A stretch of DNA of 64,000 nt from a virus (Duplodnaviria; Heunggongvirae; Uroviricota; Caudoviricetes), in the IMG/VR virus record IMGVR_UViG_3300037512_000782, positions 188,732 through 252,731 of that record. One strand, given 5' to 3'. A program made the translations under genes and the position numbers. The notes under the pieces were generated by a model. That model was not told where the DNA came from. It ran no database searches and worked only from the letters and a program-made list of their open reading frames with translations. Positions 1 to 64,000 of the stretch are shown here, piece by piece. Positions within the stretch are counted from its first letter, which is position 1. Each line of letters opens with the position of its first letter.

Positions 1-90
1 CTCTGGCGGAATCTCCTCTGATGAAGAAGGGAGTTCCGTACGAGCCAGTAAGAAAGAAAAAGAAATCTAAAAAGAAAAAGGAAAAGAACA

Positions 91-483
91 ATGACTAAAG
101 CAGAAGAATTCAAGCAGAAGGCTGCTAACGCTCGCAGCAAGGCCCCGGCAGTCCTCAAGTACGAGGCTTTGCTGGAAGAGATCGATACGGCGGCCAAGGC
201 TGGTATGGTGGCTCTCCCGCAGACGAAGTTCACCGTCGAAGGTCTGAAGTACACCAGAGGCGGCTTCGGCTGCCTTGACTATCAAGCTCTCTACGACGAC
301 CAAGAAGCTGTCTATGACCTTCTCCGCAAGGACGGCTTTGACGTGCGTGAATCGGATCCGGACGTGCCGTCGACCCTCGACATCAATCTGACTCAGGAAG
401 CTCGCCAGAAGATCGAACTGACTAAGATGATGATCGAGAAGGAAGTTCTCATCATCTGGGACACCGAAGAGTTTGACAAGTAA
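91..483 (+). CDS. hypothetical protein
   Basis: Intact ATG ORF of 130 aa, followed by hairpin terminator 508-540. No recognisable motif. Confidence 0.55.
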   Translation: MTKAEEFKQKAANARSKAPAVLKYEALLEEIDTAAKAGMVALPQTKFTVEGLKYTRGGFGCLDYQALYDDQEAVYDLLRKDGFDVRESDPDVPSTLDINLTQEARQKIELTKMMIEKEVLIIWDTEEFDK

Positions 484-507
484 TTGTAAGTAAACTTTTA
501 CACAAAA

Positions 508-540
508 ATCCAGCAAAAACGCTGGATTTTCATGTTTTTG
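508..540 (+). terminator. intrinsic terminator
   Basis: Hairpin ATCCAGC-aaaaac-GCTGGAT, then TTTTCATGTTTTT. Confidence 0.6.
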
Positions 541-630
541 CTCCAACTGTCAGATTATGACATTCGATTTAAACTATATTTCTCTTTACAAAAACGAAGT
601 CAATTACTATAATTATCCTAGAGGTACATA

Positions 631-2853
631 ATGAATACTATCACATCTTCTTACAAGATCTCGCAGGGCTTCTGCGTAAACGAATACGAACTAAAGGACA
701 CCGACGTCAAGGACGAAGTCAAGGTTCGCGAACCCATCAACCACGTCTTCTGCTGCGACATTTCTGGCAGTATGTGGCGTAGTCTTCCCAAGATGCGTGA
801 ACAGTTGAAGAACCGTCTCTCGTCCATCGTCGAAGAAAACGATACAATTTCCATCATCGTCTTCGCAGACCCGGAAGACTGCGTGGTCGTCAAGGAACAT
901 GTACACTGCAACAACGCACGTGAACTTTCCGAACTCCACAAGGCTATCGACCGTTTCTTGGTCGATCAGGGCTGCACCGACTTCTATACGCCGCTTGAAC
1001 TTACTCGTAAGCTCATCCGTCCGAAGGAACGCTACAACTTCGTGTTCTTGTCCGACGGCTACCACAACTGCTGCAGCTACGACAAGGTCATCGACTCTCT
1101 CAACAAGCTTGCTCCGGAAATCGCCCAGTGTACAGTGATCGAATACGGCTACAACGCTGACAGTGACCGTCTTTCTCAGATGGCCGAAATCCTCGGCGGT
1201 TCCAAGATTCCGTCTGCCGACTTTGACGAATACGTGCCGATCATGGAAAACGTGTTCAAGGGCGGTGCGGTCGCACCCAAGGTCAAGGTGTTCGTCACTG
1301 CCGACGTCAAGAACTTGATCAAGCCGATCGTCATCTTCATGAACGAAGGTACGAGCCAGGTGACTTCTGTCGTTGTTGAAGACGACGGCTACGCACTTCT
1401 TCCGACTTCCGTCAAGAAGTTCTGGACGGTGACTCGCAAGAACAGTGCGGCAACTATCAGCCAGAAGCCGATCGACATTGACGGTTTCTACGCTGTCGCC
1501 TACATCCTTGCAGACAAGCTTGAATACGACCTCGTCGAAGACTTGCTCTACTACATCGGCGACAAGAAGTTCATCAGCCAGTATCAGTCTTCCTTCGGTA
1601 AGCAGAAGTTGTTCGTGTTCCAGAACGACATTGCCGCTGCCGTGTTCGACAAGACGCTTCGCGGTGAAATCGATCCGTCCTACAAGGCTTCCGACGACCG
1701 CTATTGCGTGATCGACTTCTTCAACGAATTGTCGACCAACGAAGACAACCTCGTCCGTGTCGCTTCCGAAGACTTCAACTATAACCGCATCGGCGCAAAG
1801 TCCGTCGACAAGGTTGTCCTCACCGACGAAGAAAAGAAGGCTCTCGCCGAAGCCAAGTCTACAGCGGCTGCCGAAGCCATCCTCAACAAGGCCAAGGAAC
1901 GTCAGGTCAAGATGACCAAGATCGACAAGGGCTATCCGCTCGATTCCTTCGTCTGGAACGAAGACCGTGCAAACCTCGGCGGCCTCTTCAACATCGAAGT
2001 GGAACTCGAATTGCCGGAAAACAAGTTCGGTCTCACCAAGGTCAACTCCACCATCTTCCGCAATTATACCATCATCAAGGATGGTATAGTTAACATTCCG
2101 GTGCTTCCGTTGATCATCACCAAGGACACCCTCAATGCTATCAAGAAGCATGACGGCGTCGTGGTGACTATCCAGAAGGAACTCGACAACGGCATGACTC
2201 AGTGCTTGGTCGATATCTCCGCACTTCCGGTCATCAACAAGAAGAAGATCAAGGGCGCTAAGAAGGCCGAAATGACCAAGCTCGCCTTGAACCTCACCGA
2301 CAGCAAGTTCTGCTTGAAGTACCTCAAGTCCCTCGTGACCAAGGCTGCTCCGGCACCTCTCAGCGACGGTTACACGCCGGAACAGGCCGACTACCTTGCT
2401 TCCCTCGGCATCACTTCCAAGGGCTACAATCCGCCGAAGGAAGCTGTCAAGGACGGCGACTTCTACATGGCACCGACCATCAACTCCGCATTCAAGGGCT
2501 TCTCGTCCGAACCGAAGATCTCCGACGTTCTCGACAAGGTCAAGGGTGGCAAGAAGCTTACTCCGTCCGTGGAATACATGGCCGCCGTCATCAAGCGCGT
2601 GGACGAATACCTCGCCAAGAACTCTACCGACGCTAACCGTGAAGAAGTCATCAGCCAGATGATCGCTGACATGGAAGCCGACAAGAAGAACTTCGCTCGT
2701 CAGCTCGCACAGATGAAGTTCGCAATGTTGGTCAGCCGCAAGTGGTTCGAAGGTTCCACCAACTTCGACGACAACACGGATACGATCCATTCCCAGTACG
2801 GTCTGGACATGTTGATCGAATACCGATTCGTCGACAAGAAACAGAATCTTTAA
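631..2853 (+). CDS. von Willebrand factor A (vWA) domain protein, large
   Basis: N-terminal MIDAS motif DISGSMW (DxSGS), with downstream T and D residues typical of vWA. 740 aa. Antisense ORF 691-2790 judged spurious. Confidence 0.75.
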   Translation: MNTITSSYKISQGFCVNEYELKDTDVKDEVKVREPINHVFCCDISGSMWRSLPKMREQLKNRLSSIVEENDTISIIVFADPEDCVVVKEHVHCNNARELSELHKAIDRFLVDQGCTDFYTPLELTRKLIRPKERYNFVFLSDGYHNCCSYDKVIDSLNKLAPEIAQCTVIEYGYNADSDRLSQMAEILGGSKIPSADFDEYVPIMENVFKGGAVAPKVKVFVTADVKNLIKPIVIFMNEGTSQVTSVVVEDDGYALLPTSVKKFWTVTRKNSAATISQKPIDIDGFYAVAYILADKLEYDLVEDLLYYIGDKKFISQYQSSFGKQKLFVFQNDIAAAVFDKTLRGEIDPSYKASDDRYCVIDFFNELSTNEDNLVRVASEDFNYNRIGAKSVDKVVLTDEEKKALAEAKSTAAAEAILNKAKERQVKMTKIDKGYPLDSFVWNEDRANLGGLFNIEVELELPENKFGLTKVNSTIFRNYTIIKDGIVNIPVLPLIITKDTLNAIKKHDGVVVTIQKELDNGMTQCLVDISALPVINKKKIKGAKKAEMTKLALNLTDSKFCLKYLKSLVTKAAPAPLSDGYTPEQADYLASLGITSKGYNPPKEAVKDGDFYMAPTINSAFKGFSSEPKISDVLDKVKGGKKLTPSVEYMAAVIKRVDEYLAKNSTDANREEVISQMIADMEADKKNFARQLAQMKFAMLVSRKWFEGSTNFDDNTDTIHSQYGLDMLIEYRFVDKKQNL

Positions 2854-2879
2854 TACAACATATTCGGTTCAATCACAAT

Positions 2880-2916
2880 CAAGGGGTTCGGCTATTGCCG
2901 AGCCCCTTTCTTTTTG
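2880..2916 (+). terminator. intrinsic terminator after vWA gene
   Basis: AAGGGGTTCGGC-tatt-GCCGAGCCCCTT hairpin with T-rich tail. Confidence 0.55.
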
Positions 2917-2926
2917 CTATATTTGT
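2912..2926 (+). promoter_or_regulatory. host-like promoter box TTTTGCTATATTTG (Bacteroidetes-type -7 element TAnnTTTG)
   Basis: Ends 5 nt before ATG 2931, suggesting a leaderless mRNA. Related boxes at 6803-6815, 8058-8070, 16347-16360, 19977-19990, 26262-26276, 28099-28117, 32896-32913, 36487-36500, and on the minus strand at 41878-41893. Confidence 0.5.
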
Positions 2927-2930
2927 TGGC

Positions 2931-3938
2931 ATGAATGAAGACATGACTATCAAAGGTGGCCAGTACATGCCGTTTCGTTCGTCCGTAATCATGGACATGA
3001 ATGGCAATGTATCTGAAGTCCACAACATGAACGACTGGATCAAGGACACGAAGACTCGCGTCCTCAATATCACCCACGATGACTTGGACGGAGCAGTAGC
3101 TGGTATCGTTGTGCGCAACGTGTATCCGGCTTGCATCACTGTCCGTACGAACTACAGCGGTCAAGTGTATCGTGACGCCGTCGACGCTATCTCGAAGCCT
3201 GAGACCTATGACGCTATCATATTCAGCGACTTCAGCCCGGACGACAATATGATCGACGCCGTACACGCTGTACGCAAGCCGTACTTGGTAATCGACCATC
3301 ACCAGACCGCCATCGTGCGACCAGATGATCCGTATGGCGAATATTTCGTCAAGGAAGGCCGCTGTGGCGCTTTGCTGTGCTATGACTACTTCAAGGGCAT
3401 GGCTGACTTGGAAAAGCTCTACCAGCTGTGCGTGGTGACGAATGACCACGATCTGTGGCTGAGAAAGATGATTCCGATTTCGGACGATCTGAACACGCTT
3501 CTGTACGAATACGGCTACGAAGAATTTATGACAAAGTTCATGAACGGTCTTGAACCAGATGGTAGCCTTCCGGGCGACGCTCGTTCTATCCTCGCCAACC
3601 ACGAGCATGAGGTGGAAGAATACATAGCTACGTGCGTCCAGCACGAGCTTCCGTACAACGGCCACTACATCGAGTGCAACAAGTTCAATTCCGACATCAA
3701 CATGCGCATGACGCCGAAGTATGACTGGCTAGTCATGGCCGGAACCGACGGCGTAGATCCAGGAATGACAAAGCTGTCCTTCCGCACGAGGCGAAAGGAC
3801 ATCAATCTCGGTCAAGCTATTAAGGAATTTGGTCGAGGCGGCGGTGGCCATCCAGCCGCAGCTGGTCAAGTAATTCCTACTGCGGAACGTGATGAATTTA
3901 TCCAGCAGTTGGGCGACAAGCTGTTTGGGGGAAAATAA
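2931..3938 (+). CDS. DHH/DHHA1 family phosphoesterase (NrnA/RecJ-like)
   Basis: Motifs ITHDDLDGAVAG (DHH motif I), VIDHHQT (DHH) and GGGHPAAAG (DHHA1 GGGH). Start ATG 2931 chosen because the track ORF from 2742 overlaps the upstream gene. Host-like promoter box TTGCTATATTTG ends 5 nt before the ATG. Confidence 0.8.
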   Translation: MNEDMTIKGGQYMPFRSSVIMDMNGNVSEVHNMNDWIKDTKTRVLNITHDDLDGAVAGIVVRNVYPACITVRTNYSGQVYRDAVDAISKPETYDAIIFSDFSPDDNMIDAVHAVRKPYLVIDHHQTAIVRPDDPYGEYFVKEGRCGALLCYDYFKGMADLEKLYQLCVVTNDHDLWLRKMIPISDDLNTLLYEYGYEEFMTKFMNGLEPDGSLPGDARSILANHEHEVEEYIATCVQHELPYNGHYIECNKFNSDINMRMTPKYDWLVMAGTDGVDPGMTKLSFRTRRKDINLGQAIKEFGRGGGGHPAAAGQVIPTAERDEFIQQLGDKLFGGK

Positions 3939-3942
3939 GAAA

Positions 3943-3971
3943 AGCGGCTCGATTGAGCCGCCTTTTCGTTT
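3943..3971. terminator. bidirectional intrinsic terminator
   Basis: GCGGCTC-gatt-GAGCCGC followed by TTTTCGTTT, between convergent genes. Confidence 0.6.
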
Positions 3972-4428
3972 AGAATATCTCGGTTAAGTCTTCCGGATCG
4001 TCGAACAGCATGTCATCCTTCGATACGGTAATGTCAGACCAGTCATCGAAGTTAATTTCGTCCGCAGTCGGCTGCTTCGGTTGCTTTGTGGGGTTCGGCA
4101 GCGAATTCCTGAGAGTTTCGGTCTCCACATTCGCGGCGATATCGTCGACGAGTCCAGCATCTTCTGGAGCGACATTGACTTCTGGGCGAGCCGTCATTTC
4201 AGTCATTTCCATCAAACCGAACACGCCACGGATCGAGTTGATTTCGTCGCGTTCAGCTTGGGTGGCCGCTTGCGCTTCAAGCTGGGCGAGCGTGTCAACG
4301 AACGTGTTGTCGGAACCGAACTTGGCGACATAACGGCCACGGACGTTGTTGATGATGTCACGTTCGGCTTGTGTTGCTGAGACGGACTCCAGCATTGCGA
4401 GAGATTTCATGAAAGTCTGGTTGACCAT
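3970..4428 (-). CDS. hypothetical protein with internal repeat ATQAERD(I/E)IN
   Basis: 152-aa ORF, convergent with the DHH gene and sharing bidirectional terminator 3943-3971. Two copies of an ~12-aa repeat. Confidence 0.55.
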   Translation of the reverse strand: MVNQTFMKSLAMLESVSATQAERDIINNVRGRYVAKFGSDNTFVDTLAQLEAQAATQAERDEINSIRGVFGLMEMTEMTARPEVNVAPEDAGLVDDIAANVETETLRNSLPNPTKQPKQPTADEINFDDWSDITVSKDDMLFDDPEDLTEIF

Positions 4429-4512
4429 AGTATATCCTATTGATTCTGATTGCAGTTTATATAAAAATGCGTCACCGATTCCGGCGACGCATTGTGTATA
4501 TGGTATTTTAGA

Positions 4513-6747
4513 CTAGCGCTTTCTAACCTTAACGGCTGGTTTTGCTGGTTCGATCGGCTTCACGCCAGGAACGGTCTTTCCGAGATCGTCGAATGTCTTG
4601 ACGATGACATCGTTGATGCTGCCTTCGTACAAGTCGATTACGGATACGTTGTTCGTGTCATTGAAGGAAGTGACCATTTCGACACGGCTGAACTCGTCGT
4701 TCGGAACGTACACGACCTTCCAGCGAGACTTGCCCTTGAGATTTTCAGCAAGTACGTAGGAGTCGCCTTCTGCACCGAAGGTATAGAAGCCATTTGCCAG
4801 TTCGTATGCGACCTGGATAGGAACGTTGACTTGAGCCTTGTCTACATGCAAGATGTACTGGAGCTCGCCAGCGGCGTTCTTGGTGAACTTCGCCGGATCC
4901 AACGATTCGCCGTTGAAGTAGTCTTCAAGACGAGTGTCTTCACCCTTTGCGTGACGGACGTGCTGGGTCTTGAGGGCGTTCATGACCTTGGCGATGTCGG
5001 CAGCGTTTGCCTTGATCGTTTCGATCGTTGCGTTGATGGTGGCGTTGAGACCGCTGGCCTCGTCACTCAACTTGGCGATTGACGACAATGCGGAGGCGTC
5101 CTGTCCGTCAGTGTTTATGCTGGCGGATGCGGCGCTTGTGATGCTGCCGAGGATGTCGAGCTTCGCCTTGCGAAGAACTGCAAGCTGGGAATCAAGATTG
5201 GCCTTCATCATTTCGTTGGTCGTTTCGGAACGCTGCGCTTCGAGACTGGACATCTTTTCGCCCATGTAGGTGTTCAAGCGTCCCTTCACGTCGTCTTCAA
5301 TTTTCTTGGCCTTTTCGGCGTTTCCGAACGACTTCATACGGGCGGCTTGTTTGATGGCGTCACCGATGGTGATGTTGCCGTCATAAGTCTGTCCCATGAA
5401 CTCGTTGATGATATTGCTCTTTACGCCGCCTCTATCCTTGCTGAAGTTTTCCATGTCACGGCGAGCGGTTTCGGCAGCATACTGCTGATTCAACACGTTG
5501 GCGGACTTGTTCTGGTAGTTGGCTTGGTTGATTGCGCGTTCGAGAGTACTCAGGGCATCCTTGACGCCAGTAATCGGCTTGGCCGAGTTGCGAAGCTCGT
5601 TAAGGTTGTCCGTAGTGGCCTTGTATTCTTCACGCAATGCCCTTGCTTTCTTCAATGCGCCCATGTCGTTGTTGCGACCGATCAACGGCTTGAACTCACG
5701 CTGAATCTCATCGAGTTTACGCTGGAGTTCGTCGATGTGACGAGTGAAATCCGGCAACGATGCGGCAAGCGCTTTGGCGGTGTCGATCTTGAGCGATGCG
5801 ACATCTGGGCTCTTTTGCATCAAGTCGATATCCGTGAGAATTTCATTTGCGCGACGTGCGGCACCTCTCGGAAGAATGTGTCTGAACTTGAGGCTTTGGT
5901 TAATCTTTGTGCAGTAGTCATTGAGGTTGAGACGATCAGCGACATCGTTCATGTCGGTCGGCTCGTGCTCGGTTTCGAATTCGATTGGCCCAGTCGGCTC
6001 GACTTCTGGTTCTGCGGCGACAACTGGCTCTGCTGCGGTAGGTTCTTCCGCAACTGGAGCTTCGCCTATGCCCTTCGCTTGTTCGACATTGGTCACGACC
6101 TTTTGCAGAGTCTTGGCAAGTGCCGGGAGATTGTTCTTCACTTCTTTTAGCACGGATACATTGCGACGAACAGTGTTCACTTCTTTCAATGCATCCTTGA
6201 TGTTCGTAGAAAGCTCGTTGAGTTCTGGGTCGTTCACGCGAGCCTTGGAATTGGCCAAGGCATCTTGACGGCTATGGAAGTTGGCTCGCATGCTGTCCAA
6301 CGAATCAGCAAGTTCAGACAAGGACTGTTCTTGTGTAGCGATAGAGCTATCGAGTGCAGCAGATGTAGTACTCGGAGTAGAAAGCTGGCGCAAGGCTTCC
6401 AGTGAATCGGAAAGGTCGATATCGCCGAAGTCTGGACTGGACTTCAGTCTAACCAGCAGTTCATCGGCGTCGGCGACGTATTCGTTGAACTCGTTAGAAA
6501 ATTCCTCGTACGATGTCTTGGGGAACTGGCCGTTAAGCAAATTTCCTAGCTGCTCAACTGTGTAGTTGAAGTCTTGAACGTCTTGCGCGGAGTTGCTTGT
6601 ATCGGGAGCTTCCGTCGGCGCGGCAACGCCAGTTTCGGCCTCAAAAACGCATCTTGCGATGGTTTTTAGTGGGCTTGTGAGCGTTTTCAGCTCCTTGATG
6701 GATTCGAGGTAGGTATCGAAGGTCTTAAACCGTTCCTTAATGTTCAT
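4513..6747 (-). CDS. large coiled-coil protein (structural or scaffold-like), function unknown
   Basis: 744 aa with long heptad-like, Ala/Glu/Lys/Gln-rich segments and a PTAAEPVVAAEPEVEP linker. No catalytic motif seen. Confidence 0.65.
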   Translation of the reverse strand: MNIKERFKTFDTYLESIKELKTLTSPLKTIARCVFEAETGVAAPTEAPDTSNSAQDVQDFNYTVEQLGNLLNGQFPKTSYEEFSNEFNEYVADADELLVRLKSSPDFGDIDLSDSLEALRQLSTPSTTSAALDSSIATQEQSLSELADSLDSMRANFHSRQDALANSKARVNDPELNELSTNIKDALKEVNTVRRNVSVLKEVKNNLPALAKTLQKVVTNVEQAKGIGEAPVAEEPTAAEPVVAAEPEVEPTGPIEFETEHEPTDMNDVADRLNLNDYCTKINQSLKFRHILPRGAARRANEILTDIDLMQKSPDVASLKIDTAKALAASLPDFTRHIDELQRKLDEIQREFKPLIGRNNDMGALKKARALREEYKATTDNLNELRNSAKPITGVKDALSTLERAINQANYQNKSANVLNQQYAAETARRDMENFSKDRGGVKSNIINEFMGQTYDGNITIGDAIKQAARMKSFGNAEKAKKIEDDVKGRLNTYMGEKMSSLEAQRSETTNEMMKANLDSQLAVLRKAKLDILGSITSAASASINTDGQDASALSSIAKLSDEASGLNATINATIETIKANAADIAKVMNALKTQHVRHAKGEDTRLEDYFNGESLDPAKFTKNAAGELQYILHVDKAQVNVPIQVAYELANGFYTFGAEGDSYVLAENLKGKSRWKVVYVPNDEFSRVEMVTSFNDTNNVSVIDLYEGSINDVIVKTFDDLGKTVPGVKPIEPAKPAVKVRKR

Positions 6748-6819
6748 AACAGTTACCGTGATTGTTTGAATTCAGTTTATCACTTGTCGAGTTAACGGTT
6801 ATTTACTATATTGGGCGGT

Positions 6820-7134
6820 ATGAATAATAAGCCGCTTGATAGATTGGATGCGATTACGCTGCATGGCCTCATGAGAGCCATCATGTCGGCGCATTTTGAG
6901 GATGCCATGGACGCCAAGGCCAGTGTCACTGAAGGGTTCGGCTGGTCGCCGGATGACTCCAGGGCCAAGGCGCTTGAACAGTCCCTTTGTACATTGTTCC
7001 AGTGCGTCGATAAGTCGATGGCGAACGGAACGCTTACGCCGTTCAAGGGCGACTATATCAAGTGGCTGGAAGACTTGGGATTGATCTCTCCCAATACGAA
7101 GCAAGGTGTAGGAAATGCACAGCAAAAGCAGTGA
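6820..7134 (+). CDS. hypothetical protein
   Basis: The track ORF starts at TTG 6811; the first ATG is 6820. Box TTACTATATTGGG ends ~5 nt upstream, suggesting a leaderless transcript. Confidence 0.5.
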   Translation: MNNKPLDRLDAITLHGLMRAIMSAHFEDAMDAKASVTEGFGWSPDDSRAKALEQSLCTLFQCVDKSMANGTLTPFKGDYIKWLEDLGLISPNTKQGVGNAQQKQ

Positions 7135-7447
7135 TTTGATGAAGCGCGAGCTTGCCGAAGCCGCTAAGTCGGTGACTGAAATGTCTGCGACTATGGCTCG
7201 TGTCAAGGCGTGTAAGGCGATGTATGTACTTGATTCTACCGTCCGTACAGTAGTGGACGGCCAGACGGTTGTTAAGCGCATGACGACGTACCATCCGACG
7301 AAGAAAGCGGCGTTCATCCGAATGTCAGAACAGTATCGAGAAGTTACCGGGAACGCGCTCACTGGGCGTGACGACTTTGTACGGTTCGAGACGGATGACC
7401 AGTCGGTGGTCGCAATGTTCGAGATTTACAAGCCAGCGGTAGGGTAA
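7115..7447 (+). CDS. hypothetical protein
   Basis: 110-aa ORF that overlaps its neighbours slightly (translational coupling). Confidence 0.5.
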   Translation: MHSKSSDLMKRELAEAAKSVTEMSATMARVKACKAMYVLDSTVRTVVDGQTVVKRMTTYHPTKKAAFIRMSEQYREVTGNALTGRDDFVRFETDDQSVVAMFEIYKPAVG

Positions 7448-7791
7448 TGGAAGAGCAACAGCAGCAGCCTCTGCCGAAGTTCACTGTGGACAACATGTTG
7501 TACCAGATGTGTGTCAGCAGTGCATGGAGAGAGGAATTCGACGTGAAGTCGGCCACATATACGGAATACTGGCCGAACGGCGAGATCCGTATGCGCCAAT
7601 TCGAGACTGTCGATATCCCTATGGATACCGAGCTTACCTTGATGGAAAAGTATTCCGCGCTCGAACTGATCCAGAAATATTTTGATAATGATGAAGTTGT
7701 CATATCCGCAATGAACAATCACAACATGTTTGCGACCCGTAAAGACGGCGATAAAGTGATTGTGCTCGGATGGAATGACCGAAGTAGGTAA
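7447..7791 (+). CDS. hypothetical protein
   Basis: 114 aa, start overlaps the previous stop (TAATG). Confidence 0.5.
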   Translation: MEEQQQQPLPKFTVDNMLYQMCVSSAWREEFDVKSATYTEYWPNGEIRMRQFETVDIPMDTELTLMEKYSALELIQKYFDNDEVVISAMNNHNMFATRKDGDKVIVLGWNDRSR

Positions 7792-7793
7792 TT

Positions 7794-8057
7794 ATGGCTA
7801 AGGCACCAGAAATTCGCAGTTCTATTGTTTTCGATGAAGTAAATGCTACGTTAAACCGTGTTCAGCTAGTGATGAACAATAGCGATGACCCAGTCGAAGT
7901 GTTTGTAGCTGCCCAAGTGAGTAATGTATTGAGCAATGTTATTGCCGACGTAGGAATGCTGTTGATGAATCCGTCGCTCGACGCGACTGCGGAACAGTTC
8001 GTGAAGGCGCTCAAAAAGCAGAATTCTGAAGAAAATCCCTTGCCAGAGGACAGGTGA
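7794..8057 (+). CDS. hypothetical protein
   Basis: 87-aa ORF, tightly packed with the upstream gene. Confidence 0.45.
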   Translation: MAKAPEIRSSIVFDEVNATLNRVQLVMNNSDDPVEVFVAAQVSNVLSNVIADVGMLLMNPSLDATAEQFVKALKKQNSEENPLPEDR

Positions 8058-8107
8058 TTTGCTATATTGCATAGCACATCAAAATGAACATCTAACAAGG
8101 AAATCTT

Positions 8108-8272
8108 ATGGCTGAAAAACTTTCTAAAATCGGTAAAAACTCTGTTGTCGCACTTGCTATCGTCGGCGCGATTTCTGTTGTGCTTACGATCGTCCGCGTG
8201 GTCGTGGCTCGCAAGAACGAACCGCAACTCAAGGCAGAACTTGATACGGCAAATGGCGACGCTCAGGAATAG
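8108..8272 (+). CDS. small single-pass membrane protein (54 aa)
   Basis: Not in the ORF track (<60 aa). ATG 8108 is preceded by AAGGAAATCTT and by promoter box TTTGCTATATTGC at 8058-8070. The product is MAEKLSKIGKNSVVALAIVGAISVVLTIVRVVVARKNEPQLK..., with a clear TM helix. Stem-loop terminator 8299-8330 lies downstream. Confidence 0.45.
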   Translation: MAEKLSKIGKNSVVALAIVGAISVVLTIVRVVVARKNEPQLKAELDTANGDAQE

Positions 8273-8298
8273 CCTAGTTGAATGTGTGTCCTGTGGGG

Positions 8299-8330
8299 CG
8301 GCGGTCTCTGACCGCCGTTCTTTTGTTTTG
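8299..8330 (+). terminator. intrinsic terminator
   Basis: CGGCGGTC-tct-GACCGCCG followed by TTCTTTTGTTTTG. Confidence 0.65.
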
Positions 8331-8383
8331 TCGGTTGTAAAATTTCATAAACGGTGTACAAATCACTAAATAATTGCTATATT

Positions 8384-8626
8384 ATGAGTGTGGCTGACGA
8401 AAGTATCATAAAAACGATAGATAATGAAGTTGAAAAACTTACAAAAAGCATCCAAGAGGGGCAACCCTTGCACATGCGCGACGAGCGCATGGCTCCGGAT
8501 GACGGCTACGGGAACTACATCACAATAGTCGAAGCTCAAGTTACCGACGCGATACAGTATGAAAAGAAGGCGGCGGTCGCTTCGCTCAATGCTTTAAAAC
8601 GAACCCTACTGGATAATGGAATATGA
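8384..8626 (+). CDS. hypothetical protein
   Basis: Track ORF starts at GTG 8354; the first ATG is 8384. The start is uncertain because a TATATT box overlaps it. Confidence 0.4.
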   Translation: MSVADESIIKTIDNEVEKLTKSIQEGQPLHMRDERMAPDDGYGNYITIVEAQVTDAIQYEKKAAVASLNALKRTLLDNGI

Positions 8627-8913
8627 CTGAAACTGAAGAAATACTTTCGTTTACGGACAAGCCGTTCAGCGGATTACTACGATATCTGCTGTCGCACGGC
8701 TACAAGTCTAACGGCGGCCAGACCGACCGCGCACACAATTTGAACAAAGTCGTGTTTCTAGCCCACAACAAGAGTAAGCACCTCAAGGTGACTGTATGGC
8801 ACATGTGGCTTACTCCAGATTCATTTGGAATCTCGTCACCGGGCTTAATAACGGATATCGACGTAAAGGATCTCGAACCAAAGGAAGATTTGACAAATGT
8901 TCGGACTAATTGA
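8623..8913 (+). CDS. hypothetical protein
   Basis: 96 aa, 4-nt overlap with the upstream gene. Confidence 0.5.
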   Translation: MTETEEILSFTDKPFSGLLRYLLSHGYKSNGGQTDRAHNLNKVVFLAHNKSKHLKVTVWHMWLTPDSFGISSPGLITDIDVKDLEPKEDLTNVRTN

Positions 8914-9157
8914 CGACTTGTGGGACAAGTATCGCGACGACGTCGCGTCAATCGCTGGAAATATTGGCATCGGAAGCGATACGCCTAACGACAAGCTTAC
9001 CATCTTGTTTATCGCATCGAAGTGCGGCATTATCGAGATCGACGGCGACGACGCCAAGTATGTCGATGACATGATGAAGAAGAACGCGACGACTGGCCAC
9101 ATCGAGGGCAGCGTGAAGTCCGTATTTGATGACCCCGATTTTAAGGCACTATTCTAA
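8897..9157 (+). CDS. hypothetical protein
   Basis: 86-aa acidic ORF. Confidence 0.45.
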   Translation: MFGLIDDLWDKYRDDVASIAGNIGIGSDTPNDKLTILFIASKCGIIEIDGDDAKYVDDMMKKNATTGHIEGSVKSVFDDPDFKALF

Positions 9158-9441
9158 TGCACGTGAAGTACGAACCGACAAAGGATGTTGTTCAAGCCGT
9201 CGAAGGCGTGACGCCGCAAGCGGAGCTTGAACTGCATGTATTTACCGACAACAAGGACGAAACATTCGACGAGGCCATGCTTCGTGCGTTGCGCTCTATG
9301 CAGCTGCAGCTGAAGGCGAGCGGAGTGTCCGATCAGATGATCGACAATACGGTGAAGGCTGCGGTTCCTATGTTGGCCGTGCTTATACGACAGATAAAGA
9401 AGAAAACAGCAAGCTACCGAGAAACTAATTTCCCACACTAA
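9157..9441 (+). CDS. hypothetical protein
   Basis: 94-aa ORF coupled to the upstream gene. Confidence 0.45.
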   Translation: MHVKYEPTKDVVQAVEGVTPQAELELHVFTDNKDETFDEAMLRALRSMQLQLKASGVSDQMIDNTVKAAVPMLAVLIRQIKKKTASYRETNFPH

Positions 9442-9465
9442 CAACAATCCCAGGACACCACACAC

Positions 9466-10206
9466 ATGACAGCAAAAGCGATTCGTGATCGGTTTCGTGA
9501 TGAATACCATCGTGCTAAACTCGCAATACCAACCCGTGACGTAGAAGCGGTCTACGTAGAGCAAGCCAAGAAGGGCAACAAGGCCGCACTGCGAATGCTT
9601 GTAAACAAGTACATTCCGTTCTTGTACAAGATGGCGAAGAAGCTCAGCGACGCCTCGTACAATCTGACCGAGGATGAAATGGTGAACGCTGCCGTGTTCG
9701 GTATGCAGAAGGCCGTGGATGCTTTTGATCCGACGCTGGGCATCGCCTTCTATACGTACTATGCGCCGAAGGCCATGAACGAAATGCGCAAGGCTGGCTT
9801 CGATAGCTTGCTGGTGCATCGACCGGAAAACCAGCTCAAGTCCAAGGACGTAAACAAGGTGTCCGTGGCGATGGTCGATATCGAGAAGCGCAACGACCAC
9901 GAGCTGTCCATCATGGATAGGCTGTCTAGCGGAATCGCCACCGATCAAGAGACCAAGGACAATGAGAACAAGGCCCTCGTTGACGAGTTCATGTCTCTGC
10001 TTCTCCCTACTGAACATGACGTAATGAGCCGTATCTACTTGTATGACGACGATGACGTGACTCTTCGCAGCGTAGGCACCGACCTCGGCGTGTCTCACGA
10101 ACGAGTACGCCAGCTCAAGGCGTCCGCTATCCGCCGCATCCATAATACTGCGAAGTACCATGACATGATGGCTGAACAAGCATATCTCCACAACGAGGCG
10201 ATATGA
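9466..10206 (+). CDS. phage-encoded RNA polymerase sigma factor, sigma-70 family
   Basis: Region-2-like segment LVNKYIPFLYKMAKKL ... GMQKAVDAFDPTLGIAFYTYYAPKAMNEM. Classic region 4.2 HTH at TLRSVGTDLGVSHERVRQLKASAIRRI. Confidence 0.8.
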   Translation: MTAKAIRDRFRDEYHRAKLAIPTRDVEAVYVEQAKKGNKAALRMLVNKYIPFLYKMAKKLSDASYNLTEDEMVNAAVFGMQKAVDAFDPTLGIAFYTYYAPKAMNEMRKAGFDSLLVHRPENQLKSKDVNKVSVAMVDIEKRNDHELSIMDRLSSGIATDQETKDNENKALVDEFMSLLLPTEHDVMSRIYLYDDDDVTLRSVGTDLGVSHERVRQLKASAIRRIHNTAKYHDMMAEQAYLHNEAI

Positions 10207-10691
10207 GAAACGACGACGAACTTCTGCAGTTGATCCGAGCCGACAAGCGCAAGAAAGTGGATCCGGTTCATATTGAGCTGAATATCTTTCCAGACAACAT
10301 GGGTGCCGACCATGAGGTATTCGCTGAAGAGCGAGTCGATCTCGATGTCGTTCGGTTCACGATGGATCAAGAGTCCATTGTCGCCCAGATCAAGATCGCT
10401 GCCAAGCTGGACGACTTTATCAGAAATCTGGAAAAGCTGCGCAGCAACTACGTCAAGCAGCTTGCGGTCGCCTATGGGCCGCTTATGAAGGAATTCTATA
10501 CCCAGTATAGCGCCGCATACCTCAAGAAGACTCCGGATCTGTTCGGAATGCGCCAAGTAATGGCGCATATCAGGACGTTTGCGAAGGAACTGGCCTTGCG
10601 TGAAGACAAAGATGAATCTATATTTGACGCTAGGCGTATTGAACGCGAACTTGCTAACTTGACGGAGGAACCCAATGGCAGTAATGATTAA
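10203..10691 (+). CDS. hypothetical protein
   Basis: 162 aa, ATGA overlap with the sigma gene stop. Confidence 0.5.
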   Translation: MRNDDELLQLIRADKRKKVDPVHIELNIFPDNMGADHEVFAEERVDLDVVRFTMDQESIVAQIKIAAKLDDFIRNLEKLRSNYVKQLAVAYGPLMKEFYTQYSAAYLKKTPDLFGMRQVMAHIRTFAKELALREDKDESIFDARRIERELANLTEEPNGSND

Positions 10692-11181
10692 TGGCGACAG
10701 CGTTGTGCGGCTGTTCGAGAACAACTTGTTCGACTACGACAAAGACCGCCAGTTGATGCTGTATAACGAGAATGGATTGAGCATGGAATTTTCAGTACCT
10801 TGGCTGAGCCTTGAGGTCGGTAAGACTTACGATTTAGCTAAGGTGCGATCCGTACTCGGCGAAATGATGCGCAATGTGCATCACACCGAGGCTATTCGGG
10901 ATAAGAAGAACGACCAGTCGTTTATGGAAACGCTGTCCAAGGAGATGACCGAGTTCGGTATGCAGCATATCGAAAATACAGAGTCATTCGCTTATGAAGA
11001 GGACGGAAAGTATTTATTCGGGTTCGACCTTGATTACATCCTCTCGTTGCTTGTGATAAACAAAGGGGAAACCGTCACGTCGTTGCTTACAGCTATGCGT
11101 GACTCCGAAAGAGATAAACGGAATAACACATTGGAAACGCGAGGTACAGACGATGGGAAGAAAACCGAAGAAGCAAATTAA
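10675..11181 (+). CDS. hypothetical protein
   Basis: 168-aa ORF. Confidence 0.5.
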   Translation: MAVMINGDSVVRLFENNLFDYDKDRQLMLYNENGLSMEFSVPWLSLEVGKTYDLAKVRSVLGEMMRNVHHTEAIRDKKNDQSFMETLSKEMTEFGMQHIENTESFAYEEDGKYLFGFDLDYILSLLVINKGETVTSLLTAMRDSERDKRNNTLETRGTDDGKKTEEAN

Positions 11182-11341
11182 CGAGGAGCTGCTGGACGAT
11201 AGTCTCGACCAGGGTGCAGAACCGATTGACGAAACACTAGACGAGGAACCGGAAGATGTCGAAGAAACACAAGAACTCTCGTTCGGAGACGACTCCTACA
11301 GACGACTTGGAGAAATCCCAGAACTCGACGAGTGGAACTAA
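11153..11341 (+). CDS. small acidic protein (start uncertain)
   Basis: In-frame ATG within track ORF 11099-11341. Strongly acidic (DEE-rich). Overlaps the next ORF out of frame. Confidence 0.3.
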   Translation: MGRKPKKQINEELLDDSLDQGAEPIDETLDEEPEDVEETQELSFGDDSYRRLGEIPELDEWN

Positions 11342-11717
11342 CTCAATCAGAAACCTTGGAGCCACGCTAACGCCGCACAAGTACACGGCGACGTACGTTC
11401 GAGCTGGCACCCTTGGAAAGACTAAGAACGCCTTGCTGGTCATGCTGCGCGACGAGCAAGACCACTTGCTGTGCGACCACATCTGGGTCAAGTACTGCAA
11501 TGCCTTCAAGCGTATGAACGCTGGCGACTTGATGTCATTCACGGCTACGCCGTACCGATACATCAAGGGGTACAGCGGCGATAACCATGCGATGTCTGAT
11601 TTCTCGGTAGATGTCAGTCTGACGGATTTCCGACAAGTTCGAGTGGTAGGGCACAACCCAGTAGTCGAACAGAAAGTAAATGACCTAAAACAAAGATTCG
11701 AAAACTCAGAAAAGTAA
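11256..11717 (+). CDS. hypothetical protein (start uncertain; alternative ATG 11442)
   Basis: 153-aa track ORF. Bidirectional terminator 11721-11752 follows. Confidence 0.45.
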   Translation: MSKKHKNSRSETTPTDDLEKSQNSTSGTNSIRNLGATLTPHKYTATYVRAGTLGKTKNALLVMLRDEQDHLLCDHIWVKYCNAFKRMNAGDLMSFTATPYRYIKGYSGDNHAMSDFSVDVSLTDFRQVRVVGHNPVVEQKVNDLKQRFENSEK

Positions 11718-11720
11718 TAA

Positions 11721-11752
11721 AAAAGCTGACCAGAAACTGGCCAGCTTTTTTG
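11721..11752. terminator. bidirectional intrinsic terminator
   Basis: AAAAGCTGACCAG-aaa-CTGGCCAGCTTTTTT, between convergent genes. Confidence 0.65.
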
Positions 11753-11770
11753 CTTAGGATGATAGAATGA

Positions 11771-13552
11771 CTAGATGTCGACTTCATCACTGTCTGTAAC
11801 GTCGATGTCGTCCGAACTTGGTGCTTCCGCATTGGAACCATCGTCGTCGTAGTCACCGAGCATCACGGTCTTGTTCTTGTTGGCCGCGTCTTGGTTACGC
11901 AACTGGTCGCGCTGCATCTGCTTGAAGCTTCTTGCAGACAAGATAGTCTGGACAAGGCGTCTTGCAGTTGCATTGTAATCGCCAGTGCCACTCGTGTTAG
12001 CGAGGCTTGCCTTGCGGTCAGCGATGTACTGATTGATCTTTTCGAACAAGTTGCTTTCAGTAAGGGTAGCCAAGTACGGATCTTCGTTCTCGGTTTCGTT
12101 TGCTTCGGAACCGAAGAAGTCGATGTCGTCCGGATCAGTGTCAGCGTCCTTGAGGGCTGCGCTGAGTGTCGTGTAGAAGCTGTCCTTGTTGGCAAGCATC
12201 TTGTCGTCAAGAACCAAGGAAATCTTCTGTGCAAGCTGGTCGTCACCGTTGTTGAGCATGCCCTTGATGTCGGCGCGAGTCGGCATGGAAACATTGAGTG
12301 CTTCGAGGTCGGCTGGGAAGAGCGAAATCAAGACTGGCGTACGCGGGTCGGACATGTCGTGCTTGACCGAGTTGGCGATGTTGAGACCGATGGTAGCCTT
12401 GCCAGCGCCGAAACGGTTCTGTGCATCGAGATAGACGGCATAAGCAACGATGTTGTGCTTGGTCATTAAGCTGCCAGTACCCTTGCTCTGCTTGTTGATG
12501 AGGTCGTTCTCGACCTTGAGGTTAACTACGTTGGTCGTAGAGCCGTCTTCGTTCTGAATCTGGCCCGGCGTCAAGGTAAAGTAGTTCGGATTGATCTTGC
12601 TACCGACGCGACCCTTCTGTGCGATAACCGTCAAGTTCTGCTTGATGCCGCCGATGATACGAGCGGTATCAGTATTGGCGTCGAACGGAATCTGGATCGT
12701 ATCCGGGTCGAGCTTGCCAGTTACATCTACCGTACCATCAAGATGACGATATTCGTTAGTTGCTGGAGCTTCTTCCTCAGTCGGAGCCGCCTCAGGAGCC
12801 TCCTCCGGCTTTTCTGGTTCAACCTTTGGAGATGCTTGGGTTTCGACGGCGTCTTCGCTGGTCAAGAAGTCGTGTCCGATGTAGACACCATTTTTCTTCT
12901 TGCCTCCCTTGGCGGTAAGTTCCTTCATCTTGGGATTTGCGTTGATCATCGGAATCCATGCGTCATGGAATGCGGCAATCGTCTTCATGATTGGAAGCAT
13001 GACATTGTTGTAAACGAAGCTGGCTGCGCCTGGGACTGGGTCGCTTGCTTTAGGAGATTCAAACTTGTCAAGCAAGGTTTTCTTGATGCGCTGCTTGGCC
13101 TCAAGGCTGTCAGGAATGGCTTCGGAATAAAGCTTCTTGACCGCAGCGACTACGCCAGTATAGGCTTGATTGTCAGTGATAGACTTTTCTTGAAGCTGCT
13201 TCAGAATGCGGTTGAGAGTAAGGATCGGACTGGTCGTATCCATACCACCGAAATATCCGCGCAAGTAGGAACGCTTGTCTTCCGTGTTGTCGATGATGTG
13301 CTGCTTGTTCGGCATTTCGAGTTCATGCATTCGCTCGATCTTGCCCAGCTGGCTCACCAACTTGGAAAGGAAAGTGACAAGTACGGTGTGCGGATCGGTG
13401 CTGTCGATAAACGCCTTCGGGTCGTTGTCCGCATTCGTGTGGGTCTCAATTTGTTCTTCGAACAAAATGTTGAAAATCTTTGCAACGGCTTCCAGATAGA
13501 TTTCGTTGCTCTTGGTCTTGAATTCCGAGATGGTAGACTCGAATAGATTCAT
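11771..13552 (-). CDS. hypothetical protein with acidic C-terminus
   Basis: 593-aa ORF, divergent from the 13645 gene. Confidence 0.65.
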   Translation of the reverse strand: MNLFESTISEFKTKSNEIYLEAVAKIFNILFEEQIETHTNADNDPKAFIDSTDPHTVLVTFLSKLVSQLGKIERMHELEMPNKQHIIDNTEDKRSYLRGYFGGMDTTSPILTLNRILKQLQEKSITDNQAYTGVVAAVKKLYSEAIPDSLEAKQRIKKTLLDKFESPKASDPVPGAASFVYNNVMLPIMKTIAAFHDAWIPMINANPKMKELTAKGGKKKNGVYIGHDFLTSEDAVETQASPKVEPEKPEEAPEAAPTEEEAPATNEYRHLDGTVDVTGKLDPDTIQIPFDANTDTARIIGGIKQNLTVIAQKGRVGSKINPNYFTLTPGQIQNEDGSTTNVVNLKVENDLINKQSKGTGSLMTKHNIVAYAVYLDAQNRFGAGKATIGLNIANSVKHDMSDPRTPVLISLFPADLEALNVSMPTRADIKGMLNNGDDQLAQKISLVLDDKMLANKDSFYTTLSAALKDADTDPDDIDFFGSEANETENEDPYLATLTESNLFEKINQYIADRKASLANTSGTGDYNATARRLVQTILSARSFKQMQRDQLRNQDAANKNKTVMLGDYDDDGSNAEAPSSDDIDVTDSDEVDI

Positions 13553-13644
13553 GGATTACTCCTAAGCAATTAGTACAACAAGTTTATAACATTTTCAATC
13601 CCACGATTATATAAACTGCGTACATACAACAACGGATATACGAT

Positions 13645-16083
13645 ATGAGCGTAGAAACTCAAAAAACAGCGTTAAAACAGGTTCTGGACACGATTTTCGA
13701 ACTGAAGCCTAGCCAGACCTACCAGCTGTCGCTGGATGACTACAATGTACTGAAGAATCGAGAAGCTGTCGTTGCCTACTTCGTGATCGGCGATGGCGAG
13801 CGTCTTAGCTGGTACATTATTGCGCAGAATAACGCCGTGTATCTTGTAGACAAGGAACGCCAAGTCAATACGCTATTGGCTCGTATGAATCCGGATACCG
13901 AAGAATTGACATTCGCCAACAACCTCGAAGAAGTCATGCAAGATATCTTGCTGCGCAGTACGTCGACGCTCGGCGCAGTCATCAACAATATCATTTCTAG
14001 CACTTTCTTCAATGCGCTGGAAATGTCAGATGAATATTACGAAGTGTATCCGAATGTATCCGACTATTTTGGTGAATTTTATGTAAAGTTTGGCGATAGC
14101 GAACCGACTCGAATTGACGATCCAGCAATTTCTCAAATCATGAATAAGTCGATTACCAATATTGACCGCATTGCGCTTGATATTTTCGGTAAGCAGCAGA
14201 AGTCGATGATTCCGCTATTTCATGTGACGATTGATGATGGCATCTTGGCGTTCGGACGATATACAAACCAGCAAGAACGCGGATATACAGCAAACTTCCC
14301 GTCTAAAGACGATGCTGATTCCGTCGTTACGCCGACGAAACAAGCAAACGCTTCGCTTATGAGTAATACGGTTCACCGCGAGCACATCGATAAGCTGATT
14401 AACAACTCGTCTGAATCGCATGACTATCTGCGTGAATGGATCGAGAAAAGCGTAAAGAGCTTTACCAAGGTGGACAAGATCAAGGGCATGAATTCATTCG
14501 AACCCGGCCATCGCGTCATTCTCGGTAAAATCGATACGATTAAGTGGCTTACACAGAATCCAGAAATTATTGAAAAGAATGGATTGAAGACGGCAACCAA
14601 GTTCGCTATTGATAAGTTCCCGACCATCTATACGCCGCATTCCGGAACGATCCATCTAGGCATTTCTGAATCGACGCTACGTACCGTCCAGCTTACTTAT
14701 AGCGTAGACGGTATTGGAACTATCATTGAAATCCACATTAAGCCAGACCCGAAATTTATTACGAACAAGCGTGACTTGAGCGATCCGAGGAACTTCTTTG
14801 TAATTTCCAACCAGAACGACGTCGTCATTCAGTACAACACCGGAAACAAGACGCTGGCTGCAGCTAAAGTTTCACAGAACGTCGCCTTCGTGGTTGCATG
14901 GCGAATGATCGTTATCGCATTGGGTATCAAGGACGTGTATGACGTGGCCCAGATGTGTACGACGAAGGCTCGCGGTAGTGCGGCGACGGAATTGGATACG
15001 TATGGCGCTACCGTCATGTACAATATGACGCTGCATGGCGAATACAAGGAAAATCCAGTTGCCAAGGTCACCGTGTCATCTCGTACAAACCAAAGCGACG
15101 CCAAGAACGACAATGTCGTTGATGCTCGCCGCATGATTATCGAAATGACGACGAACTTCGAAAAGAAGGTTCTTGAATGTAAGACGAATGTTATCCAGTA
15201 CGTACAGAATACTACCGAATCTGGTGAGACGGAAGTTACTCCGGAAACGGCTACAAAGCTTTATACGTACGGCAACGGCGAAAGTATCTATGAAGAAGCA
15301 AAGGAAGACTTGCTGCTTACGTCGAAGGCGAAGAAGCTGCGAGTGGCTGCACCGAATCCGAGTGACTGTCTCGGCGCTGTCATGCACCGTCAGATCGAAA
15401 CCCATATCAACAAGGGAGTTACTGAAATGGAGCGCCAGCTGAACTTGGGTAAGACGAATACACTTAGCCGCATAAATTCCGCAGTCCGTTTCCAGCCGGG
15501 ATCGCCGCTTGGTAAGGCATTGATTGGCGTACGAAATGCAATCATCAATACGTTCGCACCGCTTGTCGGAACGGACGCAAGACCGGGTATCTTCACAAAG
15601 TTCAACATCAAGGCTGACGACTACCATAACGTGTCGAAATTCATTACCGTCAACGGTTCGTCGACGCCAGTTCCAGTTATGGCCGAAATGCGAATTGACA
15701 ATGGCTATGCTGGTGTATTCTCCGTGGCAAGAGCTGCGGACGGAACTCCAGTAGTGTATGCGTCATTCCCTGGCGATGCGTACCGCGCCGTCGGAAAGTT
15801 TGCTGGAACTCCAGAAGCGCCAGAACTTAGTGATGAATTCTTGCAGTGGTATCTCGTCCAGTGCTTTGAGGACAATACTCTGGCCAAGGACATCGCGATG
15901 ACCCTTGACAACCCAGAAAACGAGGACGCCATCCGTATTCCTCCGCGCATTGCAAAGTTCTTCGAACGCGAAGAAGAACCGCAAGAAGTCGAAGAACAAG
16001 AAGTGCCGGAAGAGCTCAACTTCGACCATGCGCACGATCCAGCCGATAAATCGAGCTATGAGCCAGATGAAGAATTGACATAA
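13645..16083 (+). CDS. large hypothetical protein (812 aa)
   Basis: Long intact ORF with acidic C-terminal tail (EEPQEVEEQEVPEE). No recognisable catalytic motif. Confidence 0.65.
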   Translation: MSVETQKTALKQVLDTIFELKPSQTYQLSLDDYNVLKNREAVVAYFVIGDGERLSWYIIAQNNAVYLVDKERQVNTLLARMNPDTEELTFANNLEEVMQDILLRSTSTLGAVINNIISSTFFNALEMSDEYYEVYPNVSDYFGEFYVKFGDSEPTRIDDPAISQIMNKSITNIDRIALDIFGKQQKSMIPLFHVTIDDGILAFGRYTNQQERGYTANFPSKDDADSVVTPTKQANASLMSNTVHREHIDKLINNSSESHDYLREWIEKSVKSFTKVDKIKGMNSFEPGHRVILGKIDTIKWLTQNPEIIEKNGLKTATKFAIDKFPTIYTPHSGTIHLGISESTLRTVQLTYSVDGIGTIIEIHIKPDPKFITNKRDLSDPRNFFVISNQNDVVIQYNTGNKTLAAAKVSQNVAFVVAWRMIVIALGIKDVYDVAQMCTTKARGSAATELDTYGATVMYNMTLHGEYKENPVAKVTVSSRTNQSDAKNDNVVDARRMIIEMTTNFEKKVLECKTNVIQYVQNTTESGETEVTPETATKLYTYGNGESIYEEAKEDLLLTSKAKKLRVAAPNPSDCLGAVMHRQIETHINKGVTEMERQLNLGKTNTLSRINSAVRFQPGSPLGKALIGVRNAIINTFAPLVGTDARPGIFTKFNIKADDYHNVSKFITVNGSSTPVPVMAEMRIDNGYAGVFSVARAADGTPVVYASFPGDAYRAVGKFAGTPEAPELSDEFLQWYLVQCFEDNTLAKDIAMTLDNPENEDAIRIPPRIAKFFEREEEPQEVEEQEVPEELNFDHAHDPADKSSYEPDEELT

Positions 16084-16090
16084 TCGTGTA

Positions 16091-16155
16091 AAAACCTATA
16101 TTTGGGTCATTATGCGCAAAATAACCAGTTAAAAACCTATATTTGGTACATTATG
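16091..16155 (+). repeat. ~25-bp imperfect direct repeat x2 (AAAAACCTATATTTGG(G)TCATTATG / ...TACATTATG)
   Basis: Two copies separated by ~15 nt, upstream of the Thg1-like gene. Confidence 0.6.
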
Positions 16156-16363
16156 AGCAATATAGACAACATCAAGGAAACGAAGGCCCAGAGGGCCGCT
16201 AGGATTGCCGGGACTGGCAACGGTGCGACACTTCGCACCAGACTGGTTCTGGATAGGAAGAAATACTCACGGAAAATCAAGCATAAAGGACAATCCATCG
16301 CAAGCGCGATGGATTTCGCTTTTATAGTGGACAATTTTGTGGGTTATTGCTATATTGTCCATT

Positions 16364-17236
16364 ATGGAAAGAATAATATCAGATACAATGCCGTTAGGTG
16401 ATCGTATCAAGTCGTACGAACACCAGTTCACTGGCTACACTATTGACTCGTCACTACCATTTATAGCTCGTGTGGACGGTAAGGCGTTCCATACCTATAC
16501 AAAGCGTATGCGCAAGCCGTTCGACGAACGTTTCGTGAAGGCGATGCAAGAGACTGCAAAAAAGTTGACAGAAACGTTCGATCCGATTCTGTCCTATGTG
16601 CAGTCCGATGAAATCACGTTACTATTCAAGCCGACAGCGGAACCGTTCTTGAGTGGAAAGCTGTCGAAGATGAACAGCATCATCGCAGCGACGGCGACTT
16701 ACTGGTTCAATCAGTTAATAGACCCAGAGACGCCGACCGTTGGCATTCCTATTTTCGATTGCCGCGTGTTCAACGTCCCAGATGAATGGGAAGCCGTCAA
16801 CGCGCTTCGCTTCCGTTACCGTGACGCCGTGCGCAATGCGGTTAGCGCTGCCGCTCGATACAAGGTCGGCCACTCGAAGTGCAACGGACTGAATACCGAC
16901 GAAAAACTCAAGTTAATAGGCAGCGACTGGAAGGGCTATTCTGTAGCGGCTCGCTACGGTACTTTCTACCGTCGAGTCAATGTCGTGAAGCCAGTCGCAG
17001 TCGATCGCGCCGCGCTTCCACCAGAGGTGGCTGCGAAGATTCCAGAAACTTGCCTCCGCACGGAAATTCACGAATACTACGTGAACATTGAGCAAACGTG
17101 GAACACTAGCTTGCCATACAAGTCGGAACCAGTCCCAGCTCCGTTAAGCTGCCCAGTGAGCGGCATCGACCACATCAAAAATGCCACGGACGTTATCTTC
17201 CGTGGACAAAATGCGGTACTTGATTCAAACGTATAA
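16364..17236 (+). CDS. tRNA-His guanylyltransferase-like protein (Thg1/TLP family; 3'-5' nucleotide addition, tRNA 5'-end repair)
   Basis: IARVDGKAFHTYTKRMRKPFDERF matches the Thg1 VVRLDG+xFHxF core; SDEITLLFK matches the SDEYSFVF metal-binding motif. The start could be ATG 16364 or 16388. Promoter box TTGCTATATTGTCC at 16347-16360. Terminator 17240-17270. Confidence 0.8.
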   Translation: MERIISDTMPLGDRIKSYEHQFTGYTIDSSLPFIARVDGKAFHTYTKRMRKPFDERFVKAMQETAKKLTETFDPILSYVQSDEITLLFKPTAEPFLSGKLSKMNSIIAATATYWFNQLIDPETPTVGIPIFDCRVFNVPDEWEAVNALRFRYRDAVRNAVSAAARYKVGHSKCNGLNTDEKLKLIGSDWKGYSVAARYGTFYRRVNVVKPVAVDRAALPPEVAAKIPETCLRTEIHEYYVNIEQTWNTSLPYKSEPVPAPLSCPVSGIDHIKNATDVIFRGQNAVLDSNV

Positions 17237-17239
17237 TAA

Positions 17240-17270
17240 AAGAGGCGGAATATTCCGCCTCTTTATTATA
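17240..17270. terminator. bidirectional intrinsic terminator
   Basis: GAGGCGGAATATTCCGCCTC palindrome followed by TTTATTAT. Confidence 0.65.
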
Positions 17271-18915
17271 TAGTGTAGTGAGTATTGAACGTATTGTTTA
17301 AGATTTCTGGGTGGTGTGCTCTGAGGTATTTGTATAGTCCGCTGCAATGCGCCTTAAAGATGGATACCGTTTCATATTTTTTTGTTTCGTCGATCATTTG
17401 CGGTACTGTCCAATAGTAATACGTATGTCGAACTACTTTGTTGATTGGTAGATACTTATCGAGTAAATCTTTTCGATTTGCCCATACATACCTAAATAAC
17501 GCATGACAGTGTTTTTCTAAATCACTGCGATATTGAAATTTTGTAATCTCAGCAATGATTTTCGTGTCTGACCAACGACAGTATTTACTAGGTCGTTTCG
17601 GTAGATGGTTTTTATAATACGACTTCAATAAGTCATTACAATGTCGACGGGCGTAATAATATAGACTAGGTTCGTTTTTATGCAACAAGCTTTGTGTCTT
17701 ATATTTCTTAAAGTGCTTCAAGAATAATTCATTATCCCATGTTTCATATTTCAGGTGCTTGCCGCGTTGTGGCGAAGGCGGTAAATACTTATCAAAATAG
17801 TCCATGTGATATTTCAATAAATATTTGTGTAATCCGGCATGCCGCTTTTGAAATGCGTTACGTTTTGTATATTTGGTCAAAACGTCAGCAATTTGCTGCT
17901 CCGTCCATTTATCGAATTTTGAGTTGATCTTCGGTAAATATTGATCAAGTAATTCAGGGAATCGCCTTTTGATATTTATATAAAGTTTTCCATTTTTCCG
18001 ACAAAAGGTTGCACGTCGTTTATATTTTTTGAGCTCCTTTATGATACGGTCTTTTGACCATCCATTGTATCCACGATTTTTATATGGAAACTGGTTATTT
18101 AGAAGTTCTGGTTTTTCGTGTAGCACGTATTTATAAATACCGTTTTTATGACGAGCGAATTCCGCTCGTGTTTTATACTTGCTCATGATACCAACGATGT
18201 CGGCATCCGACAGTTTCGTTAGATCATGAATAATTTTCAGTGGAAATACTGTATTAAGGAGTTCTTGCTTATTTTCAAGTAAATATGTATAGTATCGAGA
18301 TCCAGTTTTTGCAAGTCGTTGACGAGTCTTATACTTTGTTTTTAATAGCTTGGTATGTTCCTCATCAGTCATATTCTCGTAGTCGGCGTGTGACGACGGG
18401 ATGATATCATCGAGTAAGTGCAGTCGATTGGCTTTGCATAAATGTCCATATAGCGAACTATGGTTGTCCGAAAATTCAGACCGAGAATCACATGGGATTT
18501 CTTTAAGCCGTTTTCTAATCAAACGTCGAATTTGCCCATCAGTTTTATTTTTATATATGAATTCAGCAAATCCTCCTAGTTCGCCGCCCTTGGTCTTGTT
18601 AAGACACACAACATTATCCATCGATCGATATCGGCTAATTTCTGATTTTTCATAAGCAGCAGCCTCATCGGCTAGATAATTTTCGTGAGTGATTGTAAAA
18701 TACGGCAATACCTCAATATTATGGGACATTGCAAATTTTTTAATCGGTGAATAATGCTTATACTGTGTATGTTCAGAATTATGGTCGGTGAATCGTCGAT
18801 TCACATCTACAGTAATACCTACATACACATAAAGTATGCCATCTACATCGGTATACTTCCATTCATACGTACTGTACCTACGAAGGTCTTTTAGTCTTTT
18901 AGAATATGCTCGCAT
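17266..18915 (-). CDS. free-standing GIY-YIG homing endonuclease with C-terminal tandem-repeat DNA-binding array
   Basis: N-terminal ILYVYVGITVDVNRRFTDHNSEH...N..GG is GIY-YIG-like. At least 7 tandem ~40-aa repeats follow, of form (D/E)xxIxxxxKYKTRxEFxKHxxGxYKYxLxxxPELLxxxLP. AT-rich relative to flanking genes. Confidence 0.7.
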   Translation of the reverse strand: MRAYSKRLKDLRRYSTYEWKYTDVDGILYVYVGITVDVNRRFTDHNSEHTQYKHYSPIKKFAMSHNIEVLPYFTITHENYLADEAAAYEKSEISRYRSMDNVVCLNKTKGGELGGFAEFIYKNKTDGQIRRLIRKRLKEIPCDSRSEFSDNHSSLYGHLCKANRLHLLDDIIPSSHADYENMTDEEHTKLLKTKYKTRQRLAKTGSRYYTYLLENKQELLNTVFPLKIIHDLTKLSDADIVGIMSKYKTRAEFARHKNGIYKYVLHEKPELLNNQFPYKNRGYNGWSKDRIIKELKKYKRRATFCRKNGKLYINIKRRFPELLDQYLPKINSKFDKWTEQQIADVLTKYTKRNAFQKRHAGLHKYLLKYHMDYFDKYLPPSPQRGKHLKYETWDNELFLKHFKKYKTQSLLHKNEPSLYYYARRHCNDLLKSYYKNHLPKRPSKYCRWSDTKIIAEITKFQYRSDLEKHCHALFRYVWANRKDLLDKYLPINKVVRHTYYYWTVPQMIDETKKYETVSIFKAHCSGLYKYLRAHHPEILNNTFNTHYTI

Positions 18916-18955
18916 GGCCCTAATTATAGTATTATTTTAGGGCGCTGTCAATTCC

Positions 18956-19942
18956 TTATTGTTTTCGACATAATATACGCTTGATACGTTCGATGAATTT
19001 ATCGAACCATGTCAGATGGACTTGTTCCTCGGCTGGTTCGCTGGATTCGACTTCGGCGACGTAAGGGTCGCCGTTTTCGTTTTCCTTGACGACAAATTCA
19101 CGATGGACGACGTCGGTCTCCGGCTGTGGATCTTTCACGGCTGGCTCTGGGTCTTCTGCTGGCTTCTCTGGTTCTGGCTCCGCAGCGACTGTCTCGACTA
19201 CCTTGTTCATATCGTCGAGCGTATCCTTTATCTGCAGAGTGAATTCCGGCGGTATGTCGTACTTGTCCTTGCGGACATTCGAGTGACAGAAGATTCCCTT
19301 GTACGCAACCGCTTCATCTGCAGTATCGAATACGTCTCCGATCATTTCCTTGAAGGTCAGCGGAATGCCGTGCTTCTCGGACAGATACTTGAGCAAGTGC
19401 GCGACAGCCTTCTTCTGGATTTCCGTCATCTTCGCATAGTAGCAATAGCCACGGTACGAAATGAAGTCGACGTTGGCCGGATCCTTCGTGTAGAGGTTGC
19501 CGTATGCGTCGATGTAGTTGCCGTTCTGTTCCTTGTCCTTGAGTGGGCCGTAGTTAGAGATCTCTATGCCGATTGACTGCTTGGACATGACGGCATTTCC
19601 GCCGATCGCCGTAGAACCGAGGTGATACGACCAGAAGGCGTCATCGAACAGTCTGTAGATGTGTCCGCTGCGGTCTACGACGTAGGGCACGGACATGTGG
19701 TTGTTCTCCTTGGTAAGTGACGCGACGTCGCCAGTAATCACGCCTACGGTGAAATGTAGGCATATCTGCGTCTTTACCGTGCGTGTCTGGTAGAAGTAGG
19801 TCTTGAAACCGGGAGAAATGGGGATGATGCTGAAACCGTCGCCGATATCGATCGGGTTTCCAGCGGTGAACTTCTTGCCGGACGAATCCGTCAAGGTATT
19901 GGCAAACTTGGCCTCACGGCTAGCGATTGTTTCTGGAGTCAT
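18956..19942 (-). CDS. N-acetylmuramoyl-L-alanine amidase (Amidase_2/PGRP, T7-lysozyme-like) endolysin
   Basis: ICLHFTVG...VPYVVDRSGHIYRL matches the Amidase_2 zinc-binding core. The C-terminal half has a Pro/Glu linker (PEPEKPAEDPEPAVKDPQPE) followed by an extra domain. Confidence 0.75.
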   Translation of the reverse strand: MTPETIASREAKFANTLTDSSGKKFTAGNPIDIGDGFSIIPISPGFKTYFYQTRTVKTQICLHFTVGVITGDVASLTKENNHMSVPYVVDRSGHIYRLFDDAFWSYHLGSTAIGGNAVMSKQSIGIEISNYGPLKDKEQNGNYIDAYGNLYTKDPANVDFISYRGYCYYAKMTEIQKKAVAHLLKYLSEKHGIPLTFKEMIGDVFDTADEAVAYKGIFCHSNVRKDKYDIPPEFTLQIKDTLDDMNKVVETVAAEPEPEKPAEDPEPAVKDPQPETDVVHREFVVKENENGDPYVAEVESSEPAEEQVHLTWFDKFIERIKRILCRKQ

Positions 19943-19994
19943 GTCGAGCCTCCTTTTATAGCCGTTTATAAAATCTTTTACTATATTGGTTGTT

Positions 19995-21185
19995 ATGAAA
20001 TACCTTAAAAATTACGACTTTATATTTGTCGGCGCTGGTCTCACCAACGCCACCATCGCAGAAACCATTGCAACATACCGTGGCAATTTTGACCGAAAGA
20101 TCAAGATGCTCGTCATCGACAAGCGTCCCCATATCGGCGGAAACTGTTACACCGAAACCAAGAACGGTATCGACGTACACAAGTACGGTGCGCATATCTT
20201 CCACACGTCTGACGACTTCGTACATGAATATATCAGCGATTTCGGCGAATGGGTTCCGTTCATCAACCAGCCGATTGCTGTATTCACGCAGCCGGACGGT
20301 ACGAAGCGCATGTACAACATGCCGTTCAACATGAATACCTTCGTGCAGCTGTTCCCCGGACTCACTACGCCAGCCGAAGTCAAGGCGGCCATCCAGAAGG
20401 AAATCGACGAGGCTGGTATCAAGGAACCGAAGAACCTTGCCGAACAAGCTATCTCCATGGTCGGTACGACAATCTTCAATACGCTCGTCAAGGGCTATAC
20501 GGAGAAGCAGTGGGGCCGTAAGTGCGAAGACCTTCCAGCCAGCATCATCAAGCGTCTCCCAGTGCGTTTCACGTTCGACAACAACTACTTCAATGACAAG
20601 TACCAGATGATGCCAGCGCATGGCTATACGAAAGTCATCGAGAACATGTTCAAGCATGCTGGCGAAATCGATGGTGCCCGTGTAGACATCATGCTCAACA
20701 CGTCCTACACGCAGTTGCAAGTTCTGGGTATCAAGGCCAAGCAAGTATTTTATTCTGGCGGCATCGACGAGTTCTATGACTACAAGCTCGGTGCGCTCAA
20801 GTACCGTTCCGTCAAGTTCAAGGAAAAGAAGTTCAAGACGGACAACGTGCAAGGATGCCCGGTCTGCAACTATACGTCGACAGACGTGCCGTACACTCGC
20901 TCTATCGAGCACAAGTGGTTCTGTCCGCACGACGACGCAAAGGGTTCTATCGTGAGCTACGAATACTCGTCCGAATGGAAGAAGGGCATGGAACCGTACT
21001 ATCCGGTCAATGACCAAGCAAACCACGACTTGTACGAGCGTTATAGGAAGTTGCACGAGGAAGAGCAAGCTACCGCGAAGACGAAGGTGACGTTCGTTGG
21101 ACGCCTCGGTCTGTATAGCTACATGGATATGGACGACTGTATCATGTCTGCACGGACTGCGGCCTTCTTGAGCATGCAAGAATAA
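19995..21185 (+). CDS. glf: UDP-galactopyranose mutase
   Basis: N-terminal FAD-binding YDFIFVGAG...KMLVIDKRPHIGGNCYTE and HKYGAHIFHT are diagnostic for UGM. Track ORF starts at TTG 19986; the ATG is 19995. Promoter box TTTTACTATATTGG lies just upstream. Confidence 0.9.
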   Translation: MKYLKNYDFIFVGAGLTNATIAETIATYRGNFDRKIKMLVIDKRPHIGGNCYTETKNGIDVHKYGAHIFHTSDDFVHEYISDFGEWVPFINQPIAVFTQPDGTKRMYNMPFNMNTFVQLFPGLTTPAEVKAAIQKEIDEAGIKEPKNLAEQAISMVGTTIFNTLVKGYTEKQWGRKCEDLPASIIKRLPVRFTFDNNYFNDKYQMMPAHGYTKVIENMFKHAGEIDGARVDIMLNTSYTQLQVLGIKAKQVFYSGGIDEFYDYKLGALKYRSVKFKEKKFKTDNVQGCPVCNYTSTDVPYTRSIEHKWFCPHDDAKGSIVSYEYSSEWKKGMEPYYPVNDQANHDLYERYRKLHEEEQATAKTKVTFVGRLGLYSYMDMDDCIMSARTAAFLSMQE

Positions 21186-21219
21186 TATATAAACTGCATA
21201 TACCAAACTGAGAGTGTAT

Positions 21220-22557
21220 ATGCAGTTTTTCGATTATGACAACGACTTGGTTGCGTTCAATACCTTGATGGAAGACATCGAGGATCCGACCCCGTTGGTA
21301 GAAGACGATGACGAAGTCGTTATCCGACTGGAAGCTGACGAAGGTGGCGACGCGAACCAATTCAGCGGCGCTATGGTCGCAAATGCGGTATCTAACGCCG
21401 TAATCAACAACGCAGAAATACGTACAAAGGTATTTATGTCGGCATACTGGCATACTAATGCCGAGCCGTTCGAATTCGCCGACATAGACGGTCGCAAAAT
21501 CATCAACGATCCGTCCCTCAATGCAATTATCGAAGAACGCGACGACGGTACGGTTGCCGTCAATTTCTCTCGTTTGGTCTACAAGAAGACTCCGGCTTCC
21601 TTTATCAACTATCTACAAGGCGTCGAGGACTGGTCTGACTTGCCGCACAAGCAAATCAGCCCATTTGCAAAGGCGCTCAATGCCGCTGTTACTTCGTTCT
21701 TGACAGTCGTCAAGAAATACTTCAAGGACAAGAACACCGCTGCCAATACGTTCGACAAGCCAGAGAAGGAAGAACCGAAGCAAGACGAGCATCAGAAGGC
21801 TCCGCCGACCGAGGAAGAAAAGAATGAACAGCCGCAGAATCAAGAGCAGCAAGAGCCGCAGAAGCAACAGCAGCAAGAACCTCAGAAGGAACCGCCGCCG
21901 CAAGACGAAGAAGCTAACACGCCCGACGATAACGGAGAAGTGGATCAGCGTCAGCTCTATTCTTCTATCTTGAAGGACTTCCGCGACAATTACCAGCAAG
22001 AACTTGAAGCCGATTGCGCCGATAACAAAGACAATATTGATAACGAAGGTCGTCAAGCGATTGCCGACCAGTATTACGACGCGCTGATGGAACCGTACAA
22101 CGACAAGGCCGACGACGACACGAAGGCTCGTGTGATGAAGGTCGTCAAGCACACCGTCGTAAAGAACACGACGGATCCGAACGCAGCAAACAACAATGCG
22201 AACACATCCGACAATCCGGATGACGACAACATGGATTGGAGCGGCGACACTGGCAATAAGGACGATGGCGACGACGATCTCGACGACGACGATGATGACG
22301 ATGACGAGAAGAAGAAAAAGACGTCGACCAAGGCTCCAGCGAAGGACAAGGGATACGGCAACTGGTTCAAGAACACCATGCAGAACTGGGGCGACGAAGG
22401 TGTGGTCAACAAGAAGCTATACCAGCACCCAGTATTGAAGGGCCCATCCGCAGCCAAGGAAGCGAGCCGTCAAGCTCGTGAAGCGAAGGACGCCGAGCTG
22501 AAAAAGAAATATCCGAACATGGGTCAATTCCGTAGGAATATGAATAACTGGAAATAG
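21220..22557 (+). CDS. highly acidic low-complexity protein (poly-D/E and Q/P/E repeats)
   Basis: Contains EEPKQDEHQKAPPTEEEKNEQPQNQEQQEPQKQQQQEPQKEPPPQDEE and DDDLDDDDDDDDEKKKK. Track ORF begins at GTG 21214; the ATG is 21220. Confidence 0.55.
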   Translation: MQFFDYDNDLVAFNTLMEDIEDPTPLVEDDDEVVIRLEADEGGDANQFSGAMVANAVSNAVINNAEIRTKVFMSAYWHTNAEPFEFADIDGRKIINDPSLNAIIEERDDGTVAVNFSRLVYKKTPASFINYLQGVEDWSDLPHKQISPFAKALNAAVTSFLTVVKKYFKDKNTAANTFDKPEKEEPKQDEHQKAPPTEEEKNEQPQNQEQQEPQKQQQQEPQKEPPPQDEEANTPDDNGEVDQRQLYSSILKDFRDNYQQELEADCADNKDNIDNEGRQAIADQYYDALMEPYNDKADDDTKARVMKVVKHTVVKNTTDPNAANNNANTSDNPDDDNMDWSGDTGNKDDGDDDLDDDDDDDDEKKKKTSTKAPAKDKGYGNWFKNTMQNWGDEGVVNKKLYQHPVLKGPSAAKEASRQAREAKDAELKKKYPNMGQFRRNMNNWK

Positions 22558-22565
22558 GGGATCTT

Positions 22566-22946
22566 ATGATTCAGAACTGGAAAATGAACGCTTTACATGA
22601 TGTCGCTACTAGCTTGACAGCCCACACTGGATTGAAGACCCAGCCGAAGGGCGACGACGCAGTCGATATCACCATCAACGATATGCGTCTAGGTACATTG
22701 ACGGCGGATAAAAGCGATCCGGCCTTGTTCATGTACACCTCAGCCGACGGCTATGACGTGACTGGAACCTACGACGACATCGAAGGTGCCATCAAAAAAG
22801 ACCTCGACAACCAAGTCGAGTTCGTGGAGGTCACACCGGATTTTTTTCCTCCGGGAACCACCTTTGAATCAGTAGTCAAGGACAAAGTAAAGACTCCGCA
22901 TCTGTTGGAAGCGATACTAAAATCCTACAAGAATTACAAGCAATAA
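22566..22946 (+). CDS. hypothetical protein
   Basis: 126-aa ORF, followed by bidirectional terminator 22948-22985. Confidence 0.5.
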   Translation: MIQNWKMNALHDVATSLTAHTGLKTQPKGDDAVDITINDMRLGTLTADKSDPALFMYTSADGYDVTGTYDDIEGAIKKDLDNQVEFVEVTPDFFPPGTTFESVVKDKVKTPHLLEAILKSYKNYKQ

Positions 22947-22947
22947 A

Positions 22948-22985
22948 AAGAAAGGCTGGTCAAACGACCAGCCTTCTTATTCTAT
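22948..22985. terminator. bidirectional intrinsic terminator
   Basis: GGCTGGTC-aaac-GACCAGCC followed by TTCTTATTC. Confidence 0.6.
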
Positions 22986-23001
22986 CTCAAACAATCAATG
23001 A

Positions 23002-23592
23002 CTAGGCAGCAGCCTTGCGGATGATCGTGAAGCCGCAGCGTTCCATGACGAGGATTGCAGCAGCCTGTGCGCCCGGTGTAGCGGCACAAGCGTATTCCAC
23101 GATTTCGATCGGCGTGTCCTTGAACATTGCACGGAGAATCATTGCGTTGGAAATGACGCAAATGTCGGTGCAAGTTCCGACAAGGCGAATGCGCTTGATG
23201 CGTTCCTTGCCGAGCTTTGCGAGCTCTTCCTGGCTCTTGAGGGAGCCGTCCGCATTGAAGGCATCGTCGCCGAGGAAGTACTTCGCCCAGCCGAGGTAGC
23301 CGAACGTCGGCTTCTCGATACGAGTAGCGTAAGCGTCGTCGAGCGCTTGCTGGATGGATTCTTCGAACTTCCAGCCTTCCGTGCCCTTGATGCAGTGTTC
23401 CGGAAGAACGCCTTCGAGGGTCTGCTTGAAGTCTGCGCCGTGGGTGTCCATCGTGTAGAACACGTAGCCCTTCCATTCACGGATTTCTACGATGACTGCA
23501 CCGATGATTGCCTTGGCGTCGTCGTTTGCAAGAGAACCGTCGATGAAGTCCTTCTGCATGTCGATAACGATGAGGTATTCTTTTGGATTCAT
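23002..23592 (-). CDS. pncA: isochorismatase-family cysteine hydrolase, probable nicotinamidase
   Basis: LIVIDMQKDF (catalytic Asp), a lysine region and VGTCTDICV (catalytic Cys) give the D-K-C triad of PncA/isochorismatase. Start trimmed to MNPKEYL at 23592; the track ORF extends to 23754. Confidence 0.7.
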   Translation of the reverse strand: MNPKEYLIVIDMQKDFIDGSLANDDAKAIIGAVIVEIREWKGYVFYTMDTHGADFKQTLEGVLPEHCIKGTEGWKFEESIQQALDDAYATRIEKPTFGYLGWAKYFLGDDAFNADGSLKSQEELAKLGKERIKRIRLVGTCTDICVISNAMILRAMFKDTPIEIVEYACAATPGAQAAAILVMERCGFTIIRKAAA

Positions 23593-23605
23593 GATTTTGT
23601 CCTTG

Positions 23606-24802
23606 TTAAAGAGTTTGACGGAGCTGGATCGCCTTGGCAATGAGCTCACGGTGATGGAAAGCGAGAGGAATTTCGTCGAGCTTGTCGATCGGATACCACA
23701 TGGCGTCCTTTGCGTCGTCTTGTGCTTCCGGATCGGCTGGCAAGATTCCTTCACGGTTGAAGTCGAACATCATGCCGATGTCGTAGCCCCAGTAGTCCTT
23801 GTGGACATCGCAGCGAGGATCCTTCGGCTTGAATACGCCGACTTGATGCACTTGCGACGTGCCGATGGTAAAGCCAGTTTCTTCCTTGACTTCACGGACA
23901 CCAGCTTCCTCGCAAGTTTCCTTCGGATTGGCGAAGCCTCCCGGCAAGCACCAGTAATCGTGGTACGGAGCCTTCAAGCGCTTCACCAAGAGGATACGGT
24001 CGTTGTGGAAGATGGCCGAAGTCACGGTGACGGAAGGACGAGGGAAGCGGAACGGATCGTAGTTGGCTACGAGTTCGTCCTCAACATCCTTGTATTCCTT
24101 CGGTTCGGACTGTCCGTACAACTTGTTGCGGCGGATATACGACATCACTACCGGAGACACTTGGTCACAGAAGCACAGCGGATCGAAATTCATCATAAGG
24201 CGAGCCTTGGTAGAACTCGTCTTCGGAATGATCCAGTCGACGTATTCCAAGCGTTCTTGGCTGCTGCGCATCTGCTTGTAAGTTTCATCCGAGATGGTGC
24301 CGAGTCCTTTGGCAGAGTCAAGTGTTTCGATGAAGGCGGTACGACGGACAATCAAGAAGTTGACGTTCTTGAGAATCCAGTCGCTGTTCACCCACTGCTT
24401 TGTAAGCAAAGAAATCCATTCGTCGGAACCGAGAACCAGCATGAAGGTCGCATCGGCCATGCTCGTCTCCTTGCGGAGATTCTGCAGAGCTTCAGCGGTG
24501 CGGCTGACTTCGTCGATGATCTTGACTCGGTGGAAGATTTCGGACGGTTCGCCTTGATTGTAGGCAGCCGGAGAATCCGAATTATCGGAGTACAGACTGT
24601 GAAGCGAATTGACCGTATGGACAATCATGGCCATGCGGTCTTCGCACTCAACCGAGTACTTCTTGGTATCGTTGTCGCTTACCAAGATGTACAAGAGGGC
24701 TTCTGGTTCCTTCTTGAGACGGTTGAGGAGTTCGGTAATAATGGCGGTGTGCGCAGTCGTTACCGGATCGAATGCGCCGCCGTAGATGTACACCTTCTTC
24801 AT
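23606..24802 (-). CDS. nadM: bifunctional nicotinamide/nicotinate mononucleotide adenylyltransferase + Nudix hydrolase (NadM-Nudix type)
   Basis: N-terminal GGAFDPVTTAH matches the (H/T)xGH nucleotidyltransferase motif; LVLGSDEW also present. C-terminal Nudix box GGFANPKETCEEAGVREVKEETG fits Gx5Ex7REUxEExGU. Confidence 0.85.
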   Translation of the reverse strand: MKKVYIYGGAFDPVTTAHTAIITELLNRLKKEPEALLYILVSDNDTKKYSVECEDRMAMIVHTVNSLHSLYSDNSDSPAAYNQGEPSEIFHRVKIIDEVSRTAEALQNLRKETSMADATFMLVLGSDEWISLLTKQWVNSDWILKNVNFLIVRRTAFIETLDSAKGLGTISDETYKQMRSSQERLEYVDWIIPKTSSTKARLMMNFDPLCFCDQVSPVVMSYIRRNKLYGQSEPKEYKDVEDELVANYDPFRFPRPSVTVTSAIFHNDRILLVKRLKAPYHDYWCLPGGFANPKETCEEAGVREVKEETGFTIGTSQVHQVGVFKPKDPRCDVHKDYWGYDIGMMFDFNREGILPADPEAQDDAKDAMWYPIDKLDEIPLAFHHRELIAKAIQLRQTL

Positions 24803-26151
24803 TAGTCGAGTGCGTCCTTGTTTTCTGGAATGGGTTCGTACTGGTACGCATCCTTCGCACGTTCGATCACCTTCGGATCGGGGCAGTTGACCTTGCCCGG
24901 AGAGTCGGAGAGCTTCACGGCGTACTTGCCGTTGGACATGACGAGCTTCATGATCATGCGAAGCGCGTCACGCTTGATGCCTCCCTTGAAGCGGAGCACC
25001 TTGCAAGCGAGGAAGCCGCCGATACCGAACGCAACATTGATACGAGTGTGGAAGCGTTCAGCGATATCGAGAGACTGGTCGCAGTTGAGGCTGTCAGACC
25101 AGCAGCCAACCTTGCTCTTGGAATTGATTGCGTTCTTGAGGTAGTGTGCGATAAGCATTTCGCCCCAGACATACGGGTCGCCGGAATCGTGGCGGCAGCC
25201 GTCGAACAGCTTTGCGTAATACTTGTCGAAGTCGCGCAAGAATGCGTTGAAGCCGAAGTTGTCGGAAAGCGCGATACCGAGGTCGCCACGGAATTCGTCA
25301 GACCAGTCTTCGAGAACGCGCTGCTGCACGAGTTCAAGCGGAATGTCCTTGATGCCCTGATACAAGGCATACATTTCGTGGGCGAAAGTACCGATGGCCT
25401 TGCAGCCGAGCTTGATTGCCAAGTATACGTTGGACGTGCCAACGAAGGCCGGGCAGAAGTCGAGCATGGTCTTGACCATGTATTCGTTCCATTCGTCAGA
25501 TACGGAACGACGGACGCCGAAGTCGGAAATGGTGAACTTGACACCACGGCGGAGTGCTGCGTTCCACTTGGCGATAGATTCGTTGAGGGCCTTCTTGGAT
25601 TCTTCCCAGTCGATTTCGAGGTCGTCGAAGAAGAGGTTCTGGATGATCTTCAAGACGTAGATTTCAAACCAAGTGACTTGGATGGCTGGGCCGTCAGCCC
25701 AGATGTGGAGACCGCCGTTGCGAGAAGGGTCGTAGTCGACGTGGATGTACTTGCGCTTGAGCTGGAAGTCGGCAAGCCATTCGATGAAGTCGTCTGACAG
25801 CCACGGCATGACACGGCGGATGCCTTCGAGTTCCCATTCAGTAAACTTGAGTGTGCAAAGGTGGTCGAGTTCGCGATTGATTTCGTCATAGAACGGAGTA
25901 AGGTCGACGCCTTCGGAACGGAGCTTGAATTCCCAGTAAGCTCGTTCGTTCGGATGCTTGTGGAACACGCACTGGCACATACCGAACTTGTACGTATCGG
26001 TCTGCGTTAGGTTGTTCACAAACCACTTGTCTTTGTTCTTGCGCTGATACTGCTTGTTTACAGTGACGCCGACTGCACGGCGCTTGCGAACAACGGTGCG
26101 ACAAGGCTGCTTCGCCCTCGCGATTGTTTTTTCTGTGACTTTAACTGCCAT
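24802..26151 (-). CDS. pncB: nicotinate phosphoribosyltransferase
   Basis: Collinear matches to PncB: TDTYKFGMCQCVFH, ISDFGVRRSVS, FVGTSNVYLAIKLGCKAIGTFAHE, RHDSGDPYVWGE, AFGIGGFLAC, KLSDSPGK. Has a basic ~45-aa N-terminal extension. 1-nt stop/start overlap with nadM. Confidence 0.9.
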   Translation of the reverse strand: MAVKVTEKTIARAKQPCRTVVRKRRAVGVTVNKQYQRKNKDKWFVNNLTQTDTYKFGMCQCVFHKHPNERAYWEFKLRSEGVDLTPFYDEINRELDHLCTLKFTEWELEGIRRVMPWLSDDFIEWLADFQLKRKYIHVDYDPSRNGGLHIWADGPAIQVTWFEIYVLKIIQNLFFDDLEIDWEESKKALNESIAKWNAALRRGVKFTISDFGVRRSVSDEWNEYMVKTMLDFCPAFVGTSNVYLAIKLGCKAIGTFAHEMYALYQGIKDIPLELVQQRVLEDWSDEFRGDLGIALSDNFGFNAFLRDFDKYYAKLFDGCRHDSGDPYVWGEMLIAHYLKNAINSKSKVGCWSDSLNCDQSLDIAERFHTRINVAFGIGGFLACKVLRFKGGIKRDALRMIMKLVMSNGKYAVKLSDSPGKVNCPDPKVIERAKDAYQYEPIPENKDALD

Positions 26152-26279
26152 CGGAATAGTCCTTGTTAAAGATGAATGTTTCGCGGAAATATAGCAAATG
26201 AGTGTGAGTCTGGCAAGCCCAAGCAGAAATAGTTAAAAAGTAAGCTATGTTGTTCGAAGGCTTTATTATATTTGGCGGC

Positions 26280-26477
26280 ATGTTGTGGAATGTATTGCTA
26301 ATATTGCTGATTTTGACGATAATATCGGTGTATGGGATTGCCATCGTCAAGCTGGTTTGCTATATTAAGACCCAGAAACGGGTCGACCGTCTGGAACACA
26401 CAGTCGGCGACCTATCACAAAAACTCACCGAAATTATGAAGGACACTAATGAGAGCAACGACGGAAACCTACAATAA
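26280..26477 (+). CDS. small membrane protein (alternative start 26247)
   Basis: Product is MLWNVLLILLILTIISVYGIAIVKLVCY..., a TM helix. A TATATTTG box ends 5 nt before ATG 26280. Confidence 0.4.
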   Translation: MLWNVLLILLILTIISVYGIAIVKLVCYIKTQKRVDRLEHTVGDLSQKLTEIMKDTNESNDGNLQ

Positions 26478-27231
26478 TGTGCATAGCATCTTGACCGCAC
26501 CAGATGTGGTGGATCGACTTGAGCGTGAACGGAGCAATCCTCTGTTCGGTTTCATCGACCAGTACTTGGCCGGATGTGAGCACGTCAACTATCACTACGA
26601 AGGTGATGTGTGGGTTCATACGAAGCTCGTCATTACGAATATCTTCAAGGGCGAACATGACTACTTGGATGTCGCTGCGGCGTTGCTTCACGACATCGGC
26701 AAGAAGGATGCGCTTGCGAAGAACAACGGCAAGAACATGGCCGGACATGAATTTATTGGTCGTCCGCTTGCCGAAGAAGTTTTGAACAAATTCGACTTCA
26801 GCCAGAACGAGAAGGATGTCGTTCTGTGGATGGTAGAGAACCATACGAAGGCGAACGGCTTGCCGAAGGCGAAGATGAAGTTCGCTTGCTGGACATTCGT
26901 GTCTCATCCGTTGTTTTATCGCGCAGTACGTCTTGCAGTAGCCGATTCCAACGGCACTATCGGCGCTGATGGTAAGCCAGTCATGGACTACATGGCGGCA
27001 ATCGAAGCGAACAAGATTGTCAATCTCTGCTTGCACAATCCGATGCCCGGCCATCTCGTGACATGGAATGACATGATTGCCTACCCAGGTGTCGAAGAAA
27101 TTACTGACGCGAACAAGAAGTTTGAGCTTTACGAACTCTGCCACAAGATCCAGATCAACGGTGGCGGTAACAAGAAGGATTCAATTCTCAGAGCTGCGCT
27201 TAGGTGCATGAAGGACAAAGGATCGATATGA
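26449..27231 (+). CDS. HD-domain phosphohydrolase
   Basis: WVHTKLV ... LLHDIGK ... D gives the H..HD..D signature of the HD superfamily. Confidence 0.7.
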   Translation: MRATTETYNNVHSILTAPDVVDRLERERSNPLFGFIDQYLAGCEHVNYHYEGDVWVHTKLVITNIFKGEHDYLDVAAALLHDIGKKDALAKNNGKNMAGHEFIGRPLAEEVLNKFDFSQNEKDVVLWMVENHTKANGLPKAKMKFACWTFVSHPLFYRAVRLAVADSNGTIGADGKPVMDYMAAIEANKIVNLCLHNPMPGHLVTWNDMIAYPGVEEITDANKKFELYELCHKIQINGGGNKKDSILRAALRCMKDKGSI

Positions 27232-27830
27232 AACAGAAACAAGTAATAGACTTGCCGCACATTGAATGCCCGGTGTACGGCATCGCACACAAATACACGC
27301 TGGATATCGCTGGCGAAAAGGGCTCCAAGGAACTGAAGTATCGTTTGTACGGAACATTCTATTCCTACAGCGAACCGACCGAGATTACTGTGGTTGGCAT
27401 CTATGTATCTTCCGAAAGTCCTAACAAGATTATGTTCGGTTACATCGATCCGAAGACGAACCAGCTCAAGGTCTCCATGGCTAACGGCATCCGTGAAATT
27501 CCGAAGGAAGACAAGTCGATTCTCTCCGAAGCGAGCGAAGAAGACTATCTTGTCGGCCTTCATCACGCGGCCTCGCTGTTCATCCGCTACCGCAACAAGA
27601 AGACCTTCATCGTCAAGGCGAACAAGCTGAACCGCACCATTCGTGGCAATGCGCACTACCGCATCTACGATGTCAAGAACAATGATGGCAAGTTCGAGTT
27701 TGTCGTCGCCAACGAAAACAAGCTTGACGCACGATTCACCGTCATTGCCGAAAGCATCACGCACGGAACTTGGCATAAAATCCCCGGTACGCTCTGTCCG
27801 GTTCCTGGGGTTGATCCAGACGAGCGATAA
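27228..27830 (+). CDS. hypothetical protein
   Basis: In-frame ATG 27228 overlaps the HD gene stop (ATGA). Track ORF starts at GTG 27204. Strong terminator 27838-27875 follows. Confidence 0.5.
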   Translation: MKQKQVIDLPHIECPVYGIAHKYTLDIAGEKGSKELKYRLYGTFYSYSEPTEITVVGIYVSSESPNKIMFGYIDPKTNQLKVSMANGIREIPKEDKSILSEASEEDYLVGLHHAASLFIRYRNKKTFIVKANKLNRTIRGNAHYRIYDVKNNDGKFEFVVANENKLDARFTVIAESITHGTWHKIPGTLCPVPGVDPDER

Positions 27831-27837
27831 GCCGAAA

Positions 27838-27875
27838 CAAAACGAGCTGGCCGATCGGCCAGCTTTTTTATTTCC
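27838..27875 (+). terminator. intrinsic terminator
   Basis: AGCTGGCCGATCGGCCAGCT, a perfect 20-nt palindrome, followed by TTTTTTATTT. Confidence 0.75.
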
Positions 27876-28098
27876 TTCTACTTAAACTGTGTAGAATCCA
27901 TCTATGTATGGCTTCGAGGACGTTGCCCATCAGTGGAGTCATGCCATGCATCATCCTCGTCTTGACGGCGATCCATCGTTTCTTCATGAGGCTATAAAAA
28001 TGGTGGCATGCGCCTATGGCAAACGCTATGTATATGGCCATAAAAATTTTTTCACGCATATTTCACAAATTATATCAAAAACCTCTTGACGCTGATGA

Positions 28099-28117
28099 GT
28101 GTTATTACTATATTTCG
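28099..28117 (+). promoter_or_regulatory. host-like promoter box GTTATTACTATATTTCGTG upstream of cca
   Basis: TATATTTC ends ~5 nt before ATG 28122. Confidence 0.5.
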
Positions 28118-28121
28118 TGGC

Positions 28122-29378
28122 ATGAAGATTGATTTGAGCAAATACCACGAATTGGAGCTGAGTGACGGCCTCGCATTGGCGAAGGCGATCACCGAGCTCG
28201 GAGACGGCAAGGCGGAAGCTTATGTCGTCGGCGGATGCGTACGTGACCTTGTTCGTCATCAGCTAGGGCAGACTAGCACGGTAGATATCCATGATGTCGA
28301 TATCGCCACGTCGCTGTCTCTCGAAGAACTGAAGGCTAACTTCCAAACGGTCAGCAACAACGGCGAAAAACACGGAACGCTGCTGGTATTCTGGAACACA
28401 CAATACTTTGAAGTGACGCACTTCCGCGTCGACGGCGACTATAGCGACGGTCGTCATCCGGACGACGTATCCTTCACGAGTTCTTTCGAAGAAGATACGG
28501 CTCGCCGTGACTTTACTATCAACGCGCTCGGCATGAACTGGGACGGCGAAATCATCGACTTCCATGGCGGCGTTGAAGATATCAAGAAGAGAACCATCCG
28601 CGCTGTCGGTAATCCTGACGAGCGTTTCAAGGAAGATGCTCTCCGCATGATTCGTGCGGTGCGCTTCGCGGTAAACTTCGATTACATTATCGATAATAAC
28701 ACGTCTAGCGCAATCAGCAAGAACGCCGAGTTGGTTGAACATGTATCGAACGAACGTATTCGTTCCGAGTTCTTGAAGCTGTCCTCTTACGACAACATGC
28801 CCGATTTTATCGACCGTTTGATCTGGGTCGGCTTGATTAAGCATATCAGAGCGTTCGTCGGCATGGACTGGTACGAAGTCAAGTGCAACCTTATTGAGTG
28901 CGATGACTTGCTGACTGCAGACAACCTATTCCCCGCTATCTGCTACACGGCTAATGACGAAAGCAACTTGGAAGCATTCGTTCCTACTCGTGAGGAACGC
29001 AAGATGTGGAACTGGCTCCGTTCTTACAAGAATGTGTACGCATGGGATCCGGATTCCAAGCTGTATTGGACTTCGCTGGTGGATTTCGTGTCTGGTCAGT
29101 TCGAGCTGCTGCTTGCGCTCAATGCTGATCTGTATTGTGATCGTGCGTGGTTGCCCAAGCTTCCAGCAGCAAGCTATCTGTTGCAGAATCCGCCCGACAT
29201 GAAGGCGATTTCTAAGAGGGTCGCCGATATGGGCATTCCTCAAGGCAAGGCTTTTGGTGAAAAGGTGAAAGAACTCACTGAAGCCGAATACGCCAAGATG
29301 GCGGCTGTATTCCCAAACACAGTCTCGCTGACGATGGGCAACAGTACGCTTGTCTATAAAATTGAATCTGTCAAATAA
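28122..29378 (+). CDS. cca: tRNA nucleotidyltransferase (CCA-adding enzyme), class II
   Basis: AYVVGGCVRDLV (GGxVRD), DVDIATS (DxD catalytic motif) and RRDFTINAL (RRD motif). Track start 28086 is TTG. ATG 28122 sits 5 nt after a TATATTTC box. Confidence 0.85.
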   Translation: MKIDLSKYHELELSDGLALAKAITELGDGKAEAYVVGGCVRDLVRHQLGQTSTVDIHDVDIATSLSLEELKANFQTVSNNGEKHGTLLVFWNTQYFEVTHFRVDGDYSDGRHPDDVSFTSSFEEDTARRDFTINALGMNWDGEIIDFHGGVEDIKKRTIRAVGNPDERFKEDALRMIRAVRFAVNFDYIIDNNTSSAISKNAELVEHVSNERIRSEFLKLSSYDNMPDFIDRLIWVGLIKHIRAFVGMDWYEVKCNLIECDDLLTADNLFPAICYTANDESNLEAFVPTREERKMWNWLRSYKNVYAWDPDSKLYWTSLVDFVSGQFELLLALNADLYCDRAWLPKLPAASYLLQNPPDMKAISKRVADMGIPQGKAFGEKVKELTEAEYAKMAAVFPNTVSLTMGNSTLVYKIESVK

Positions 29379-29399
29379 CCAACAAAAAGGAACAACACA

Positions 29400-29972
29400 A
29401 TGGGTAAAACAATCATTCTCGGCGCGGTCGGCTTTATCGTCGTCGCAATCCTCACAGTAATCGCATCCATCTTCATGGTTCAGAACTATCAGAACCGTGC
29501 AATCCAGATGGAACAGCTGGTGGAAAAGTCGCAGTCCAACCTCAACGCGGAATACAACCGCCGCGCTGGCCTTCTCGTCAACTTGGCGGAAGCCGTGATG
29601 AGCTATGACGAACACGAAGCCAAGGTTCTCGTGGAACTCTCGAAGGCTCGTACTCCAGACGGCGGCAAGGGAAACGTGAACGCTTCCGCTTACATCCAAG
29701 GTGTCGTGGAACGCTATCCGCAGCTCAGATCGATCGAGAATTACGATAGGTATATGACGGAACTTGCGATGACTGAAAATCGCATTGCGTCACATCGTAA
29801 TGATTACAATACCATGGTTGGGAACTATATCGCCTATGTGCGCGGATTCCCGGCTCGTTTCTTGCTCTCTATTCTCGGATATCAGCCGAAGAATTACGAA
29901 TACTTGCAGTTCGAAAAGGCTCCGGTAGACGCACCGACTGGCCTCTTGAAGAAGAAGGCTGATAAGGAATAG
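29400..29972 (+). CDS. LemA family membrane protein
   Basis: N-terminal TM helix, then QNYQNRAIQMEQ and EYNRRAGLLVNLAEAV, matching the LemA signature QxxRRADLIPNLV. Confidence 0.75.
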   Translation: MGKTIILGAVGFIVVAILTVIASIFMVQNYQNRAIQMEQLVEKSQSNLNAEYNRRAGLLVNLAEAVMSYDEHEAKVLVELSKARTPDGGKGNVNASAYIQGVVERYPQLRSIENYDRYMTELAMTENRIASHRNDYNTMVGNYIAYVRGFPARFLLSILGYQPKNYEYLQFEKAPVDAPTGLLKKKADKE

Positions 29973-29973
29973 C

Positions 29974-30765
29974 ATGAGCTCTCGCACACTGATCGACGGT
30001 GGCACGTGGGATCTCACTGTCCGTGAGCTGTTCTTGTCGATCGTTGGCTTACTGCTTGCCATAATCATTGGCTGCATTATCGCCAACAGCATCGCGCAAG
30101 CCGAAGACGAGTATAACGTGAAGTTCTATCACGCTATACAAGTGTCCGACTCCACCCAGTTCAATTATGCCTTCAAGACCAACGCTGGCCACATGCTGGC
30201 GTACGGCACTGTCAGCGCTGTTGGGTTCGTTACCGACAACGGTATCGGAAACTACATGTCGTTGACTAGGGACTTGGAGGAATACCGTAAGCACCATCGC
30301 ACAGTCTGTTCTGGCGAAGGGAAGCACCGTCATTGCCATACGGAAACCTACTGGACATGGGATGTCATCAAGACTGAACGGTTCCATGTCGATCAAGTGG
30401 ACTTCCTCGGCAAGCGGTTCTACTACTCTCAGTTTCCTCAGCTTCCGTCTGAACGCTATGTCGGCACAGTACCGATTCCGTCCGGCGGATTCATTGAAGG
30501 ATTGTTTAAGAACAGACAGCGGTATGTGTATCACGGCAGACGTTTAACGTACACTGGTACGATGTACACGAATGCGGTCAACCACACGATCAACGACTCC
30601 AAGTGGGCTGACGGCATTACGCTTGACAGAGCTATCGACTTCTACATCCATGAACATGGAGTATTGATTTTCTGGATTATCTTCGGTGTCATTATCGTCG
30701 TGGCCATCATCTTCTTTGTGGCGGCTCCGAACGAATGGCTTAACGGTTCAGTAAGGGACTGGTAA
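29974..30765 (+). CDS. two-pass membrane protein with ~180-aa extracytoplasmic domain
   Basis: TM helix at the N-terminus (LFLSIVGLLLAIIIGCIIA) and at the C-terminus (VLIFWIIFGVIIVVAIIFFV). 2-nt gap from the LemA gene. Confidence 0.6.
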   Translation: MSSRTLIDGGTWDLTVRELFLSIVGLLLAIIIGCIIANSIAQAEDEYNVKFYHAIQVSDSTQFNYAFKTNAGHMLAYGTVSAVGFVTDNGIGNYMSLTRDLEEYRKHHRTVCSGEGKHRHCHTETYWTWDVIKTERFHVDQVDFLGKRFYYSQFPQLPSERYVGTVPIPSGGFIEGLFKNRQRYVYHGRRLTYTGTMYTNAVNHTINDSKWADGITLDRAIDFYIHEHGVLIFWIIFGVIIVVAIIFFVAAPNEWLNGSVRDW

Positions 30766-30766
30766 T

Positions 30767-31177
30767 ATGAACGTAAAAATTGTAAATGGACTTGACGGAA
30801 ACGGATCCGTCACAATTACGGACAGCAATGGCGATGTCATGGTGTCCTTGAAGGACTGCCCGGAATTTCCGGTGTCTGGCGACATCACGATGGAATCCGA
30901 CAATGTTCTTATCGTCGGTGGCCGCCGCATCGAATGCGGTAAGCGTATCGCCGGGATCAACATCTGCGGTAACATTAAGTCCGTCCAAAATCTTCCAAAC
31001 ATTGTCGTGAACGGAAATGTCAGCAACGTCAGTACGACGTCTGGTGACGTGACTGTCCACGGCGACGTAAATGGCTCGGTGTCCGCCGTTTCTGGCGATG
31101 TCGAAGTCAGAGGTAGCGTCGCTGGCTCGGTCAGTACCGTGTCTGGCGATGTAGACGTCAGAAACAATCAACAATAA
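30767..31177 (+). CDS. beta-helical repeat protein (bactofilin/polymer-forming-like)
   Basis: Repeated (V/I)xGDVxVxGxV units: VSGDITM, VHGDVNGSVSAVSGDVEVRGSVAGSVSTVSGDVDV. Confidence 0.55.
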   Translation: MNVKIVNGLDGNGSVTITDSNGDVMVSLKDCPEFPVSGDITMESDNVLIVGGRRIECGKRIAGINICGNIKSVQNLPNIVVNGNVSNVSTTSGDVTVHGDVNGSVSAVSGDVEVRGSVAGSVSTVSGDVDVRNNQQ

Positions 31178-31189
31178 AGGAAAGTAAAC

Positions 31190-32827
31190 ATGGATATGTC
31201 CAATGTTCTTCTTTACGGCGGAATAGCAGTCGTCGTGCTGTTCCTCCTCGTACTCTTCTGTGTGTCCTACATCAAGGCCGCACCCGACGAAATCATCATC
31301 ATTTCTGGCTTCCGCAAGCGCCGTACCATCATTGGCCATGCCGGATTCAAGATTCCGTTCTTGGAACGAGCCGACAAGCTCAGCTTGAAGCTCTTCTCCA
31401 TCGACGTGAAGACCAAGGACATTCCGACCAGCGACTACATCAATGTGGGTGTGGATGCCGTCGTGAGTGTGAAGGTGTCTGATGAACCGACCCGCATCGA
31501 ATCTGCTGCACAGAACTTCTTGAACAAGAAACCTGAAGACATCGCCGAAATGATCACGGATATCCTCGAAGGTAATATGAGGGAGATCGTGGGCCAGATG
31601 GAACTCGTGAAGTTGGTCAACGACCGCAAGGGTGTGTCCGAACTTGTCCAGAAGAACGCTGACCCAGACCTCCAGCGCCTCGGCTTGGAAATCCAGACGT
31701 TCAACATCCAGAACTTCAGTGACGATAAGGGCGTAATCGACAACCTCGGCGTGGATAAGACCTCCGCTATCCGCAAGGCTGCAGCAATCTCCAAGGCCAA
31801 TGCAGAACGCGACATCAGCGTTGCTGAATCTCAGGCCAAGAAGGAAGCCAACGACGCCGCCGTGGCTGCAAACCTCGAAATCGCCCAGAAGCAGAACGAA
31901 CTCGAAGTGAAGAAAGCTGACCTCAAACGCATCGCCGACACGAAGAAGGCTGAAGCTGACGCTGCTTACGAAATCCAGAAGCAAGAACAGCAGAAGGTCA
32001 TCAACATCAAGGCCGCTGACGCCGAATGTGCTCGCCAAGAAAAGGAAGCAGAAATCCGCGAACGCATGGTCAACGTGAAGAAGAAAGAACTCGAAGCCGA
32101 ACTCGAAAAGACTGCAGAAGCAAAGCGCAACGCTCAGATCCAGAACTCCGAAGCTGACCTCTACCGTCAGAACAAGGACGCAGAAGCAAAGCTCTTTGCA
32201 AAGACTCAAGAAGCAGAAGCCATCAAGCAGATCGCTGAAGCTGAAAAGGCTCGCGCCTTCAACGAAGCTGAAGCCATCCGCGCAAGAGGTCAGGCAGAAG
32301 CTGACGCCATCAAGGCAAAGGGTCTTGCAGAAGCCGCTGCCCTCGATCAGAAGGCAGAAGCCATGCAGAAGTATGGTGAAGCCGCTCGTCAGGAAATGCA
32401 GTTGAAGGCCCTTGAAAAGTACTTCGACCAGTTGCCGAGTGTCGCAGCCGCCATCGCAAAGCCGATGGAAAGAATCGGCGGCATCACCATGTACGGCAAC
32501 GGCAACACCGCTGCTCTCACTGGCGACATCATCAAGACTTTGACCCAAGTATCCAATGGTCTCACCGAATCGCTCGGTATCAGCCTCCCCAATGTGCTTA
32601 GCTCCATGTTCGGCGCAAAGCTTGCTGGCGTAGGCAACAACAAGGCCGAAAAGGTTCCTTGCGACGTCGTGAACGAAGCACCGAAGGTTGATACAGAAAC
32701 TCCGAAGGCCGCCCCGGCTCCGAAGGCTGAAGCTCCCAAGATGACCGCTGAACAGGTCTCCAAGATCGCAGCGACCGTCAAGAAGACTCAGCAGAAGCCG
32801 TCCGAACGCAAGCTTCCGTGGGAATAA
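31190..32827 (+). CDS. flotillin-like SPFH/band-7 protein with long EA-rich coiled coil
   Basis: N-terminal TM helix, then an SPFH core (IIIISGFRKRRTIIGHAGFKIPFLERADKLSLKLFSIDV...). Followed by ~250 aa of AEAxxKAxAEA flotillin-type coiled coil. Terminator 32853-32884. Confidence 0.85.
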   Translation: MDMSNVLLYGGIAVVVLFLLVLFCVSYIKAAPDEIIIISGFRKRRTIIGHAGFKIPFLERADKLSLKLFSIDVKTKDIPTSDYINVGVDAVVSVKVSDEPTRIESAAQNFLNKKPEDIAEMITDILEGNMREIVGQMELVKLVNDRKGVSELVQKNADPDLQRLGLEIQTFNIQNFSDDKGVIDNLGVDKTSAIRKAAAISKANAERDISVAESQAKKEANDAAVAANLEIAQKQNELEVKKADLKRIADTKKAEADAAYEIQKQEQQKVINIKAADAECARQEKEAEIRERMVNVKKKELEAELEKTAEAKRNAQIQNSEADLYRQNKDAEAKLFAKTQEAEAIKQIAEAEKARAFNEAEAIRARGQAEADAIKAKGLAEAAALDQKAEAMQKYGEAARQEMQLKALEKYFDQLPSVAAAIAKPMERIGGITMYGNGNTAALTGDIIKTLTQVSNGLTESLGISLPNVLSSMFGAKLAGVGNNKAEKVPCDVVNEAPKVDTETPKAAPAPKAEAPKMTAEQVSKIAATVKKTQQKPSERKLPWE

Positions 32828-32852
32828 TATTGCTCAATTACCTCTGTTGTTC

Positions 32853-32884
32853 CAAGGCCAGCCGAAAGGCTGGCCTTTCTGTTG
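32853..32884 (+). terminator. intrinsic terminator after flotillin operon
   Basis: AGGCCAGCC-gaaa-GGCTGGCCT followed by TTCTGTTG. Confidence 0.65.
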
Positions 32885-32917
32885 ACAGCAGTGAGTGTAT
32901 TTACTATATTTTGGCCG

Positions 32918-33796
32918 ATGACTTACCCTTTACACAACGAAACCCCTATCATCAATACGGCACCGAGAAAGCTCAAGAAGGAAGCCGATATTGAGATCTA
33001 TGTCGATATCGAAGGAACCCTTATCGACAACTTATTCGATGCGAATTTTCTGAACCACAACTGCGACAATATCCGTGACTACATCCGCAAGCATGATGGC
33101 CATCACTACAAGGTTCATATCTTTACGTGGGGATGGGTTCACCGTTCCGAGATCGAGCTTGGCCTTGTCGATAACTTGTACAAGCGTCTGGAAGTCGCCA
33201 AGGAACACCGTGGCTCAATCTATGTCAAGGAAGACGCAGTCAACGCTTTGATCGACTTTTGCCCAGACATGCCGTTCGACCGCAATACCCTCATGAACCC
33301 AGGCGGATTCGGTCACTACGGTTTCTCGAAGCCTTCTATATGGAGCTTGATGATTACGTCCGAAAACAAGTTCAATGTGTTGATCGATGACACGGTGGAC
33401 TGCGAAATCGATAGTGAAAAGATAAAGTACATCAATCCGGCAAGAATGAAGGTCGTCATCCGCAACTACCTTGACAAGCCAGCATTGCTGTACAATCCAG
33501 ACGGCTGCATTGTCGGCGAAATCAAGAACGACACCGCATTCGAGGATGTGCGCAGCCAGATCGGTCTGCAGAGGCTATCCGGATATTACTTCATGTTCGA
33601 AGGACAGCGCATCAATATTGACCGTTATGGTGGTGTTGAAGACTATCCAAAAGGATTCTTTGATACTGTTATTTCAGCAGCTGGTGACTTGTTGTCGAAT
33701 GACCAAGAAGCACAAACAATTTTCAATGAAAAACTCGCCGGAATTTATCCGCAACCAATCAATCCAGAGGTGACTGATGACGAAGACGACGCATGA
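32918..33796 (+). CDS. hypothetical protein; C-terminal domain paralogous to 34289-35362
   Basis: Track start 32882 is TTG; the ATG is 32918, 5 nt after a TATATTTT box. C-terminal GxIKN...I...GYYxxxxGxRINxDxxGxxxxYPxGFxD is shared with the 34289 gene. Confidence 0.55.
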   Translation: MTYPLHNETPIINTAPRKLKKEADIEIYVDIEGTLIDNLFDANFLNHNCDNIRDYIRKHDGHHYKVHIFTWGWVHRSEIELGLVDNLYKRLEVAKEHRGSIYVKEDAVNALIDFCPDMPFDRNTLMNPGGFGHYGFSKPSIWSLMITSENKFNVLIDDTVDCEIDSEKIKYINPARMKVVIRNYLDKPALLYNPDGCIVGEIKNDTAFEDVRSQIGLQRLSGYYFMFEGQRINIDRYGGVEDYPKGFFDTVISAAGDLLSNDQEAQTIFNEKLAGIYPQPINPEVTDDEDDA

Positions 33797-34292
33797 AGAA
33801 GACGTGAACCGTCTCAAGGAAATCGAGACGACAATCGACAAGTTGTACGACGAGCAGAATCAAATCCGTGACCGCTTGTTGCTGGACGATATCAACGGAA
33901 AGCTTGGTCGTATCATGGACAAGTGGGTCGTGATTCCTGGTTGGGATCCGTGCGACGAAGCCGACGGAGATAACTATTTCCGTCTCGGAAAAGTCGTCGG
34001 TTTCAAGAAATGGGACGGCAACGACAGATACTTTCTGCAGTTCTCTAGGCTGGTCTATATGGGTCATGCAAAGAAAAATGACCAGTATGACAAGAACGCC
34101 CAGACGATCAGGTTCACAAGCAAGAAGGACATGGATAATCATTGCGTGGGCGACATCAAACGCGCCAAGGTGATTACCGCAAGGAAGGCGAGCAAGATGA
34201 TTGACGACGCTCTGGCTTCTATCACTCGCCGTCTGAAGAATGTCCAGAACGAAGCCCTCAAGGACTACGCCGACAAGGAAATGACAAAATGA
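33777..34292 (+). CDS. hypothetical protein
   Basis: 171-aa ORF overlapping its neighbours by 20 and 4 nt. Confidence 0.5.
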   Translation: MTKTTHEEDVNRLKEIETTIDKLYDEQNQIRDRLLLDDINGKLGRIMDKWVVIPGWDPCDEADGDNYFRLGKVVGFKKWDGNDRYFLQFSRLVYMGHAKKNDQYDKNAQTIRFTSKKDMDNHCVGDIKRAKVITARKASKMIDDALASITRRLKNVQNEALKDYADKEMTK

Positions 34293-35362
34293 ACACGACC
34301 GTAGCTCACTTGTTCCGTCAGTTGCGCCAGATCGCCGCAGAGCGACCGGATTGCATCAATGCGGAACTCATCGACGAAGCAGAAAAGAAAGCATTGGAGA
34401 AGTCCGTAGGCGCTCGCATCGAGGGCCCGGCACTCATGGAAGTGTGGAAGCTCGTGAAGCTCCGCATCAAGCCGCCGAAGAAGCTCATGCCGAGGATAAT
34501 GGCCGAACTGAAACATTGGAAGTGCAAGGATATCAAGGTCACGGTATCCAACCACTACTCGACCGATTACGCCGCCAAGGAAACCGACGACTATCCTCCG
34601 TACTGCTTTGCGTACAACATCGAATGCACTCGCCATGTGGGCGGAAAGTGCTTCTTCCGCGTAATGGTCATCGGCGTGTTCTCCGATATCTTGGAAGTTC
34701 TGAACAACGACCGTTACGACGTAGTCGACTACCGTCTTATCTATGGCAAAATGGAAGTGAACGGAACCGACGTTCCGGAAAACCAGTACAACTGCTATAT
34801 CAGCGACCAGTCTCGTGTCCGCGACGATATCTGTGACGCTCTGTGGAAATATCACGAAGGCATCTTGTGCTGCGCCAACGCAAACGATGAACACGCGATC
34901 ATCCGCGACTTTATTCGTAGCGAGTATAGCCACAAGACGATCGAAGAATTGAACGAGTACGATATCGTCGTACAAGTTCAAGAATATGTCAAGTCACACA
35001 CGCTGCTCGACGGATATAAGCCTACGCCAGCCGCGATCTTCAAGGTAGTCTATGACATGCGTCGCAGCAAGACCGAAAAGTCCGTGAAGAAATGGCAATT
35101 GCTTGAACAGCCATCGGTCATCATACACAACGACCTCGATCCGGAAGTACAGGCGTTCGACCCTAAAGGAAACTTCGTCGGAGTCATCAAGAACATTGCC
35201 GCCTTGTATGATTTCAAGCTGCAGATCAAGACGCTGGGTGTCCGTGGATACTACATGTACTACGGAGACAAACGAATCAACGTAGACCAGAATGGCGAAT
35301 TCGACGAATATCCACCGGGATTTTACGACTTGTTTGCCGACTGCGCCGCAAGAATTATCTAG
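34289..35362 (+). CDS. hypothetical protein; C-terminal domain paralogous to 32918-33796
   Basis: 357-aa ORF. Its C-terminal ~70 aa align with the C-terminus of the 32918 gene. Confidence 0.6.
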   Translation: MNTTVAHLFRQLRQIAAERPDCINAELIDEAEKKALEKSVGARIEGPALMEVWKLVKLRIKPPKKLMPRIMAELKHWKCKDIKVTVSNHYSTDYAAKETDDYPPYCFAYNIECTRHVGGKCFFRVMVIGVFSDILEVLNNDRYDVVDYRLIYGKMEVNGTDVPENQYNCYISDQSRVRDDICDALWKYHEGILCCANANDEHAIIRDFIRSEYSHKTIEELNEYDIVVQVQEYVKSHTLLDGYKPTPAAIFKVVYDMRRSKTEKSVKKWQLLEQPSVIIHNDLDPEVQAFDPKGNFVGVIKNIAALYDFKLQIKTLGVRGYYMYYGDKRINVDQNGEFDEYPPGFYDLFADCAARII

Positions 35363-35371
35363 GAGAATACA

Positions 35372-36439
35372 ATGTCATTACCAGCACCAATCCCACCAAC
35401 GTACGACCCTCATACATCCGACTCGGTTGTATTCACTGAATGGCATACCGAGACCAGACAGTACAAGTACATCGTCCACTATCTGAAGACGGTTCCTCAA
35501 GCCATCAAAGGCGTCCGCCGCAAGTTCCATGTCCAGCCGTATCAGGATTTCTTTATCCGTGACGAACGATTTGAATGCGATATAGCATGCGCATACATCA
35601 TCGAGGATAACGACAAGGAATTGTACCTCGCAGCCCTCATTGAGAAAGCTATCCTTCACTACGAAGGTACTGAAGAAGTGCTCCTCTCCAACTGGAATAC
35701 AAATTCCGAAGAATTGGGAGAGTACATGCGGTTTGCGCCGAATTCCATCTTCAAGCCTATGCAAGACAGCTATCCCAAGGCGAGCGCGATGCCGTTGGTG
35801 TACTTTATGCATATCGACCGCCGAATGCCGTGGTTCCATAAGGTCGATACCTTGAGCCAGTACATCCGTAACGGCATGAACATCCTCAGAAACGCGATCA
35901 CGATTAACTTGGGATACTACCATGACTTCGCAGTATCGGAGTCCTATTCGGCCCAGTTCGGCGACTACTACAACGGCTATGACCAGCATAGCGTCCCCGT
36001 CATCAACCCTTGCTGCGTCGAACATTCCAAGTTCGATCTGTTCCCTTGGCTGATCACGCTGAACCCGGCCCAGTTTGTCCTCTATACCGACATACTCGGC
36101 GACCGACCGATGATGCTCAAGTACAAGCAGTACGTACGCTACATGTTTGCGCATAACAAGTCGCAGTCGTATATCAATCTGCCTGTCTGCGTCGTTCCGA
36201 GGTTCGATATGCCGGATTATACGCCGACCAAGCCGACGTCTATCAGCAAGTACGCGCCGTACATCAAGGTTCTGTCATACGAGGCATTCGAGAAGGTCGC
36301 CACGAACGTCGAGCTCAACTCAAAGGACATGGACGAGAAGGAAATCAAGTCCGTCCTTGAGAAGATTGCCAACGACTCCAGCACGGTATTTGGCGAACCA
36401 GTCGAAATCAACAAGTTCCCAGAACACTGCCAGCTCTAA
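35372..36439 (+). CDS. hypothetical protein
   Basis: 355-aa ORF, followed by strong terminator 36450-36490. Confidence 0.6.
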   Translation: MSLPAPIPPTYDPHTSDSVVFTEWHTETRQYKYIVHYLKTVPQAIKGVRRKFHVQPYQDFFIRDERFECDIACAYIIEDNDKELYLAALIEKAILHYEGTEEVLLSNWNTNSEELGEYMRFAPNSIFKPMQDSYPKASAMPLVYFMHIDRRMPWFHKVDTLSQYIRNGMNILRNAITINLGYYHDFAVSESYSAQFGDYYNGYDQHSVPVINPCCVEHSKFDLFPWLITLNPAQFVLYTDILGDRPMMLKYKQYVRYMFAHNKSQSYINLPVCVVPRFDMPDYTPTKPTSISKYAPYIKVLSYEAFEKVATNVELNSKDMDEKEIKSVLEKIANDSSTVFGEPVEINKFPEHCQL

Positions 36440-36449
36440 AAAATCTAAC

Positions 36450-36490
36450 AAAACGTGTCAACTATGGTTGACACGTTTTTACTTTTTTGC
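36450..36490 (+). terminator. intrinsic terminator
   Basis: AACGTGTCAAC-tatg-GTTGACACGTT followed by TTTTACTTTTTTG. Confidence 0.75.
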
Positions 36491-36534
36491 TATATTTTTC
36501 AATAACTTCACATTAAACACAAAGGAAATCCACT

Positions 36535-37398
36535 ATGAAAGAACAAATTCCCGACGAACTTCTCACTCAATTCAAGGACAAGGCTAACTTGCCGAAAACT
36601 GACAACGTAATTATTACTCCGAAAAAGGCTACCGCATGGCTCAATATCACGAAGGCAAGTGGCTTCAAGAACCGCGCAATCCTTCCGCATCTGCTTGAAA
36701 AACTTTGCTCTGACTTGAAGGCTGGCAAGTGGATTCACAATGGCGAATCAATCAAGCTGGACAAGGAAGGTGTCGTTATTGACGGTCAGCATCGATTGTT
36801 GGCATGTATCAAGACTGGCATTCCGTTTATTGCGTCAGTGGCAAAGAACGTTGACCGTGACTCTTTCCCCACAATCGACTGCGGATGTTCTCGTAATTCA
36901 GCCCAAGTTCTCCGTATGGAAGGCGTGAAGTATCCGAAGACCGTCGCCGCCGTCATCAATACCATCGACCAGATCCGTACAAAGACTATATTGTCGAGAT
37001 CCAACGTTATGACGAACACCGACTCGCTTGAATTCCAGAGAGCTCACGCTGAACTTCTCGACAAGGTCATCATGACTGTCTATCCGCTTGCCAACAAGAA
37101 CAGACACCTGACTCCGCGCATGGCTGGTGCTGCATTGTACGTCCTTGTGACCGACTATGGCTATTCTTGGGACAAGGCGACCGACTTCATCTTGGGTTGC
37201 CTCTCGTCTGAGACGCATCCGAATGACATCGTCAACAAGTTCCGCAACGAACTTTACCAGAGAGCCCACACGAAAACGTCTGAAGGCATCAAGTTCTGCA
37301 ACCTTGTGCGCGTATGGAACGCTATCCAGAATGGCAGACGCTGCTGCCCGGCCTTCCGTACCGAATTCGACGAAATTCCGGAATTCGTACACGCCTAA
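36535..37398 (+). CDS. ParB/Srx-fold DGQHR-motif protein (DndB/ParB-like nuclease domain)
   Basis: VVIDGQHRLLACIKTGIPF carries the DGQHR motif. Promoter box TTGCTATATTTTTC 36487-36500 and SD-like AAAGGAAAT lie upstream. Bidirectional terminator 37422-37452. Confidence 0.55.
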   Translation: MKEQIPDELLTQFKDKANLPKTDNVIITPKKATAWLNITKASGFKNRAILPHLLEKLCSDLKAGKWIHNGESIKLDKEGVVIDGQHRLLACIKTGIPFIASVAKNVDRDSFPTIDCGCSRNSAQVLRMEGVKYPKTVAAVINTIDQIRTKTILSRSNVMTNTDSLEFQRAHAELLDKVIMTVYPLANKNRHLTPRMAGAALYVLVTDYGYSWDKATDFILGCLSSETHPNDIVNKFRNELYQRAHTKTSEGIKFCNLVRVWNAIQNGRRCCPAFRTEFDEIPEFVHA

Positions 37399-37421
37399 TA
37401 GTTTTTCTTTGCCTGAATACC

Positions 37422-37452
37422 AAAAGGAGCCGAGAAATCGGCTCCTTTTCCT
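37422..37452. terminator. bidirectional terminator at island boundary
   Basis: GGAGCCGA-gaaa-TCGGCTCC followed by TTTTCC. Ends both the ParB-like gene (+) and the island operon (-). Confidence 0.65.
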
Positions 37453-38014
37453 ATACGCTGGAAATCCTTATCGGTTCCGCAAGAGTCTCGCTCTCGAACC
37501 ACCGTATGTATTCCTCGACCGGAGCCTTCAAGTCCGGATACTTGGCGTACAGCTTGTACTTGTCTAGGTGCATGAACTTCAGCGTCGTCGCTATCATGCG
37601 GCTATCGTCGTCGGCGGAAGACGTATAGGTTGATATGCAGCAGCTGCACTTTCCGTAGCCGAAATGCGTCTGGAACAAGCGCACAAACCTTGCCTCGACG
37701 AAGTTCTTCGCATTTAACCGTTCATTTTCGCCAATGACGACCTTGTGTCCCGGTATCTTGGGTACGATATGTATGTAGATGCTGCGCTCCGACAGAAGGT
37801 ACGCCTCGCCGCCACCGATGACGAGCATGCGGATAAATACCTTCACTGCGGCAGTGCTGCTGGCCCTTCTCCGTATGTAGTCGGTTCGGCCCTTCGTAAT
37901 CTTGTTTACGACGTGCCTCAGGGCCATTACGACCGCAGCCGAGTAAAGTACCGCTGTAATCTTCTTGAGCACGTTATACCTCGTCCATGAGCAAATGAGT
38001 GAGGAACCCGACAA
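37451..38014 (-). CDS. island gene, hypothetical (start uncertain, alternative 37927)
   Basis: First ORF of the higher-GC minus-strand island; hydrophobic N-terminal segment. Confidence 0.45.
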   Translation of the reverse strand: MSGSSLICSWTRYNVLKKITAVLYSAAVVMALRHVVNKITKGRTDYIRRRASSTAAVKVFIRMLVIGGGEAYLLSERSIYIHIVPKIPGHKVVIGENERLNAKNFVEARFVRLFQTHFGYGKCSCCISTYTSSADDDSRMIATTLKFMHLDKYKLYAKYPDLKAPVEEYIRWFESETLAEPIRISSV

Positions 38015-38414
38015 GGAACGATCCGCCGATCGCCCAAGACTCCGTCGATCCGAAGTCGAGCATCATCCTCAGCAAGAACACGAGGAACAGCGAGGTTATC
38101 GCTCCGTAAAGCAAGGTATGCCCGGCTCCTCGGTGAGTGAACAGCTGCGGAAGCATCGAGTACGCCATCACGAGGAATCCCAGCAGTACGTTCCCGGTAC
38201 AGAGAAGCGCGATGGAGCCGATCAGTACCAAGGCGTAGCAGATGCGCGACGAGTGCGACTTTACGTCCATGTCGGGCGAAAGCGCCCCAAGGAACGACGC
38301 GACTCCGCACATGAGCGAAGTCTCCCAAGAAAGATCGGTGAGCATTGCGCCGAGTCCGGCGATCGAAAGCCCGGTGACCGCCCCTACGGCGGCATGAGGT
38401 GCGAAGTCTGACAT
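37974..38414 (-). CDS. YdjM/DUF457-like membrane-bound metal-dependent hydrolase
   Basis: Polytopic membrane protein of 146 aa ending ...FLTHLLMDEV, resembling the YdjM-type H..D motifs. Similarity-based call. Confidence 0.5.
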   Translation of the reverse strand: MSDFAPHAAVGAVTGLSIAGLGAMLTDLSWETSLMCGVASFLGALSPDMDVKSHSSRICYALVLIGSIALLCTGNVLLGFLVMAYSMLPQLFTHRGAGHTLLYGAITSLFLVFLLRMMLDFGSTESWAIGGSFLVGFLTHLLMDEV

Positions 38415-38417
38415 GTA

Positions 38418-38900
38418 CTATCTCCTTCTGAAAAGCGTGAATTTTATCGGTATGTCGATATGGGACGGAAGCTCGTCGAACGCCTTGCAAAGTTCCATGA
38501 CGAATTTCTTCTCGGTCGGACTGATCGAAGCGAGGAAATCCTTTCCGTCACCGTAGGACTCGATCATTTCGTCGATCTCGTCTTGGTTCAGCGTGACCTC
38601 CGTGACGCTGACGAGTATGCCGCTGTGGTTGAATGCGGTGAGCATGTGCTTGGGCATCATGTCGCGGATATAGTATCCGAAGCTGCTTACCGAAGTCGCG
38701 TGGGTCACGGTGAACTCCTTTATGCTGTACACCCAGCCATGCATGCTGTTAGAGAACAGCAGAGCCGCCTTCTTCTTCTCTACGCCGCCGTGCCATTGTC
38801 CGGCGTAGTCGCCAACGAACTTCCGCATGCTCATCTTCGACAGACGCCACACGGCGAGCACGGCGGACACGCCGTACAGTATGCCCTTCCAGTACCTCAT
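38418..38900 (-). CDS. N-terminally membrane-anchored island paralog P1
   Basis: MRYWKGILYGVSAVLAVWRLSKM signal-anchor. 4-nt overlap with the upstream paralog. Confidence 0.55.
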   Translation of the reverse strand: MRYWKGILYGVSAVLAVWRLSKMSMRKFVGDYAGQWHGGVEKKKAALLFSNSMHGWVYSIKEFTVTHATSVSSFGYYIRDMMPKHMLTAFNHSGILVSVTEVTLNQDEIDEMIESYGDGKDFLASISPTEKKFVMELCKAFDELPSHIDIPIKFTLFRRR

Positions 38901-39361
38901 TTGATCGTCCTCGGCAATCTCATGAATATCTTCTCTATGCGGTCGACCTCGGCTATCACGTCCTTCGGTATGTCCGACTCGTCGTGGTGTAGGAAAAGGT
39001 GTACGGTGTTGATGTTCACCAAGACGACCTCGTACGAAATTATCTTGTCGCGGTCTACGCGAGTCCGAAGGTGCATCTCGTTCGATACCAGCTGGATAAG
39101 GCTGCTGCCAGGCATGTCGCCCTTGTAGCGGAACTCGCGTACCCGGTGACGCGCTATCTGGGCGATGCTATGCACCATCATGTTGTTCCGCATGTGGCTG
39201 TATGTCACGGTGAACGCCAGCGCCGCCCTTACGGTGCTGTATCCGTTGCCGTACGACTCGATAAACCAGCGGAACAGCATGCGGTCGTGCGAGTCCTTGA
39301 GGAACCGTCGTAGCCCAGCCGCCAGAAACCCGATGTATATTGTCCACAGCGCTATTCTCAT
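38897..39361 (-). CDS. N-terminally membrane-anchored island paralog P2
   Basis: Start set to MRIALWTIYIGFLAAGLRRF by analogy with the 4-nt overlaps of the other paralogs. The track ORF extends to 39457. Confidence 0.5.
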   Translation of the reverse strand: MRIALWTIYIGFLAAGLRRFLKDSHDRMLFRWFIESYGNGYSTVRAALAFTVTYSHMRNNMMVHSIAQIARHRVREFRYKGDMPGSSLIQLVSNEMHLRTRVDRDKIISYEVVLVNINTVHLFLHHDESDIPKDVIAEVDRIEKIFMRLPRTIK

Positions 39362-39828
39362 AGGTTCCTCGGTATGTTCATGAAGGATTCGTATATGGGA
39401 TGGTACTGTTCCCATGTGACGTCGTCCATGAAAGACGTCTTGCCCGACAGCATGCACCGAGACGGTGTGTACTGATAGAGTTCATACGGTAGGTCGAATC
39501 TTGGGTAGTACTTGGCGAGGTACTTGTCCATCGCGCCTCGTATCCTTGGTATCGCTTCCAAATAGCCGTGCGCACCTCTGCAGCGGAAGGTCTTGACAAT
39601 ACACGTAGGTATGGACACCCTCAGTCTGACCGCTTCGCCGTCGACGGTCATCCCCAAGTCCTTGGTCTTCACGTACACCAGCACAACCCTGTAGGCGTCA
39701 AGGCCGAACATCTGCAATGCCAGCGTCTGCTGGACACGGAAGCTGCGATAGCTCTTGAGCGTCTCCCATGCGTTCCTTGCAGCGCCGACGGCAAAGAAAC
39801 CGTATATTGTCCACAATACCTTGTTCAT
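39358..39828 (-). CDS. N-terminally membrane-anchored island paralog P3
   Basis: MNKVLWTIYGFFAVGAARNAWETLK anchor. C-terminus ends ...FMNIPRNL, homologous to P4. Confidence 0.55.
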   Translation of the reverse strand: MNKVLWTIYGFFAVGAARNAWETLKSYRSFRVQQTLALQMFGLDAYRVVLVYVKTKDLGMTVDGEAVRLRVSIPTCIVKTFRCRGAHGYLEAIPRIRGAMDKYLAKYYPRFDLPYELYQYTPSRCMLSGKTSFMDDVTWEQYHPIYESFMNIPRNL

Positions 39829-40283
39829 AGTTCCCTCGGCATGGCCTCGAACGCCTTGTTGATGCAGCGTACGTCGTAGCTGTCAAGGTGCTGTATGAGC
39901 TTCCACTCCCAGCCTTCCGTGTCCGGGCTGGACGTGTAGTCGCTCTCCAAGGTGAATTCGAGGTCGAGGCTGCCGTAGTGCCGACTGATGTACCTCTTCA
40001 TCCGTGCCTTCAGTATGATCGTCACGTCGAAGAACCCTTCGGCCCTCTTGCAGACGAACGTCCTCGTGATTCCGCTGGCGACCGAGACGTACATCGGCTG
40101 CTTGCCGCCGTCCGGAATGTCGATCCACAGAACCTTCCTGTACGATAGCGAGACATCGTACTTCCCCGGCGGAAGGTACGTGTCCCTCAGCCGCATGCCT
40201 ACGCCCATCTTCACCAGCTTCGAGAACCGCCGTGCGGCTCCGACGAGGAATCCTAGATACACAATGTAAAGAAACTTTTTCAT
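39825..40283 (-). CDS. N-terminally membrane-anchored island paralog P4
   Basis: MKKFLYIVYLGFLVGAARRF anchor. TFVCKRAEGFF...FEAMPREL is homologous to P3. Confidence 0.55.
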   Translation of the reverse strand: MKKFLYIVYLGFLVGAARRFSKLVKMGVGMRLRDTYLPPGKYDVSLSYRKVLWIDIPDGGKQPMYVSVASGITRTFVCKRAEGFFDVTIILKARMKRYISRHYGSLDLEFTLESDYTSSPDTEGWEWKLIQHLDSYDVRCINKAFEAMPREL

Positions 40284-40786
40284 AATAGCTCGTCCTCACG
40301 CATCTCCCCGCAGTTGACCAGCCGACGGTAGAACTCCCTTCGGTACTCGTTCATCACCCAGAGAAGCCTAGACATCCTGACGCCGTGCTTCTTGCAGAAC
40401 GTGTCGAACTGGTACTCCTCCTTCACCATGCGGTATCCGTCGTCGCTTGGGCAGTCCTCGGTACACCTGTAGGGGACGTAGTCGTCGATCGTGATGAAGA
40501 ATCCGTCGAGGTCGCCACGGTACTTCTCGCCGAGACGGCACCTCACGTCGTCGAACACCGAGTCGCGAACCTTGAACGGTATGTACATCGACGAGTACGT
40601 GAAGTACATCTCGCCCAGCTTCCTTATCACGAAGTAGCAGACGTACACGTCGCTTCCCCTGAACTTCTTCGGGTTCAGCCAGCCCTTGTATCGGTAGTTC
40701 TGCACGAAACGCGCCTTCCGCAACACCGACTTCCAGATGCCGACCACGGCAAGCAGTATGCCTATCCACGGAACCATCTTCCTCAT
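40280..40786 (-). CDS. N-terminally membrane-anchored island paralog P5
   Basis: MRKMVPWIGILLAVVGIWKSV anchor. C-terminal EEYQFDTFCKKHGVRMSRLLWVMNEYRREFYRRLV is shared with P6 and P7. Confidence 0.55.
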   Translation of the reverse strand: MRKMVPWIGILLAVVGIWKSVLRKARFVQNYRYKGWLNPKKFRGSDVYVCYFVIRKLGEMYFTYSSMYIPFKVRDSVFDDVRCRLGEKYRGDLDGFFITIDDYVPYRCTEDCPSDDGYRMVKEEYQFDTFCKKHGVRMSRLLWVMNEYRREFYRRLVNCGEMREDELL

Positions 40787-41334
40787 AGCAGCATGTCCTC
40801 GCTCATCTTTCCGTCGAGAACCAGCCGTCTGTACAGCTCCCTACGGTAGTCCACCATCGCCATCTCCACTCTCCTCATCGGTACTCCGTGCCTACTGCAG
40901 AACGTAGAGAAGCGGTACTCCTCCTTGATAGTCCCCGTGCCGTTTCCGTTGTCGTCCATGTACTGCGGCGGAACGTTGGGCTCTATCGTCATGAGGAACC
41001 CGTCCATACGACCGAACGAACCGCCTCCGCCAACGTCGTAGAGGCCGAGTGTAAGGTCGAACTGGTATCGGTAGTCGTCCACTACGTCCTTCGGCAAGTA
41101 GATCGGAGAACAGTTGTAGTAGAACTCGGACACCAGCTTCCGCTTGCCGTGGACGCTCTTCAGCTTCACGTCGTACAGACAGAAGCACATCTGCCTCCAC
41201 GACCAAGGACGGAACTTCCTACCGTCCAGAAGACCCAAGTGACGCCTCTCAAGGAACGCCACGCGACGCCGCATCGACTTCCATACGCCGATCCCCAGTA
41301 TGCCGAACGCTATCATGGGCATGCCGATCCTCAC
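40783..41334 (-). CDS. N-terminally membrane-anchored island paralog P6
   Basis: MRIGMPMIAFGILGIGVWKSM anchor. EEYRFSTFCSRHGVPMRRVEMAMVDYRRELYRRLV is homologous to P5. Confidence 0.55.
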   Translation of the reverse strand: MRIGMPMIAFGILGIGVWKSMRRRVAFLERRHLGLLDGRKFRPWSWRQMCFCLYDVKLKSVHGKRKLVSEFYYNCSPIYLPKDVVDDYRYQFDLTLGLYDVGGGGSFGRMDGFLMTIEPNVPPQYMDDNGNGTGTIKEEYRFSTFCSRHGVPMRRVEMAMVDYRRELYRRLVLDGKMSEDMLL

Positions 41335-41870
41335 CGTACGTCCTCCTCCTTGATGTACCCGTCCTCGATCAGCTTCACGTACAGCTGGCCACGCAAGTCG
41401 TCCATCGCTCCCTTCAGCTTGCTGTAAGGAACCCTATACACCTCGCAGTACGCCTTGAACGTGTACTCCGGCTTCACTTTCCATACGGCGTCGCCCTTGA
41501 ACGTCCTTCCAGACAGATACCGTGCAAACCCAGGGATGTTCACGCACAGAAGCAGCTCCCAGCCGCCAAGCATCTCCTTGTACGGAGCAGTTATCTCCAC
41601 GGCGAGACTCGCCGCGTATACCGTAGGGACGGCAGTAGGCAACAGCACCTCGCACATGTCGTAGTACCGCAGCACCGAGCCGTCCTTCACCCGGCACAGC
41701 ATGTAGTGGTAGCTTCGGCATGGGTAGTTGAACAGCATGTGGCTGTACGACGTCCTAGCACGGCCTCCCAGTCTCCTAACGAACTTGAAACGGCCTACCA
41801 GCGCACGGTATCCGCCGTACGCTGCAAGACATACCGCAAGAAGCGGATATATGACCGTGCCTATCCTCAT
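41331..41870 (-). CDS. N-terminally membrane-anchored island paralog P7 (first gene of island operon)
   Basis: MRIGTVIYPLLAVCLAAYGGYRAL anchor. KPEYTFKAYCEVYRVPYSKLKGAMDDLRGQLY relates it to P5 and P6. On the minus strand, a TTTGCTATATTTCGG box ends ~8 nt upstream of the ATG. Confidence 0.55.
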   Translation of the reverse strand: MRIGTVIYPLLAVCLAAYGGYRALVGRFKFVRRLGGRARTSYSHMLFNYPCRSYHYMLCRVKDGSVLRYYDMCEVLLPTAVPTVYAASLAVEITAPYKEMLGGWELLLCVNIPGFARYLSGRTFKGDAVWKVKPEYTFKAYCEVYRVPYSKLKGAMDDLRGQLYVKLIEDGYIKEEDVR

Positions 41871-41875
41871 TTCTT

Positions 41876-41910
41876 GCCGAAATATAGCAAAATTCCCTAT
41901 ATGCGACTAC
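41876..41910 (-). promoter_or_regulatory. host-like promoter of the island operon (minus strand TTTTGCTATATTTCGG)
   Basis: Reverse complement of 41880-41895 gives TTTGCTATATTTCGG, ending ~8 nt before the P7 start codon at 41870. Confidence 0.5.
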
Positions 41911-41973
41911 GGGGCCCCCAGGGCAATTTTTCGAAAATCGGGGCATCCGCTTCCGTAGGAAACCCCAGTGGGG

Positions 41974-43125
41974 TCATTTACTCGGTGATTTACGACAACG
42001 GCCAGTTTGTTTTGGAATTAACTTAATTATGTCTTGGTATATACCAGATCGATACGCTTGCCCGTAAGCGACCCTATGATTTGTCTTGAATTCTGTGCGA
42101 GTTGTACATGACCTCGCGATTTCACATAATTCGTCATACGTATATGTGTGGTATATGTTGACTCGTAAGGGAGGAACCTCGGCAGTGAGTCGGCCAATGA
42201 GTCCTCGATGAACGATTTCGTTATATATGCTTGGGTGTTTTTTGCGGCACTTAGACATACTCCCTGATTGTTGGACAGTCAAAAGTAGTTCGTCGTCGGC
42301 TAGTTGGCTTGGCGTGGTTCGCGGCTTAAATAAGTCGCTGATCATATTTCGCCGAACGGCTTCGCTGTATTCTGAATAATATTGTGATTTGAATTTACGC
42401 TTGCTTGAGCATAACGATGCTTTAGTGCGGATGTCCTCATCGGTAATATTACATAATGCCGCTGATGATGTATGTGTGGATTGATTCCAATGGGAGATTT
42501 CAGATTCGAATTTACTGTATATCCCTCGTCTAAGCGATTCTTTGTAATCGGCGGCATGATAATTCATGAATTCGCTTCTGTTTCGGCAGCTGAATGCGAT
42601 ATCGTATAGCTGTTGATCACTTAATGATTGTATATATCGGTTGGCTCGGCGATGCACTGGGGTATAATCAGGTAGTCGGCGGAGCAGATGTGTCCAACCG
42701 TGGTATTGAAGAGAACTGTATTCTCTTGGAAATTGGGTTCTAAATTCCTTGCATGTCTGACATCGGTCTATAAGGACTGCAATTTTATCTTCGGTCAGGC
42801 CGCTATATCGGCCAAGTGCCCCGCCATTATTCTTGTTAAGCACGGTGTAACCGTTTCGCTTATGCCGCGCAATTTCGTCGCGTTCTAGCGCAGACGCCTC
42901 ATTCCCGGTTAGACGGTTATGCAGCAGTGACACCGTAAACGTGCATCCAGTGGTGTCTAAGTAGTCCTTGACTAGACTGGCCTTGCGATAGTGGTATTCT
43001 TGATAAATTCGCCGTTCATAGCAACTAGTTAACCCTATGTATACCGCATTAGTTTCGATAAAATGCCAGCGGTATACGACCCAAATGGGCAGCTGCCGTA
43101 TAATTGCACTATAGTCAGATTGCAT
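41974..43125 (-). CDS. free-standing GIY-YIG homing endonuclease with C-terminal ~33-aa repeats
   Basis: VYRWHFIETNAVYIGLTSCYERRIYQEYHY...E...N..GG is GIY-YIG-like. C-terminal repeats of form xCxxRxEFKxxHxxAYxxAYRxGIYxxI. AT-rich. Confidence 0.7.
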   Translation of the reverse strand: MQSDYSAIIRQLPIWVVYRWHFIETNAVYIGLTSCYERRIYQEYHYRKASLVKDYLDTTGCTFTVSLLHNRLTGNEASALERDEIARHKRNGYTVLNKNNGGALGRYSGLTEDKIAVLIDRCQTCKEFRTQFPREYSSLQYHGWTHLLRRLPDYTPVHRRANRYIQSLSDQQLYDIAFSCRNRSEFMNYHAADYKESLRRGIYSKFESEISHWNQSTHTSSAALCNITDEDIRTKASLCSSKRKFKSQYYSEYSEAVRRNMISDLFKPRTTPSQLADDELLLTVQQSGSMSKCRKKHPSIYNEIVHRGLIGRLTAEVPPLRVNIYHTYTYDELCEIARSCTTRTEFKTNHRVAYGQAYRSGIYQDIIKLIPKQTGRCRKSPSK

Positions 43126-43593
43126 GATATGTACACTATGGATATTTTTCTTAATATTACTAATCTATGATTAGAATGTCAAATGAGATGAGCCCCCATA
43201 CCCCCAGCCCACCTAAATTTTTGAAGAATATAGTAGGGGTATAATATGTAAATTTATTTTTATTTTTATGTACCCTGAAAAATAATCATGAAATGGACAG
43301 ACCATTTGCTGCTGGTGATACGAGCGGTGCTTGTCGTGCGAAGTCACTCATGGAACCCCAGGTTAACAAGAACAAGATTGCACTGCTCAGATGTGCCTTA
43401 CGGCGATTTAGCCTAGACTAACTTAGCCCTGGCTAACCTTGTGATCCTCGGCTAACATCGGACAGACTGCTCGCCTACAGATCCCCTTACGGCGTTTTGG
43501 ACTGGCACGAGTTCGGCGGGACTGCTTCCCAAGTGTATGCAAGCTTTGTCAAGCAACGACGCTTGATACGATACACCACTAACCAAAAGGGTT

Positions 43594-44388
43594 ATGACTA
43601 TGAAAAAGCTCAATCTCACCGTTCTCTCCAAGCTCTCCAACACGTTCGCTAGCCTCCGCTACTTCGGCGAGGTCAAGATGAACAAAAAGGCACGTGTCGC
43701 CAACGAAGTTCTCACCAAAGCTATCGCTGAACACGGTGGCAAGGTCGCCGAAGTCGGCTCGCCGTGTCCGTTCAAGACGGTCAAGAAAGCCAACACCTAC
43801 ACGGTGTCTATCGGTGCCAAGCTTCAGTATAAGCGCAAGGTCGAAGCCATGACTAAGCGCAACGGCGTTGAAACCGAATACCACCCAGAAGTGAGGAACT
43901 TGGGAATGTTCCCCATCTTCGGCGAACTCGTTTGGCTGAAGAATGACCTCAGTGAGGTCTACATTCGTGCCTATCAAGTTTCAAAGCCCAAGGCTGCTAC
44001 CTACTACGGTGACGGCGTTGTGGTTGCCAAGGAAAACATTGGGCAGTGGCTTCCGATTAAGGACTACAACACGGTCAGCGGTCTTGAAAATAATGTTTCT
44101 GTGGTCGCCACCGCAAGCGGTGAGGTAATTTATTGCCAAGACGAAAGCGGAAATATTATTAAGGATGAAAACGGCGAGCCGATGACTATGGCTCTTCCGG
44201 AAGTCCGCAGCTTGAAGCTCTCCAACATCGAACTCTATCGCAAGGGTGAAAAAATTGAATTTTTCACTGACGAAGAGTGGGATGACGCCGAACTCATCAA
44301 GATTCGCGACGAGTACCACGCAAGAATGGCGAAAGCGGCTGAAGCCTACGAAAAGGCGATGGCTGAAGCCCAAGCCAAGCAGAACTAA
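43594..44388 (+). CDS. hypothetical protein (alternative start 43600)
   Basis: First gene of the hyperplastic region; 264 aa, Ala/Lys/Glu-rich C-terminus. Confidence 0.55.
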   Translation: MTMKKLNLTVLSKLSNTFASLRYFGEVKMNKKARVANEVLTKAIAEHGGKVAEVGSPCPFKTVKKANTYTVSIGAKLQYKRKVEAMTKRNGVETEYHPEVRNLGMFPIFGELVWLKNDLSEVYIRAYQVSKPKAATYYGDGVVVAKENIGQWLPIKDYNTVSGLENNVSVVATASGEVIYCQDESGNIIKDENGEPMTMALPEVRSLKLSNIELYRKGEKIEFFTDEEWDDAELIKIRDEYHARMAKAAEAYEKAMAEAQAKQN

Positions 44389-44527
44389 CAACAACCGCCC
44401 CCAATATGGGGGCACTTTTATTTTTCATTTGTGTGGAAAATAAAAGTGTTTCCGTAGTGGTGTACGGTCGGACGGTAGCCCTTACTCCCAGGGTTGCCGT
44501 CTTTTTTATTTTGTACTCACACCCATC

Positions 44528-44581
44528 GGACTGGCACGGTTCCGACGGGGCTGCCGACGGCGGATATTCTGACTATGTAAA
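44528..44581 (+). promoter_or_regulatory. phage-specific promoter/stem-loop cassette (PeSL-like), copy b
   Basis: GACTGGCAC, then N8 CGGGGCTGCCGACG, then N14 TATGTAAAC, then CCAAAGGAGA and ATG 44599. Confidence 0.6.
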
Positions 44582-44598
44582 CCAAAGGAGATTTCAAA

Positions 44599-44796
44599 AT
44601 GTCCAAAGAAACCAAACAATTTGATATTGCAATTATGGACTACTCGGATGCTAGCATCCGCATTTTTACTCGCACCCTTCCGAAGGATATTCAAAGCGAG
44701 GAATTAGAGGAAATTCTGACCGCTGAAGGAATTTACAAGCAGTCCGAATGTTATTTCATGTACGCTGAAAAAATCAACATTATCAACGAGGTATAA
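44599..44796 (+). CDS. hypothetical small protein
   Basis: Preceded by cassette b and SD AAAGGAGA. Confidence 0.5.
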   Translation: MSKETKQFDIAIMDYSDASIRIFTRTLPKDIQSEELEEILTAEGIYKQSECYFMYAEKINIINEV

Positions 44797-44797
44797 A

Positions 44798-45124
44798 ATG
44801 CGTAAAATGTTGTTTACAATTCTTACTTTGTGTGCGCTCGCTTGCGCCACCGAACTACCTATTTGTGAAGAGTTCGAGGGCGAAAAGAATGTTTCGTGCG
44901 TAGCTGGCGACCGCCAAGCGGTCATTATCACCTATCACGCCGATGGGTCGCGGTCTTACGAGTATTTCAAGGACAACCGCAAAATTTATTTGGAATATGG
45001 CGAAAACTATGTTTATGCGTCCGATGGCAAGCGTAAAATAGATGTTAGCCCTATACCGAACGATGACCATATAGCGTATATAGACGAGCTATTTTATGGT
45101 CTAATAGATACTTTGGACTTCTAA
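44798..45124 (+). CDS. putative secreted protein or lipoprotein
   Basis: MRKMLFTILTLCALACATELP signal peptide with a lipobox-like LxxC. Coupled to the upstream gene (TAAAATG). Confidence 0.5.
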   Translation: MRKMLFTILTLCALACATELPICEEFEGEKNVSCVAGDRQAVIITYHADGSRSYEYFKDNRKIYLEYGENYVYASDGKRKIDVSPIPNDDHIAYIDELFYGLIDTLDF

Positions 45125-45126
45125 CC

Positions 45127-45150
45127 AAAGGGGCGCAAGCCCCTTTATTT
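45127..45150 (+). terminator. intrinsic terminator (GGGGCGCAAGCCCC family)
   Basis: AGGGGCGCAAGCCCCT hairpin with GCAA tetraloop, followed by TTATTTGG. Near-identical copies at 49515-49545, 50269-50292, 55662-55690 and 59163-59190, with variants at 46259-46292 and 46975-47000. Confidence 0.7.
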
Positions 45151-45267
45151 GGTCGCTATACGGTGTCAGACTGGCACGGCGATGGCGGGACTGCTACGCA
45201 GTCCTATTTTTATTTTGTAAGCCGATGGGGCTTACGAAAACGCCATTCTCAAAAGGAGATACGAATT

Positions 45268-46257
45268 ATGGCTTACAAAAAGACCGGAAAAACGGCTTCC
45301 CAAGTTGGGGAAGAAATCAAGTCCACCATTACATCCAAGTTCCTTGAATGCCTCGACAAGGGCTGTATCCCTTGGAGAGAACAGTGGAACCGCAGCGAAA
45401 GCGGCTTTCTGAAGAGTGACGGCAAGTCCTACTCGTTCTTGAACACTCTGTTGCTCGTCATTGACGGCTGCACGGAAGGCGAGTTCGTGACCTTGAACGG
45501 TATCGCTGAACGCTTGGGCATTGAACCCAAGGAAGCTTGGAACCACATCAAAAAGGGCGACAACGGCAAGGCTGTCCATGGTCACCATGTCTACTTCTAC
45601 ACCATGGTTCCTATCTACCTCAAGGAAGACGGCAAGGTAGTATACGAAAGGGACGCTCGTGGTCAGTTTGTCTTGGACTCCAAGGGCAAGAAGATACCGA
45701 AGATTAGCGGTCATTATCCTATGCTCAAGAGTTCGGTTGTTTGGCAAGTCGGCACTGAAGCTTTTTGTCCGACGAAGTTCGAGAAAAAGAAAAAAGTAGT
45801 CCACAACAATCCGATTGCGGTCGCTGAACAAATTATTGTTGACTATCAAGCTCGCGAGGGTGTCAAGATTGAATTCCGCAACGCCACGCCAGGATATTCG
45901 GATAAGCTTGACAAAATCTATATTCCGTCCATCAATGACTATCCGAACGCAAATATTTATTATTCGGATTTGTTCCATGAAATTGCTCACTCTAGCGGTC
46001 ATCCGAAAAGATTAAATCGTGACCTCGACAACCGCATGAAACGTGGTTCTTACTCTTTTGAAGAGTTGGTCGCTGAAATCTGTTCGTGTGCGATAATGCA
46101 CGACAACGGATTTGACACTCCGCAGTGCGACGAATTAAGTCAATCCTATGTAAAGGATTGGGCGAAAACTCTCAGAAGTGACCCCACAATGATTGAAAAA
46201 GCTTGTCGCGTGGCGGTCAAGGCTGCAAACTTTATCTACAACGGAGAAAAGAAGTAA
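45268..46257 (+). CDS. ArdC-like antirestriction protein (DUF1738 ssDNA-binding N-domain + zincin HExxH metallopeptidase domain)
   Basis: N-terminal ITSKFLECLDKGCIPWREQWN matches the DUF1738 core IxxxIxxLEKGxxPWxxPW. C-terminal FHEIAHSSGH has HExxH. ATG 45268 follows AAAAGGAGA; the track ORF starts at 45163. Confidence 0.7.
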   Translation: MAYKKTGKTASQVGEEIKSTITSKFLECLDKGCIPWREQWNRSESGFLKSDGKSYSFLNTLLLVIDGCTEGEFVTLNGIAERLGIEPKEAWNHIKKGDNGKAVHGHHVYFYTMVPIYLKEDGKVVYERDARGQFVLDSKGKKIPKISGHYPMLKSSVVWQVGTEAFCPTKFEKKKKVVHNNPIAVAEQIIVDYQAREGVKIEFRNATPGYSDKLDKIYIPSINDYPNANIYYSDLFHEIAHSSGHPKRLNRDLDNRMKRGSYSFEELVAEICSCAIMHDNGFDTPQCDELSQSYVKDWAKTLRSDPTMIEKACRVAVKAANFIYNGEKK

Positions 46258-46307
46258 GAAAAGGGGCTTCGCCCCTTTTCTTTTTATTTTGTGCTGATCG
46301 ATCCAGT

Positions 46308-46361
46308 GACTGGCACGGCGACGGCGGGACTGCCTCGACTGGATATTTTTTCTATGTAAAC
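46308..46361 (+). promoter_or_regulatory. PeSL-like cassette, copy d (upstream of radC-like gene)
   Basis: GACTGGCAC GGCGACGG CGGGACTGCCTCG ACTGGATATTTTTTC TATGTAAAC, then AAAGGAG and ATG 46376. Core to TATGTAAAC spacing is exactly 15 nt. Confidence 0.65.
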
Positions 46362-46375
46362 GAAAGGAGTTTAAT

Positions 46376-46972
46376 ATGAAAGACGCATTTGTTCTTATGA
46401 GCACTATTCTTGGCGATGAAAATGTTGCATACGATGTATGCAGATATTTAGAGGGACGTCAGACACCGCCCACGGTAGAAGAGCTTACTCATATTCACGG
46501 TGTCGGCGAGGCGACCGCCAATAAGGTTCTCGCTTGTATGGAATTGTCGGCGACCTATATGGTCGGCACGAATACAAAGGTGTTCAGCGACCCAGACGAT
46601 ATCGCTCGCCGCTTCTGTAACCTCAAGTATGAGAATCAAGAACACTTGTATGTTCTCACGCTCGACTCGGCTAACCACGAGGTCGGCTGTCACGAGGTCA
46701 CTTGTGGGCTGGTTAACCAGACACCGTTCCATCCTCGTGAGGTGTTGCGTTACGCCCTTATGGATAACGCTGTAAGCGTTGTTCTGTGCCACAACCATCC
46801 CAGCGGCTCGACTGACCCATCGCAGCAAGATTTGGGCATTACGAGGGTGCTGGCGGCGGCTTGCAAGATAATGCAAATTGCTTTCCTCGACCACGTGATA
46901 GTATCACGCAGCGGATTTTATTCAATTTGCAGAACTAATCCGGAAATTTTTGAAGCAACACTCAAGACCTAA
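46376..46972 (+). CDS. radC: RadC-like JAB-domain protein (UPF0758/DUF2466)
   Basis: Diagnostic HNHPSGSTDPSQQDLGITRVL (HNHPSG...PS..D JAMM-like motif). N-terminal helix-hairpin-helix THIHGVGEATANKVLA. Confidence 0.85.
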   Translation: MKDAFVLMSTILGDENVAYDVCRYLEGRQTPPTVEELTHIHGVGEATANKVLACMELSATYMVGTNTKVFSDPDDIARRFCNLKYENQEHLYVLTLDSANHEVGCHEVTCGLVNQTPFHPREVLRYALMDNAVSVVLCHNHPSGSTDPSQQDLGITRVLAAACKIMQIAFLDHVIVSRSGFYSICRTNPEIFEATLKT

Positions 46973-47015
46973 TCCAAAGGGCGAACGCCCTTTTTTAATT
47001 CATTATACGTCAGAC

Positions 47016-47069
47016 GACTGGCACGACGGCGACGGGACTGCCTCGACTGGATATTTATTATATGTAAAC
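47016..47069 (+). promoter_or_regulatory. PeSL-like cassette, copy e
   Basis: GACTGGCAC ... CGGGACTGCCTCG, N15 with TATT, TATGTAAAC, AAAGGAG. Confidence 0.65.
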
Positions 47070-47082
47070 GAAAGGAGCTTAT

Positions 47083-47238
47083 ATGGACATCAAGTTCATC
47101 ATTCTTGCTATTCTCTCGCTGTTCATCACGGTCAAGGTCTTCGCGTCCGCCAAGGCTCTCCCAGCCGTCGTCGGATTCTGTGGCGTGTTCGCCATGCTCT
47201 TGATTGCGTGGAATACTATTGCAGACAAAATTCACTGA
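47083..47238 (+). CDS. small two-helix membrane protein (51 aa)
   Basis: Not in the track. Cassette e and SD AAAGGAGC lie 6 nt upstream. The product MDIKFIILAILSLFITVKVFASAKALPAVVGFCGVFAMLLIAWNTIADKIH is hydrophobic. Confidence 0.4.
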   Translation: MDIKFIILAILSLFITVKVFASAKALPAVVGFCGVFAMLLIAWNTIADKIH

Positions 47239-47270
47239 ACACAAACAACCTAACCAAGGAGTAAAAACAA

Positions 47271-47552
47271 ATGAAACTCATTGCATTTTTTGCCGCGCTC
47301 GTGCTCGCTGCTTTCATCTTCTTTGGCTGTGACGCCAAGACAAAAGAAGCTGGTGACAAGATGGCCGAGGCCACAAAAGAATTAGTTAAGACGGCGCTCA
47401 CCGAAGCCGCCGACACCGCCAAGGCCAAGGCCGCCGAGGCTGCCGATGTCGCCAAGGATAAAGCAGCAGAAGCCGCCGAAAAGGCCAAGGTAAAAGCCAA
47501 GGCCAAGGCTGCCGAAGCTGCCGAAGCCGCCGCAGAAGCTCTTAGAAAATAA
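47271..47552 (+). CDS. Ala/Lys-rich secreted protein or lipoprotein
   Basis: Signal peptide ending FFGC, then KAKAAEAA repeats. Terminator 47568-47600. Confidence 0.55.
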   Translation: MKLIAFFAALVLAAFIFFGCDAKTKEAGDKMAEATKELVKTALTEAADTAKAKAAEAADVAKDKAAEAAEKAKVKAKAKAAEAAEAAAEALRK

Positions 47553-47833
47553 AATAACACGGCATGGGCTACGCCGAGGAGTAGCCCACCTTTTTATTTG
47601 GGACTCTATAACATGGCTAAATCAAGCAAAATTATCACGGTGCGCACCACTAAGCGCGTGGGCGGTCGATAATGAAAGTCGATATCGTATACATCAAGTT
47701 GACCCCAGTCGAGGGCGCGTGGTGGCGCAAGATCGCTAGCAAGAAGAAGTAGACTGGCAAGAGCTTGGCGGGACTGCTCCCCAAGCTTATTACATCTATG
47801 TAAGCAGTTGAACCCCTAACCAAGGAGATTGAT

Positions 47834-48352
47834 ATGGGTTTTGCAAATCCTAAAGGTCGCTACCATGTAGGGCCTAAGAAGAAGACACGCTCTCGCAAGT
47901 TCCACAAGCCTATCTGTGACGAAGTCAAGCAGACAAGTGGTCTCAATCCGATGGACGAAGCCACCGTCAAGGTGCTTAGTCAGATGGACGATACTGCCAT
48001 GGGCGAGTTCGTCATGGCGACCGCACATCCGAATCCGAAGGATGTGGTCATCATCAAGGAGAATGGCCGTGTCAAGCCTCTCGTGCTTGATGACAACGAT
48101 GAGCGTCAGACCAACCGTGGGCGTGTCTATGTCGGTCTCGGTGGTGTCGGTGTCGGTCTCGGTGTCGGTCTCGGCTCTCGTCCGACCGAACGCCACGATG
48201 ACGATGACCGCGAACCCGTGGTGGTCATTCCGACACGCACCGCAAGGGTCGCTACTCCGACTCCGAAGGTCACGGCTCCGCAGACCGAAGGCGAGATTGT
48301 GGGCTACATTATCAAGAAGCCGAATGGCGAATTGGTTTTGAAGCTCAAATAA
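47834..48352 (+). CDS. hypothetical protein
   Basis: Cassette f plus SD AAGGAGA. Contains VGLGGVGVGLGVGLG low-complexity. Terminator 48366-48400. Confidence 0.55.
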   Translation: MGFANPKGRYHVGPKKKTRSRKFHKPICDEVKQTSGLNPMDEATVKVLSQMDDTAMGEFVMATAHPNPKDVVIIKENGRVKPLVLDDNDERQTNRGRVYVGLGGVGVGLGVGLGSRPTERHDDDDREPVVVIPTRTARVATPTPKVTAPQTEGEIVGYIIKKPNGELVLKLK

Positions 48353-48432
48353 ACTTCGGTCGCAAATGGCTAGGGTTGCTCCCTAGCCATTTATTTTCTA
48401 TCTTTCACCCTCAATTAAAGGAGAAATAAAAA

Positions 48433-48804
48433 ATGAAAAAGACAATCCTAGCAATTCTTTTGTTTGCAGTGCTCGCCCTCGCTGAAAACTTTAATACCGA
48501 CAAGGGTCTCGTCACCGTATCTAAGAACAAGTACGGCACGGAATATGTTTTGCATCCCTCGGCTCCGCTCGCTGGTCTCGGTGATGTCAAGCGCATTGAA
48601 ATGAACGAGTGCAGCGACTTCAAAAACATTATTATTACCTACAATGACGGTACGGTACAGCAGTACAGCGCAGACGGCGACAAGACGCCCACGATGACTA
48701 TACAGCGCGACGACCGCTTTATATCGTGGGAAAATATAAGTGCGAACAAGTTTGCTAAAGCGTGGCGAACCTACAGCAAGATATTCCAGGGCTACACCGC
48801 ATAG
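48433..48804 (+). CDS. secreted hypothetical protein
   Basis: Signal peptide MKKTILAILLFAVLALA. SD AAAGGAGA. Confidence 0.55.
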   Translation: MKKTILAILLFAVLALAENFNTDKGLVTVSKNKYGTEYVLHPSAPLAGLGDVKRIEMNECSDFKNIIITYNDGTVQQYSADGDKTPTMTIQRDDRFISWENISANKFAKAWRTYSKIFQGYTA

Positions 48805-48931
48805 GGTAGCCCCCTTTTTTGTAGGGATCGATCCGGACGACTGGCACGACGGCGACGGGACTGCTCCGCTGGTGTATTATATTCATGTAAGCAAGAGAGC
48901 TTACGGCTACACCACTCACAAGGAGTTTTAT

Positions 48932-49513
48932 ATGTCAAGAAGACAATCGACTAGCGAAACCGAATCTCTGAACTATGTATGGACTGATTCCGTGGACTTG
49001 ACCAAGAGCAAGTCCTACGAGACCGAACGCAACGACGACGGCAACGAGGTGTTCATCTTCTGTGGCAAGGAGGTCTACGAGAAGCTGGAGTGCGGCAACT
49101 CCAGCGCCACCAAGGACATCGTGGCTGGGCTGCTGGGCTGGCTCGCTCAAGGCGACAGAGGCGACGCTGGTAGCGTCGAGGTCAACGGCTGGTACGAACC
49201 GCCTACCTACTGCTGGAGCGACCCCAGCTGCTCCGACCCAGGCGACGGCGACATCACGAGCGCCATCGTATCGCTGGCTACTGGACTGGAGGACAGCTTC
49301 AGAGAGGACATCGACCTCTACTTCAAGGACATCAGCGAACTGGACGCTGAAGCTCTCAAGACTATGGACATCGACGCCATAATCGAGAAGTGCCGAGAAG
49401 TCAAGGGCGAAAACAAGAACTGGAACGCCAGTGCCAAGAAAGTTTACAATAGGTTCCCCAAGCTTCTCGCGGAAGAACTTTATTCTGAACTTGATGGTAA
49501 GGACATTCTTTAA
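48932..49513 (+). CDS. hypothetical protein
   Basis: Start moved to ATG 48932, which follows cassette g and SD AAGGAG. Track ORF starts at 48740. Confidence 0.55.
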   Translation: MSRRQSTSETESLNYVWTDSVDLTKSKSYETERNDDGNEVFIFCGKEVYEKLECGNSSATKDIVAGLLGWLAQGDRGDAGSVEVNGWYEPPTYCWSDPSCSDPGDGDITSAIVSLATGLEDSFREDIDLYFKDISELDAEALKTMDIDAIIEKCREVKGENKNWNASAKKVYNRFPKLLAEELYSELDGKDIL

Positions 49514-49514
49514 T

Positions 49515-49545
49515 CAAGGGGCGCAAGCCCCTTTTTATTTTATTT
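49515..49545 (+). terminator. intrinsic terminator (GGGGCGCAAGCCCC family)
   Basis: AAGGGGCGCAAGCCCCTTTTTATTTT. Confidence 0.7.
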
Positions 49546-49637
49546 GTGATCGATCCGGACGACTGGCAGTCCAGCGACGGGGCTGCCTCTACTGGATATT
49601 TTATTTATGTAAACAAGTTCAACCAAGGAGTTATCCA

Positions 49638-49940
49638 ATGTACAAAATTCAAGTTATGCCGTTCCGTGGCGCGATGTACGCCATCAATGTACTCAACACT
49701 GACACCAACAAGCAGTGCAAATTTATGGTAGGCGTCGATACTACCGTGGGCTACGCCAATGGTCAGAGCAAGACGCTCGACGCTGGCGGACATACGCTGA
49801 ACATTGATAGCCGCTCTCCTACTCCAGGCTTCGCACCCAAGAACGAGATGACCAAGGACGAAGTCAAGGCGGAGTTCGACGCCATGTGTACGGCTATCGC
49901 CGAAGATTTTACCAAGAGCTTAACCACAACCAAGGAGTAA
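49638..49940 (+). CDS. hypothetical protein
   Basis: ATG 49638 after cassette h and SD AAGGAG. Confidence 0.5.
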   Translation: MYKIQVMPFRGAMYAINVLNTDTNKQCKFMVGVDTTVGYANGQSKTLDAGGHTLNIDSRSPTPGFAPKNEMTKDEVKAEFDAMCTAIAEDFTKSLTTTKE

Positions 49941-49943
49941 ACT

Positions 49944-50120
49944 ATGCTGAAAGTATGGCGTGAAGTGAAACAAGTCTGTGCCCTCGCTGGGTTCAAGTAT
50001 CTAGGCCGTGACGACTTTGCATTTGCAAAGAAGCTGCTGGCCGCTGGCAAGAAGCCGAGAGAGATAGCCAATAGGGTTCTCGACTCTATCTATGGCCTTG
50101 AAAAATGTTACGACTGCTAG
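49944..50120 (+). CDS. small protein (58 aa)
   Basis: Not in the track. SD AAGGAG overlaps the previous stop. Product is MLKVWREVKQVCALAGFKYLGRDDFAFAKKLLAAGKKPREIANRVLDSIYGLEKCYDC. Confidence 0.35.
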   Translation: MLKVWREVKQVCALAGFKYLGRDDFAFAKKLLAAGKKPREIANRVLDSIYGLEKCYDC

Positions 50121-50420
50121 GGGCTGCCATGATGACCAAGATAATTAAAGTCAAGGTGAACGGACGGATAGAAGATATTACCGTGACCGTGGGCATGAGA
50201 AAGGTGGAACCGCAACCGCAACGGTCTCGCTTCCGTCTGCCCAAGTTAGGAATGTTGTTTCACTGGTAAGGGGCGCAAGCCCCTTTTTTTCGTATAGGCG
50301 CTTTACAATTCGCACGGATCGATCGATAATAACTGTAGAGACTGGCACCGCGACGGCGGGACTGCTCTCGACATGTATTATATTTATGTAAACGATACAC
50401 CACTTAACAAGGAGTTCAAC

Positions 50421-50840
50421 ATGGAAGTATCTGTTGTTTCTCGCACCGATTCTGAACACCGCATCCTTGAGAGTGTCCACTTGGACAAGCACGAGGCTGA
50501 AGAAGCTCGCCTCGCCATCGTCAAGCGCTACAAGAATGCGCCTCACCTCTGCACCGACACGGAGACGGACAGCTTCACCGTCGATGTGTGGGTGGCTACC
50601 AAGGTCAAGGCGACCAAGGACGGCCAAGCTCCGGAGACGACGGTGCTCGCCGTCGGCAGCCAGCGCAAGTGCGAAGGCGCAGCAGCCCTCGAAGTGGCGT
50701 CGCTGGAGCGCTTCGTCAACGGCGAGGTCGAGGGCGACGCTGACCACGGCTGGACGGCGACGGACGACGACACTGGAGCCACCTACACGGTGCAGCTGCA
50801 CCACGGCTCCGCTAACCCTTTAATCACCATTGGAGGCTAA
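50421..50840 (+). CDS. hypothetical protein
   Basis: ATG 50421 after cassette i and SD AAGGAG. Confidence 0.5.
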   Translation: MEVSVVSRTDSEHRILESVHLDKHEAEEARLAIVKRYKNAPHLCTDTETDSFTVDVWVATKVKATKDGQAPETTVLAVGSQRKCEGAAALEVASLERFVNGEVEGDADHGWTATDDDTGATYTVQLHHGSANPLITIGG

Positions 50841-50841
50841 T

Positions 50842-50991
50842 ATGGCTAACTTCGAACAGTATCTGAAAGAACAGCATAACATGACCATCAGCGAATATCA
50901 AGCGCTGGACAACGACACGAGACTCGGTTTTCTCCGTGGTCATCAGATGTTCAATATGCTTGAGCTTCTTGATAAGGTCAGAAGCCGTTAA
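50842..50991 (+). CDS. small protein (49 aa)
   Basis: Not in the track. SD GGAGG lies 8 nt upstream. Terminator 51001-51034 follows. Confidence 0.35.
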   Translation: MANFEQYLKEQHNMTISEYQALDNDTRLGFLRGHQMFNMLELLDKVRSR

Positions 50992-51000
50992 TAAAATTTT

Positions 51001-51034
51001 GGTGAGTATCAACATGATACTCACCATTTTATTA
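51001..51034 (+). terminator. intrinsic terminator
   Basis: GGTGAGTATC-aacat-GATACTCACC followed by ATTTTATT. Confidence 0.65.
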
Positions 51035-51101
51035 ACACTTTATCAACAAGATCTCAACAAAATATTAAACATTATTCACCATCTATCAACAAGGAGGCCG
51101 T

Positions 51102-51374
51102 ATGGCCAAGCTCTATTATCTCGAAAACTCGGTTCCTACATACAACGACCAAGCTAAATATTTTGTTAGTGGTAGCGATGCTAGTGGCGAACACTACAAC
51201 GGTGCGAGCGATTTGCTGAACGCTCGATTCTTCTTTGACGAGGAAGAAGCGAAGCGCTGTATTCACACGGCAAATAATTGGTGGCAGAAGTACGACTTCA
51301 AAGTCAAGTCCATTGAAATCACCGAGCTTCAAAGCTTGATGGCGAAGAAGAAAGATTCATTCATACTTATCTAA
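51102..51374 (+). CDS. hypothetical protein
   Basis: SD AAGGAGG; 90 aa. Confidence 0.5.
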   Translation: MAKLYYLENSVPTYNDQAKYFVSGSDASGEHYNGASDLLNARFFFDEEEAKRCIHTANNWWQKYDFKVKSIEITELQSLMAKKKDSFILI

Positions 51375-51379
51375 CTGGA

Positions 51380-51426
51380 TGGACGACGACGGGGCTGCCT
51401 CGCCGTCGTATTTTTGTTGTACGAAC
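51380..51426 (+). promoter_or_regulatory. PeSL-like cassette, copy j
   Basis: GACGACGAC-GGGGCTGCCT-CGCCGTCGT: covarying stem around the conserved loop. N15 then TGTACGAACC, then AAGGAG. Confidence 0.6.
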
Positions 51427-51443
51427 CTAACAAGGAGTTGACT

Positions 51444-51734
51444 ATGGTTGATATGAATACACCGCTTGCACCGGAAATTGAAGCTGCTCTCGCCAAACTG
51501 GACGACGGCGAGGTCATTGAGTGTGACATCAAGTATAAGGATAACGGCGAACTGCGCACTGGCGTATCGATAGCGTTGCACGGCGACGACTGCCAAGACG
51601 GTAGCGACGACGATATCTTCTTCTACTGTGACAGCTTGAACGACTTCAGAGCGCTGCTCAAAGAGGACAACGGCGAGGACTTTGTGGTCGTCGGCTTTGA
51701 CAACGGCAAGGAAGGAGGAAGCTGGCATAGCTAG
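51444..51734 (+). CDS. hypothetical acidic protein
   Basis: Cassette j plus SD AAGGAG. Confidence 0.5.
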   Translation: MVDMNTPLAPEIEAALAKLDDGEVIECDIKYKDNGELRTGVSIALHGDDCQDGSDDDIFFYCDSLNDFRALLKEDNGEDFVVVGFDNGKEGGSWHS

Positions 51735-51744
51735 CAGACTGACA

Positions 51745-51791
51745 TCCGGACGGCGAGGCTGCCTCGTCGTCCTATTCCTTCTATACAACCT
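51745..51791 (+). promoter_or_regulatory. PeSL-like cassette, copy k
   Basis: GGACGGCGA-GGCTGCCT-CGTCGTCC, then TATTCCTTC TATACAACC, then AAGGAG. Confidence 0.6.
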
Positions 51792-51806
51792 CAACAAGGA
51801 GCTGCT

Positions 51807-52280
51807 ATGAAACTGGAATATAAGGTGGACAAGGTATCGTTGACCATCGTGAAAGTGCCGTCTGATTATCGTGAATGTTCTGTTTGTGGACACTGGAAAC
51901 CGTTTAGCGAGTTCTGTAACCAGCAAGGAGTAATGACACGCACGAACTGTTCAGACTGCTACAATATGCCGTTGGAAGATATGCGAGCGCTGTCCAAGCA
52001 GACAAGCGATTTTATACGCGCCCATCGTGTGGACATTTACAACATTTCTGAACGTGTCACTACTGGTAGCCAGTTGATGACCAAGAGAGCTTTCTTGGAA
52101 CAGATAACCGAACAGCTAAAGGATATCGGCGACAACGAGCTTGTGCATGCGGTATATGATACCTATGACCCAGACGGCTATTCATGTAAGGAACCATTGA
52201 ATAACTTGTCGGTAAACACAAAGCGCACCAAGATAGAACTGGATGTTCCGACAGACATCGTCCAGGTCACTCTCTGCTAA
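51807..52280 (+). CDS. hypothetical protein with Cys4 zinc-ribbon-like motif
   Basis: CSVCGHW ... CSDCYN. Cassette k. Confidence 0.5.
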   Translation: MKLEYKVDKVSLTIVKVPSDYRECSVCGHWKPFSEFCNQQGVMTRTNCSDCYNMPLEDMRALSKQTSDFIRAHRVDIYNISERVTTGSQLMTKRAFLEQITEQLKDIGDNELVHAVYDTYDPDGYSCKEPLNNLSVNTKRTKIELDVPTDIVQVTLC

Positions 52281-52285
52281 CTGGC

Positions 52286-52332
52286 TACTGGACGACGGGG
52301 CTGCCTCGTCGTCCTATTATTTCTATACAACC
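52286..52332 (+). promoter_or_regulatory. PeSL-like cassette, copy l
   Basis: GGACGACG-GGGCTGCCT-CGTCGTCC, then TATTATTTC TATACAACC. Confidence 0.6.
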
Positions 52333-52350
52333 TAATCAAGGAGCTTGAAA

Positions 52351-52908
52351 ATGAAACGAGTAAATGTAGAAGTCAAGGGCGTTATCTCTCTTATGATTGA
52401 TGACGATGCAAATGTGGAAGATGTTCTCACCCATGCGACACTGGTGGATGTGAAGCAGTCAACTGTGATTGAATCCCACGAGGTCAGTGAAGAGGCACTG
52501 GACTGGGCCGTCTACTACAACGAGAAGTACGGCGTACTGCTCCAGATGGTGCTGGGTTCCGGCTCCAACATCTCCGACGAGGACGGCCAGTACATCAACG
52601 GCGTGTTCGTGACCTACGACCAGGACATCGTCGGCTCTACCTACAGTATCAGCGCCGAGCTTGCCAAGGAGCTTCTGGAAGGTAAGCACGAGGTAGACGG
52701 CTCTTGCGACGGCGTTCTGACCATTGACGGCAATGACCTTAATGTCGAGGATTCTGGCGACGACGACCAGGACTACGAGGCACAGTGGGTAGGCTATCAG
52801 AAACAGATGGGCAACATCGGACACCGTGAATGTTTGGTTGGCTACCTTGACCTCATCGGCTACAACAGCAATGAGGCGGACGACTGGAAACTGGTTGCGA
52901 AGGGCTAA
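52351..52908 (+). CDS. hypothetical acidic protein
   Basis: Track start 52345 is TTG; the ATG is 52351. Cassette l. Confidence 0.5.
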   Translation: MKRVNVEVKGVISLMIDDDANVEDVLTHATLVDVKQSTVIESHEVSEEALDWAVYYNEKYGVLLQMVLGSGSNISDEDGQYINGVFVTYDQDIVGSTYSISAELAKELLEGKHEVDGSCDGVLTIDGNDLNVEDSGDDDQDYEAQWVGYQKQMGNIGHRECLVGYLDLIGYNSNEADDWKLVAKG

Positions 52909-53027
52909 AGAATGGGGCGAGTGCCCCATTTTTTATTTGTTCGCCGATCGATCCGGACGACTGGCACAGCAGCGACGGGGCTGCCTCGACTGGATATTTT
53001 ATCTATGAAACCAACAAGGAGATTACC

Positions 53028-53432
53028 ATGGCTAAGAAAATCATTAACAAAGAAATTGAATTCGTTCAGAAAGCAAAGGCTATTGTGTTCGAGTCTAACC
53101 AAGATTCGCTGGCGAGCGCTAAGGCTGGCGATACGCTGGTCGTCGATGACCAGTACGGTATCGAACACGGTAAGTGGCTCTCGATACGGTCTGGCGACGA
53201 GTTCAGAGTGAAGTTCGTGGACACGCATAACCCCTTGATGAAGCCAGTCTACATCGTGGTCGTGACTAAGGCTCCGTCTGACGGTGGCTATTCTCCACGC
53301 CACAAGGTAGGCGACGAGCTTGAAATCAGCGAGCACATGCCGTTGTACGCCCACATCCACAAGAAGAACGACCCCACATTGGCGACAAGGCTCCGCAAGC
53401 TCTGCCGAGACTACCTCGACGGACTGCTGTAG
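53028..53432 (+). CDS. hypothetical protein
   Basis: Cassette m plus SD AAGGAG. Confidence 0.5.
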   Translation: MAKKIINKEIEFVQKAKAIVFESNQDSLASAKAGDTLVVDDQYGIEHGKWLSIRSGDEFRVKFVDTHNPLMKPVYIVVVTKAPSDGGYSPRHKVGDELEISEHMPLYAHIHKKNDPTLATRLRKLCRDYLDGLL

Positions 53433-53489
53433 CGACGACGGGGCTGCCCAGCAGCCCTATTCCTTTATTGTAACCAACAAGGAGCTACT

Positions 53490-53936
53490 ATGATGAAAAT
53501 CGTAACCAAGTCTATCAAGATACCGCAGAGCCGTGAGGATTTCCATGGGATGATGGAATTTATCCGTGAACACGCCCAGTTTAAGGAAGAGCACAATGTT
53601 AAAGCCGTCCAAGGTCGCATTAGGGATAACTATTGCTGCAATTATGGGGCAAAAGACAAGCCTAAAGCTTACAAGGTGCTTGACTTCTTTGTGGAATGTG
53701 GGGCAATGCTCCGCACTCTCAAGCGACTTCCGCTTGACACGTTCGGTGTCCGTATGGACGATGTAATTAAGGGGATAGAACAGCCCTACGGCGAATATGT
53801 TGCCAAGATGTGGGATTTCTTGCGACACTATCCTAGAGATTGGCAACTTAGAGATACACAGATGTTCCCCTTTGAAGTTAACGAGTCATTGGGCAAGGTC
53901 AGACAGCTCTCCAAACAGCTGGGAGACTGGATATAA
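53490..53936 (+). CDS. hypothetical protein
   Basis: Cassette n plus SD AAGGAG. Confidence 0.5.
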   Translation: MMKIVTKSIKIPQSREDFHGMMEFIREHAQFKEEHNVKAVQGRIRDNYCCNYGAKDKPKAYKVLDFFVECGAMLRTLKRLPLDTFGVRMDDVIKGIEQPYGEYVAKMWDFLRHYPRDWQLRDTQMFPFEVNESLGKVRQLSKQLGDWI

Positions 53937-53978
53937 GATGACGGGGCTGCCTCGCAGCCCTATTCATTTATTGTAACC
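53932..53978 (+). promoter_or_regulatory. PeSL-like cassette, copy o
   Basis: GACGGGGCTGCCTCGCAGCCC (the core pairs with GCAGCCC), then TATTCATTT ATTGTAACC, then AAGGAG. Close copies n (53430-53476), p (54610-54656) and q (55138-55184). Confidence 0.6.
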
Positions 53979-53993
53979 AACAAGGAGTTCAAT

Positions 53994-54608
53994 ATGCAAA
54001 GACTTTATAAGTTCTACATCGCCCACGCACACGGCTGCTTTATGGATCCAAGCGAACGCTATCTTGCTCGCTCTATGTTCTCGTGTGAAGATACTGCTGA
54101 CACCCAGCTGCATCACAGTGCGCAAGAGTTTCTGCGCAGCCATGTGGGCTGTATCCATTTCAGCGAGCCACAGACCATTCTCGAATCTAAGGCCGACGAC
54201 GAGTGCAAGGTGCTTTGGAAGAAGCACGAGGACGACATCGAGGCTATCCAAGTCAAGTACACGGAGCTGCTTCGCAAGGCTTCAGAGAAGCTTCCTCGCA
54301 GTGCGCTGATGTTCGAGAGCGATGAGTGCAACAAGCTCATTAACGAGCGAGCCAACGAGTACCGCAAGGTTGACGACGAGTACAGCACCGCTCGCGACGC
54401 CGTCTATGCCAAGTGCGAAGAGGCCAAGAAAGAATGGCGTATCTACAAGGCCGAGGATGTGGACGCATTTATTAAGAAGTGCCAGGCCTACAATAAAGAA
54501 AAGAAAAAGTCTGGGCTGCAATTCTATTGCACCATCGACCGAAAGAAAGATAACAGTGGCTTCCCCTATGTGGACATGGGCTACTGCAAGATGCAGGTCG
54601 AAGACTGA
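53994..54608 (+). CDS. hypothetical protein
   Basis: Cassette o plus SD AAGGAG. Confidence 0.5.
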   Translation: MQRLYKFYIAHAHGCFMDPSERYLARSMFSCEDTADTQLHHSAQEFLRSHVGCIHFSEPQTILESKADDECKVLWKKHEDDIEAIQVKYTELLRKASEKLPRSALMFESDECNKLINERANEYRKVDDEYSTARDAVYAKCEEAKKEWRIYKAEDVDAFIKKCQAYNKEKKKSGLQFYCTIDRKKDNSGFPYVDMGYCKMQVED

Positions 54609-54672
54609 CCGATCGACGACGGGGCTGCCTCGCAGCCCTATTTTATTTTTGTAACATCAACAAGGAGCTTTT

Positions 54673-55131
54673 ATGAATACGAAATATAGCATTGCCAGTG
54701 CGGATGGATTCCAGACCACCAGCGGACAAATTGTCGAATTCAAGTTGGGCAGCTCGCCGACAATCGAGGCACTGCGAGCCGACCTCGAAACTTTGTCTAA
54801 AGAAGCGCCCATCAAGGTCTGCTTGCTGGATTTGACGGCTGCGGTGCTGCGAGCCGAACAGCTCTACACCGACAAGACGGTCACTGGGCTGGTGATTGAC
54901 CCAACACAGAAGGTATCAAGCTCGTGGGACTTGTTCAGCGACGGCACTCATCGAGAAATCTGGGAAGTGTGGACACGCATCCGCAAGGACGGCAAGTGGG
55001 TCTTTGGTACTAGCTACTTGTTCGAGTGCGAACGGCTGCCGACCGACTATAGCAAGTCTATGCTACACGCTGACTACCTCGTGTGGGGAATTCATGAGTC
55101 TGACGACATGTGGGGCAAGGTCGCTGGCTAG
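54673..55131 (+). CDS. hypothetical protein
   Basis: Cassette p plus SD AAGGAG. Confidence 0.5.
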   Translation: MNTKYSIASADGFQTTSGQIVEFKLGSSPTIEALRADLETLSKEAPIKVCLLDLTAAVLRAEQLYTDKTVTGLVIDPTQKVSSSWDLFSDGTHREIWEVWTRIRKDGKWVFGTSYLFECERLPTDYSKSMLHADYLVWGIHESDDMWGKVAG

Positions 55132-55211
55132 ACTGAAACAAGATCGACGGGGCTGCCACGCAGCCCTATTTCTTTTATACAAACCCAATCACAATCAACC
55201 AAGGAGTTATT

Positions 55212-55658
55212 ATGGGTCACTATATCAGCGGTAAAGAAGTTTACAAGGTTAAGTTCCGTCCAGGCTACGAAAAGACTGACTTCGAAAAGTGGTGGATGAA
55301 TCAGACGCCTTACACTCGTGACCATAGCGGGTGCCAGGGAATCTCCGTCAAGGTGGACTCTACGGACAACCTCACCAAGCTCCGCAAGGACAGGTTCTAC
55401 AAGACGGTCGACAAGAAGTACGGCGACTTCTTGAGCTATCCGAATAGCTACTGTTGCAACGCCGTGCTCGTGGGCATTGTCGGTTGGCGTTCTGAACGCA
55501 AGGTGCGCAAGGTGGTCGACCACCACATCAAGGAAGTCACCGAGAGCCGTACCTACAAGACCAAGCCCACCAAGGGGCTGAAGGGATCGACTATCTACGC
55601 TATCGGTGAGTTCGTGATCTGCTACGATGGGCGCGACTACGATCCGATGGAACACTAG
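55212..55658 (+). CDS. hypothetical protein
   Basis: Cassette q plus SD AAGGAG. Terminator 55662-55690. Confidence 0.5.
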   Translation: MGHYISGKEVYKVKFRPGYEKTDFEKWWMNQTPYTRDHSGCQGISVKVDSTDNLTKLRKDRFYKTVDKKYGDFLSYPNSYCCNAVLVGIVGWRSERKVRKVVDHHIKEVTESRTYKTKPTKGLKGSTIYAIGEFVICYDGRDYDPMEH

Positions 55659-55706
55659 AACCAAGGGGCGCAAGCCCCTTCTTTTGTTTGTAAAATATAA
55701 CAAAAC

Positions 55707-55761
55707 TGACTGGCACACTTGACACGGGACTGCCATTTAGTTATATTTAATATATACAAAC
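55707..55761 (+). promoter_or_regulatory. variant cassette r carrying sigma70-like TTGACA-N17-TATATT
   Basis: GACTGGCAC ACTTGACA CGGGACTGCCATT TAGTTATATTTAATA TATACAAACC AAGGAGA. Near-duplicate cassette w at 59207-59260. Confidence 0.55.
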
Positions 55762-55776
55762 CAAGGAGAATTACTT

Positions 55777-56031
55777 ATGGCTCGCAAGAAAAAATATGCA
55801 ATCACTTTCAGACTGAGCGCCACCGTGGAACTCACAGAAAAGGAACTTTTGATGGTCATCAACGGCGACAGCTCGCCTATCAAGACCAAGCTCAAGCGTG
55901 GCGATATTGCTTTGGGCGGTGGTGACTCTTACTGGCCTGGCTGCTGGCTCACCGACGACGACAAGCTCCCACAAACGGTCAAGGACGCTTACAAGGCGGC
56001 TGACTGCGACGACGTGGAAATCATGGTGTAA
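55777..56031 (+). CDS. hypothetical protein
   Basis: Variant cassette r (with TTGACA-N17-TATATT) plus SD AAGGAGA. Confidence 0.5.
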   Translation: MARKKKYAITFRLSATVELTEKELLMVINGDSSPIKTKLKRGDIALGGGDSYWPGCWLTDDDKLPQTVKDAYKAADCDDVEIMV

Positions 56032-56040
56032 GGGGTGCTT

Positions 56041-56280
56041 ATGAACGGTGTTCTTATTACTGCCATTATCGTTGTCGGTATCGTCGCCATCGTCGTCGCT
56101 TCGCTCGTGTATGCGAGCAAGTTCAAGTGTAAGCACGAATGGGGCGAAGGTCAAGCGGTCACTCGTGAGCTCGAAGATGTTTACGGCCACACGAAGAAGC
56201 TGCTCTTTATGATGTGCCGTTGCAAGAAGTGCGGCTGCTACCGTTCGTTCGACACGAGGCCGACGGATCAACAATACTAG
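56041..56280 (+). CDS. small membrane protein with zinc-ribbon cysteines
   Basis: TM helix ITAIIVVGIVAIVVASLVYA, then CKHEW...CRCKKCGC. Track start 56035 is GTG. Confidence 0.45.
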   Translation: MNGVLITAIIVVGIVAIVVASLVYASKFKCKHEWGEGQAVTRELEDVYGHTKKLLFMMCRCKKCGCYRSFDTRPTDQQY

Positions 56281-56333
56281 ACTGGCTCCAGATCGGCGGG
56301 GCTGCCTCGCCGATCTATTCCTTTTATACAAAC
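56280..56333 (+). promoter_or_regulatory. PeSL-like cassette, copy s
   Basis: GACTGGCTC CAGATCGGCG-GGGCTGCCT-CGCCGATC (perfect 8-bp stem), then TATTCCTTT TATACAAACC, then AAGGAG. Near-identical stems in copies z (60491-60544), aa (61504-61556) and cc (63232-63284). Confidence 0.65.
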
Positions 56334-56353
56334 CAATAACCAAGGAGTTACCT

Positions 56354-56995
56354 ATGATGGATGTTGCATCTTTCCTCGAAACCAAGCCCACGTTCGAACA
56401 GATGATGAACCTTCGCCAGACGATGGCCGTCGCCGAAAAGCGTATCAAGAAGGCTGTTCTGAAGCTCAACGACCAGAACCCTACCGACGAAGAGCTCAAG
56501 AAGATGGACTTGCGCTGCGACGACGATGAGATCGTTGTCGGTACGTGGACGAAGAACGTCAGAGCGACGAAGGAAGCCGTCGAAGCCTACATCAAGGAGA
56601 ATCCAGGCTACGCCGTCGTCACCCACACGCCCACGAGCGCCGACGACATCAAGGTAGGCGACATCTACTACAGCAGCTGGGGCGCTACCATGGCCATGAT
56701 CACGTTCTTCAAGGTCGTCAACCGTACCAAGCAGTTCGTGACTCTCCGCATACTGGAACAGATCGAGACTCACGACAACATGTTCTCTGGCACCACCATG
56801 CCGCTGGACGAGTTCGAGAACCGCAGCAACGTATATGACGACGAGCGCTTCGAGGACGAAAACGGTTTTGTTTACGGACAGCGCACGGTCAAGGTCAACC
56901 CAGACGGCAACGGCTCCGCAGTGCTCCGCTACAAAAAATTCATGTGGTGCTATCCGTGGGACGGCAAAAGCAAGTCCTTCGACCACTGTGACTAA
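56354..56995 (+). CDS. hypothetical protein
   Basis: Cassette s plus SD AAGGAG. Terminator 57003-57040. Confidence 0.5.
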   Translation: MMDVASFLETKPTFEQMMNLRQTMAVAEKRIKKAVLKLNDQNPTDEELKKMDLRCDDDEIVVGTWTKNVRATKEAVEAYIKENPGYAVVTHTPTSADDIKVGDIYYSSWGATMAMITFFKVVNRTKQFVTLRILEQIETHDNMFSGTTMPLDEFENRSNVYDDERFEDENGFVYGQRTVKVNPDGNGSAVLRYKKFMWCYPWDGKSKSFDHCD

Positions 56996-57002
56996 TTCAG
57001 AA

Positions 57003-57040
57003 ATGGGCGGCGTCGCCGTCGCCCATTTTTTTTCTATTTT
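57003..57040 (+). terminator. intrinsic terminator
   Basis: ATGGGCGGCG-tcgccg-TCGCCCAT followed by TTTTTTTTC. Confidence 0.65.
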
Positions 57041-57147
57041 TTGTTTGACAAATCGACAGCAGCAACCGATATATAAGAAGGAGGCCCAAATGGCAAAGAA
57101 TCAGAACAGAATCGTCAAACCGTCCAAGAAGCGCGTAGGAGGCTAAT

Positions 57148-57417
57148 ATGCAAGAATCGGACATCGGAACATTTAACATCTACTTTCGCGAGGAGAAGGG
57201 CCAGTTCGTGTGCCACAAGCCCATACCGTCCAAGAAGGCCCTCGACAATCGAGAGATTAGGACGACGCTCACGAAAGATAAGACCAAGTACCGCATCCAC
57301 CTCGTCGATCTGACGGCGAACCGTCGCAAGCTGCTGGCTACTGGCAGCGTGAAGACCATCGGCGAGCTCGTGTGCGCGGCGAACGCCTTCCTCGACATCT
57401 ACCAGCAGCTGGGCTGA
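57148..57417 (+). CDS. hypothetical protein
   Basis: Preceded by an 18-codon uORF (57090-57146) and a sigma70-like TTGACA/TATATA promoter instead of the usual cassette. Confidence 0.5.
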   Translation: MQESDIGTFNIYFREEKGQFVCHKPIPSKKALDNREIRTTLTKDKTKYRIHLVDLTANRRKLLATGSVKTIGELVCAANAFLDIYQQLG

Positions 57418-57511
57418 TCCGGAGACTGGCATAGCTCCAGCGGGACTGCCTCGCTGGAGTATTTATATGGTGTAGGGCAATGAAGCTCTACGGTACTAGG
57501 GAGTAACCATT

Positions 57512-58288
57512 ATGGCTCAAGTTTTCGACGACATCAACAACATTGTGAGACCTACGAAGGGTATCAAGGCGTTCAAGTTCAATCCCAACACCGTCAAGTA
57601 CAAGTTCGAGACCAAGGGTAACTCGAAGATCGGCAAGATCGCCGTCTGGTCTACCTTGATGGGCGACTACACCTACAAGGGCATGCGTGGCAAGCTCAAG
57701 GACATCAAGGGCACGTGCAAGAACTGCAAGTCGTGCAAGCCGTCTTGCTACTGCCGTCACGGCTACTGCATCCATCCGTCCGAGGTGTTCAACCACGCCA
57801 AGAACACATGGGGACTGCGCAACGACCGCGACTACGTGCTCGCTTGCCTCACCCAGCAGCTCTCCCACGGCAACATCCACACGGTACGCATCAACGCTTC
57901 CGGCGAAGTCGAGGACGACAACCAGATGATTCTGTGGGTCACGCTCGCCATGTGCTTCTCGAAAGTGAAGTTCTACCTTTACACAAAGAACTACGAGCTC
58001 GCCGAACAGTTCTTGCTCAAGGGTCTCGTGCCGGAAAATTTTGTGATTCTCTACTCGGTCTGGGGCGAGAACGGCGTGAAAGAATTTGAACGTGTAAAGC
58101 ACTTACCGAACGTAAAAGCTTTTGTTTTCGACGACGGCGATATGAAAATCGAACCTAACAAGTATTGCCCAGCATACGTCGAAAAGTTCAAGAACTCGAA
58201 CAAGTACAAGCGCAAAAACATTCATTGCGACCAGTGCAAAATGTGTTTCGCTGGCAAAACAAAAGTTATCGCTTGTCACGACCATTAA
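57512..58288 (+). CDS. cysteine-rich hypothetical protein
   Basis: Cluster CKNCKSCKPSCYCRHGYC and a C-terminal CDQCKMC. Degenerate cassette t. Confidence 0.5.
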   Translation: MAQVFDDINNIVRPTKGIKAFKFNPNTVKYKFETKGNSKIGKIAVWSTLMGDYTYKGMRGKLKDIKGTCKNCKSCKPSCYCRHGYCIHPSEVFNHAKNTWGLRNDRDYVLACLTQQLSHGNIHTVRINASGEVEDDNQMILWVTLAMCFSKVKFYLYTKNYELAEQFLLKGLVPENFVILYSVWGENGVKEFERVKHLPNVKAFVFDDGDMKIEPNKYCPAYVEKFKNSNKYKRKNIHCDQCKMCFAGKTKVIACHDH

Positions 58289-58426
58289 TTTGACCATAGG
58301 TAAGCTCCAGGCTCCGCTCGAAAGGGCGGAGCCTTCTTTTATGCGTGATCGATCCGGATGACTGGCTGGAGATCGACGGGGCTGCCACCGGAAGATATTT
58401 ATTTTATGTAAAACAGAGGAGTTATT

Positions 58427-58690
58427 ATGACCGACGAACAAATCGCACAGTATAAAAAGCGCACAGAGAACTATCGCAAGTTCGCTATCACCGCACAAGA
58501 GCTTTATGACAAGCTCGGAGAATTTATTAAGCAAGGGCACGGCGACGCCATGTTCGATGTCTCGGACAACTGTGGTGGCTCGTATGTATTGGGCCGAAAC
58601 GATATTTACCTCGTCGAACCCAATAAAGAAGTCGAGAACAGTATCGAAGTGTTCGGCAAGTGGATATCCCTCGGCGAAGAATGTCCGTAA
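58427..58690 (+). CDS. hypothetical protein
   Basis: Cassette u plus SD AGAGGAG. Confidence 0.5.
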   Translation: MTDEQIAQYKKRTENYRKFAITAQELYDKLGEFIKQGHGDAMFDVSDNCGGSYVLGRNDIYLVEPNKEVENSIEVFGKWISLGEECP

Positions 58691-58751
58691 GACGGCGGGG
58701 CTGCCTCGCCGTCCTATTCTTTCTATACAACCTCAACAAGGAGAATTACTT

Positions 58752-59159
58752 ATGGCAACTAAAACAGTTTACGAACAGCTCGACTACGATTCCAAGTGTG
58801 CTATTCACACTCTGAAGTGTACGCTCGACTCCATGTATGCGAACTATGTCACCGCTGGACAGAAGACGAACAAGAACGCCGTCATTTCAGCGCTCACCGA
58901 AATCGAACAAGTCAGCAAGGGTATAGCGGAACACGCTCGCTTGCTCATTGACAAGCTCGAAGACGGCACTGGCGACCCTACTCCCAAGGGCAAGGGCAAG
59001 ACCGCAGCGGTGAAAGATGAATCTTTCGAGGACAAGATCCGCCGTATGGTGGCCGAAGAGGTCAAGAAGCACCTCAAGATCGACGGTTGCTACTATGACG
59101 GCGGTGGCAGCGTGACCTTGCTCTGGGACAAGAAAGAGTTCGCGAGCGACAGTCTTTAA
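58752..59159 (+). CDS. hypothetical protein
   Basis: ATG 58752 after cassette v and SD AAGGAGA. Track ORF starts at 58506. Confidence 0.5.
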   Translation: MATKTVYEQLDYDSKCAIHTLKCTLDSMYANYVTAGQKTNKNAVISALTEIEQVSKGIAEHARLLIDKLEDGTGDPTPKGKGKTAAVKDESFEDKIRRMVAEEVKKHLKIDGCYYDGGGSVTLLWDKKEFASDSL

Positions 59160-59270
59160 CCAAAGGGGCGCAAGCCCCTTTTGTTATTTGTAGATATAAC
59201 TTTACAGACTGGCACTATTGACACGGGATTGCCTAAAAGTTATATTATATATGAGAACCAAGGAGACATT

Positions 59271-59669
59271 ATGAATTGGCCTTTTGAATCCAAGAATGTA
59301 AAGAAAATGAACGAAACCGCCTATAACAAGGTGGCGAACTATATGCAGTGCCACGCAGCGGAATTTATGAATGGCGATGAGGCTACCCACAAAAGGGCGC
59401 AGTCTATCGCTGACGCTATCAACGCGAAAGATAATTCCAAGTGCATCGTGGACACCGACAAGGCTCTCGTGGACGATGTGCTTCAGTGCTTGGCCTCTAT
59501 GGGCGAGCATATCAGCAACGGCTACCCTAACGCATTGGTGGCGTGTGGCTATGACCCATCCATCGTGTTCATGGTAGGCGATACCGCAGAAGACGGCCAG
59601 TCCAAGTGCGTCTATCTCCGTCTCACCATCCTCGACTGGCCCAAGAAGGGCGGGGCTGCCTCGGCCTAG
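59271..59669 (+). CDS. hypothetical protein
   Basis: ATG 59271 after variant cassette w and SD AAGGAGA. Confidence 0.5.
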   Translation: MNWPFESKNVKKMNETAYNKVANYMQCHAAEFMNGDEATHKRAQSIADAINAKDNSKCIVDTDKALVDDVLQCLASMGEHISNGYPNALVACGYDPSIVFMVGDTAEDGQSKCVYLRLTILDWPKKGGAASA

Positions 59670-59701
59670 TATTGGTTCTATACAACCAAGGAGAAACACT
59701 T

Positions 59702-60109
59702 ATGGCAGACAGACTTATTTTCAGACTGAAGCACGACGGCGAAACGCTGGCCTACCTCTACCAGCGCTGGGGCCGTGGTGACGGCGCGGAAATTGAACGC
59801 CTCGTGCGTGAATCCGCCGAAAAGTACAAGCTCGACCTCACGAAGCGAGCCGACGCTATCCAGGCCGTCCGTATCGCTGGCGAGGAACAGTATGGACACG
59901 CTCTGTGGAACTTCATTCCTACTGGCGACAACGACAAGAAGTTCGTCGAGTCTCTGAAGCGTGACTTGGACTACCTCGCAGCCCATCGAGACGAGCTTAT
60001 CGCCGACAACCAGGACGAGAAGGGTATCGTGTTCTTCTACGGAACCTTCGAGGACTATCCGGCCTACATCGACGAATGGTGCGAAGATGAATACACGATG
60101 ACCGTGTAG
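59702..60109 (+). CDS. hypothetical protein
   Basis: ATG 59702 after cassette x and SD AAGGAGA. Confidence 0.5.
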   Translation: MADRLIFRLKHDGETLAYLYQRWGRGDGAEIERLVRESAEKYKLDLTKRADAIQAVRIAGEEQYGHALWNFIPTGDNDKKFVESLKRDLDYLAAHRDELIADNQDEKGIVFFYGTFEDYPAYIDEWCEDEYTMTV

Positions 60110-60175
60110 GACTGGAACCGGAGCGGCGGGGCTGCCTCGCCGTTCTATTCACTTTATACAAACAAAGGAGCTTTT

Positions 60176-60490
60176 ATGAAAGATTACTACAAGAACGAAC
60201 TCACTACGCTCACGCCGCGACGTGCAGCCGCCGTCCACACTATCGCTAACAAGCTTTGCGCCGTCAGAGACCGTCTCAAGTCCACCGACTGGGTGAAAAC
60301 TGTTCTGTACAAGTGGAACGGTAATAAATCGTGCTGGGTGGAACTCCGAGAAATCTGGGTAGGCCGTTTAAAGTCTAACAGCATTCTCGCCGAGGCCGTC
60401 CACGAAGCCATGCCTCGCCAGTTCAAGAACTGCACGTTCCAGCTGGTCGTCCACGGTAAACGGTCGCTTGGGTATCGTTACACCGTCTAG
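60176..60490 (+). CDS. hypothetical protein
   Basis: Cassette y plus SD AAAGGAG. Confidence 0.5.
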   Translation: MKDYYKNELTTLTPRRAAAVHTIANKLCAVRDRLKSTDWVKTVLYKWNGNKSCWVELREIWVGRLKSNSILAEAVHEAMPRQFKNCTFQLVVHGKRSLGYRYTV

Positions 60491-60557
60491 GACTGGAACT
60501 GGATCGGCGGGGCTGCCTCGCCGATCTATTCACTGTATACAACCAAGGAGATTTAAG

Positions 60558-61106
60558 ATGAATACAACGCATGAATTTAACAACGCCGACGAACTGCTCG
60601 AACACCTCGACAGCGAATACGAGTTCGGCGAAGTGCTGGACGTAATCAAGAAGCACTACGACGTCAAGCTTTACGACGGCTGCGGTAAGACGATCGACGA
60701 CCGAGACGAAGACGACAAGGCCGACGAGGAAAAGGTCGAATACAGCGACATCGAGACCTTGACCTACAAGGGCAGCAAGGACGATCCAGAGTTCGTCATC
60801 TCTGTAGACAACAGCGACGAGCGCAGCGACTACTACTCCGAAGATCGCTACACTATCCAGTTGCCGAACCGTGCGGCTGCCGACGAGCTGGCTCGCGCTA
60901 TCGACTACAATGCCAAGGTGGTCGTGGACAACTCCAAGCCGACTGGCTCCAAGGAGTTCCGTATCACCTACCGCATGGAAGTGTATGTCAAGGCCGACAG
61001 CGAGGACGAGGCCAAGACGACCTTTGAAAACATGGCCGACGACCAGTTGAACCGCGACGCAAAATTTGTTGAAATGGTCTCTTGCGAGGACGCTTCGACA
61101 CTGTAA
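60558..61106 (+). CDS. acidic hypothetical protein
   Basis: ATG 60558 after cassette z. D/E-rich sequence. Terminator 61110-61142. Confidence 0.5.
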   Translation: MNTTHEFNNADELLEHLDSEYEFGEVLDVIKKHYDVKLYDGCGKTIDDRDEDDKADEEKVEYSDIETLTYKGSKDDPEFVISVDNSDERSDYYSEDRYTIQLPNRAAADELARAIDYNAKVVVDNSKPTGSKEFRITYRMEVYVKADSEDEAKTTFENMADDQLNRDAKFVEMVSCEDASTL

Positions 61107-61109
61107 AAA

Positions 61110-61142
61110 CACGGTGCCCATGTGGGCACTATTTTTTATTTA
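61110..61142 (+). terminator. intrinsic terminator
   Basis: GTGCCCA-tgt-GGGCAC followed by TATTTTTTATTT. Confidence 0.65.
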
Positions 61143-61163
61143 TTCGAAAAGGAGGTTCAGAAC

Positions 61164-61505
61164 ATGGACGGTAAATGGGTATTGATAGTAATCGGCGTAT
61201 TATTTTTAGCGGTCATTATCGCTATCGTCGTTGACTGCTTGCGTAATACAAAAGAAAGTGAACCAGAGCCAGAGCCGTATGTGCAGCCACGCGCTGGAGA
61301 GGTGTCGCCGAGTAACTGGGCCACGTCGTCGTTCTCGCCGTCGGTGTTTGTCGGTATGTCTCCGACCATTTATTTTGTGTGCGGTGCTTGCGGTGGCGAG
61401 ACCCAGTTAAAGGTGCCTATGGCTACGGTTCCGTATGACGGCGGCCTACGCCTACGGTGCCAGTGTTGCGGCAAGCCGAACAGACTGCCGATCCGGCGGC
61501 TCTGA
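61164..61505 (+). CDS. membrane-anchored zinc-ribbon protein
   Basis: TM helix VLIVIGVLFLAVIIAIVV, then CGACGG...CQCCGKPN. SD AAGGAGG. Confidence 0.5.
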   Translation: MDGKWVLIVIGVLFLAVIIAIVVDCLRNTKESEPEPEPYVQPRAGEVSPSNWATSSFSPSVFVGMSPTIYFVCGACGGETQLKVPMATVPYDGGLRLRCQCCGKPNRLPIRRL

Positions 61506-61574
61506 CTGGCACTGGATCGGCGGGACTGCCTCGCCGATCTATTCTCTTTATACAACCTCAACAAGGAGACACCA

Positions 61575-62177
61575 ATGTCTACACGCTCTATTCTCGCTCT
61601 TCAAAAGGGCAACAAGGTACGCTACTGCTTCCTTCATTGGGACGGCGACAATCACGGCCAGACGCTCAAGCACATGCTCGACTCTGAAATCGAGGAACTG
61701 TTCGAGGGCATGGGCGCGGTCGAGAACGGCAACTACATCATGCTCGACCATCTCCATTCGAAGTCCTACTGGGACGGCTACATCGAAGCCCAGCGTATCG
61801 ACTGGAAGAACTCTTACCCTGGACGTTCCATGACGGAGTTCGAGAGGATCTACATCGGCTCCCAGAAGTCCGGCTACATGCCGATCGTCGTCGAGCCGAA
61901 GAAGGACTCGGAAGGCAACGTGATCGAGCCGATCGAGCTGGATCCGGAAGAAACTGGGTTCTACGAGACCAAGACGAAAGCTCCCAAGACGGTCAGAGAT
62001 GCTTTGTACGGTCACAGTCCGTTCATGTGCTGCGAATACGTCTGGTTCTACAATCTTGACACTCACGTCATCACGTGGTTCCACGACGACGAAAACTGGA
62101 AACAGCGGCAGATGAACCGTCGCAAGCGCTTGACTCCGAAAAAATATGATTTCTCGTGGGTCTACACGCGAAAGTAA
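61575..62177 (+). CDS. hypothetical protein
   Basis: Cassette aa plus SD AAGGAGA. Terminator 62190-62230. Confidence 0.5.
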   Translation: MSTRSILALQKGNKVRYCFLHWDGDNHGQTLKHMLDSEIEELFEGMGAVENGNYIMLDHLHSKSYWDGYIEAQRIDWKNSYPGRSMTEFERIYIGSQKSGYMPIVVEPKKDSEGNVIEPIELDPEETGFYETKTKAPKTVRDALYGHSPFMCCEYVWFYNLDTHVITWFHDDENWKQRQMNRRKRLTPKKYDFSWVYTRK

Positions 62178-62189
62178 AAATAACTTTAC

Positions 62190-62230
62190 GATTAGGTAGG
62201 TATTGACAACCTACCTAATTTTATTATATT
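62190..62230 (+). terminator. intrinsic terminator
   Basis: TTAGGTAGGT-attgacaa-CCTACCTAA followed by TTTTATTATATTTCTTTTT. Confidence 0.65.
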
Positions 62231-62252
62231 TCTTTTTAACCAAGGAGTTTTT

Positions 62253-62453
62253 ATGAAGAAACCAGTCAAAATGTTACGAAAGTTTTTCTATGTCGAAATG
62301 GGCATAGTGTTTCTCGTGTTGGTCTATTTGACCTACACAAACGCCCAAGAGAGCATCGAAAAGGCTATTGTCGTGTTGCCGTTCTATATCTTATGGGGCT
62401 TAATGGTCGTTGTCGGCATTACCGATAAGGACTTATCCGACAGCAAATTTTAA
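62253..62453 (+). CDS. small two-TM membrane protein
   Basis: SD AAGGAG; hydrophobic 66-aa product. Confidence 0.45.
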   Translation: MKKPVKMLRKFFYVEMGIVFLVLVYLTYTNAQESIEKAIVVLPFYILWGLMVVVGITDKDLSDSKF

Positions 62454-62466
62454 CCAAGGAGAATTT

Positions 62467-62718
62467 ATGGCCAGCAAGCAAGTCGAATCTATGAAAAAGA
62501 CAATCGCCGAGGCGGTTGAAAAATTTAACTCCAGCCACGACAAGAAGCTCGAATATGTAGGCGAGGAACCGCCGAGCGGCGTGGTAAAGTACGCGGCAAA
62601 ATACAAGTTCGGTGAAAAGCTTGTCTACTTGATGGGCTGCCAGGATAGGCCGTTCTTCGGTTGCACTGGCAAGGACGACCTCGAATTCATGGACGAGTTC
62701 CTTGAGACACTGACATAG
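62467..62718 (+). CDS. hypothetical protein
   Basis: ATG 62467 after SD AAGGAGA. Confidence 0.45.
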   Translation: MASKQVESMKKTIAEAVEKFNSSHDKKLEYVGEEPPSGVVKYAAKYKFGEKLVYLMGCQDRPFFGCTGKDDLEFMDEFLETLT

Positions 62719-62784
62719 CGACGGCGGGACTGCTCCGCAGTCCTATTGTTTCTATACAACCAACAACCAAAAGGAGATTAAACC

Positions 62785-63228
62785 ATGAGAAAGCATAGCA
62801 GAGACCCACGTCGTTGTTTCATCGTATATCTTACGACAACAGACAGCGAAGACGGTACGACCGTATCGAACGACGGCTTCAACGTATTACTTACCAAAGA
62901 CGAGGCTGCCATCGTAGATAAAGCAGCCGACGCACAGCGCGGCGACTTGGTGCTGAAGTATTTCAATCAGAAGATCAAGAACGCCGTCATCCAGTGGTTC
63001 AATGAATCGCCTCACACCTTGCGTAAAACGCTCGATGAATATTGCTTTGGTTACGACTACGAAAACGAAGCCGACAAAGGCCAGAGCGAACTCGATTACG
63101 CTTTGTCCAAGTTTACCGCAAGGTGTGTCGTGTTGATTTCGGATGGTATCGCTAGTCAGAATGGGTTCAATACATTGGATGTTAACGTCACAGCTACATC
63201 CGATTACGCCGATAGCTTGTTCGACTAG
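62785..63228 (+). CDS. hypothetical protein
   Basis: Cassette bb plus SD AAAGGAGA. Confidence 0.5.
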   Translation: MRKHSRDPRRCFIVYLTTTDSEDGTTVSNDGFNVLLTKDEAAIVDKAADAQRGDLVLKYFNQKIKNAVIQWFNESPHTLRKTLDEYCFGYDYENEADKGQSELDYALSKFTARCVVLISDGIASQNGFNTLDVNVTATSDYADSLFD

Positions 63229-63306
63229 CGACTGGTGGATCCTCGGCGGGGCTGCCTCGCCGATCTATTCCCTTTATACAACCAACAACCAAAAGGAGAA
63301 ACAACA

Positions 63307-63537
63307 ATGTTCAAATTTCTTTGCGCTCTCTTTCTCGCTGGCGTTCTTGCTGGCCTCTACATGTTCTCTTCGGATTCTGCGAAGGCTTCTGTCAAGAAAG
63401 CTGGAACGGAACTTGTGCGTGACGCCGCCGACAACGCGACGGAAGCCGCGCTCGACCAGACCGAAAAGGCTGGCAAGAAGATGATCTCTCGTGTGAAGGA
63501 CATCAGAAAGGCCAACAACGACAAGTTCAAGAAGTAG
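63307..63537 (+). CDS. small membrane or secreted protein
   Basis: ATG 63307 after cassette cc. Signal-anchor MFKFLCALFLAGVLAGLYMF. Confidence 0.45.
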   Translation: MFKFLCALFLAGVLAGLYMFSSDSAKASVKKAGTELVRDAADNATEAALDQTEKAGKKMISRVKDIRKANNDKFKK

Positions 63538-63589
63538 ACTGGATCCGGCCCGGCGGGGCTGCCCTGCCGGGTTATTCTTTCTACACAAC
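63537..63589 (+). promoter_or_regulatory. PeSL-like cassette, copy dd
   Basis: GACTGGATC CGGCCCGGCG-GGGCTGCCC-TGCCGGG, then TTATTCTTTC TACACAAC. Confidence 0.55.
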
Positions 63590-63590
63590 A

Positions 63591-63618
63591 AACAATCAAC
63601 AATCAACAATCAACAATC
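63591..63618 (+). repeat. (AACAATC)x4 heptanucleotide tandem repeat in 5' leader
   Basis: Four perfect AACAATC units lie between the cassette -10-like element and the AAAAGGA RBS of the last gene. Confidence 0.8.
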
Positions 63619-63634
63619 AAAAGGACACAATCCA

Positions 63635-64000
63635 ATGAAAAAAACAACAATCATCGCAACCCTCATCGCAGCCCTTGCCCTCATCACGTTCTTCGGCATG
63701 GAGAATAACGCCAAAACGGTCTATGATCCGACTATGCAAGGACAGATCTCGTCGGTACTAAGTCCTACTGGAGAACAGCAAGTCGCCAGAACGTATGTTC
63801 GAGGGTATACCAAGAAGAATGGTACTTATGTAGCACCGCATTATCGCAGTACGCCGTCTGAATCGTATGACAAGTATGGTAACTATAAGTGGCGTACGCT
63901 GTCTTATTACGGTCAGTATAACACTTACAACAATTCGTTCCGTACGAACTACGTAAGACCGTACATCAGAAGTAACGGTTCCTATGTGGGTGGCTATTAT
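63635..64000 (+). CDS. secreted Tyr/Asn-rich protein, 3'-truncated by the window end
   Basis: ATG 63635 after cassette dd, the (AACAATC)x4 repeat and AAAAGGA. Signal peptide MKKTTIIATLIAALALITFFG. Open frame runs to position 64000. Confidence 0.45.
   Translation, partial: MKKTTIIATLIAALALITFFGMENNAKTVYDPTMQGQISSVLSPTGEQQVARTYVRGYTKKNGTYVAPHYRSTPSESYDKYGNYKWRTLSYYGQYNTYNNSFRTNYVRPYIRSNGSYVGGYY

Follow-up and report, generated by a model that had tools for sequence, protein, structure and literature searches.

Upstream signals and modes of translation initiation in a 64-kb window of a ruminant-gut jumbo phage genome

In this phage, some genes begin directly behind a promoter-like box with no Shine-Dalgarno (SD) sequence, and others carry a strong SD. 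Does this pattern divide the genome between two initiation modes, with the phage perhaps altering ribosome preference during infection, as the original prediction held? The window, meaning the whole stretch of about 64 kb analysed here, is a piece of a jumbo phage genome of more than 200 kb from the ruminant gut. Region A denotes its first 43 kb, and region B (43.5–63.6 kb) is a block of about 20 kb made up of small gene cassettes that can be swapped. We called the genes and chose their starts ourselves, and some region B starts were picked with the SD in view; annotation-free motif-to-ATG counts (TATATT, AAGGAG) are free of this circularity.

The earlier observation is largely real, yet overstated. 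In our best explanation, to which we assign a probability of about 0.6 as a whole, Fibrobacter host included, the genes of the window are expressed from upstream signals of three kinds (classes I, II and III). The initiation mode would then follow transcript architecture: a promoter abutting the ATG would produce a leaderless mRNA, and a leader or an upstream gene would go with SD-led initiation. With the two modes explained in this way, a ribosome switch is unnecessary. The pattern fits known phage and host biology.

Class I boxes and leaderless genes

Class I follows the consensus gTTG(A/C)C(A/G), 17 nt, TTGC-TATATT(T), a sigma-70-like arrangement of host-type appearance with a TGn-extended -10. 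The sites are as follows (-35 element, spacer length, -10 element).

585–613 (+): TTTACA-17-TATAAT; leadered, ATG 631 17 nt downstream, AGAGG SD
2895–2923 (+): TTGCCG-17-(TTGC)TATATT; ATG 2931 at 7 nt, leaderless DHH phosphoesterase gene
6784–6812 (+): TTGTCG-17-TATATT; ATG 6820 at 7 nt, opens the sigma-factor-containing operon
8040–8068 (+): TTGCCA-17-(TTGC)TATATT; leadered, ATG 8108, AAGGA SD
8355–8383 (+): TGTACA-17-(TTGC)TATATT; GTG 8390 at 6 nt, or ATG 8384 directly adjoining
16075–16102 (+): TTGACA-16-TATATT(TG); ATG of a 6-codon mini-ORF at 9 nt; first of two tandem AAAAACCTATATTTGG copies
16138–16143 (+): second tandem TATATT(TG) box; ATG 16153 at 9 nt, 82-aa ORF
16328–16356 (+): TGGACA-17-(TTGC)TATATT; ATG 16364 at 7 nt, leaderless Thg1-like gene
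18923–18951 (-): perfect TTGACA-17-TATAAT; ATG 18915 at 7 nt, leaderless GIY-YIG homing-endonuclease-like gene (17266–18915)
19959–19987 (+): weak -35, TAGCCG-17-(TTAC)TATATT; ATG 19995 at 7 nt, leaderless UDP-galactopyranose mutase gene (Glf)
26188–26216 (-): TTGCCA-17-(TTGC)TATATT; leadered, ATG 26151 (NAPRTase) at 36 nt, AAGGA SD
26267–26272 (+): TTATTATATT(TG) box; ATG 26280 at 7 nt, leaderless 65-aa ORF
26338–26366 (+): TTGCCA-17-(TTGC)TATATT; within ORF 26280–26477, upstream of HD-domain gene 26449
28086–28114 (+): TTGACG-17-(TTAC)TATATT; ATG 28122 at 7 nt, leaderless CCA-adding enzyme gene
32882–32910 (+): TTGACA-17-(TTAC)TATATT; ATG 32918 at 7 nt, leaderless
36468–36496 (+): TTGACA-17-(TTGC)TATATT; leadered, ATG 36535, AAGGAA SD
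41881–41909 (-): (TTGC)TATATT; ATG 41870 at 10 nt, near-leaderless, opens a minus-strand array of small membrane-protein genes
62203–62230 (+): class I-type TTGACA-16-TATATT inside region B; leadered, ATG 62253, AAGGAG SD

Exact matches to TTGCTATATT number nine in the window, against a chance expectation of about 0.1 (our own estimate for a 10-mer in 128 kb, both strands), and at two mismatches or fewer there are 74, against 43.7 ± 6.6 in shuffles. Independently of annotation, of 41 TATATT hexamers, 8 are followed by their next ATG at a distance of exactly 7 nt (about 0.6 expected). Eight genes, all starting with ATG, have a box (TATATT or TATAAT) at exactly this distance: on the plus strand 2931, 6820, 16364, 19995, 26280, 28122 and 32918, behind TATATT, and on the minus strand 18915, behind the perfect TTGACA-17-TATAAT. 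Three near cases, 8390 (GTG, 6 nt), 16153 (9 nt) and 41870 (10 nt), bring the tally close to the ten SD-free instances first counted; three or four genes beyond the eight thus lie at 6–10 nt, and all of these genes are free of an SD. The class I box stands 6–7 nt from the ATG in about half of the transcription units of region A, and TTGCTATATT followed by 6–7 nt and an ATG was found again in four related IMG/VR contigs of 203–355 kb. Two of the starts are supported by protein alignments: residue 7 of Glf aligns to model position 2 (HMM alignment), consistent with a start at ATG 19995, and residue 9 of the Thg1-like protein aligns to profile position 3, consistent with a start at ATG 16364.

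Judging from this geometry, boxes that abut the ATG imply mRNAs that are leaderless or have a leader of 1–2 nt, as had been proposed. Class I transcription would begin at the A of the ATG or 1–2 nt before it, leaving the first gene leaderless, and the later genes of such operons, like the leadered class I units, would use ordinary SD sites. Leadered, SD-bearing genes are indeed found behind the same boxes (631, 8108, 26151 on the minus strand, 36535 and 62253).

The boxes had been matched to the Bacteroidetes -7 element TAnnTTTG. The likeness extends to T at -8, -7 and usually -6, but the full 8-mer is met at only 2 of 15 boxes. The Bacteroidetes element has a near-invariant G-5 (PMC6847099); the window box differs from it in having this G in only 4 of 8 cases (4 of 13 among relatives) and in possessing a canonical -35, a 17-nt spacer and a TGn-extended -10. 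Taken as a whole, TANNTTTG occurs less often in the window than chance predicts (15 times against 28).

The likely host

The suggestion of an FCB-group host is plausible on these sequences, but the canonical -35, the TGn and a Fibrobacter contig point to Fibrobacter and not to Bacteroidetes. The phage endolysin belongs to a narrow family (183 matches), and its only named homologue, P0387 (329 aa, 48% identity), is labelled Fibrobacter sp. and has opp ABC-transporter, OMP beta-barrel, GH9/CelD_N cellulase and rpe genes as neighbours. On this chromosomal contig, the TTGCTATATT-6 nt-ATG design (ttTTGCTATATTtgggccATG before rpe, TATATTctaggtATG before the GH9 gene) occurs alongside genes led by AAGGAG or GGGGG SDs, which makes an FCB-group host plausible. 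In Fibrobacteria, about 37% SD genes have been reported, with the anti-SD CCUCCUUU (PMC10783764) and an SD logo that is weak though detectable, and the dual leaderless-plus-SD architecture of gene starts is an already described genome class. Fibrobacter (FCB superphylum) is thus the most likely host, as far as one labelled homologue and one contig of about 12 kb can indicate. Against it, among GTDB genomes the class II element is found only in a Prevotella-labelled MAG (Prevotella sp. ruminal_MAG_415), three contigs of which are 92–95% identical to the window; the phage Glf has its closest named cellular homologues in Lachnospiraceae; and tetranucleotide similarity to Fibrobacter contigs is unremarkable (ranks 8th to 19th of 82).

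A host outside the FCB group, an ordinary sigma-70/SD-using bacterium, for example among the rumen Clostridia, Lachnospiraceae or Negativicutes, would have the same expression architecture, with the Fibrobacter link a coincidence of horizontal transfer; we regard this as unlikely, albeit deserving of real weight. All six named cellular homologues of Glf (50–53% identity) are from Lachnospiraceae or Eubacteriales, and the CCA-adding enzyme best matches PRK13299, which we take to be the model of a Bacillus-type enzyme. However, these metabolic genes are kept across the phage family at 56–75% identity, so that resemblance to a donor is a poor guide to the current host. Firmicutes typically have TGn-extended -10 promoters and strong AAGGAG SDs, but frequent leaderless genes are reportedly predicted in only 3.4% of Firmicutes genomes, the exact box-to-ATG design is present on the Fibrobacter contig, and the box nearly always has T at position -8 (TATATT), with only two instances of TATAAT. 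A further point in favour of such a host is the 328-aa endolysin, which has unassigned extensions on both sides of its Amidase_2 domain; long endolysins with several domains are found more often in phages that infect Gram-positive bacteria.

A repeated 54-nt element in the cassette region

The phage-specific promoter that had been proposed for the cassette region corresponds to a real repeat, although its role as a promoter is putative. Thirty copies (class II), which align without gaps, lie on the plus strand and none on the minus strand, upstream of about 30 of the 40 region B genes; the remaining 10 genes are coupled to an upstream gene. The 54-nt consensus is GACTGGCA-N5-CGGCGGGRCTGCCTCG-N6-TATT-N5-TAYRYAAAC.

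43500–43553 (+): copy 1, divergent 3' half; downstream ATG 43600
44529–44582 (+): SD, then ATG 44599
45169–45222 (+): hairpin GGACTGC-tac-GCAGTCC; ATG 45268, ArdC-like anti-restriction protein
46308–46361 (+): ATG 46376, RadC-like
47016–47069 (+): ATG 47083
47752–47805 (+): stem AAGCTTGG/CCAAGCTT; ATG 47834
48839–48892 (+): ATG 48932
49561–49614 (+): ATG 49638
50340–50393 (+): ATG 50421
51373–51426 (+): ATG 51444
51737–51790 (+): 11-bp hairpin, -20.5 kcal/mol; ATG 51807
52279–52332 (+): ATG 52351
52959–53012 (+): ATG 53028; one boundary of a two-cassette segment absent from L130
53422–53475 (+): hairpin register 2; ATG 53490; one boundary of a cassette absent from L142
53925–53978 (+): ATG 53994; other boundary of the L130 and L142 indels
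54603–54656 (+): ATG 54673
55131–55184 (+): ATG 55212
55708–55761 (+): hybrid class II/class I, TTGACA at -11 to -6, TATATT at +12 to +17; ATG 55777
56280–56333 (+): 12-bp hairpin, -21.3 kcal/mol; ATG 56354
57424–57477 (+): ATG 57512, GP88-family protein
58360–58413 (+): ATG 58427
58679–58732 (+): ATG 58752
59207–59260 (+): hybrid class II/class I (TTGACA ... TATATT, core GGGATTGCC); ATG 59271
59634–59687 (+): ATG 59702; SD begins only 6 nt past the conserved purine +26
60110–60163 (+): ATG 60176
60491–60544 (+): 13-bp hairpin, -22.3 kcal/mol; ATG 60558
61504–61557 (+): ATG 61575
62708–62761 (+): ATG 62785
63230–63283 (+): ATG 63307
63537–63590 (+): last in window; then a (CAATCAA)x4 leader, AAAGGA and an ATG near 63635

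With the related contigs, which add about 90, the unique copies number 120. Across them, A-21 C-20 T-19 G-18, C-5 G-4 G-3 G-2, C0 T1 G2 C3, T14 A15 T16 and A28 A29 are invariant or nearly so, and the blocks ACTG, CGGGRCTGC and TAT keep a fixed spacing. Position +25 is a pyrimidine in 118 copies and +26 a purine in 119, and this step would mark the start of transcription; a short A/C-rich leader follows, with AAGGAG 5–9 nt before the ATG. In about half of the copies, a GC-rich hairpin ends just before a T-rich stretch, a combination that looks like a terminator or attenuator; the stem positions covary (z about 3), and a folding energy of -12 kcal/mol or better is reached in about 47% of copies. 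No recognisable sigma-70 element is present at -35, and the -10 is only partial (TATTnw); class II could need a phage factor, or might be no promoter at all.

Among related metagenomic contigs, cassettes have been gained or lost at these elements. Three such changes are bounded by class II elements: L130 lacks window positions 53021–53940; L142 lacks 53469–53961 and has tandem "empty" elements; and in L153 the RadC cassette is replaced. In this respect, class II resembles the PeSL elements of T4-type phages, which are recombination points for cassette gain and loss and have been shown to be both promoters and terminators (PMC2839356, PMC4122927). The class II elements would likewise serve as control elements and as recombination points.

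If class II were instead only an intercistronic terminator or attenuator, an RNA-processing site or a recombination site, region B would be read as a few long transcripts from embedded class I-type promoters (55742, 59241, 62225 and upstream ones). The hairpins, their compensatory stem changes in two registers, the poor match to sigma-70 elements, the three class I-type promoters within region B and the coincidence with indel boundaries all speak for this reading, which we nevertheless hold to be doubtful. Conservation is highest next to the stem or outside it (ACTG at -21 to -18, TAT at +14 to +16, the +25/+26 step and AA at +28/+29); within the stem, the 5' half is invariant and the 3' half is not; and no stable hairpin forms in half of the copies. 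Moreover, the rigid spacing over 54 nt in 120 copies accords with a protein complex recognising double-stranded DNA, two hybrids place TTGACA and TATATT collinear with a promoter frame, and the closest analogues, the PeSLs, act as promoters as well as terminators. The evidence supports class II as a lineage-specific control element that governs the cassette region together with a strong SD.

Shine-Dalgarno strength, ribosomes and class III

SD strength falls into three tiers, with median dG values of -1.6 (leaderless-type), -5.8 (other region A) and -8.3 kcal/mol (region B). Of the 53 genes curated in region A, 12 are leaderless-type, the twelfth (43125) having no box and being placed there only for want of an SD, and none of the 12 reaches -4.5. 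The other 41 bear SD-like sites such as AAGGA, GAGG and AGGAG, and 83% of them reach -4.5, compared with 19% of internal ATG controls (P = 2e-16). In region B, 39 of 40 genes have a dG of -7.3 or lower and 31 an exact AAGGAG, and the SDs are stronger than those of the region A SD genes (P = 8.5e-9). The annotation-free count agrees: between 43.4 and 63.7 kb, AAGGAG occurs 41 times on the plus strand and never on the minus strand, and in 34 of the 41 the next ATG lies 5–9 nt downstream.

The strong SDs ascribed to the HYPERPLASTIC region are thus borne out, and the predicted difference in SD strength between the gene classes exists, but the proposed partition of the genome by initiation mode does not hold: SD-free initiation is limited to promoter-proximal genes, SDs are used throughout, and the class I box also drives SD-led genes. 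Nothing was found in support of a phage-induced change of ribosome preference, and neither a ribosomal-protein gene nor a translation-factor gene was found within the window. Such a change is not needed, since SDs are used in both regions, the candidate host contig mixes leaderless and SD-led genes, and about 37% SD genes are reported for Fibrobacteria.

It is very improbable that the host is one of the Bacteroidia (e.g. Prevotella) with SD-blind ribosomes, that the boxes are host sigma-AB promoters, and that the phage enables the ribosomes to use SDs, for instance through displacement of bS21, for AAGGAG cassette genes under a phage sigma factor: the mechanism is conceivable because the ribosomes of Bacteroidia disregard SDs except where bS21 is missing (PMC7797042, PMC9976891), the box has the T residues noted above at a distance from the ATG that fits the 4–5 nt start-site spacing reported for Flavobacterium johnsoniae, the window encodes a sigma factor and the sole GTDB genome with class II is the Prevotella-labelled MAG, but SD-like sites extend well beyond the cassette region, the bona fide Prevotella jumbo phage Lak-A1 has no SD (0 of 17 ORFs), as is reported for Cellulophaga phages, G-5 is present in only some of the boxes, the -35 is strong and canonical (TTGACA or TTGCCR) with TGn and one perfect TTGACA-17-TATAAT, no ribosomal-protein gene was seen in the window, binning of short phage contigs is unreliable (the NAPRTase of a relative is labelled Methanobrevibacter), and the Fibrobacter contig accounts for both modes with no switch.

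The third kind of signal, of the TATATAAACTGC type, lies upstream of large uncharacterised proteins and of the endolysin.

4452–4463 (-): TATATAAACTGC; 23 nt before ATG 4428
6772–6783 (-): class III-like GTGATAAACTGA; upstream of ATG 6747, 744-aa protein
13579–13590 (-): class III-like GTTATAAACTTG; upstream of ATG 13552, 593-aa protein
13608–13619 (+): TATATAAACTGC; 25 nt before ATG 13645, 812-aa protein
19961–19972 (-): class III-like TTTATAAACGGC; 18 nt before ATG 19942, Amidase_2 endolysin, strong AAGGAGG SD
21186–21197 (+): TATATAAACTGC; 22 nt before ATG 21220, 445-aa protein

Class III is probably a late class, a temporal order that we infer. The phage encodes a sigma-70-family factor of 246 aa with regions 2 and 4 (9466–10206, plus strand), which is a candidate reader of the class II or class III promoters.

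Predicted leaderless starts and the gradient of Shine-Dalgarno strength

The sequence TTGCTATATT occurs in nine exact copies in the window and in 74 copies when up to two mismatches are allowed, versus 43.7 +/- 6.6 in shuffled sequences. In context, this box forms the 3' portion of a promoter of sigma-70 type (class I): a -35 hexamer (TTGACA four times, TTGCCA three times, and TTGACG, TTGCCG, TTGTCG, TGGACA and TTTACA) is followed by a 17-nt spacer, and a TGn-type extension, TTGC or TTAC, directly precedes the -10 hexamer TATATT. One promoter, at 18951-18923 on the - strand, is a perfect TTGACA-17-TATAAT. The full set of sigma-70 hallmarks (a -35 element, a spacer of 16-18 nt, a TGn extension and a TATAAT-like hexamer) is present in the window, and related contigs are alike in this respect. 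Searching the literature for the box sequence brought up nothing but unrelated papers on eukaryotes.

At eight genes (2931, 6820, 16364, 19995, 26280, 28122, 32918 and 18915(-)), the start codon lies exactly 7 nt past the hexamer, and in all eight cases it is an ATG with no Shine-Dalgarno (SD) site upstream; three further starts nearly abut the box (8390, 6 nt; 16153, 9 nt; 41870, 10 nt). A count made independently of annotation on both strands found the next ATG exactly 7 nt past 8 of the 41 TATATT hexamers, with ~0.6 expected. HMM alignments, in which residue 7 of the UDP-galactopyranose mutase Glf falls on model position 2 and residue 9 of the Thg1-like protein on profile position 3, indicate that the box-abutted ATGs are true N-termini. 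Because only 6-7 nt separate the -10 hexamer from the ATG, transcription would start at or next to the A, and, from this promoter geometry, the mRNAs of the box-abutted genes should be leaderless or carry leaders of 1-2 nt. In four related jumbo-phage contigs the arrangement is found again, the ATG lying 6 nt past the box, and TTGCTATATT or TGCTATATTT is among their commonest 10-mers. At 16085-16155, AAAAACCTATATTTGGNCATTATG is present as a tandem duplicate; only a 6-codon ORF starts behind the first copy, whereas the second opens one of 82 aa, and both boxes are among the few with a full match to the Bacteroidetes element TAnnTTTG.

According to the original prediction, the genome is split between SD-less promoters of FCB type and SD-led phage promoters, with a possible switch of the ribosome during infection. 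We calculated SD strength as the duplex energy of positions -20 to -3 against CACCUCCUUU, using our own gene calls, which place 53 genes in region A (1-43.2 kb) and 40, all on the + strand, in region B (43.6-63.6 kb, the cassette region).

Shine-Dalgarno strength by gene class (class; n; median dG in kcal/mol; share of starts at a given dG)
Region A starts that abut a box or lack an SD; 12; -1.6; none at -4.5 or lower
Remaining genes of region A; 41; -5.8; 83% at -4.5 or lower
Genes of region B; 40; -8.3; 98% at -7 or lower
Controls (internal ATGs); 684 in A, 199 in B; -2.4 to -2.7; 19-20% at -4.5 or lower

The SD sites of the other region A genes, usually AAGGA or GAGG, are far stronger than those of internal ATGs (P = 2e-16), as are those of region B (P = 1e-22; spacing 4-9 nt), and region B sites are stronger than those of the SD-led genes of region A (P = 8.5e-9). 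The exact AAGGAG precedes 31 of the 40 region B genes; all 41 copies of it in region B are on the + strand, and for 34 of them the next ATG lies 5-9 nt downstream. The observation of two signal classes and of SD-less, box-abutted genes is therefore real and statistically strong, and the contrast in SD strength between the regions holds as a gradient of three tiers (medians -1.6, -5.8 and -8.3 kcal/mol), but SD usage is enriched in both regions and the opposition of SD-independent to SD-dependent translation was overstated. A partition of the genome by initiation mode is contradicted by the SD-like sites on 83% of the non-leaderless region A genes and by boxes that also precede leadered, SD-bearing genes (631, 8108, 26151(-), 36535 and 62253). 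SD-free initiation is confined to promoter-proximal genes.

In the Bacteroidetes sigma-AB promoter (-33 TTTG / -7 TAnnTTTG), T-12, A-11, T-8, T-7, T-6 and G-5 are nearly invariant (PMC6847099). The phage box resembles this element in having an 8-mer 4-5 nt from the presumed start and a TTG near -33/-35, and its assignment to TAnnTTTG is borne out at T-12, A-11, T-8 and T-7 and often at T-6 (5/8 cases in the window and 13/13 in relatives). It fails at G-5 (just 4/8 and 4/13), and the full 8-mer is found at only 2 of 15 boxes; TANNTTTG is under-represented in the window overall. Unlike the sigma-AB promoter, the phage promoter has a full TTGACA/TTGCCR hexamer, a conserved TTGC extension and, in one instance, a perfect E. 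coli-type consensus; unlike in Bacteroidia and their phages, SD sites are pervasive in this phage genome. The layout matches that of the GeneMarkS-2 'group C' genomes, mainly Actinobacteria and Deinococcus-Thermus, which combine leaderless first-in-operon genes with SD elsewhere (bioRxiv 10.1101/193490); among phages, the classic leaderless mRNA is that of lambda cI from pRM (PMC10491246). As in these systems, a Pribnow-type box lies 6-8 nt before the first gene of an operon, which starts with AUG and has no SD, and internal and leadered genes use an SD at 5-9 nt; the differences are that the arrangement comes with a strong -35 and TGn, that it belongs here to a jumbo phage of the rumen and to a contig labelled Fibrobacter, and that the start sites are deduced from geometry.

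The cassette element of region B and a third motif

The most distinctive feature of the window is a cassette element that resembles the promoter-early stem-loops (PeSLs) of T4-type phages but is not of sigma-70 type, together with the evidence that cassettes are shuffled at it. Within its 20 kb, region B carries 30 copies of this 54-nt element (class II), all on the + strand and none on the - strand, which align without gaps and are each followed by AAGGAG and an ATG. Metagenome and genome scans provided related contigs bearing the element, and the pooled set comprises 120 unique copies; in IMG/VR, a first, looser pattern gave only single chance matches, so that the element is absent from that collection. 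With the C of CTGC as position 0, the invariant or nearly invariant positions among the 120 copies are A-21 C-20 T-19 G-18, C-5 G-4 G-3 G-2, C0 T1 G2 C3, T14 A15 T16, A28 and A29; T17 is present in 102/120, a pyrimidine at +25 in 118/120 and a purine at +26 in 119/120. The consensus is GACTGGCA-N5-CGGCGGGRCTGCCTCG-N6-TATT-N5-TAYRYAAAC, followed by an A/C-rich stretch, AAGGAG and an ATG 5-9 nt on. Around half of the copies contain a GC-rich hairpin (47% of the 120 at -12 kcal/mol or better, the remainder weak), which occurs in two registers, each ending just before TATT; its variable stem columns covary (z ~3), and the 12 nt after it are rich in T (median 7).

Our preferred reading is that class II is a putative compact terminator/promoter unit. 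TATTnw at +14 to +19 would take the role of a -10, transcription would start at the Y/R step (+25/+26), and CGGGRCTGC (-31 to -23 from that start) and ACTG (-47 to -44) may form the site for a phage sigma factor or an activator; a start downstream of +26 is unlikely because the SD begins only 6 nt past +26 in the shortest copies. The blocks ACTG, CGGGRCTGC and TAT(T) do not match TTGACA/TATAAT, and two hybrid copies, at 55708-55761 and 59207-59260, have TTGACA and TATATT in the collinear frame. The window encodes one sigma-like protein:

9466-10206, region A: sigma-70-family factor of 246 aa with regions 2 and 4 above Pfam cut-offs

For this factor, tblastn returned only five weak, unannotated gut-virome fragments as relatives, and a search of IMG/VR returned none.

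Three other readings of class II were rejected. Taking TATACA as the -10 with CTGCCT as the -35 leaves the key T at -7 missing, and in the shortest copies (59634 and 60491) a start 6-8 nt further on would encroach on the SD. An N4-type hairpin promoter for a virion RNA polymerase agrees poorly with the copies, about half, that have no hairpin, and such a polymerase is not in evidence. For a sigma-54 promoter, the likeness of TGGCAC-N5-CGGC to GG-N10-GC is superficial: only 23/29 copies have the second G of GG and 16/29 the G of GC, and the invariant ACTG, CGGG and CTGC are not sigma-54 bases.

PeSLs are composite elements in the hyperplastic regions of T4-type phages, and both a promoter and a terminator function have been demonstrated for them (Arbiol et al. 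2010, PMC2839356; Comeau et al. 2014, PMC4122927). Class II elements share with them a repeated, intergenic, composite character and a single orientation among small genes of mostly unknown function, as well as the order from stem-loop through promoter-like boxes to an SD and ATG at the 3' end. In many copies the preceding gene ends within the 5' edge of the element, its stop codon overlapping it as TAG-ACTGG or TGA-CTGG (for example at 47749-47757, 56277-56285 and 60107-60116), which is a further likeness, as is the way in which related genomes differ by insertion, deletion or replacement of cassettes with junctions in the element. The differences lie in the promoter and in the fold. In PeSLs, the stem-loop is followed by an early promoter of E. 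coli sigma-70 consensus, whereas the class II core (ACTG ... CGGGRCTGC ... TAT) is non-sigma-70 and overlaps the hairpin, TTGACA ... TATATT being found in the two hybrids only; moreover, only about half of the class II copies fold stably, and the promoter and terminator activities of class II are putative.

The shuffling is seen in relatives at 85-95% identity to the window, which differ from it by whole cassettes. One related contig (L130) lacks two cassettes, window 53021-53940, and its 48-nt junction matches both flanking elements; another (L142) lacks 53469-53961 and has tandem 'empty' elements at 7597/7662 and 8345/8411; in a third (L153), the RadC cassette (46376-46972) is replaced by unrelated sequence. 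The empty sites of L142 (7575-7720 and 8323-8470) are head-to-tail class II pairs with no gene between them, which is the expected leftover of recombination between flanking elements. Two minor features adjoin the elements: GATCGATCCGGA(C/T) is a further conserved extension before five or six copies, and past the last element, at 63591-63634, a leader with four tandem CAATCAA is followed by AAAGGA and an ATG near 63635.

A third upstream motif (class III) is represented by these sites:

4452-4463 (-): exact TATATAAACTGC, before the ATG at 4428(-)
13608-13619 (+): exact TATATAAACTGC, before the ATG at 13645
21186-21197 (+): exact TATATAAACTGC, before the ATG at 21220
6772-6783 (-): (T/G)ATAAAC(T/G)G variant, upstream of 6747(-)
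13579-13590 (-): (T/G)ATAAAC(T/G)G variant, upstream of 13552(-)
19961-19972 (-): (T/G)ATAAAC(T/G)G variant, upstream of the endolysin gene at 19942(-)

The three exact copies lie 22-25 nt before their ATGs, and the spacing at four measured sites is 18-25 nt. Since the genes behind the motif encode large proteins of unknown function and a lysis enzyme, class III probably comprises late promoters. The TAYRYAAAC block of class II is matched by the class III core, TATATAAAC.

In T4, middle promoters have a MotA box in place of the -35 and a sigma-70 -10, and late promoters, TATAAATA, are read by gp55. Class II is similar to the former in layout only, with a -10-like TAT(T) and a conserved non-sigma-70 block centred ~27 nt before the inferred start, where the box of an activator or appropriator would sit; class III is similar to the latter, again in layout only, as a single A/T-rich -10-like box (TATATAAAC) before probable late genes. 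No homologues of MotA, AsiA or gp55 were identified in the window, where the factor with regions 2 and 4 is the sole sigma-like gene.

Host assignment and the ribosome

Bacteroidetes have no SD sequences, and their ribosomes are SD-blind (PMC6847099, PMC7797042); their phages are also reported to be without SD, and in our control, the Prevotella megaphage Lak-A1, an SD was found in 0/17 ORFs. The canonical -35 and the pervasive SD of the present phage thus argue against a Bacteroidetes host. The dismissal of an FCB host that we had drawn from these two features was revised because of a match to a Prevotella MAG and a Fibrobacter-labelled contig.

Fibrobacter, a member of the FCB superphylum, is the best host candidate, to which we give a probability of roughly 50%. 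The endolysin family is narrow, with 183 matches in 5.8 billion proteins, and its only named member (P0387; 48% identity, 329 vs 328 aa) is labelled Fibrobacter sp. and lies on a contig (L158) that is clearly cellular, next to genes for an opp ABC transporter, an OMP beta-barrel, a GH9/CelD_N cellulase and ribulose-phosphate epimerase (rpe). The rpe gene of this contig has ttTTGCTATATTtgggccATG at 10869-10890(-), the exact phage box TTGCTATATT followed by 6 nt and the ATG; the cellulase gene is preceded at 3996-4010(+) by TATATTctaggtATG, with TATATT 6 nt before the ATG. The other genes have AAGGAG or GGGGG SD sites. By our own estimate, TATATT at exactly -12 to -7 in 2 of 11 genes would arise by chance at ~3e-6. 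Leaderless mRNAs may be common in Fibrobacter; a literature search found no report of them in this genus. Fibrobacteria are reported to have ~37% SD genes (PMC10783764) and a weak yet detectable SD logo (PMC3155529). The dual initiation mode of the phage may mirror that of a Fibrobacter host, with leaderless first genes and SD elsewhere, as in the group C class. The proposed FCB host may consequently be right, as Fibrobacter, on the strength of the endolysin homologue and the boxes of its contig, but not by way of TAnnTTTG. Three further endolysin homologues on long contigs were discarded as host evidence when the contigs turned out to be phage, and tetranucleotide similarity did not discriminate between host candidates.

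A stringent class II pattern, searched in 185,579 GTDB genomes, was found on only three contigs, all from 'MAG: Prevotella sp. ruminal_MAG_415', which are phage fragments 92-95% identical to window 45.9-57.4 kb:

JBGVBD010000060.1: phage fragment (L153)
JBGVBD010000112.1: phage fragment (L154)
JBGVBD010000118.1: phage fragment (L152)

This match is a co-binning of short phage fragments with no physical link. The contigs are either bin contaminants or a host clue at odds with the Fibrobacter evidence. If, following the co-binning, the host belonged to Bacteroidia (Prevotella), its SD-blind ribosomes would have to be made SD-competent by the phage, for example through removal or replacement of bS21, and such conversion of ribosomes would have let pervasive strong SD sites evolve in the phage lineage. 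We regard this as very unlikely; were it true, no earlier case of a phage switching ribosome specificity in such a way would precede it. The suggestion that the phage alters ribosome preference finds no support here; it is a low-probability reading that applies only if the host is a member of Bacteroidia, and our finding does not indicate a new translation mechanism.

A relative's NAPRTase is labelled Methanobrevibacter on what is evidently a mis-binned phage contig, which shows how little such labels can be trusted; in the list of NAPRTase homologues and their cluster members, Methanobrevibacter is the only organism name, and the cellular NAPRTase context (L155) is without a taxon label. For Glf, the closest named cellular homologues are from Lachnospiraceae.

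These results provide a clean, testable map of expression signals for an uncultured rumen jumbo phage family, comprising host-type promoters with predicted leaderless mRNAs, a lineage-specific cassette element that would regulate and shuffle ~30 small genes (ArdC-like and RadC-like ones among them), and a motif that is probably late. Should the link to Fibrobacter hold, these phages are candidates for infecting a key rumen cellulose degrader, and Fibrobacter promoters would be TTGC-TATATT(T) boxes that often yield leaderless mRNAs; such a box would be intermediate in form, with the canonical sigma-70 promoter on one side and the Bacteroidetes -7 element on the other. For such phages, the motifs may aid host assignment. 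They also matter for gene prediction, since a standard program that looks for an SD would set the starts of leaderless genes wrongly.

Gene content of the window

Metagenomic contigs of 0.2-1 Mb carry an identical copy of the 449-aa NAPRTase, and relatives at 56-75% identity are encoded by IMG/VR viral contigs 203-355 kb long; this marks the window as a piece of a jumbo phage genome, and the 'ruminal_MAG' label among related contigs points to a rumen origin. G+C of the 64-kb window is ~50%. No tRNA genes and no match to Rfam families were found in the window, and structural and replication core genes, including T4 core genes, are absent within it. Neither megablast of two window segments against GenBank phages nor tblastn of an 812-aa protein found a match, and distant homology to phages was noticed solely for the VWA protein, at ~30% identity to Ackermannviridae-type phages.

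Region A also encodes the VWA protein, a DHH phosphoesterase, the endolysin (Amidase_2), Glf, and LemA and SPFH/flotillin proteins. The genes of region B are small, and most cannot be placed in a family; ArdC-like, RadC-like and GP88-family genes are among them. The located auxiliary and mobile genes of region A are as follows:

16364-17236 (+): Thg1-like tRNA-His guanylyltransferase, tRNA end repair
17266-18915 (-): GIY-YIG/phrog_20046 homing-endonuclease-like gene
23002-26151 (-): NAD-salvage cluster of NAPRTase, NMNAT-Nudix fusion and isochorismatase-family nicotinamidase
28122-29378 (+): CCA-adding enzyme, tRNA end repair
37451-41870 (-): gene array
41974-43125 (-): GIY-YIG/phrog_20046 homing-endonuclease-like gene

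The NAD-salvage and tRNA end-repair set is common to other jumbo phages too. The two homing-endonuclease-like genes are distantly related and lie in patches of lower G+C; that at 17266-18915(-) has a leaderless ATG behind the perfect TTGACA-17-TATAAT. One relative (L080) entirely lacks window 41973-43381 and has 222 nt (L080 3792-4013) in its place, which identifies the gene at 41974-43125(-) as a mobile insertion. The array at 37451-41870(-) includes at least two paralogue groups (39828 with 40283; 40786 with 41334 and 41870), and most of its later members have a hydrophobic N-terminal segment.

Follow-up and report, generated by a model that had tools for sequence, protein, structure and literature searches.

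Next to nothing is known of how huge uncultured phages organise their transcription, and a sigma factor encoded by one of them raises the question of which promoters it reads. The 64,000 nts of DNA analysed here (the window) come from a clade with three separable promoter-like classes, namely a host-type class with an extended -10 box (class I, TTGMCN-17-TGnTATATT), a hairpin cassette and the short motif KATAAACTK (motif III). The clade has one compact sigma factor, and its reading heads lend themselves to comparison between lineages. If this factor could be assigned to one of the classes, a first temporal map would result for a group of phages of 250-450 kb, and it would become clear whether RpoD-like phage sigma factors mimic the host sigma or have a new specificity. 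It is reasonable to expect that this factor redirects transcription to promoters of a non-host class, and the initial annotation had paired it with the cassette, whose GC-rich core was placed at the position of a -35 box.

The ORF in question encodes a genuine sigma-70-family factor of an uncultured phage of ~348 kb. Phage sigma genes are in themselves nothing unusual, and this one is the tenth in a run of small genes on the + strand from 6811 to 11717. Regions 2 and 4.2, already recognised by the initial annotation, were confirmed by Pfam (Sigma70_r2, PF04542, residues 45-108, 25.1 bits for a cut-off of 24; Sigma70_r4, PF04545, residues 179-225, 32.2 bits for a cut-off of 24.1) and by a match to PHROG 351 'RNA polymerase sigma factor' (E 3e-25). 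In addition, a profile of the family matched RpoS, RpoH and SigA chains of the PDB (E 1e-18 and weaker), and the AlphaFold model of the ORF has a sigma fold, with sigma-S, sigma-32 and SigA as top Foldseek matches. Core RNA polymerase binding and promoter-specific initiation are its predicted functions.

In the AlphaFold model, sigma-2 is helical over residues 10-113 (pLDDT 80-90). Its 2.3/2.4 segment, FYTYYAPKAMNEMRKA, does not contain the W433/W434 pair of sigma-70, and the residues of region 2 are kept in the family alignment (A1) and in an ortholog of 43% identity. The following linker, with a pLDDT below 50 at residues 114-136, aligns with the region 3.2 'finger' of RpoS (HMM alignment, RpoS residues 208-321), and only ~12 residues separate the 'LLVHRP' segment from the 3.2-like segment. 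The protein is composed of sigma-2, a finger-like linker and sigma-4, with neither region 1.1 nor a folded sigma-3. The sigma-4.2 recognition helix, SHERVRQLK, aligns with LTRERVRQIQ of RpoS; it departs from TRERVRQI of RpoS and RpoD at two positions only, those of T583 and R584, and keeps E585, R586, R588 and Q589. Residues S210, H211, E212, R213, R215 and Q216 are invariant across 16 homologs.

Among NCBIfam models, only that of the superfamily level is passed (TIGR02937, 59.7 bits for a cut-off of 42.9, residues 41-227). Scores fall below the cut-offs of the RpoS family models (54-56 bits for 379-394), of RpoD_Cterm (44 for 354) and of the group 3 models SigBFG (55 for 234), FliA_WhiG (49 for 190) and RpoH (49 for 323), and the sigma-3 domain of groups 1 and 2 (RpoD, RpoS) is missing. 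By its TIGR02937 match and its AlphaFold model, the protein has the two-domain sigma-2/sigma-4 build typical of group 4 (ECF), with a 4.2 helix that is RpoD-like and not ECF-like; no GGAAC-like -35 or CGTC-like -10 ECF boxes were noticed among the recurrent promoter-like motifs of the window (repeat families and upstream regions). A late sigma of the T4 gp55 type, consisting of region 2 only, was ruled out by the presence of region 4.

The gene is conserved and syntenic in a clade of uncultured metagenomic phages of 245-393 kb (possibly 446 kb). Its homologs form 22 clusters at 53-96% identity, and the same surrounding gene order is found in the relatives L095, L097 and L228 and in L225, which carries the 43%-identical ortholog. 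The family is narrow: a search of 1.84 billion clusters gave only 10 representatives at E 1e-30. In searches of cultured phages, megablast of positions 8000-12000 gave no match and tblastn of the sigma gave a single weak fragment and no other homolog, and a protein-pattern search of IMG/VR retrieved no relative. The two overlapping genes that follow the sigma gene keep their order in every relative (L095, L097, L225, L228), and their products are possible partners of the factor. Neither has a PHROG or a significant Pfam match, the closest being a sub-threshold match of the 162-aa protein to Met_synt_B12 (E 0.007, 16.3 bits for a cut-off of 25). A Pfam scan of ten proteins of the sigma operon found no MotA, AsiA or anti-sigma domain.

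The gene was described as lying in the host-promoter-driven part of the genome, which holds: class I promoters of the sigma-70 type, at 6784, 8040 and 8355, drive the sigma operon (Table 1). Sites orthologous to the first have the -35 boxes TTGCCG (L095, 7352), TTGCCT (L097, 7350) and TTGCGA (L225, 14900), and those orthologous to the second are found at L095 8558 and L097 8585. As a side observation, TTGCCN -35 boxes are frequent in the lineages with an SH helix and absent in the lineage with a CR helix (C and R at positions 210 and 211). A tracking of His211 by TTGCC-type boxes was not usable, the sites being too few.

Table 1. Coordinates of the sigma gene, its neighbours and the promoter-like elements in the window.
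Feature	Position	Strand	Description
Motif III, TATAAACTG	4453..4461	-	Upstream of 152-aa gene 3970-4428(-)
Motif III, GATAAACTG	6773..6781	-	Upstream of 744-aa gene 4513-6747(-)
Class I promoter, TTGTCG-17-TATATT	6784..6812	+	Head of the small-gene operon with sigma
Class I promoter, TTGCCA-17-TGcTATATT	8040..8068	+	Within the operon, 1.4 kb upstream of sigma
Class I promoter-like, TGTACA-17-TGcTATATT	8355..8383	+	Just 3' of terminator-like hairpin 8295-8321
Sigma-70-family gene	9466..10206	+	ATG-started ORF, 246 aa
Sigma region 2	9598..9789	+	Residues 45-108, Pfam Sigma70_r2
Linker replacing folded sigma-3	9805..9909	+	Residues 114-148, short, low-confidence
Sigma region 4	10000..10140	+	Residues 179-225, Pfam Sigma70_r4
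Sigma-4.2 recognition helix, SHERVRQLK	10093-10119	+	S210-K218
Two overlapping genes directly 3' of sigma	10203..11181	+	162 and 168 aa
Divergent motif III pair	13580..13618		TATAAACTT on - for 593-aa gene, TATAAACTG on + for 812-aa gene
Motif III, TATAAACTG	21188..21196	+	Upstream of 447-aa ORF 21214-22557
Array of ~30 cassettes	43500..63592	+	Each directly upstream of a small gene
Hybrid cassette, no hairpin	55708..55761	+	Perfect TTGACA-17-TATATT (55719), TATATT over positions 17-22
Second hybrid cassette	59207..59260	+	TTGACA-17-TATATT (59218), core GGGATTGCC

The cassette is a real, non-random and non-canonical promoter-like module. Allowing up to 2 mismatches, CGGGRCTGCCTCG has 29 matches in the window for 2.6 expected, and GACTGG-N12-GGGRCTGC has 21 exact matches for 0.01 expected. 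All copies are on the + strand, mostly upstream of ORFans, and the array begins 33.3 kb beyond the sigma gene, in agreement with the 33 kb reported initially. Numbered from the first G of GGGRCTGCC (position 1), each cassette comprises GACTGGCAC at -17 to -9, a GC hairpin, GGGRCTGCC at 1-9, TATT at 19-22, a T-rich run, TATRYAAMC at 28-36, an A/C-rich leader, AAGGAG and ATG. The strict spacer noted at first is borne out by a spacing that is rigid in all 29 aligned copies, but the exact degenerate pattern fits just 10 of them. Similarly, the description of the module as PeSL-like stands for its layout of stem-loop, Shine-Dalgarno and start, with uninterrupted stems of at least 6 bp in 24 of 28 cassettes of the window and a mean folding energy of -13.3 kcal/mol, but not for its promoter, since near-consensus sigma-70 -35 and -10 boxes occur only in the hybrids at 55719 and 59218, the former of which recurs at L105 19456. 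In 27 of 28 aligned copies (a set that includes 55719 and not 59218), the -35 position matches TTGACA at no more than 4 of 6 bases, and when the -10 box is set at 17-22, cassettes have no A at -11; for these two reasons, they need a non-host factor. A search of IMG/VR with the cassette DNA pattern returned 94 single chance matches (L001-L094) and no array, and a search for known RNA families and tRNAs found none.

The core lies at the tip of hairpins that differ in register from copy to copy (i+j = 12, 20, -4, 18, 16). It is degenerate in L103 (P0012 lineage), which has an identical sigma-4.2 helix, and becomes GGGYTTCCCC in L226, of the L225/L226 lineage with the 43%-identical sigma, in which S210 and H211 are replaced by C and R. 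The CGGG, YATY and TATRYAA elements are conserved in all lineages. The geometry of Shine-Dalgarno sequences and leaders was computed over 94 cassettes: the Shine-Dalgarno core begins no later than position 40 in 32 of them and no later than position 42 in 42, the earliest being at 33. Twelve leaders contain a hairpin whose first paired base is exactly G31, built from six different stems (for example GTAAGCC/GGCTTAC, GTAAAGC/GCTTTAC and GTAAGGC/GCCTTAC), and two or three hybrid copies place the -10 box of TTGACA-17-TATATT over positions 17-22. Because Shine-Dalgarno cores start so early and leader hairpins begin at 31, the 5' end of the RNA probably lies within TATRYAAMC, at positions 29-31, and on the same geometry TWTRYAAMC could not be the -10 box. 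With this start, the core, initially assigned to the place of a -35 element, would fall at -30 to -22, 4-6 bp too near the -10 box for a -35 of the sigma-70 family.

Other known promoter types were considered for the cassette and rejected. In an N4-type hairpin promoter the loop centre is 11 nts from the start, compared with ~23-25 nts from the start deduced here, and the hairpin register varies. GACTGG as a -35 box would be 28 nts from YATT and 37 nts from TATRYA. A sigma-54 reading of CTGGCAC...YTGC would have a GG-to-GC distance of 20 bp, not 12, and a reading of TATACAAC as a B. subtilis sigma-E-like promoter is ruled out by spacing and start-site geometry.

The cassette had been regarded as the only non-host promoter-like motif, and the factor as having no obvious cognate promoter nearby. 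However, KATAAACTK occurs five times in the window, at 4453(-), 6773(-), 13580(-), 13610(+) and 21188(+), so that the sigma operon is flanked by sites, at distances from the sigma gene of 2.7 kb (upstream) and 3.4 kb (downstream). Together with class I, this makes two other promoter classes no further than 3.5 kb from the gene. All five sites are intergenic and oriented toward a start codon 20-35 nts away, although their number by itself has weak significance (five sites are reached in 2 of 100 shuffles). The site at 4453 is conserved at orthologous positions in L095, L097, L228 and L225; that at 6773, back to back with the promoter of the sigma operon, has its ortholog at L228 7215(-), the divergent pair is found in L095, L097 and L228, and the site at 21188 corresponds to L228 18959. 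A variant form is located upstream of the amidase gene. Motif III has neither a conserved -35 partner nor a -10-like box upstream of ATAAAC, and shares RYAAMC with the cassette.

The explanation preferred here, tentatively and at somewhat less than even probability, is that of a compact TTG-type sigma factor and of cassettes that are not read through their GC core. Because the gene lies behind TTGYCN-17-TGcTATATT promoters (6784, 8040, 8355), it would be transcribed early by the unmodified host RNA polymerase, and its product would then compete for the host core enzyme. The -35 reading head appears to be of the RpoD/RpoS/RpoH kind (xERVRQ). It is established that residues R584, E585, R588 and Q589 of sigma-70 read TTGACA and that RpoH, with AERVRQ, reads CTTGAAA (Gardella 1989; Siegele 1989; Campbell 2002). 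From such a head it follows that the promoters of the factor should have a TTGA/TTGC-type -35 box ~17 bp from the -10 box, and within the window only the TTGMCN-17-TATATT class would fit. TTG-type promoters are hence the best guess for its targets, and its proper regulon may lie in the 82% of the genome outside the window. This helix-to-box rule is carried over by homology, and some change of specificity is expected since the position of R584 is occupied by His. The cassettes would be PeSL/PmSL-like composite modules, in which a terminator-like hairpin of variable register, topped by the 'core', precedes a -35-less promoter made of YATT at about -12 to -9 and an initiator-like TATRYAAMC, with the RNA starting at R. 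Their reader is more likely to be something other than the sigma-4 of this factor, such as an ACTGGC/CGGG activator, another sigma or the host sigma with a helper. Several points stand against this explanation. A phage sigma of class I specificity looks redundant because its own gene depends on class I promoters, which the host already reads; the TGn extended -10 box of class I is read by region 3.0, which appears to be missing in the modelled protein; and the cassettes clearly need a non-host factor, while this sigma is the sole recognisable transcription protein in the 64 kb.

The pairing proposed at the outset, in which the factor on host core activates the cassettes as a middle-mode switch, either unaided or together with a partner, for example the products of the two following genes, remains a doubtful alternative. 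The abundance and non-canonical nature of the cassettes speak for it, as does their co-occurrence with the sigma in every lineage examined, i.e., the window, the 254,016-bp (P0193, L105), 76,946-bp and 74,422-bp contigs and the 392,869-bp scaffold, but co-occurrence is uninformative inside one syntenic clade. (A supposed case of cassettes without sigma on the 254-kb contig was dismissed, P0193 of the P0009 sigma cluster being encoded there.) Formally, CTGCCT (5-10) lies 17 bp from TATRYA (28-33) and resembles the TTGCCA -35 box of class I, the conserved cassette elements CGGG, YATY and TATRYAA parallel conserved contact residues of sigma-2 and sigma-4, and S210/H211 change to C/R in the lineage with a changed core. 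However, comparison of the region 4 specificity residues with the core identified SHERVRQLK as a helix of the TTGA-reading type, not of a type for GGGRCTGCC; the core is degenerate in L103 despite an identical helix; and in L226 the G at -33 (in the register of the initial annotation) becomes C, yet R588 and E585 are unchanged. A -10 box at 28-33 would furthermore place starts within the Shine-Dalgarno sequence or beyond it in one third to one half of the cassettes, and inside the conserved leader hairpins, besides leaving the core too near the -10 box. The strict form of the pairing, with CGGGRCTGCCTCG as -35 and TWTRYAAMC as -10, is opposed by the helix type, the lineage-specific core at the hairpin top and the geometry of ribosome-binding site and leader. 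On the evidence of sequence, which argues against the GC-rich core as the -35 box of this sigma, the pairing is weakened and less likely than initially proposed.

It is unlikely that the factor instead reads KATAAACTK as a late-type sigma, the motif being then a -10-only, T4-late-like promoter before the larger flanking genes. The five exact sites, their intergenic position, orientation and distance from start codons, their conservation in L095, L097, L228 and L225, and the conservation of sigma region 2 across the same lineages are consistent with such a reading; among known promoters, the T4 late promoter TATAAATA resembles the motif most, and the RYAAMC common to both motifs means that one reader could serve motif III and the cassettes. 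On the other hand, a motif without a -35 partner leaves the strongly conserved, DNA-contacting sigma-4 helix unexplained, the sites number only five, and such promoters are read elsewhere by a minimal gp55-type sigma with gp33, which could be encoded outside the window. A further reading, which appears quite improbable, is that the cassettes and KATAAACTK represent a new -35-less architecture (YATT, initiator TAT|RYAAMC, upstream ACTGGC box and lineage-specific hairpin top) read by host core with the sigma-3-less sigma and a lineage-specific partner, which could be one of the two genes after sigma. If true, it would be a MotA/AsiA-like or hairpin-assisted mode not described for phage sigmas. 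Finally, it is very improbable that a phage-encoded polymerase reads both motifs through start-proximal sequence, leaving the sigma another or a minor role, for example competition with the host sigma. The non-virion polymerase of phiKZ recognises TATG and T7-like enzymes recognise -17 to +6; YATT-N5-TAT|RYAAMC extends from about -12 to about +6 relative to the probable start, and motif III has no -10-like box. However, the window contains no DFDGD signature and no Pfam polymerase domain, its large unknown ORFs having no Pfam match, and T4-related group-2 jumbo phages, which carry both minimal and RpoD-like sigmas, reportedly have no polymerase of their own (PMC7824862).

The preferred TTG-type sigma can be compared with phage sigmas of known function. 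In Bacillus phage SPO1 and coliphage phiEco32, gp28/gp34 and gp36, respectively, switch the host polymerase to middle or late promoters. The logic is alike, with host-type early promoters followed by a sigma that redirects host core. However, their -35 and -10 reading residues are diverged and matched to clearly different boxes, whereas the -35 helix of the present factor hardly departs from that of RpoD/RpoS, and no novel -35 box to match it was seen. T4 late promoters are read by gp55, gp33 and gp45. Motif III is like them in being -10-only, A/T-rich and located before larger genes, but differs in sequence (AAAC versus AATA), and this sigma has a full region 4, which gp55 does not have. The minimal gp55-type sigma acts with gp33 at promoters of this kind in T4-type and group-2 jumbo phages (PMC7824862).

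In contrast to T4 middle (MotA) promoters, the cassettes have no TGCTT box but a lineage-variable GGGRCTGCC at ~-30 to -22, and MotA and AsiA domains were absent from the ten operon proteins scanned. PeSL and PmSL cassettes have been described in T4-type phages (Arbiol 2010, PMC2839356; Comeau 2014, PMC4122927), and share with the present ones a stem-loop, promoter and Shine-Dalgarno sequence that recur ahead of small ORFans within a hyperplastic region; in the PmSL variant, an activator box is paired with a TATTAT-like -10. Here, only 2 of ~30 cassettes have sigma-70 -35 and -10 boxes, while in the others the boxes ACTGGC and CGGG are accompanied by a -10-like block (YATT) and a conserved block at the start site (TATRYAAMC). 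Compared with the RpoD-like sigmas of group-2 jumbo phages (Iyer, Anantharaman, Krishnan, Burroughs & Aravind 2021, PMC7824862), the present factor is shorter, has no folded sigma-3 and forms a narrow family. Both are nevertheless sigma-70-family proteins of very large T4-related genomes, are thought to use the host core polymerase and have a sigma-4 helix near that of cellular primary sigmas.

The ORF called as a sigma factor encodes a protein in which Pfam places Sigma70_r2 at residues 45-108 and Sigma70_r4 at residues 179-225, both slightly over their gathering scores, and which matches PHROG 351 (E 3e-25). The sole NCBIfam model that it passes is the superfamily TIGR02937 (59.7 bits, cut-off 42.9); against the RpoS, RpoH, SigB/F/G, FliA/WhiG, SigK and RpoD models it scores 40-56 bits and does not reach their cut-offs of 190-394. 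A profile of 16 homologs matched the solved structures of RpoS (E 1e-18), RpoH, SigA and FliA. The AlphaFold model (mean pLDDT 76) is confident for sigma-2 (10-113) and sigma-4 (160-226), joined by a low-confidence linker (114-148) with no folded sigma-3 domain, and was matched in Foldseek by sigma-S, sigma-32 and SigA chains. In the HMM alignment, the 'LLVHRP' segment leads almost at once into a region-3.2-like stretch. Hence the call as a phage sigma-70-family factor is confirmed: the ORF is a real sigma of two-domain architecture, whose sigma-4 is nearest in sequence to those of primary and stationary-phase sigmas.

No close relatives of the window were found among GenBank phages or in IMG/VR, and its gene content indicates a very large phage of the myovirus type. 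Its vWA-type protein shares about 30% identity with a protein of Ackermannviridae and 100% with one encoded on a metagenomic contig of 348,092 bp. Other genes encode a DHH phosphoesterase, an SPFH protein, an amidase and auxiliary functions, namely NAD salvage (NAMPT and Nudix/NMNAT), UDP-galactopyranose mutase and tRNA repair (Thg1 and a CCA-adding enzyme), the last despite the absence of tRNA genes from the window. Homologs of the sigma form 22 clusters at 53-96% identity, in metagenomes only; their contigs reach 243,638, 254,016 and 446,223 bp, and a 43%-identical ortholog holds the syntenic position on a 392,869-bp scaffold. As only 10 proteins among 1.84 billion cluster representatives reached E 1e-30, the family is narrow. 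The gene order common to all lineages is vWA - DHH - small genes - sigma - 162 aa - 168 aa - large gene(-) - large gene(+) - Thg1 - amidase(-) - glf. Two further ORFs share PHROG 20046 and look like homing-endonuclease-type insertions; the first has a sub-threshold GIY-YIG match (22.2 bits, cut-off 22.6) and sits where the GC content of the window is lowest (16-20 kb, 43-44%). An array of paralogous genes, also found in three relatives (L100, L105 and L226), occupies a GC-richer stretch (56% vs about 50%), and no function was found for its genes.

Features of the window, and of the repeated cassette (positions counted from the first G of the core)
Feature	Position	Strand	Context
Sigma gene	9466-10206	+	ATG start, 246 aa, good codon score
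KATAAACTK	4453-4461	-	before 152-aa gene
KATAAACTK	6773-6781	-	before 744-aa gene
KATAAACTK	13580-13588	-	before 593-aa gene; back to back with 13610 site
KATAAACTK	13610-13618	+	before 812-aa gene; back to back with 13580 site
KATAAACTK	21188-21196	+	before 447-aa ORF
Sigma-70-type promoters	6784, 8040, 8355	+	ahead of and within the small-gene run holding sigma
Tandem 41-nt duplication	16080-16161		AAAAACCTATATTTGG in each copy
Auxiliary metabolism genes	23606-26151, 16337-17236, 28086-29378, 19986-21185	-, +, +, +	
PHROG 20046 ORFs	17266-18915, 41974-43125	-	
Paralog array	37451-41870	-	tandem, about nine genes of 150-190 aa; repeat D12 at 40373 and 40876
Non-coding gap (~450 bp)	43230-43500		between divergent - strand block and first cassette
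Cassette array	43,500-63,590	+	about 30 copies
Intrinsic terminators	45128, 49516, 50268, 52912, 55663, 59163		six near-identical, AAGGGGCGCAAGCCCCTT then T-run, interleaved with cassettes
Hybrid cassettes	55719, 59218	+	
Last cassette	63590-63625	+	leader of (CAATCAA)n repeats before ribosome site
First box, GACTGGCAC	cassette -17..-9		
Core, GGGRCTGCC	cassette 1-9		
TATT	cassette 19-22		
T-rich run	cassette 23-27		T26 in 23/26 copies, counted by eye
TATRYAAMC	cassette 28-36		
Leader	cassette 37 onward		A/C-rich, then AAGGAG and start codon
Hairpin register	i+j = 12		core enclosed by flanking arms
Hairpin register	i+j = 20		5' arm is the core itself
Hairpin register	i+j = -4		core pairs with first box
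Hairpin register	i+j = 18, 16 or 11		other lineages

The initial annotation had described the sigma gene as lacking any candidate promoter nearby and the cassette as the only non-host motif, and both statements fail because KATAAACTK sites lie near the gene. The five sites in the window are all intergenic and oriented towards a start codon at a distance of 20-35 nt, and the motif recurs at orthologous intergenic sites in the four relatives that share the sigma synteny (L095, L097, L228 and L225). This third promoter-like motif stands before the larger genes. It has the look of a -10-only element akin to the T4 late promoters, and the RYAAMC part of the cassette is matched by its ATAAAC. The sigma gene, tenth in a series of small genes on the + strand, is also adjoined by class I (TTG-type) promoters, whose form in the window and all relatives is TTG(A/C)CN - 17 - (T)(G/A)C TATATT; nearly all have TATATT as their -10, frequently with the TG of an extended -10. 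The host polymerase must be able to read class I promoters, since the sigma gene itself relies on them. Upstream of the Thg1 gene, a tandem duplication creates a pair of class I -10 boxes. Where the sigma 4.2 helix begins Ser-His (window, L095 and L097), TTGCCN is a common -35 variant, but it is absent from the 8 class I sites of the Cys-Arg lineage (L225); the sites are too few to call covariation.

The cassettes, which begin about 33 kb after the sigma gene, are all on the + strand, in an invariant register. The first box is often abutted by the stop codon of the preceding gene, and an independent terminator precedes some copies. Neither a + strand gene nor a good class I promoter lies upstream of the first cassette (43,518), so transcription must be able to begin from the cassettes themselves. 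They are followed by small genes, mostly ORFans, which include one ArdC/zincin-type anti-restriction protein and one GP88-family protein. Two sub-types co-vary, GGGACTGCY with TATGTAARC (43.5-50.4 kb) and GGGGCTGCC with TATACAAMC (51.4-63.6 kb), which may reflect local duplication, gene conversion or the existence of two promoter sub-classes. The gap before the array, with its TATAAT-ATGTAAAT element and its repeats of CTTACGGCG(A/T)TTT and GGCTAAC, could be a small RNA or regulatory region. The leader of the last cassette is reminiscent of CAA-rich translational enhancers.

Cassette loci of relatives were reached through ArdC homologs (L100, 64% identity; L103, 54%; L105, 52%; L226, 39%), and each has an array in the register of the window. 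The consensus lines of all five lineages keep ACTG(G)C, C0-G1-G2-G3, YAT(T/C) at 19-22 and TATRYAA at 28-34, while the remainder of the core is lineage-specific: the window, L100 and L105 have GGGRCTGCC, L226 has GGGYTTCCCC, and L103 has a degenerate core (GGTACTGCC, GATATTGCA, GGGCGTGAA, GGGGCCGGA and others). Most cassettes form an uninterrupted 6-13 bp stem between the first box and YATT (mean folding energies -10 to -13 kcal/mol), with the conserved core as its GC-rich top, and the pairing register varies from copy to copy. Since the hairpin is always present without a fixed register, it looks like a structural, terminator-like element rather than a surface for fixed protein-DNA contacts. 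Position 19 is the usual end of the stem in the window, and the T-rich run comes next, hence many copies were flagged by the terminator scan.

Shine-Dalgarno geometry over 94 cassettes of the five lineages bears on where the RNA begins. The Shine-Dalgarno core starts at or before position 40 in 32 cassettes and at or before 42 in 42, the earliest at 33, with the earliest start codon at 46. Twelve leaders carry a stable hairpin in which pairing begins exactly at G31, in six different stems that include compensatory pairs (GTAAGCC/GGCTTAC, GTAAAGC/GCTTTAC, GTAAGGC/GCCTTAC, GTCAAGC/GCTTGAT and GTAGGGC/GCTCTAC), which is the pattern of a 5'-terminal stabilising hairpin. In three hybrids (two in the window, one at 19456 of L105) the hairpin is lost and a perfect TTGACA-17-TATATT puts its -10 over positions 17-22. 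Taken together, these observations lead us to infer a start at about 29-31, inside TATRYAAMC. From such a start it would follow that YATT is the -10-like element (about -12..-9), that the core lies at about -30..-22, 4-6 bp too near the -10 for a -35, and that the first box lies at about -48..-40. A sigma-70-family -10 at 28-33 would instead put the start at about 39-42, in or beyond the ribosome site and in the leader hairpins.

The pairing of sigma and cassette had been proposed with the core as -35 and TWTRYAAMC as -10, and CTGCCT-17-TATRYA does formally have a -35/-10 geometry. The sigma-4.2 recognition helix, V-S-H-E-R-V-R-Q-L-K, argues otherwise. Across 16 homologs (53-96% identity) S210, H211, E212, R213, R215 and Q216 do not vary; the helix reads C-R-E-R-V-R-Q in the 43% ortholog, and SHER(V/I)RQ is often kept in more distant members. 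Against T-R-E-R-(V/I)-R-Q of RpoS/RpoD, the phage helix differs at the first two positions only. Helices of this type read TTGA-containing -35 elements, as known from the genetics of sigma-70 R584 and R588 and from the Taq sigma-4/-35 DNA structure, and RpoH, with AERVRQ, reads CTTGAAA; judged by its residues, the phage helix would thus give no reason to expect GGGRCTGCC. With the -35 set at cassette positions 5-10, the window has CTGCCT as its box, L226 has TTCCCC, and L103 has TTGCAC or a degenerate version. The -33 base changes from G to C while its canonical partner residues are unchanged. Arg replaces His at the residue that canonically faces -31, and both lineages have C there; this is the opposite of the covariation that the pairing predicts. 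With the helix type, the lineage-variable core and the start geometry all pointing the same way, it is very improbable that the core is the -35 of the phage sigma.

That cassette transcription requires the sigma by some other route is less remote, if still unlikely. The cassettes plainly need a non-host factor, their invariant parts parallel those of the sigma, and the sigma seemingly lacks region 3.0, so the TG of class I promoters would not be usable by it. Sigma and cassette arrays also co-occur in every lineage; however, within one syntenic clade everything co-occurs. The TTG-type promoters are the best guess for the sigma regulon, a tentative one. The observation in the initial annotation was largely right and its interpretation only partly supported, while the specific -35/-10 assignment is disfavoured.

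Phage sigmas that redirect the host core are well known, for example SPO1 gp28 and gp34 or phiEco32 gp36, and the phage-encoded sigma is itself of this known kind. Group-2 jumbo phages reportedly lack a polymerase of their own and carry both minimal and RpoD-like sigmas plus gp33 (PMC7824862). T4-type phages have composite stem-loop/promoter cassettes, PeSL, and a variant, PmSL, in which an activator box accompanies a TATTAT -10 (PMC2839356, PMC4122927). The cassette of the window is a like module, but with unusual boxes.
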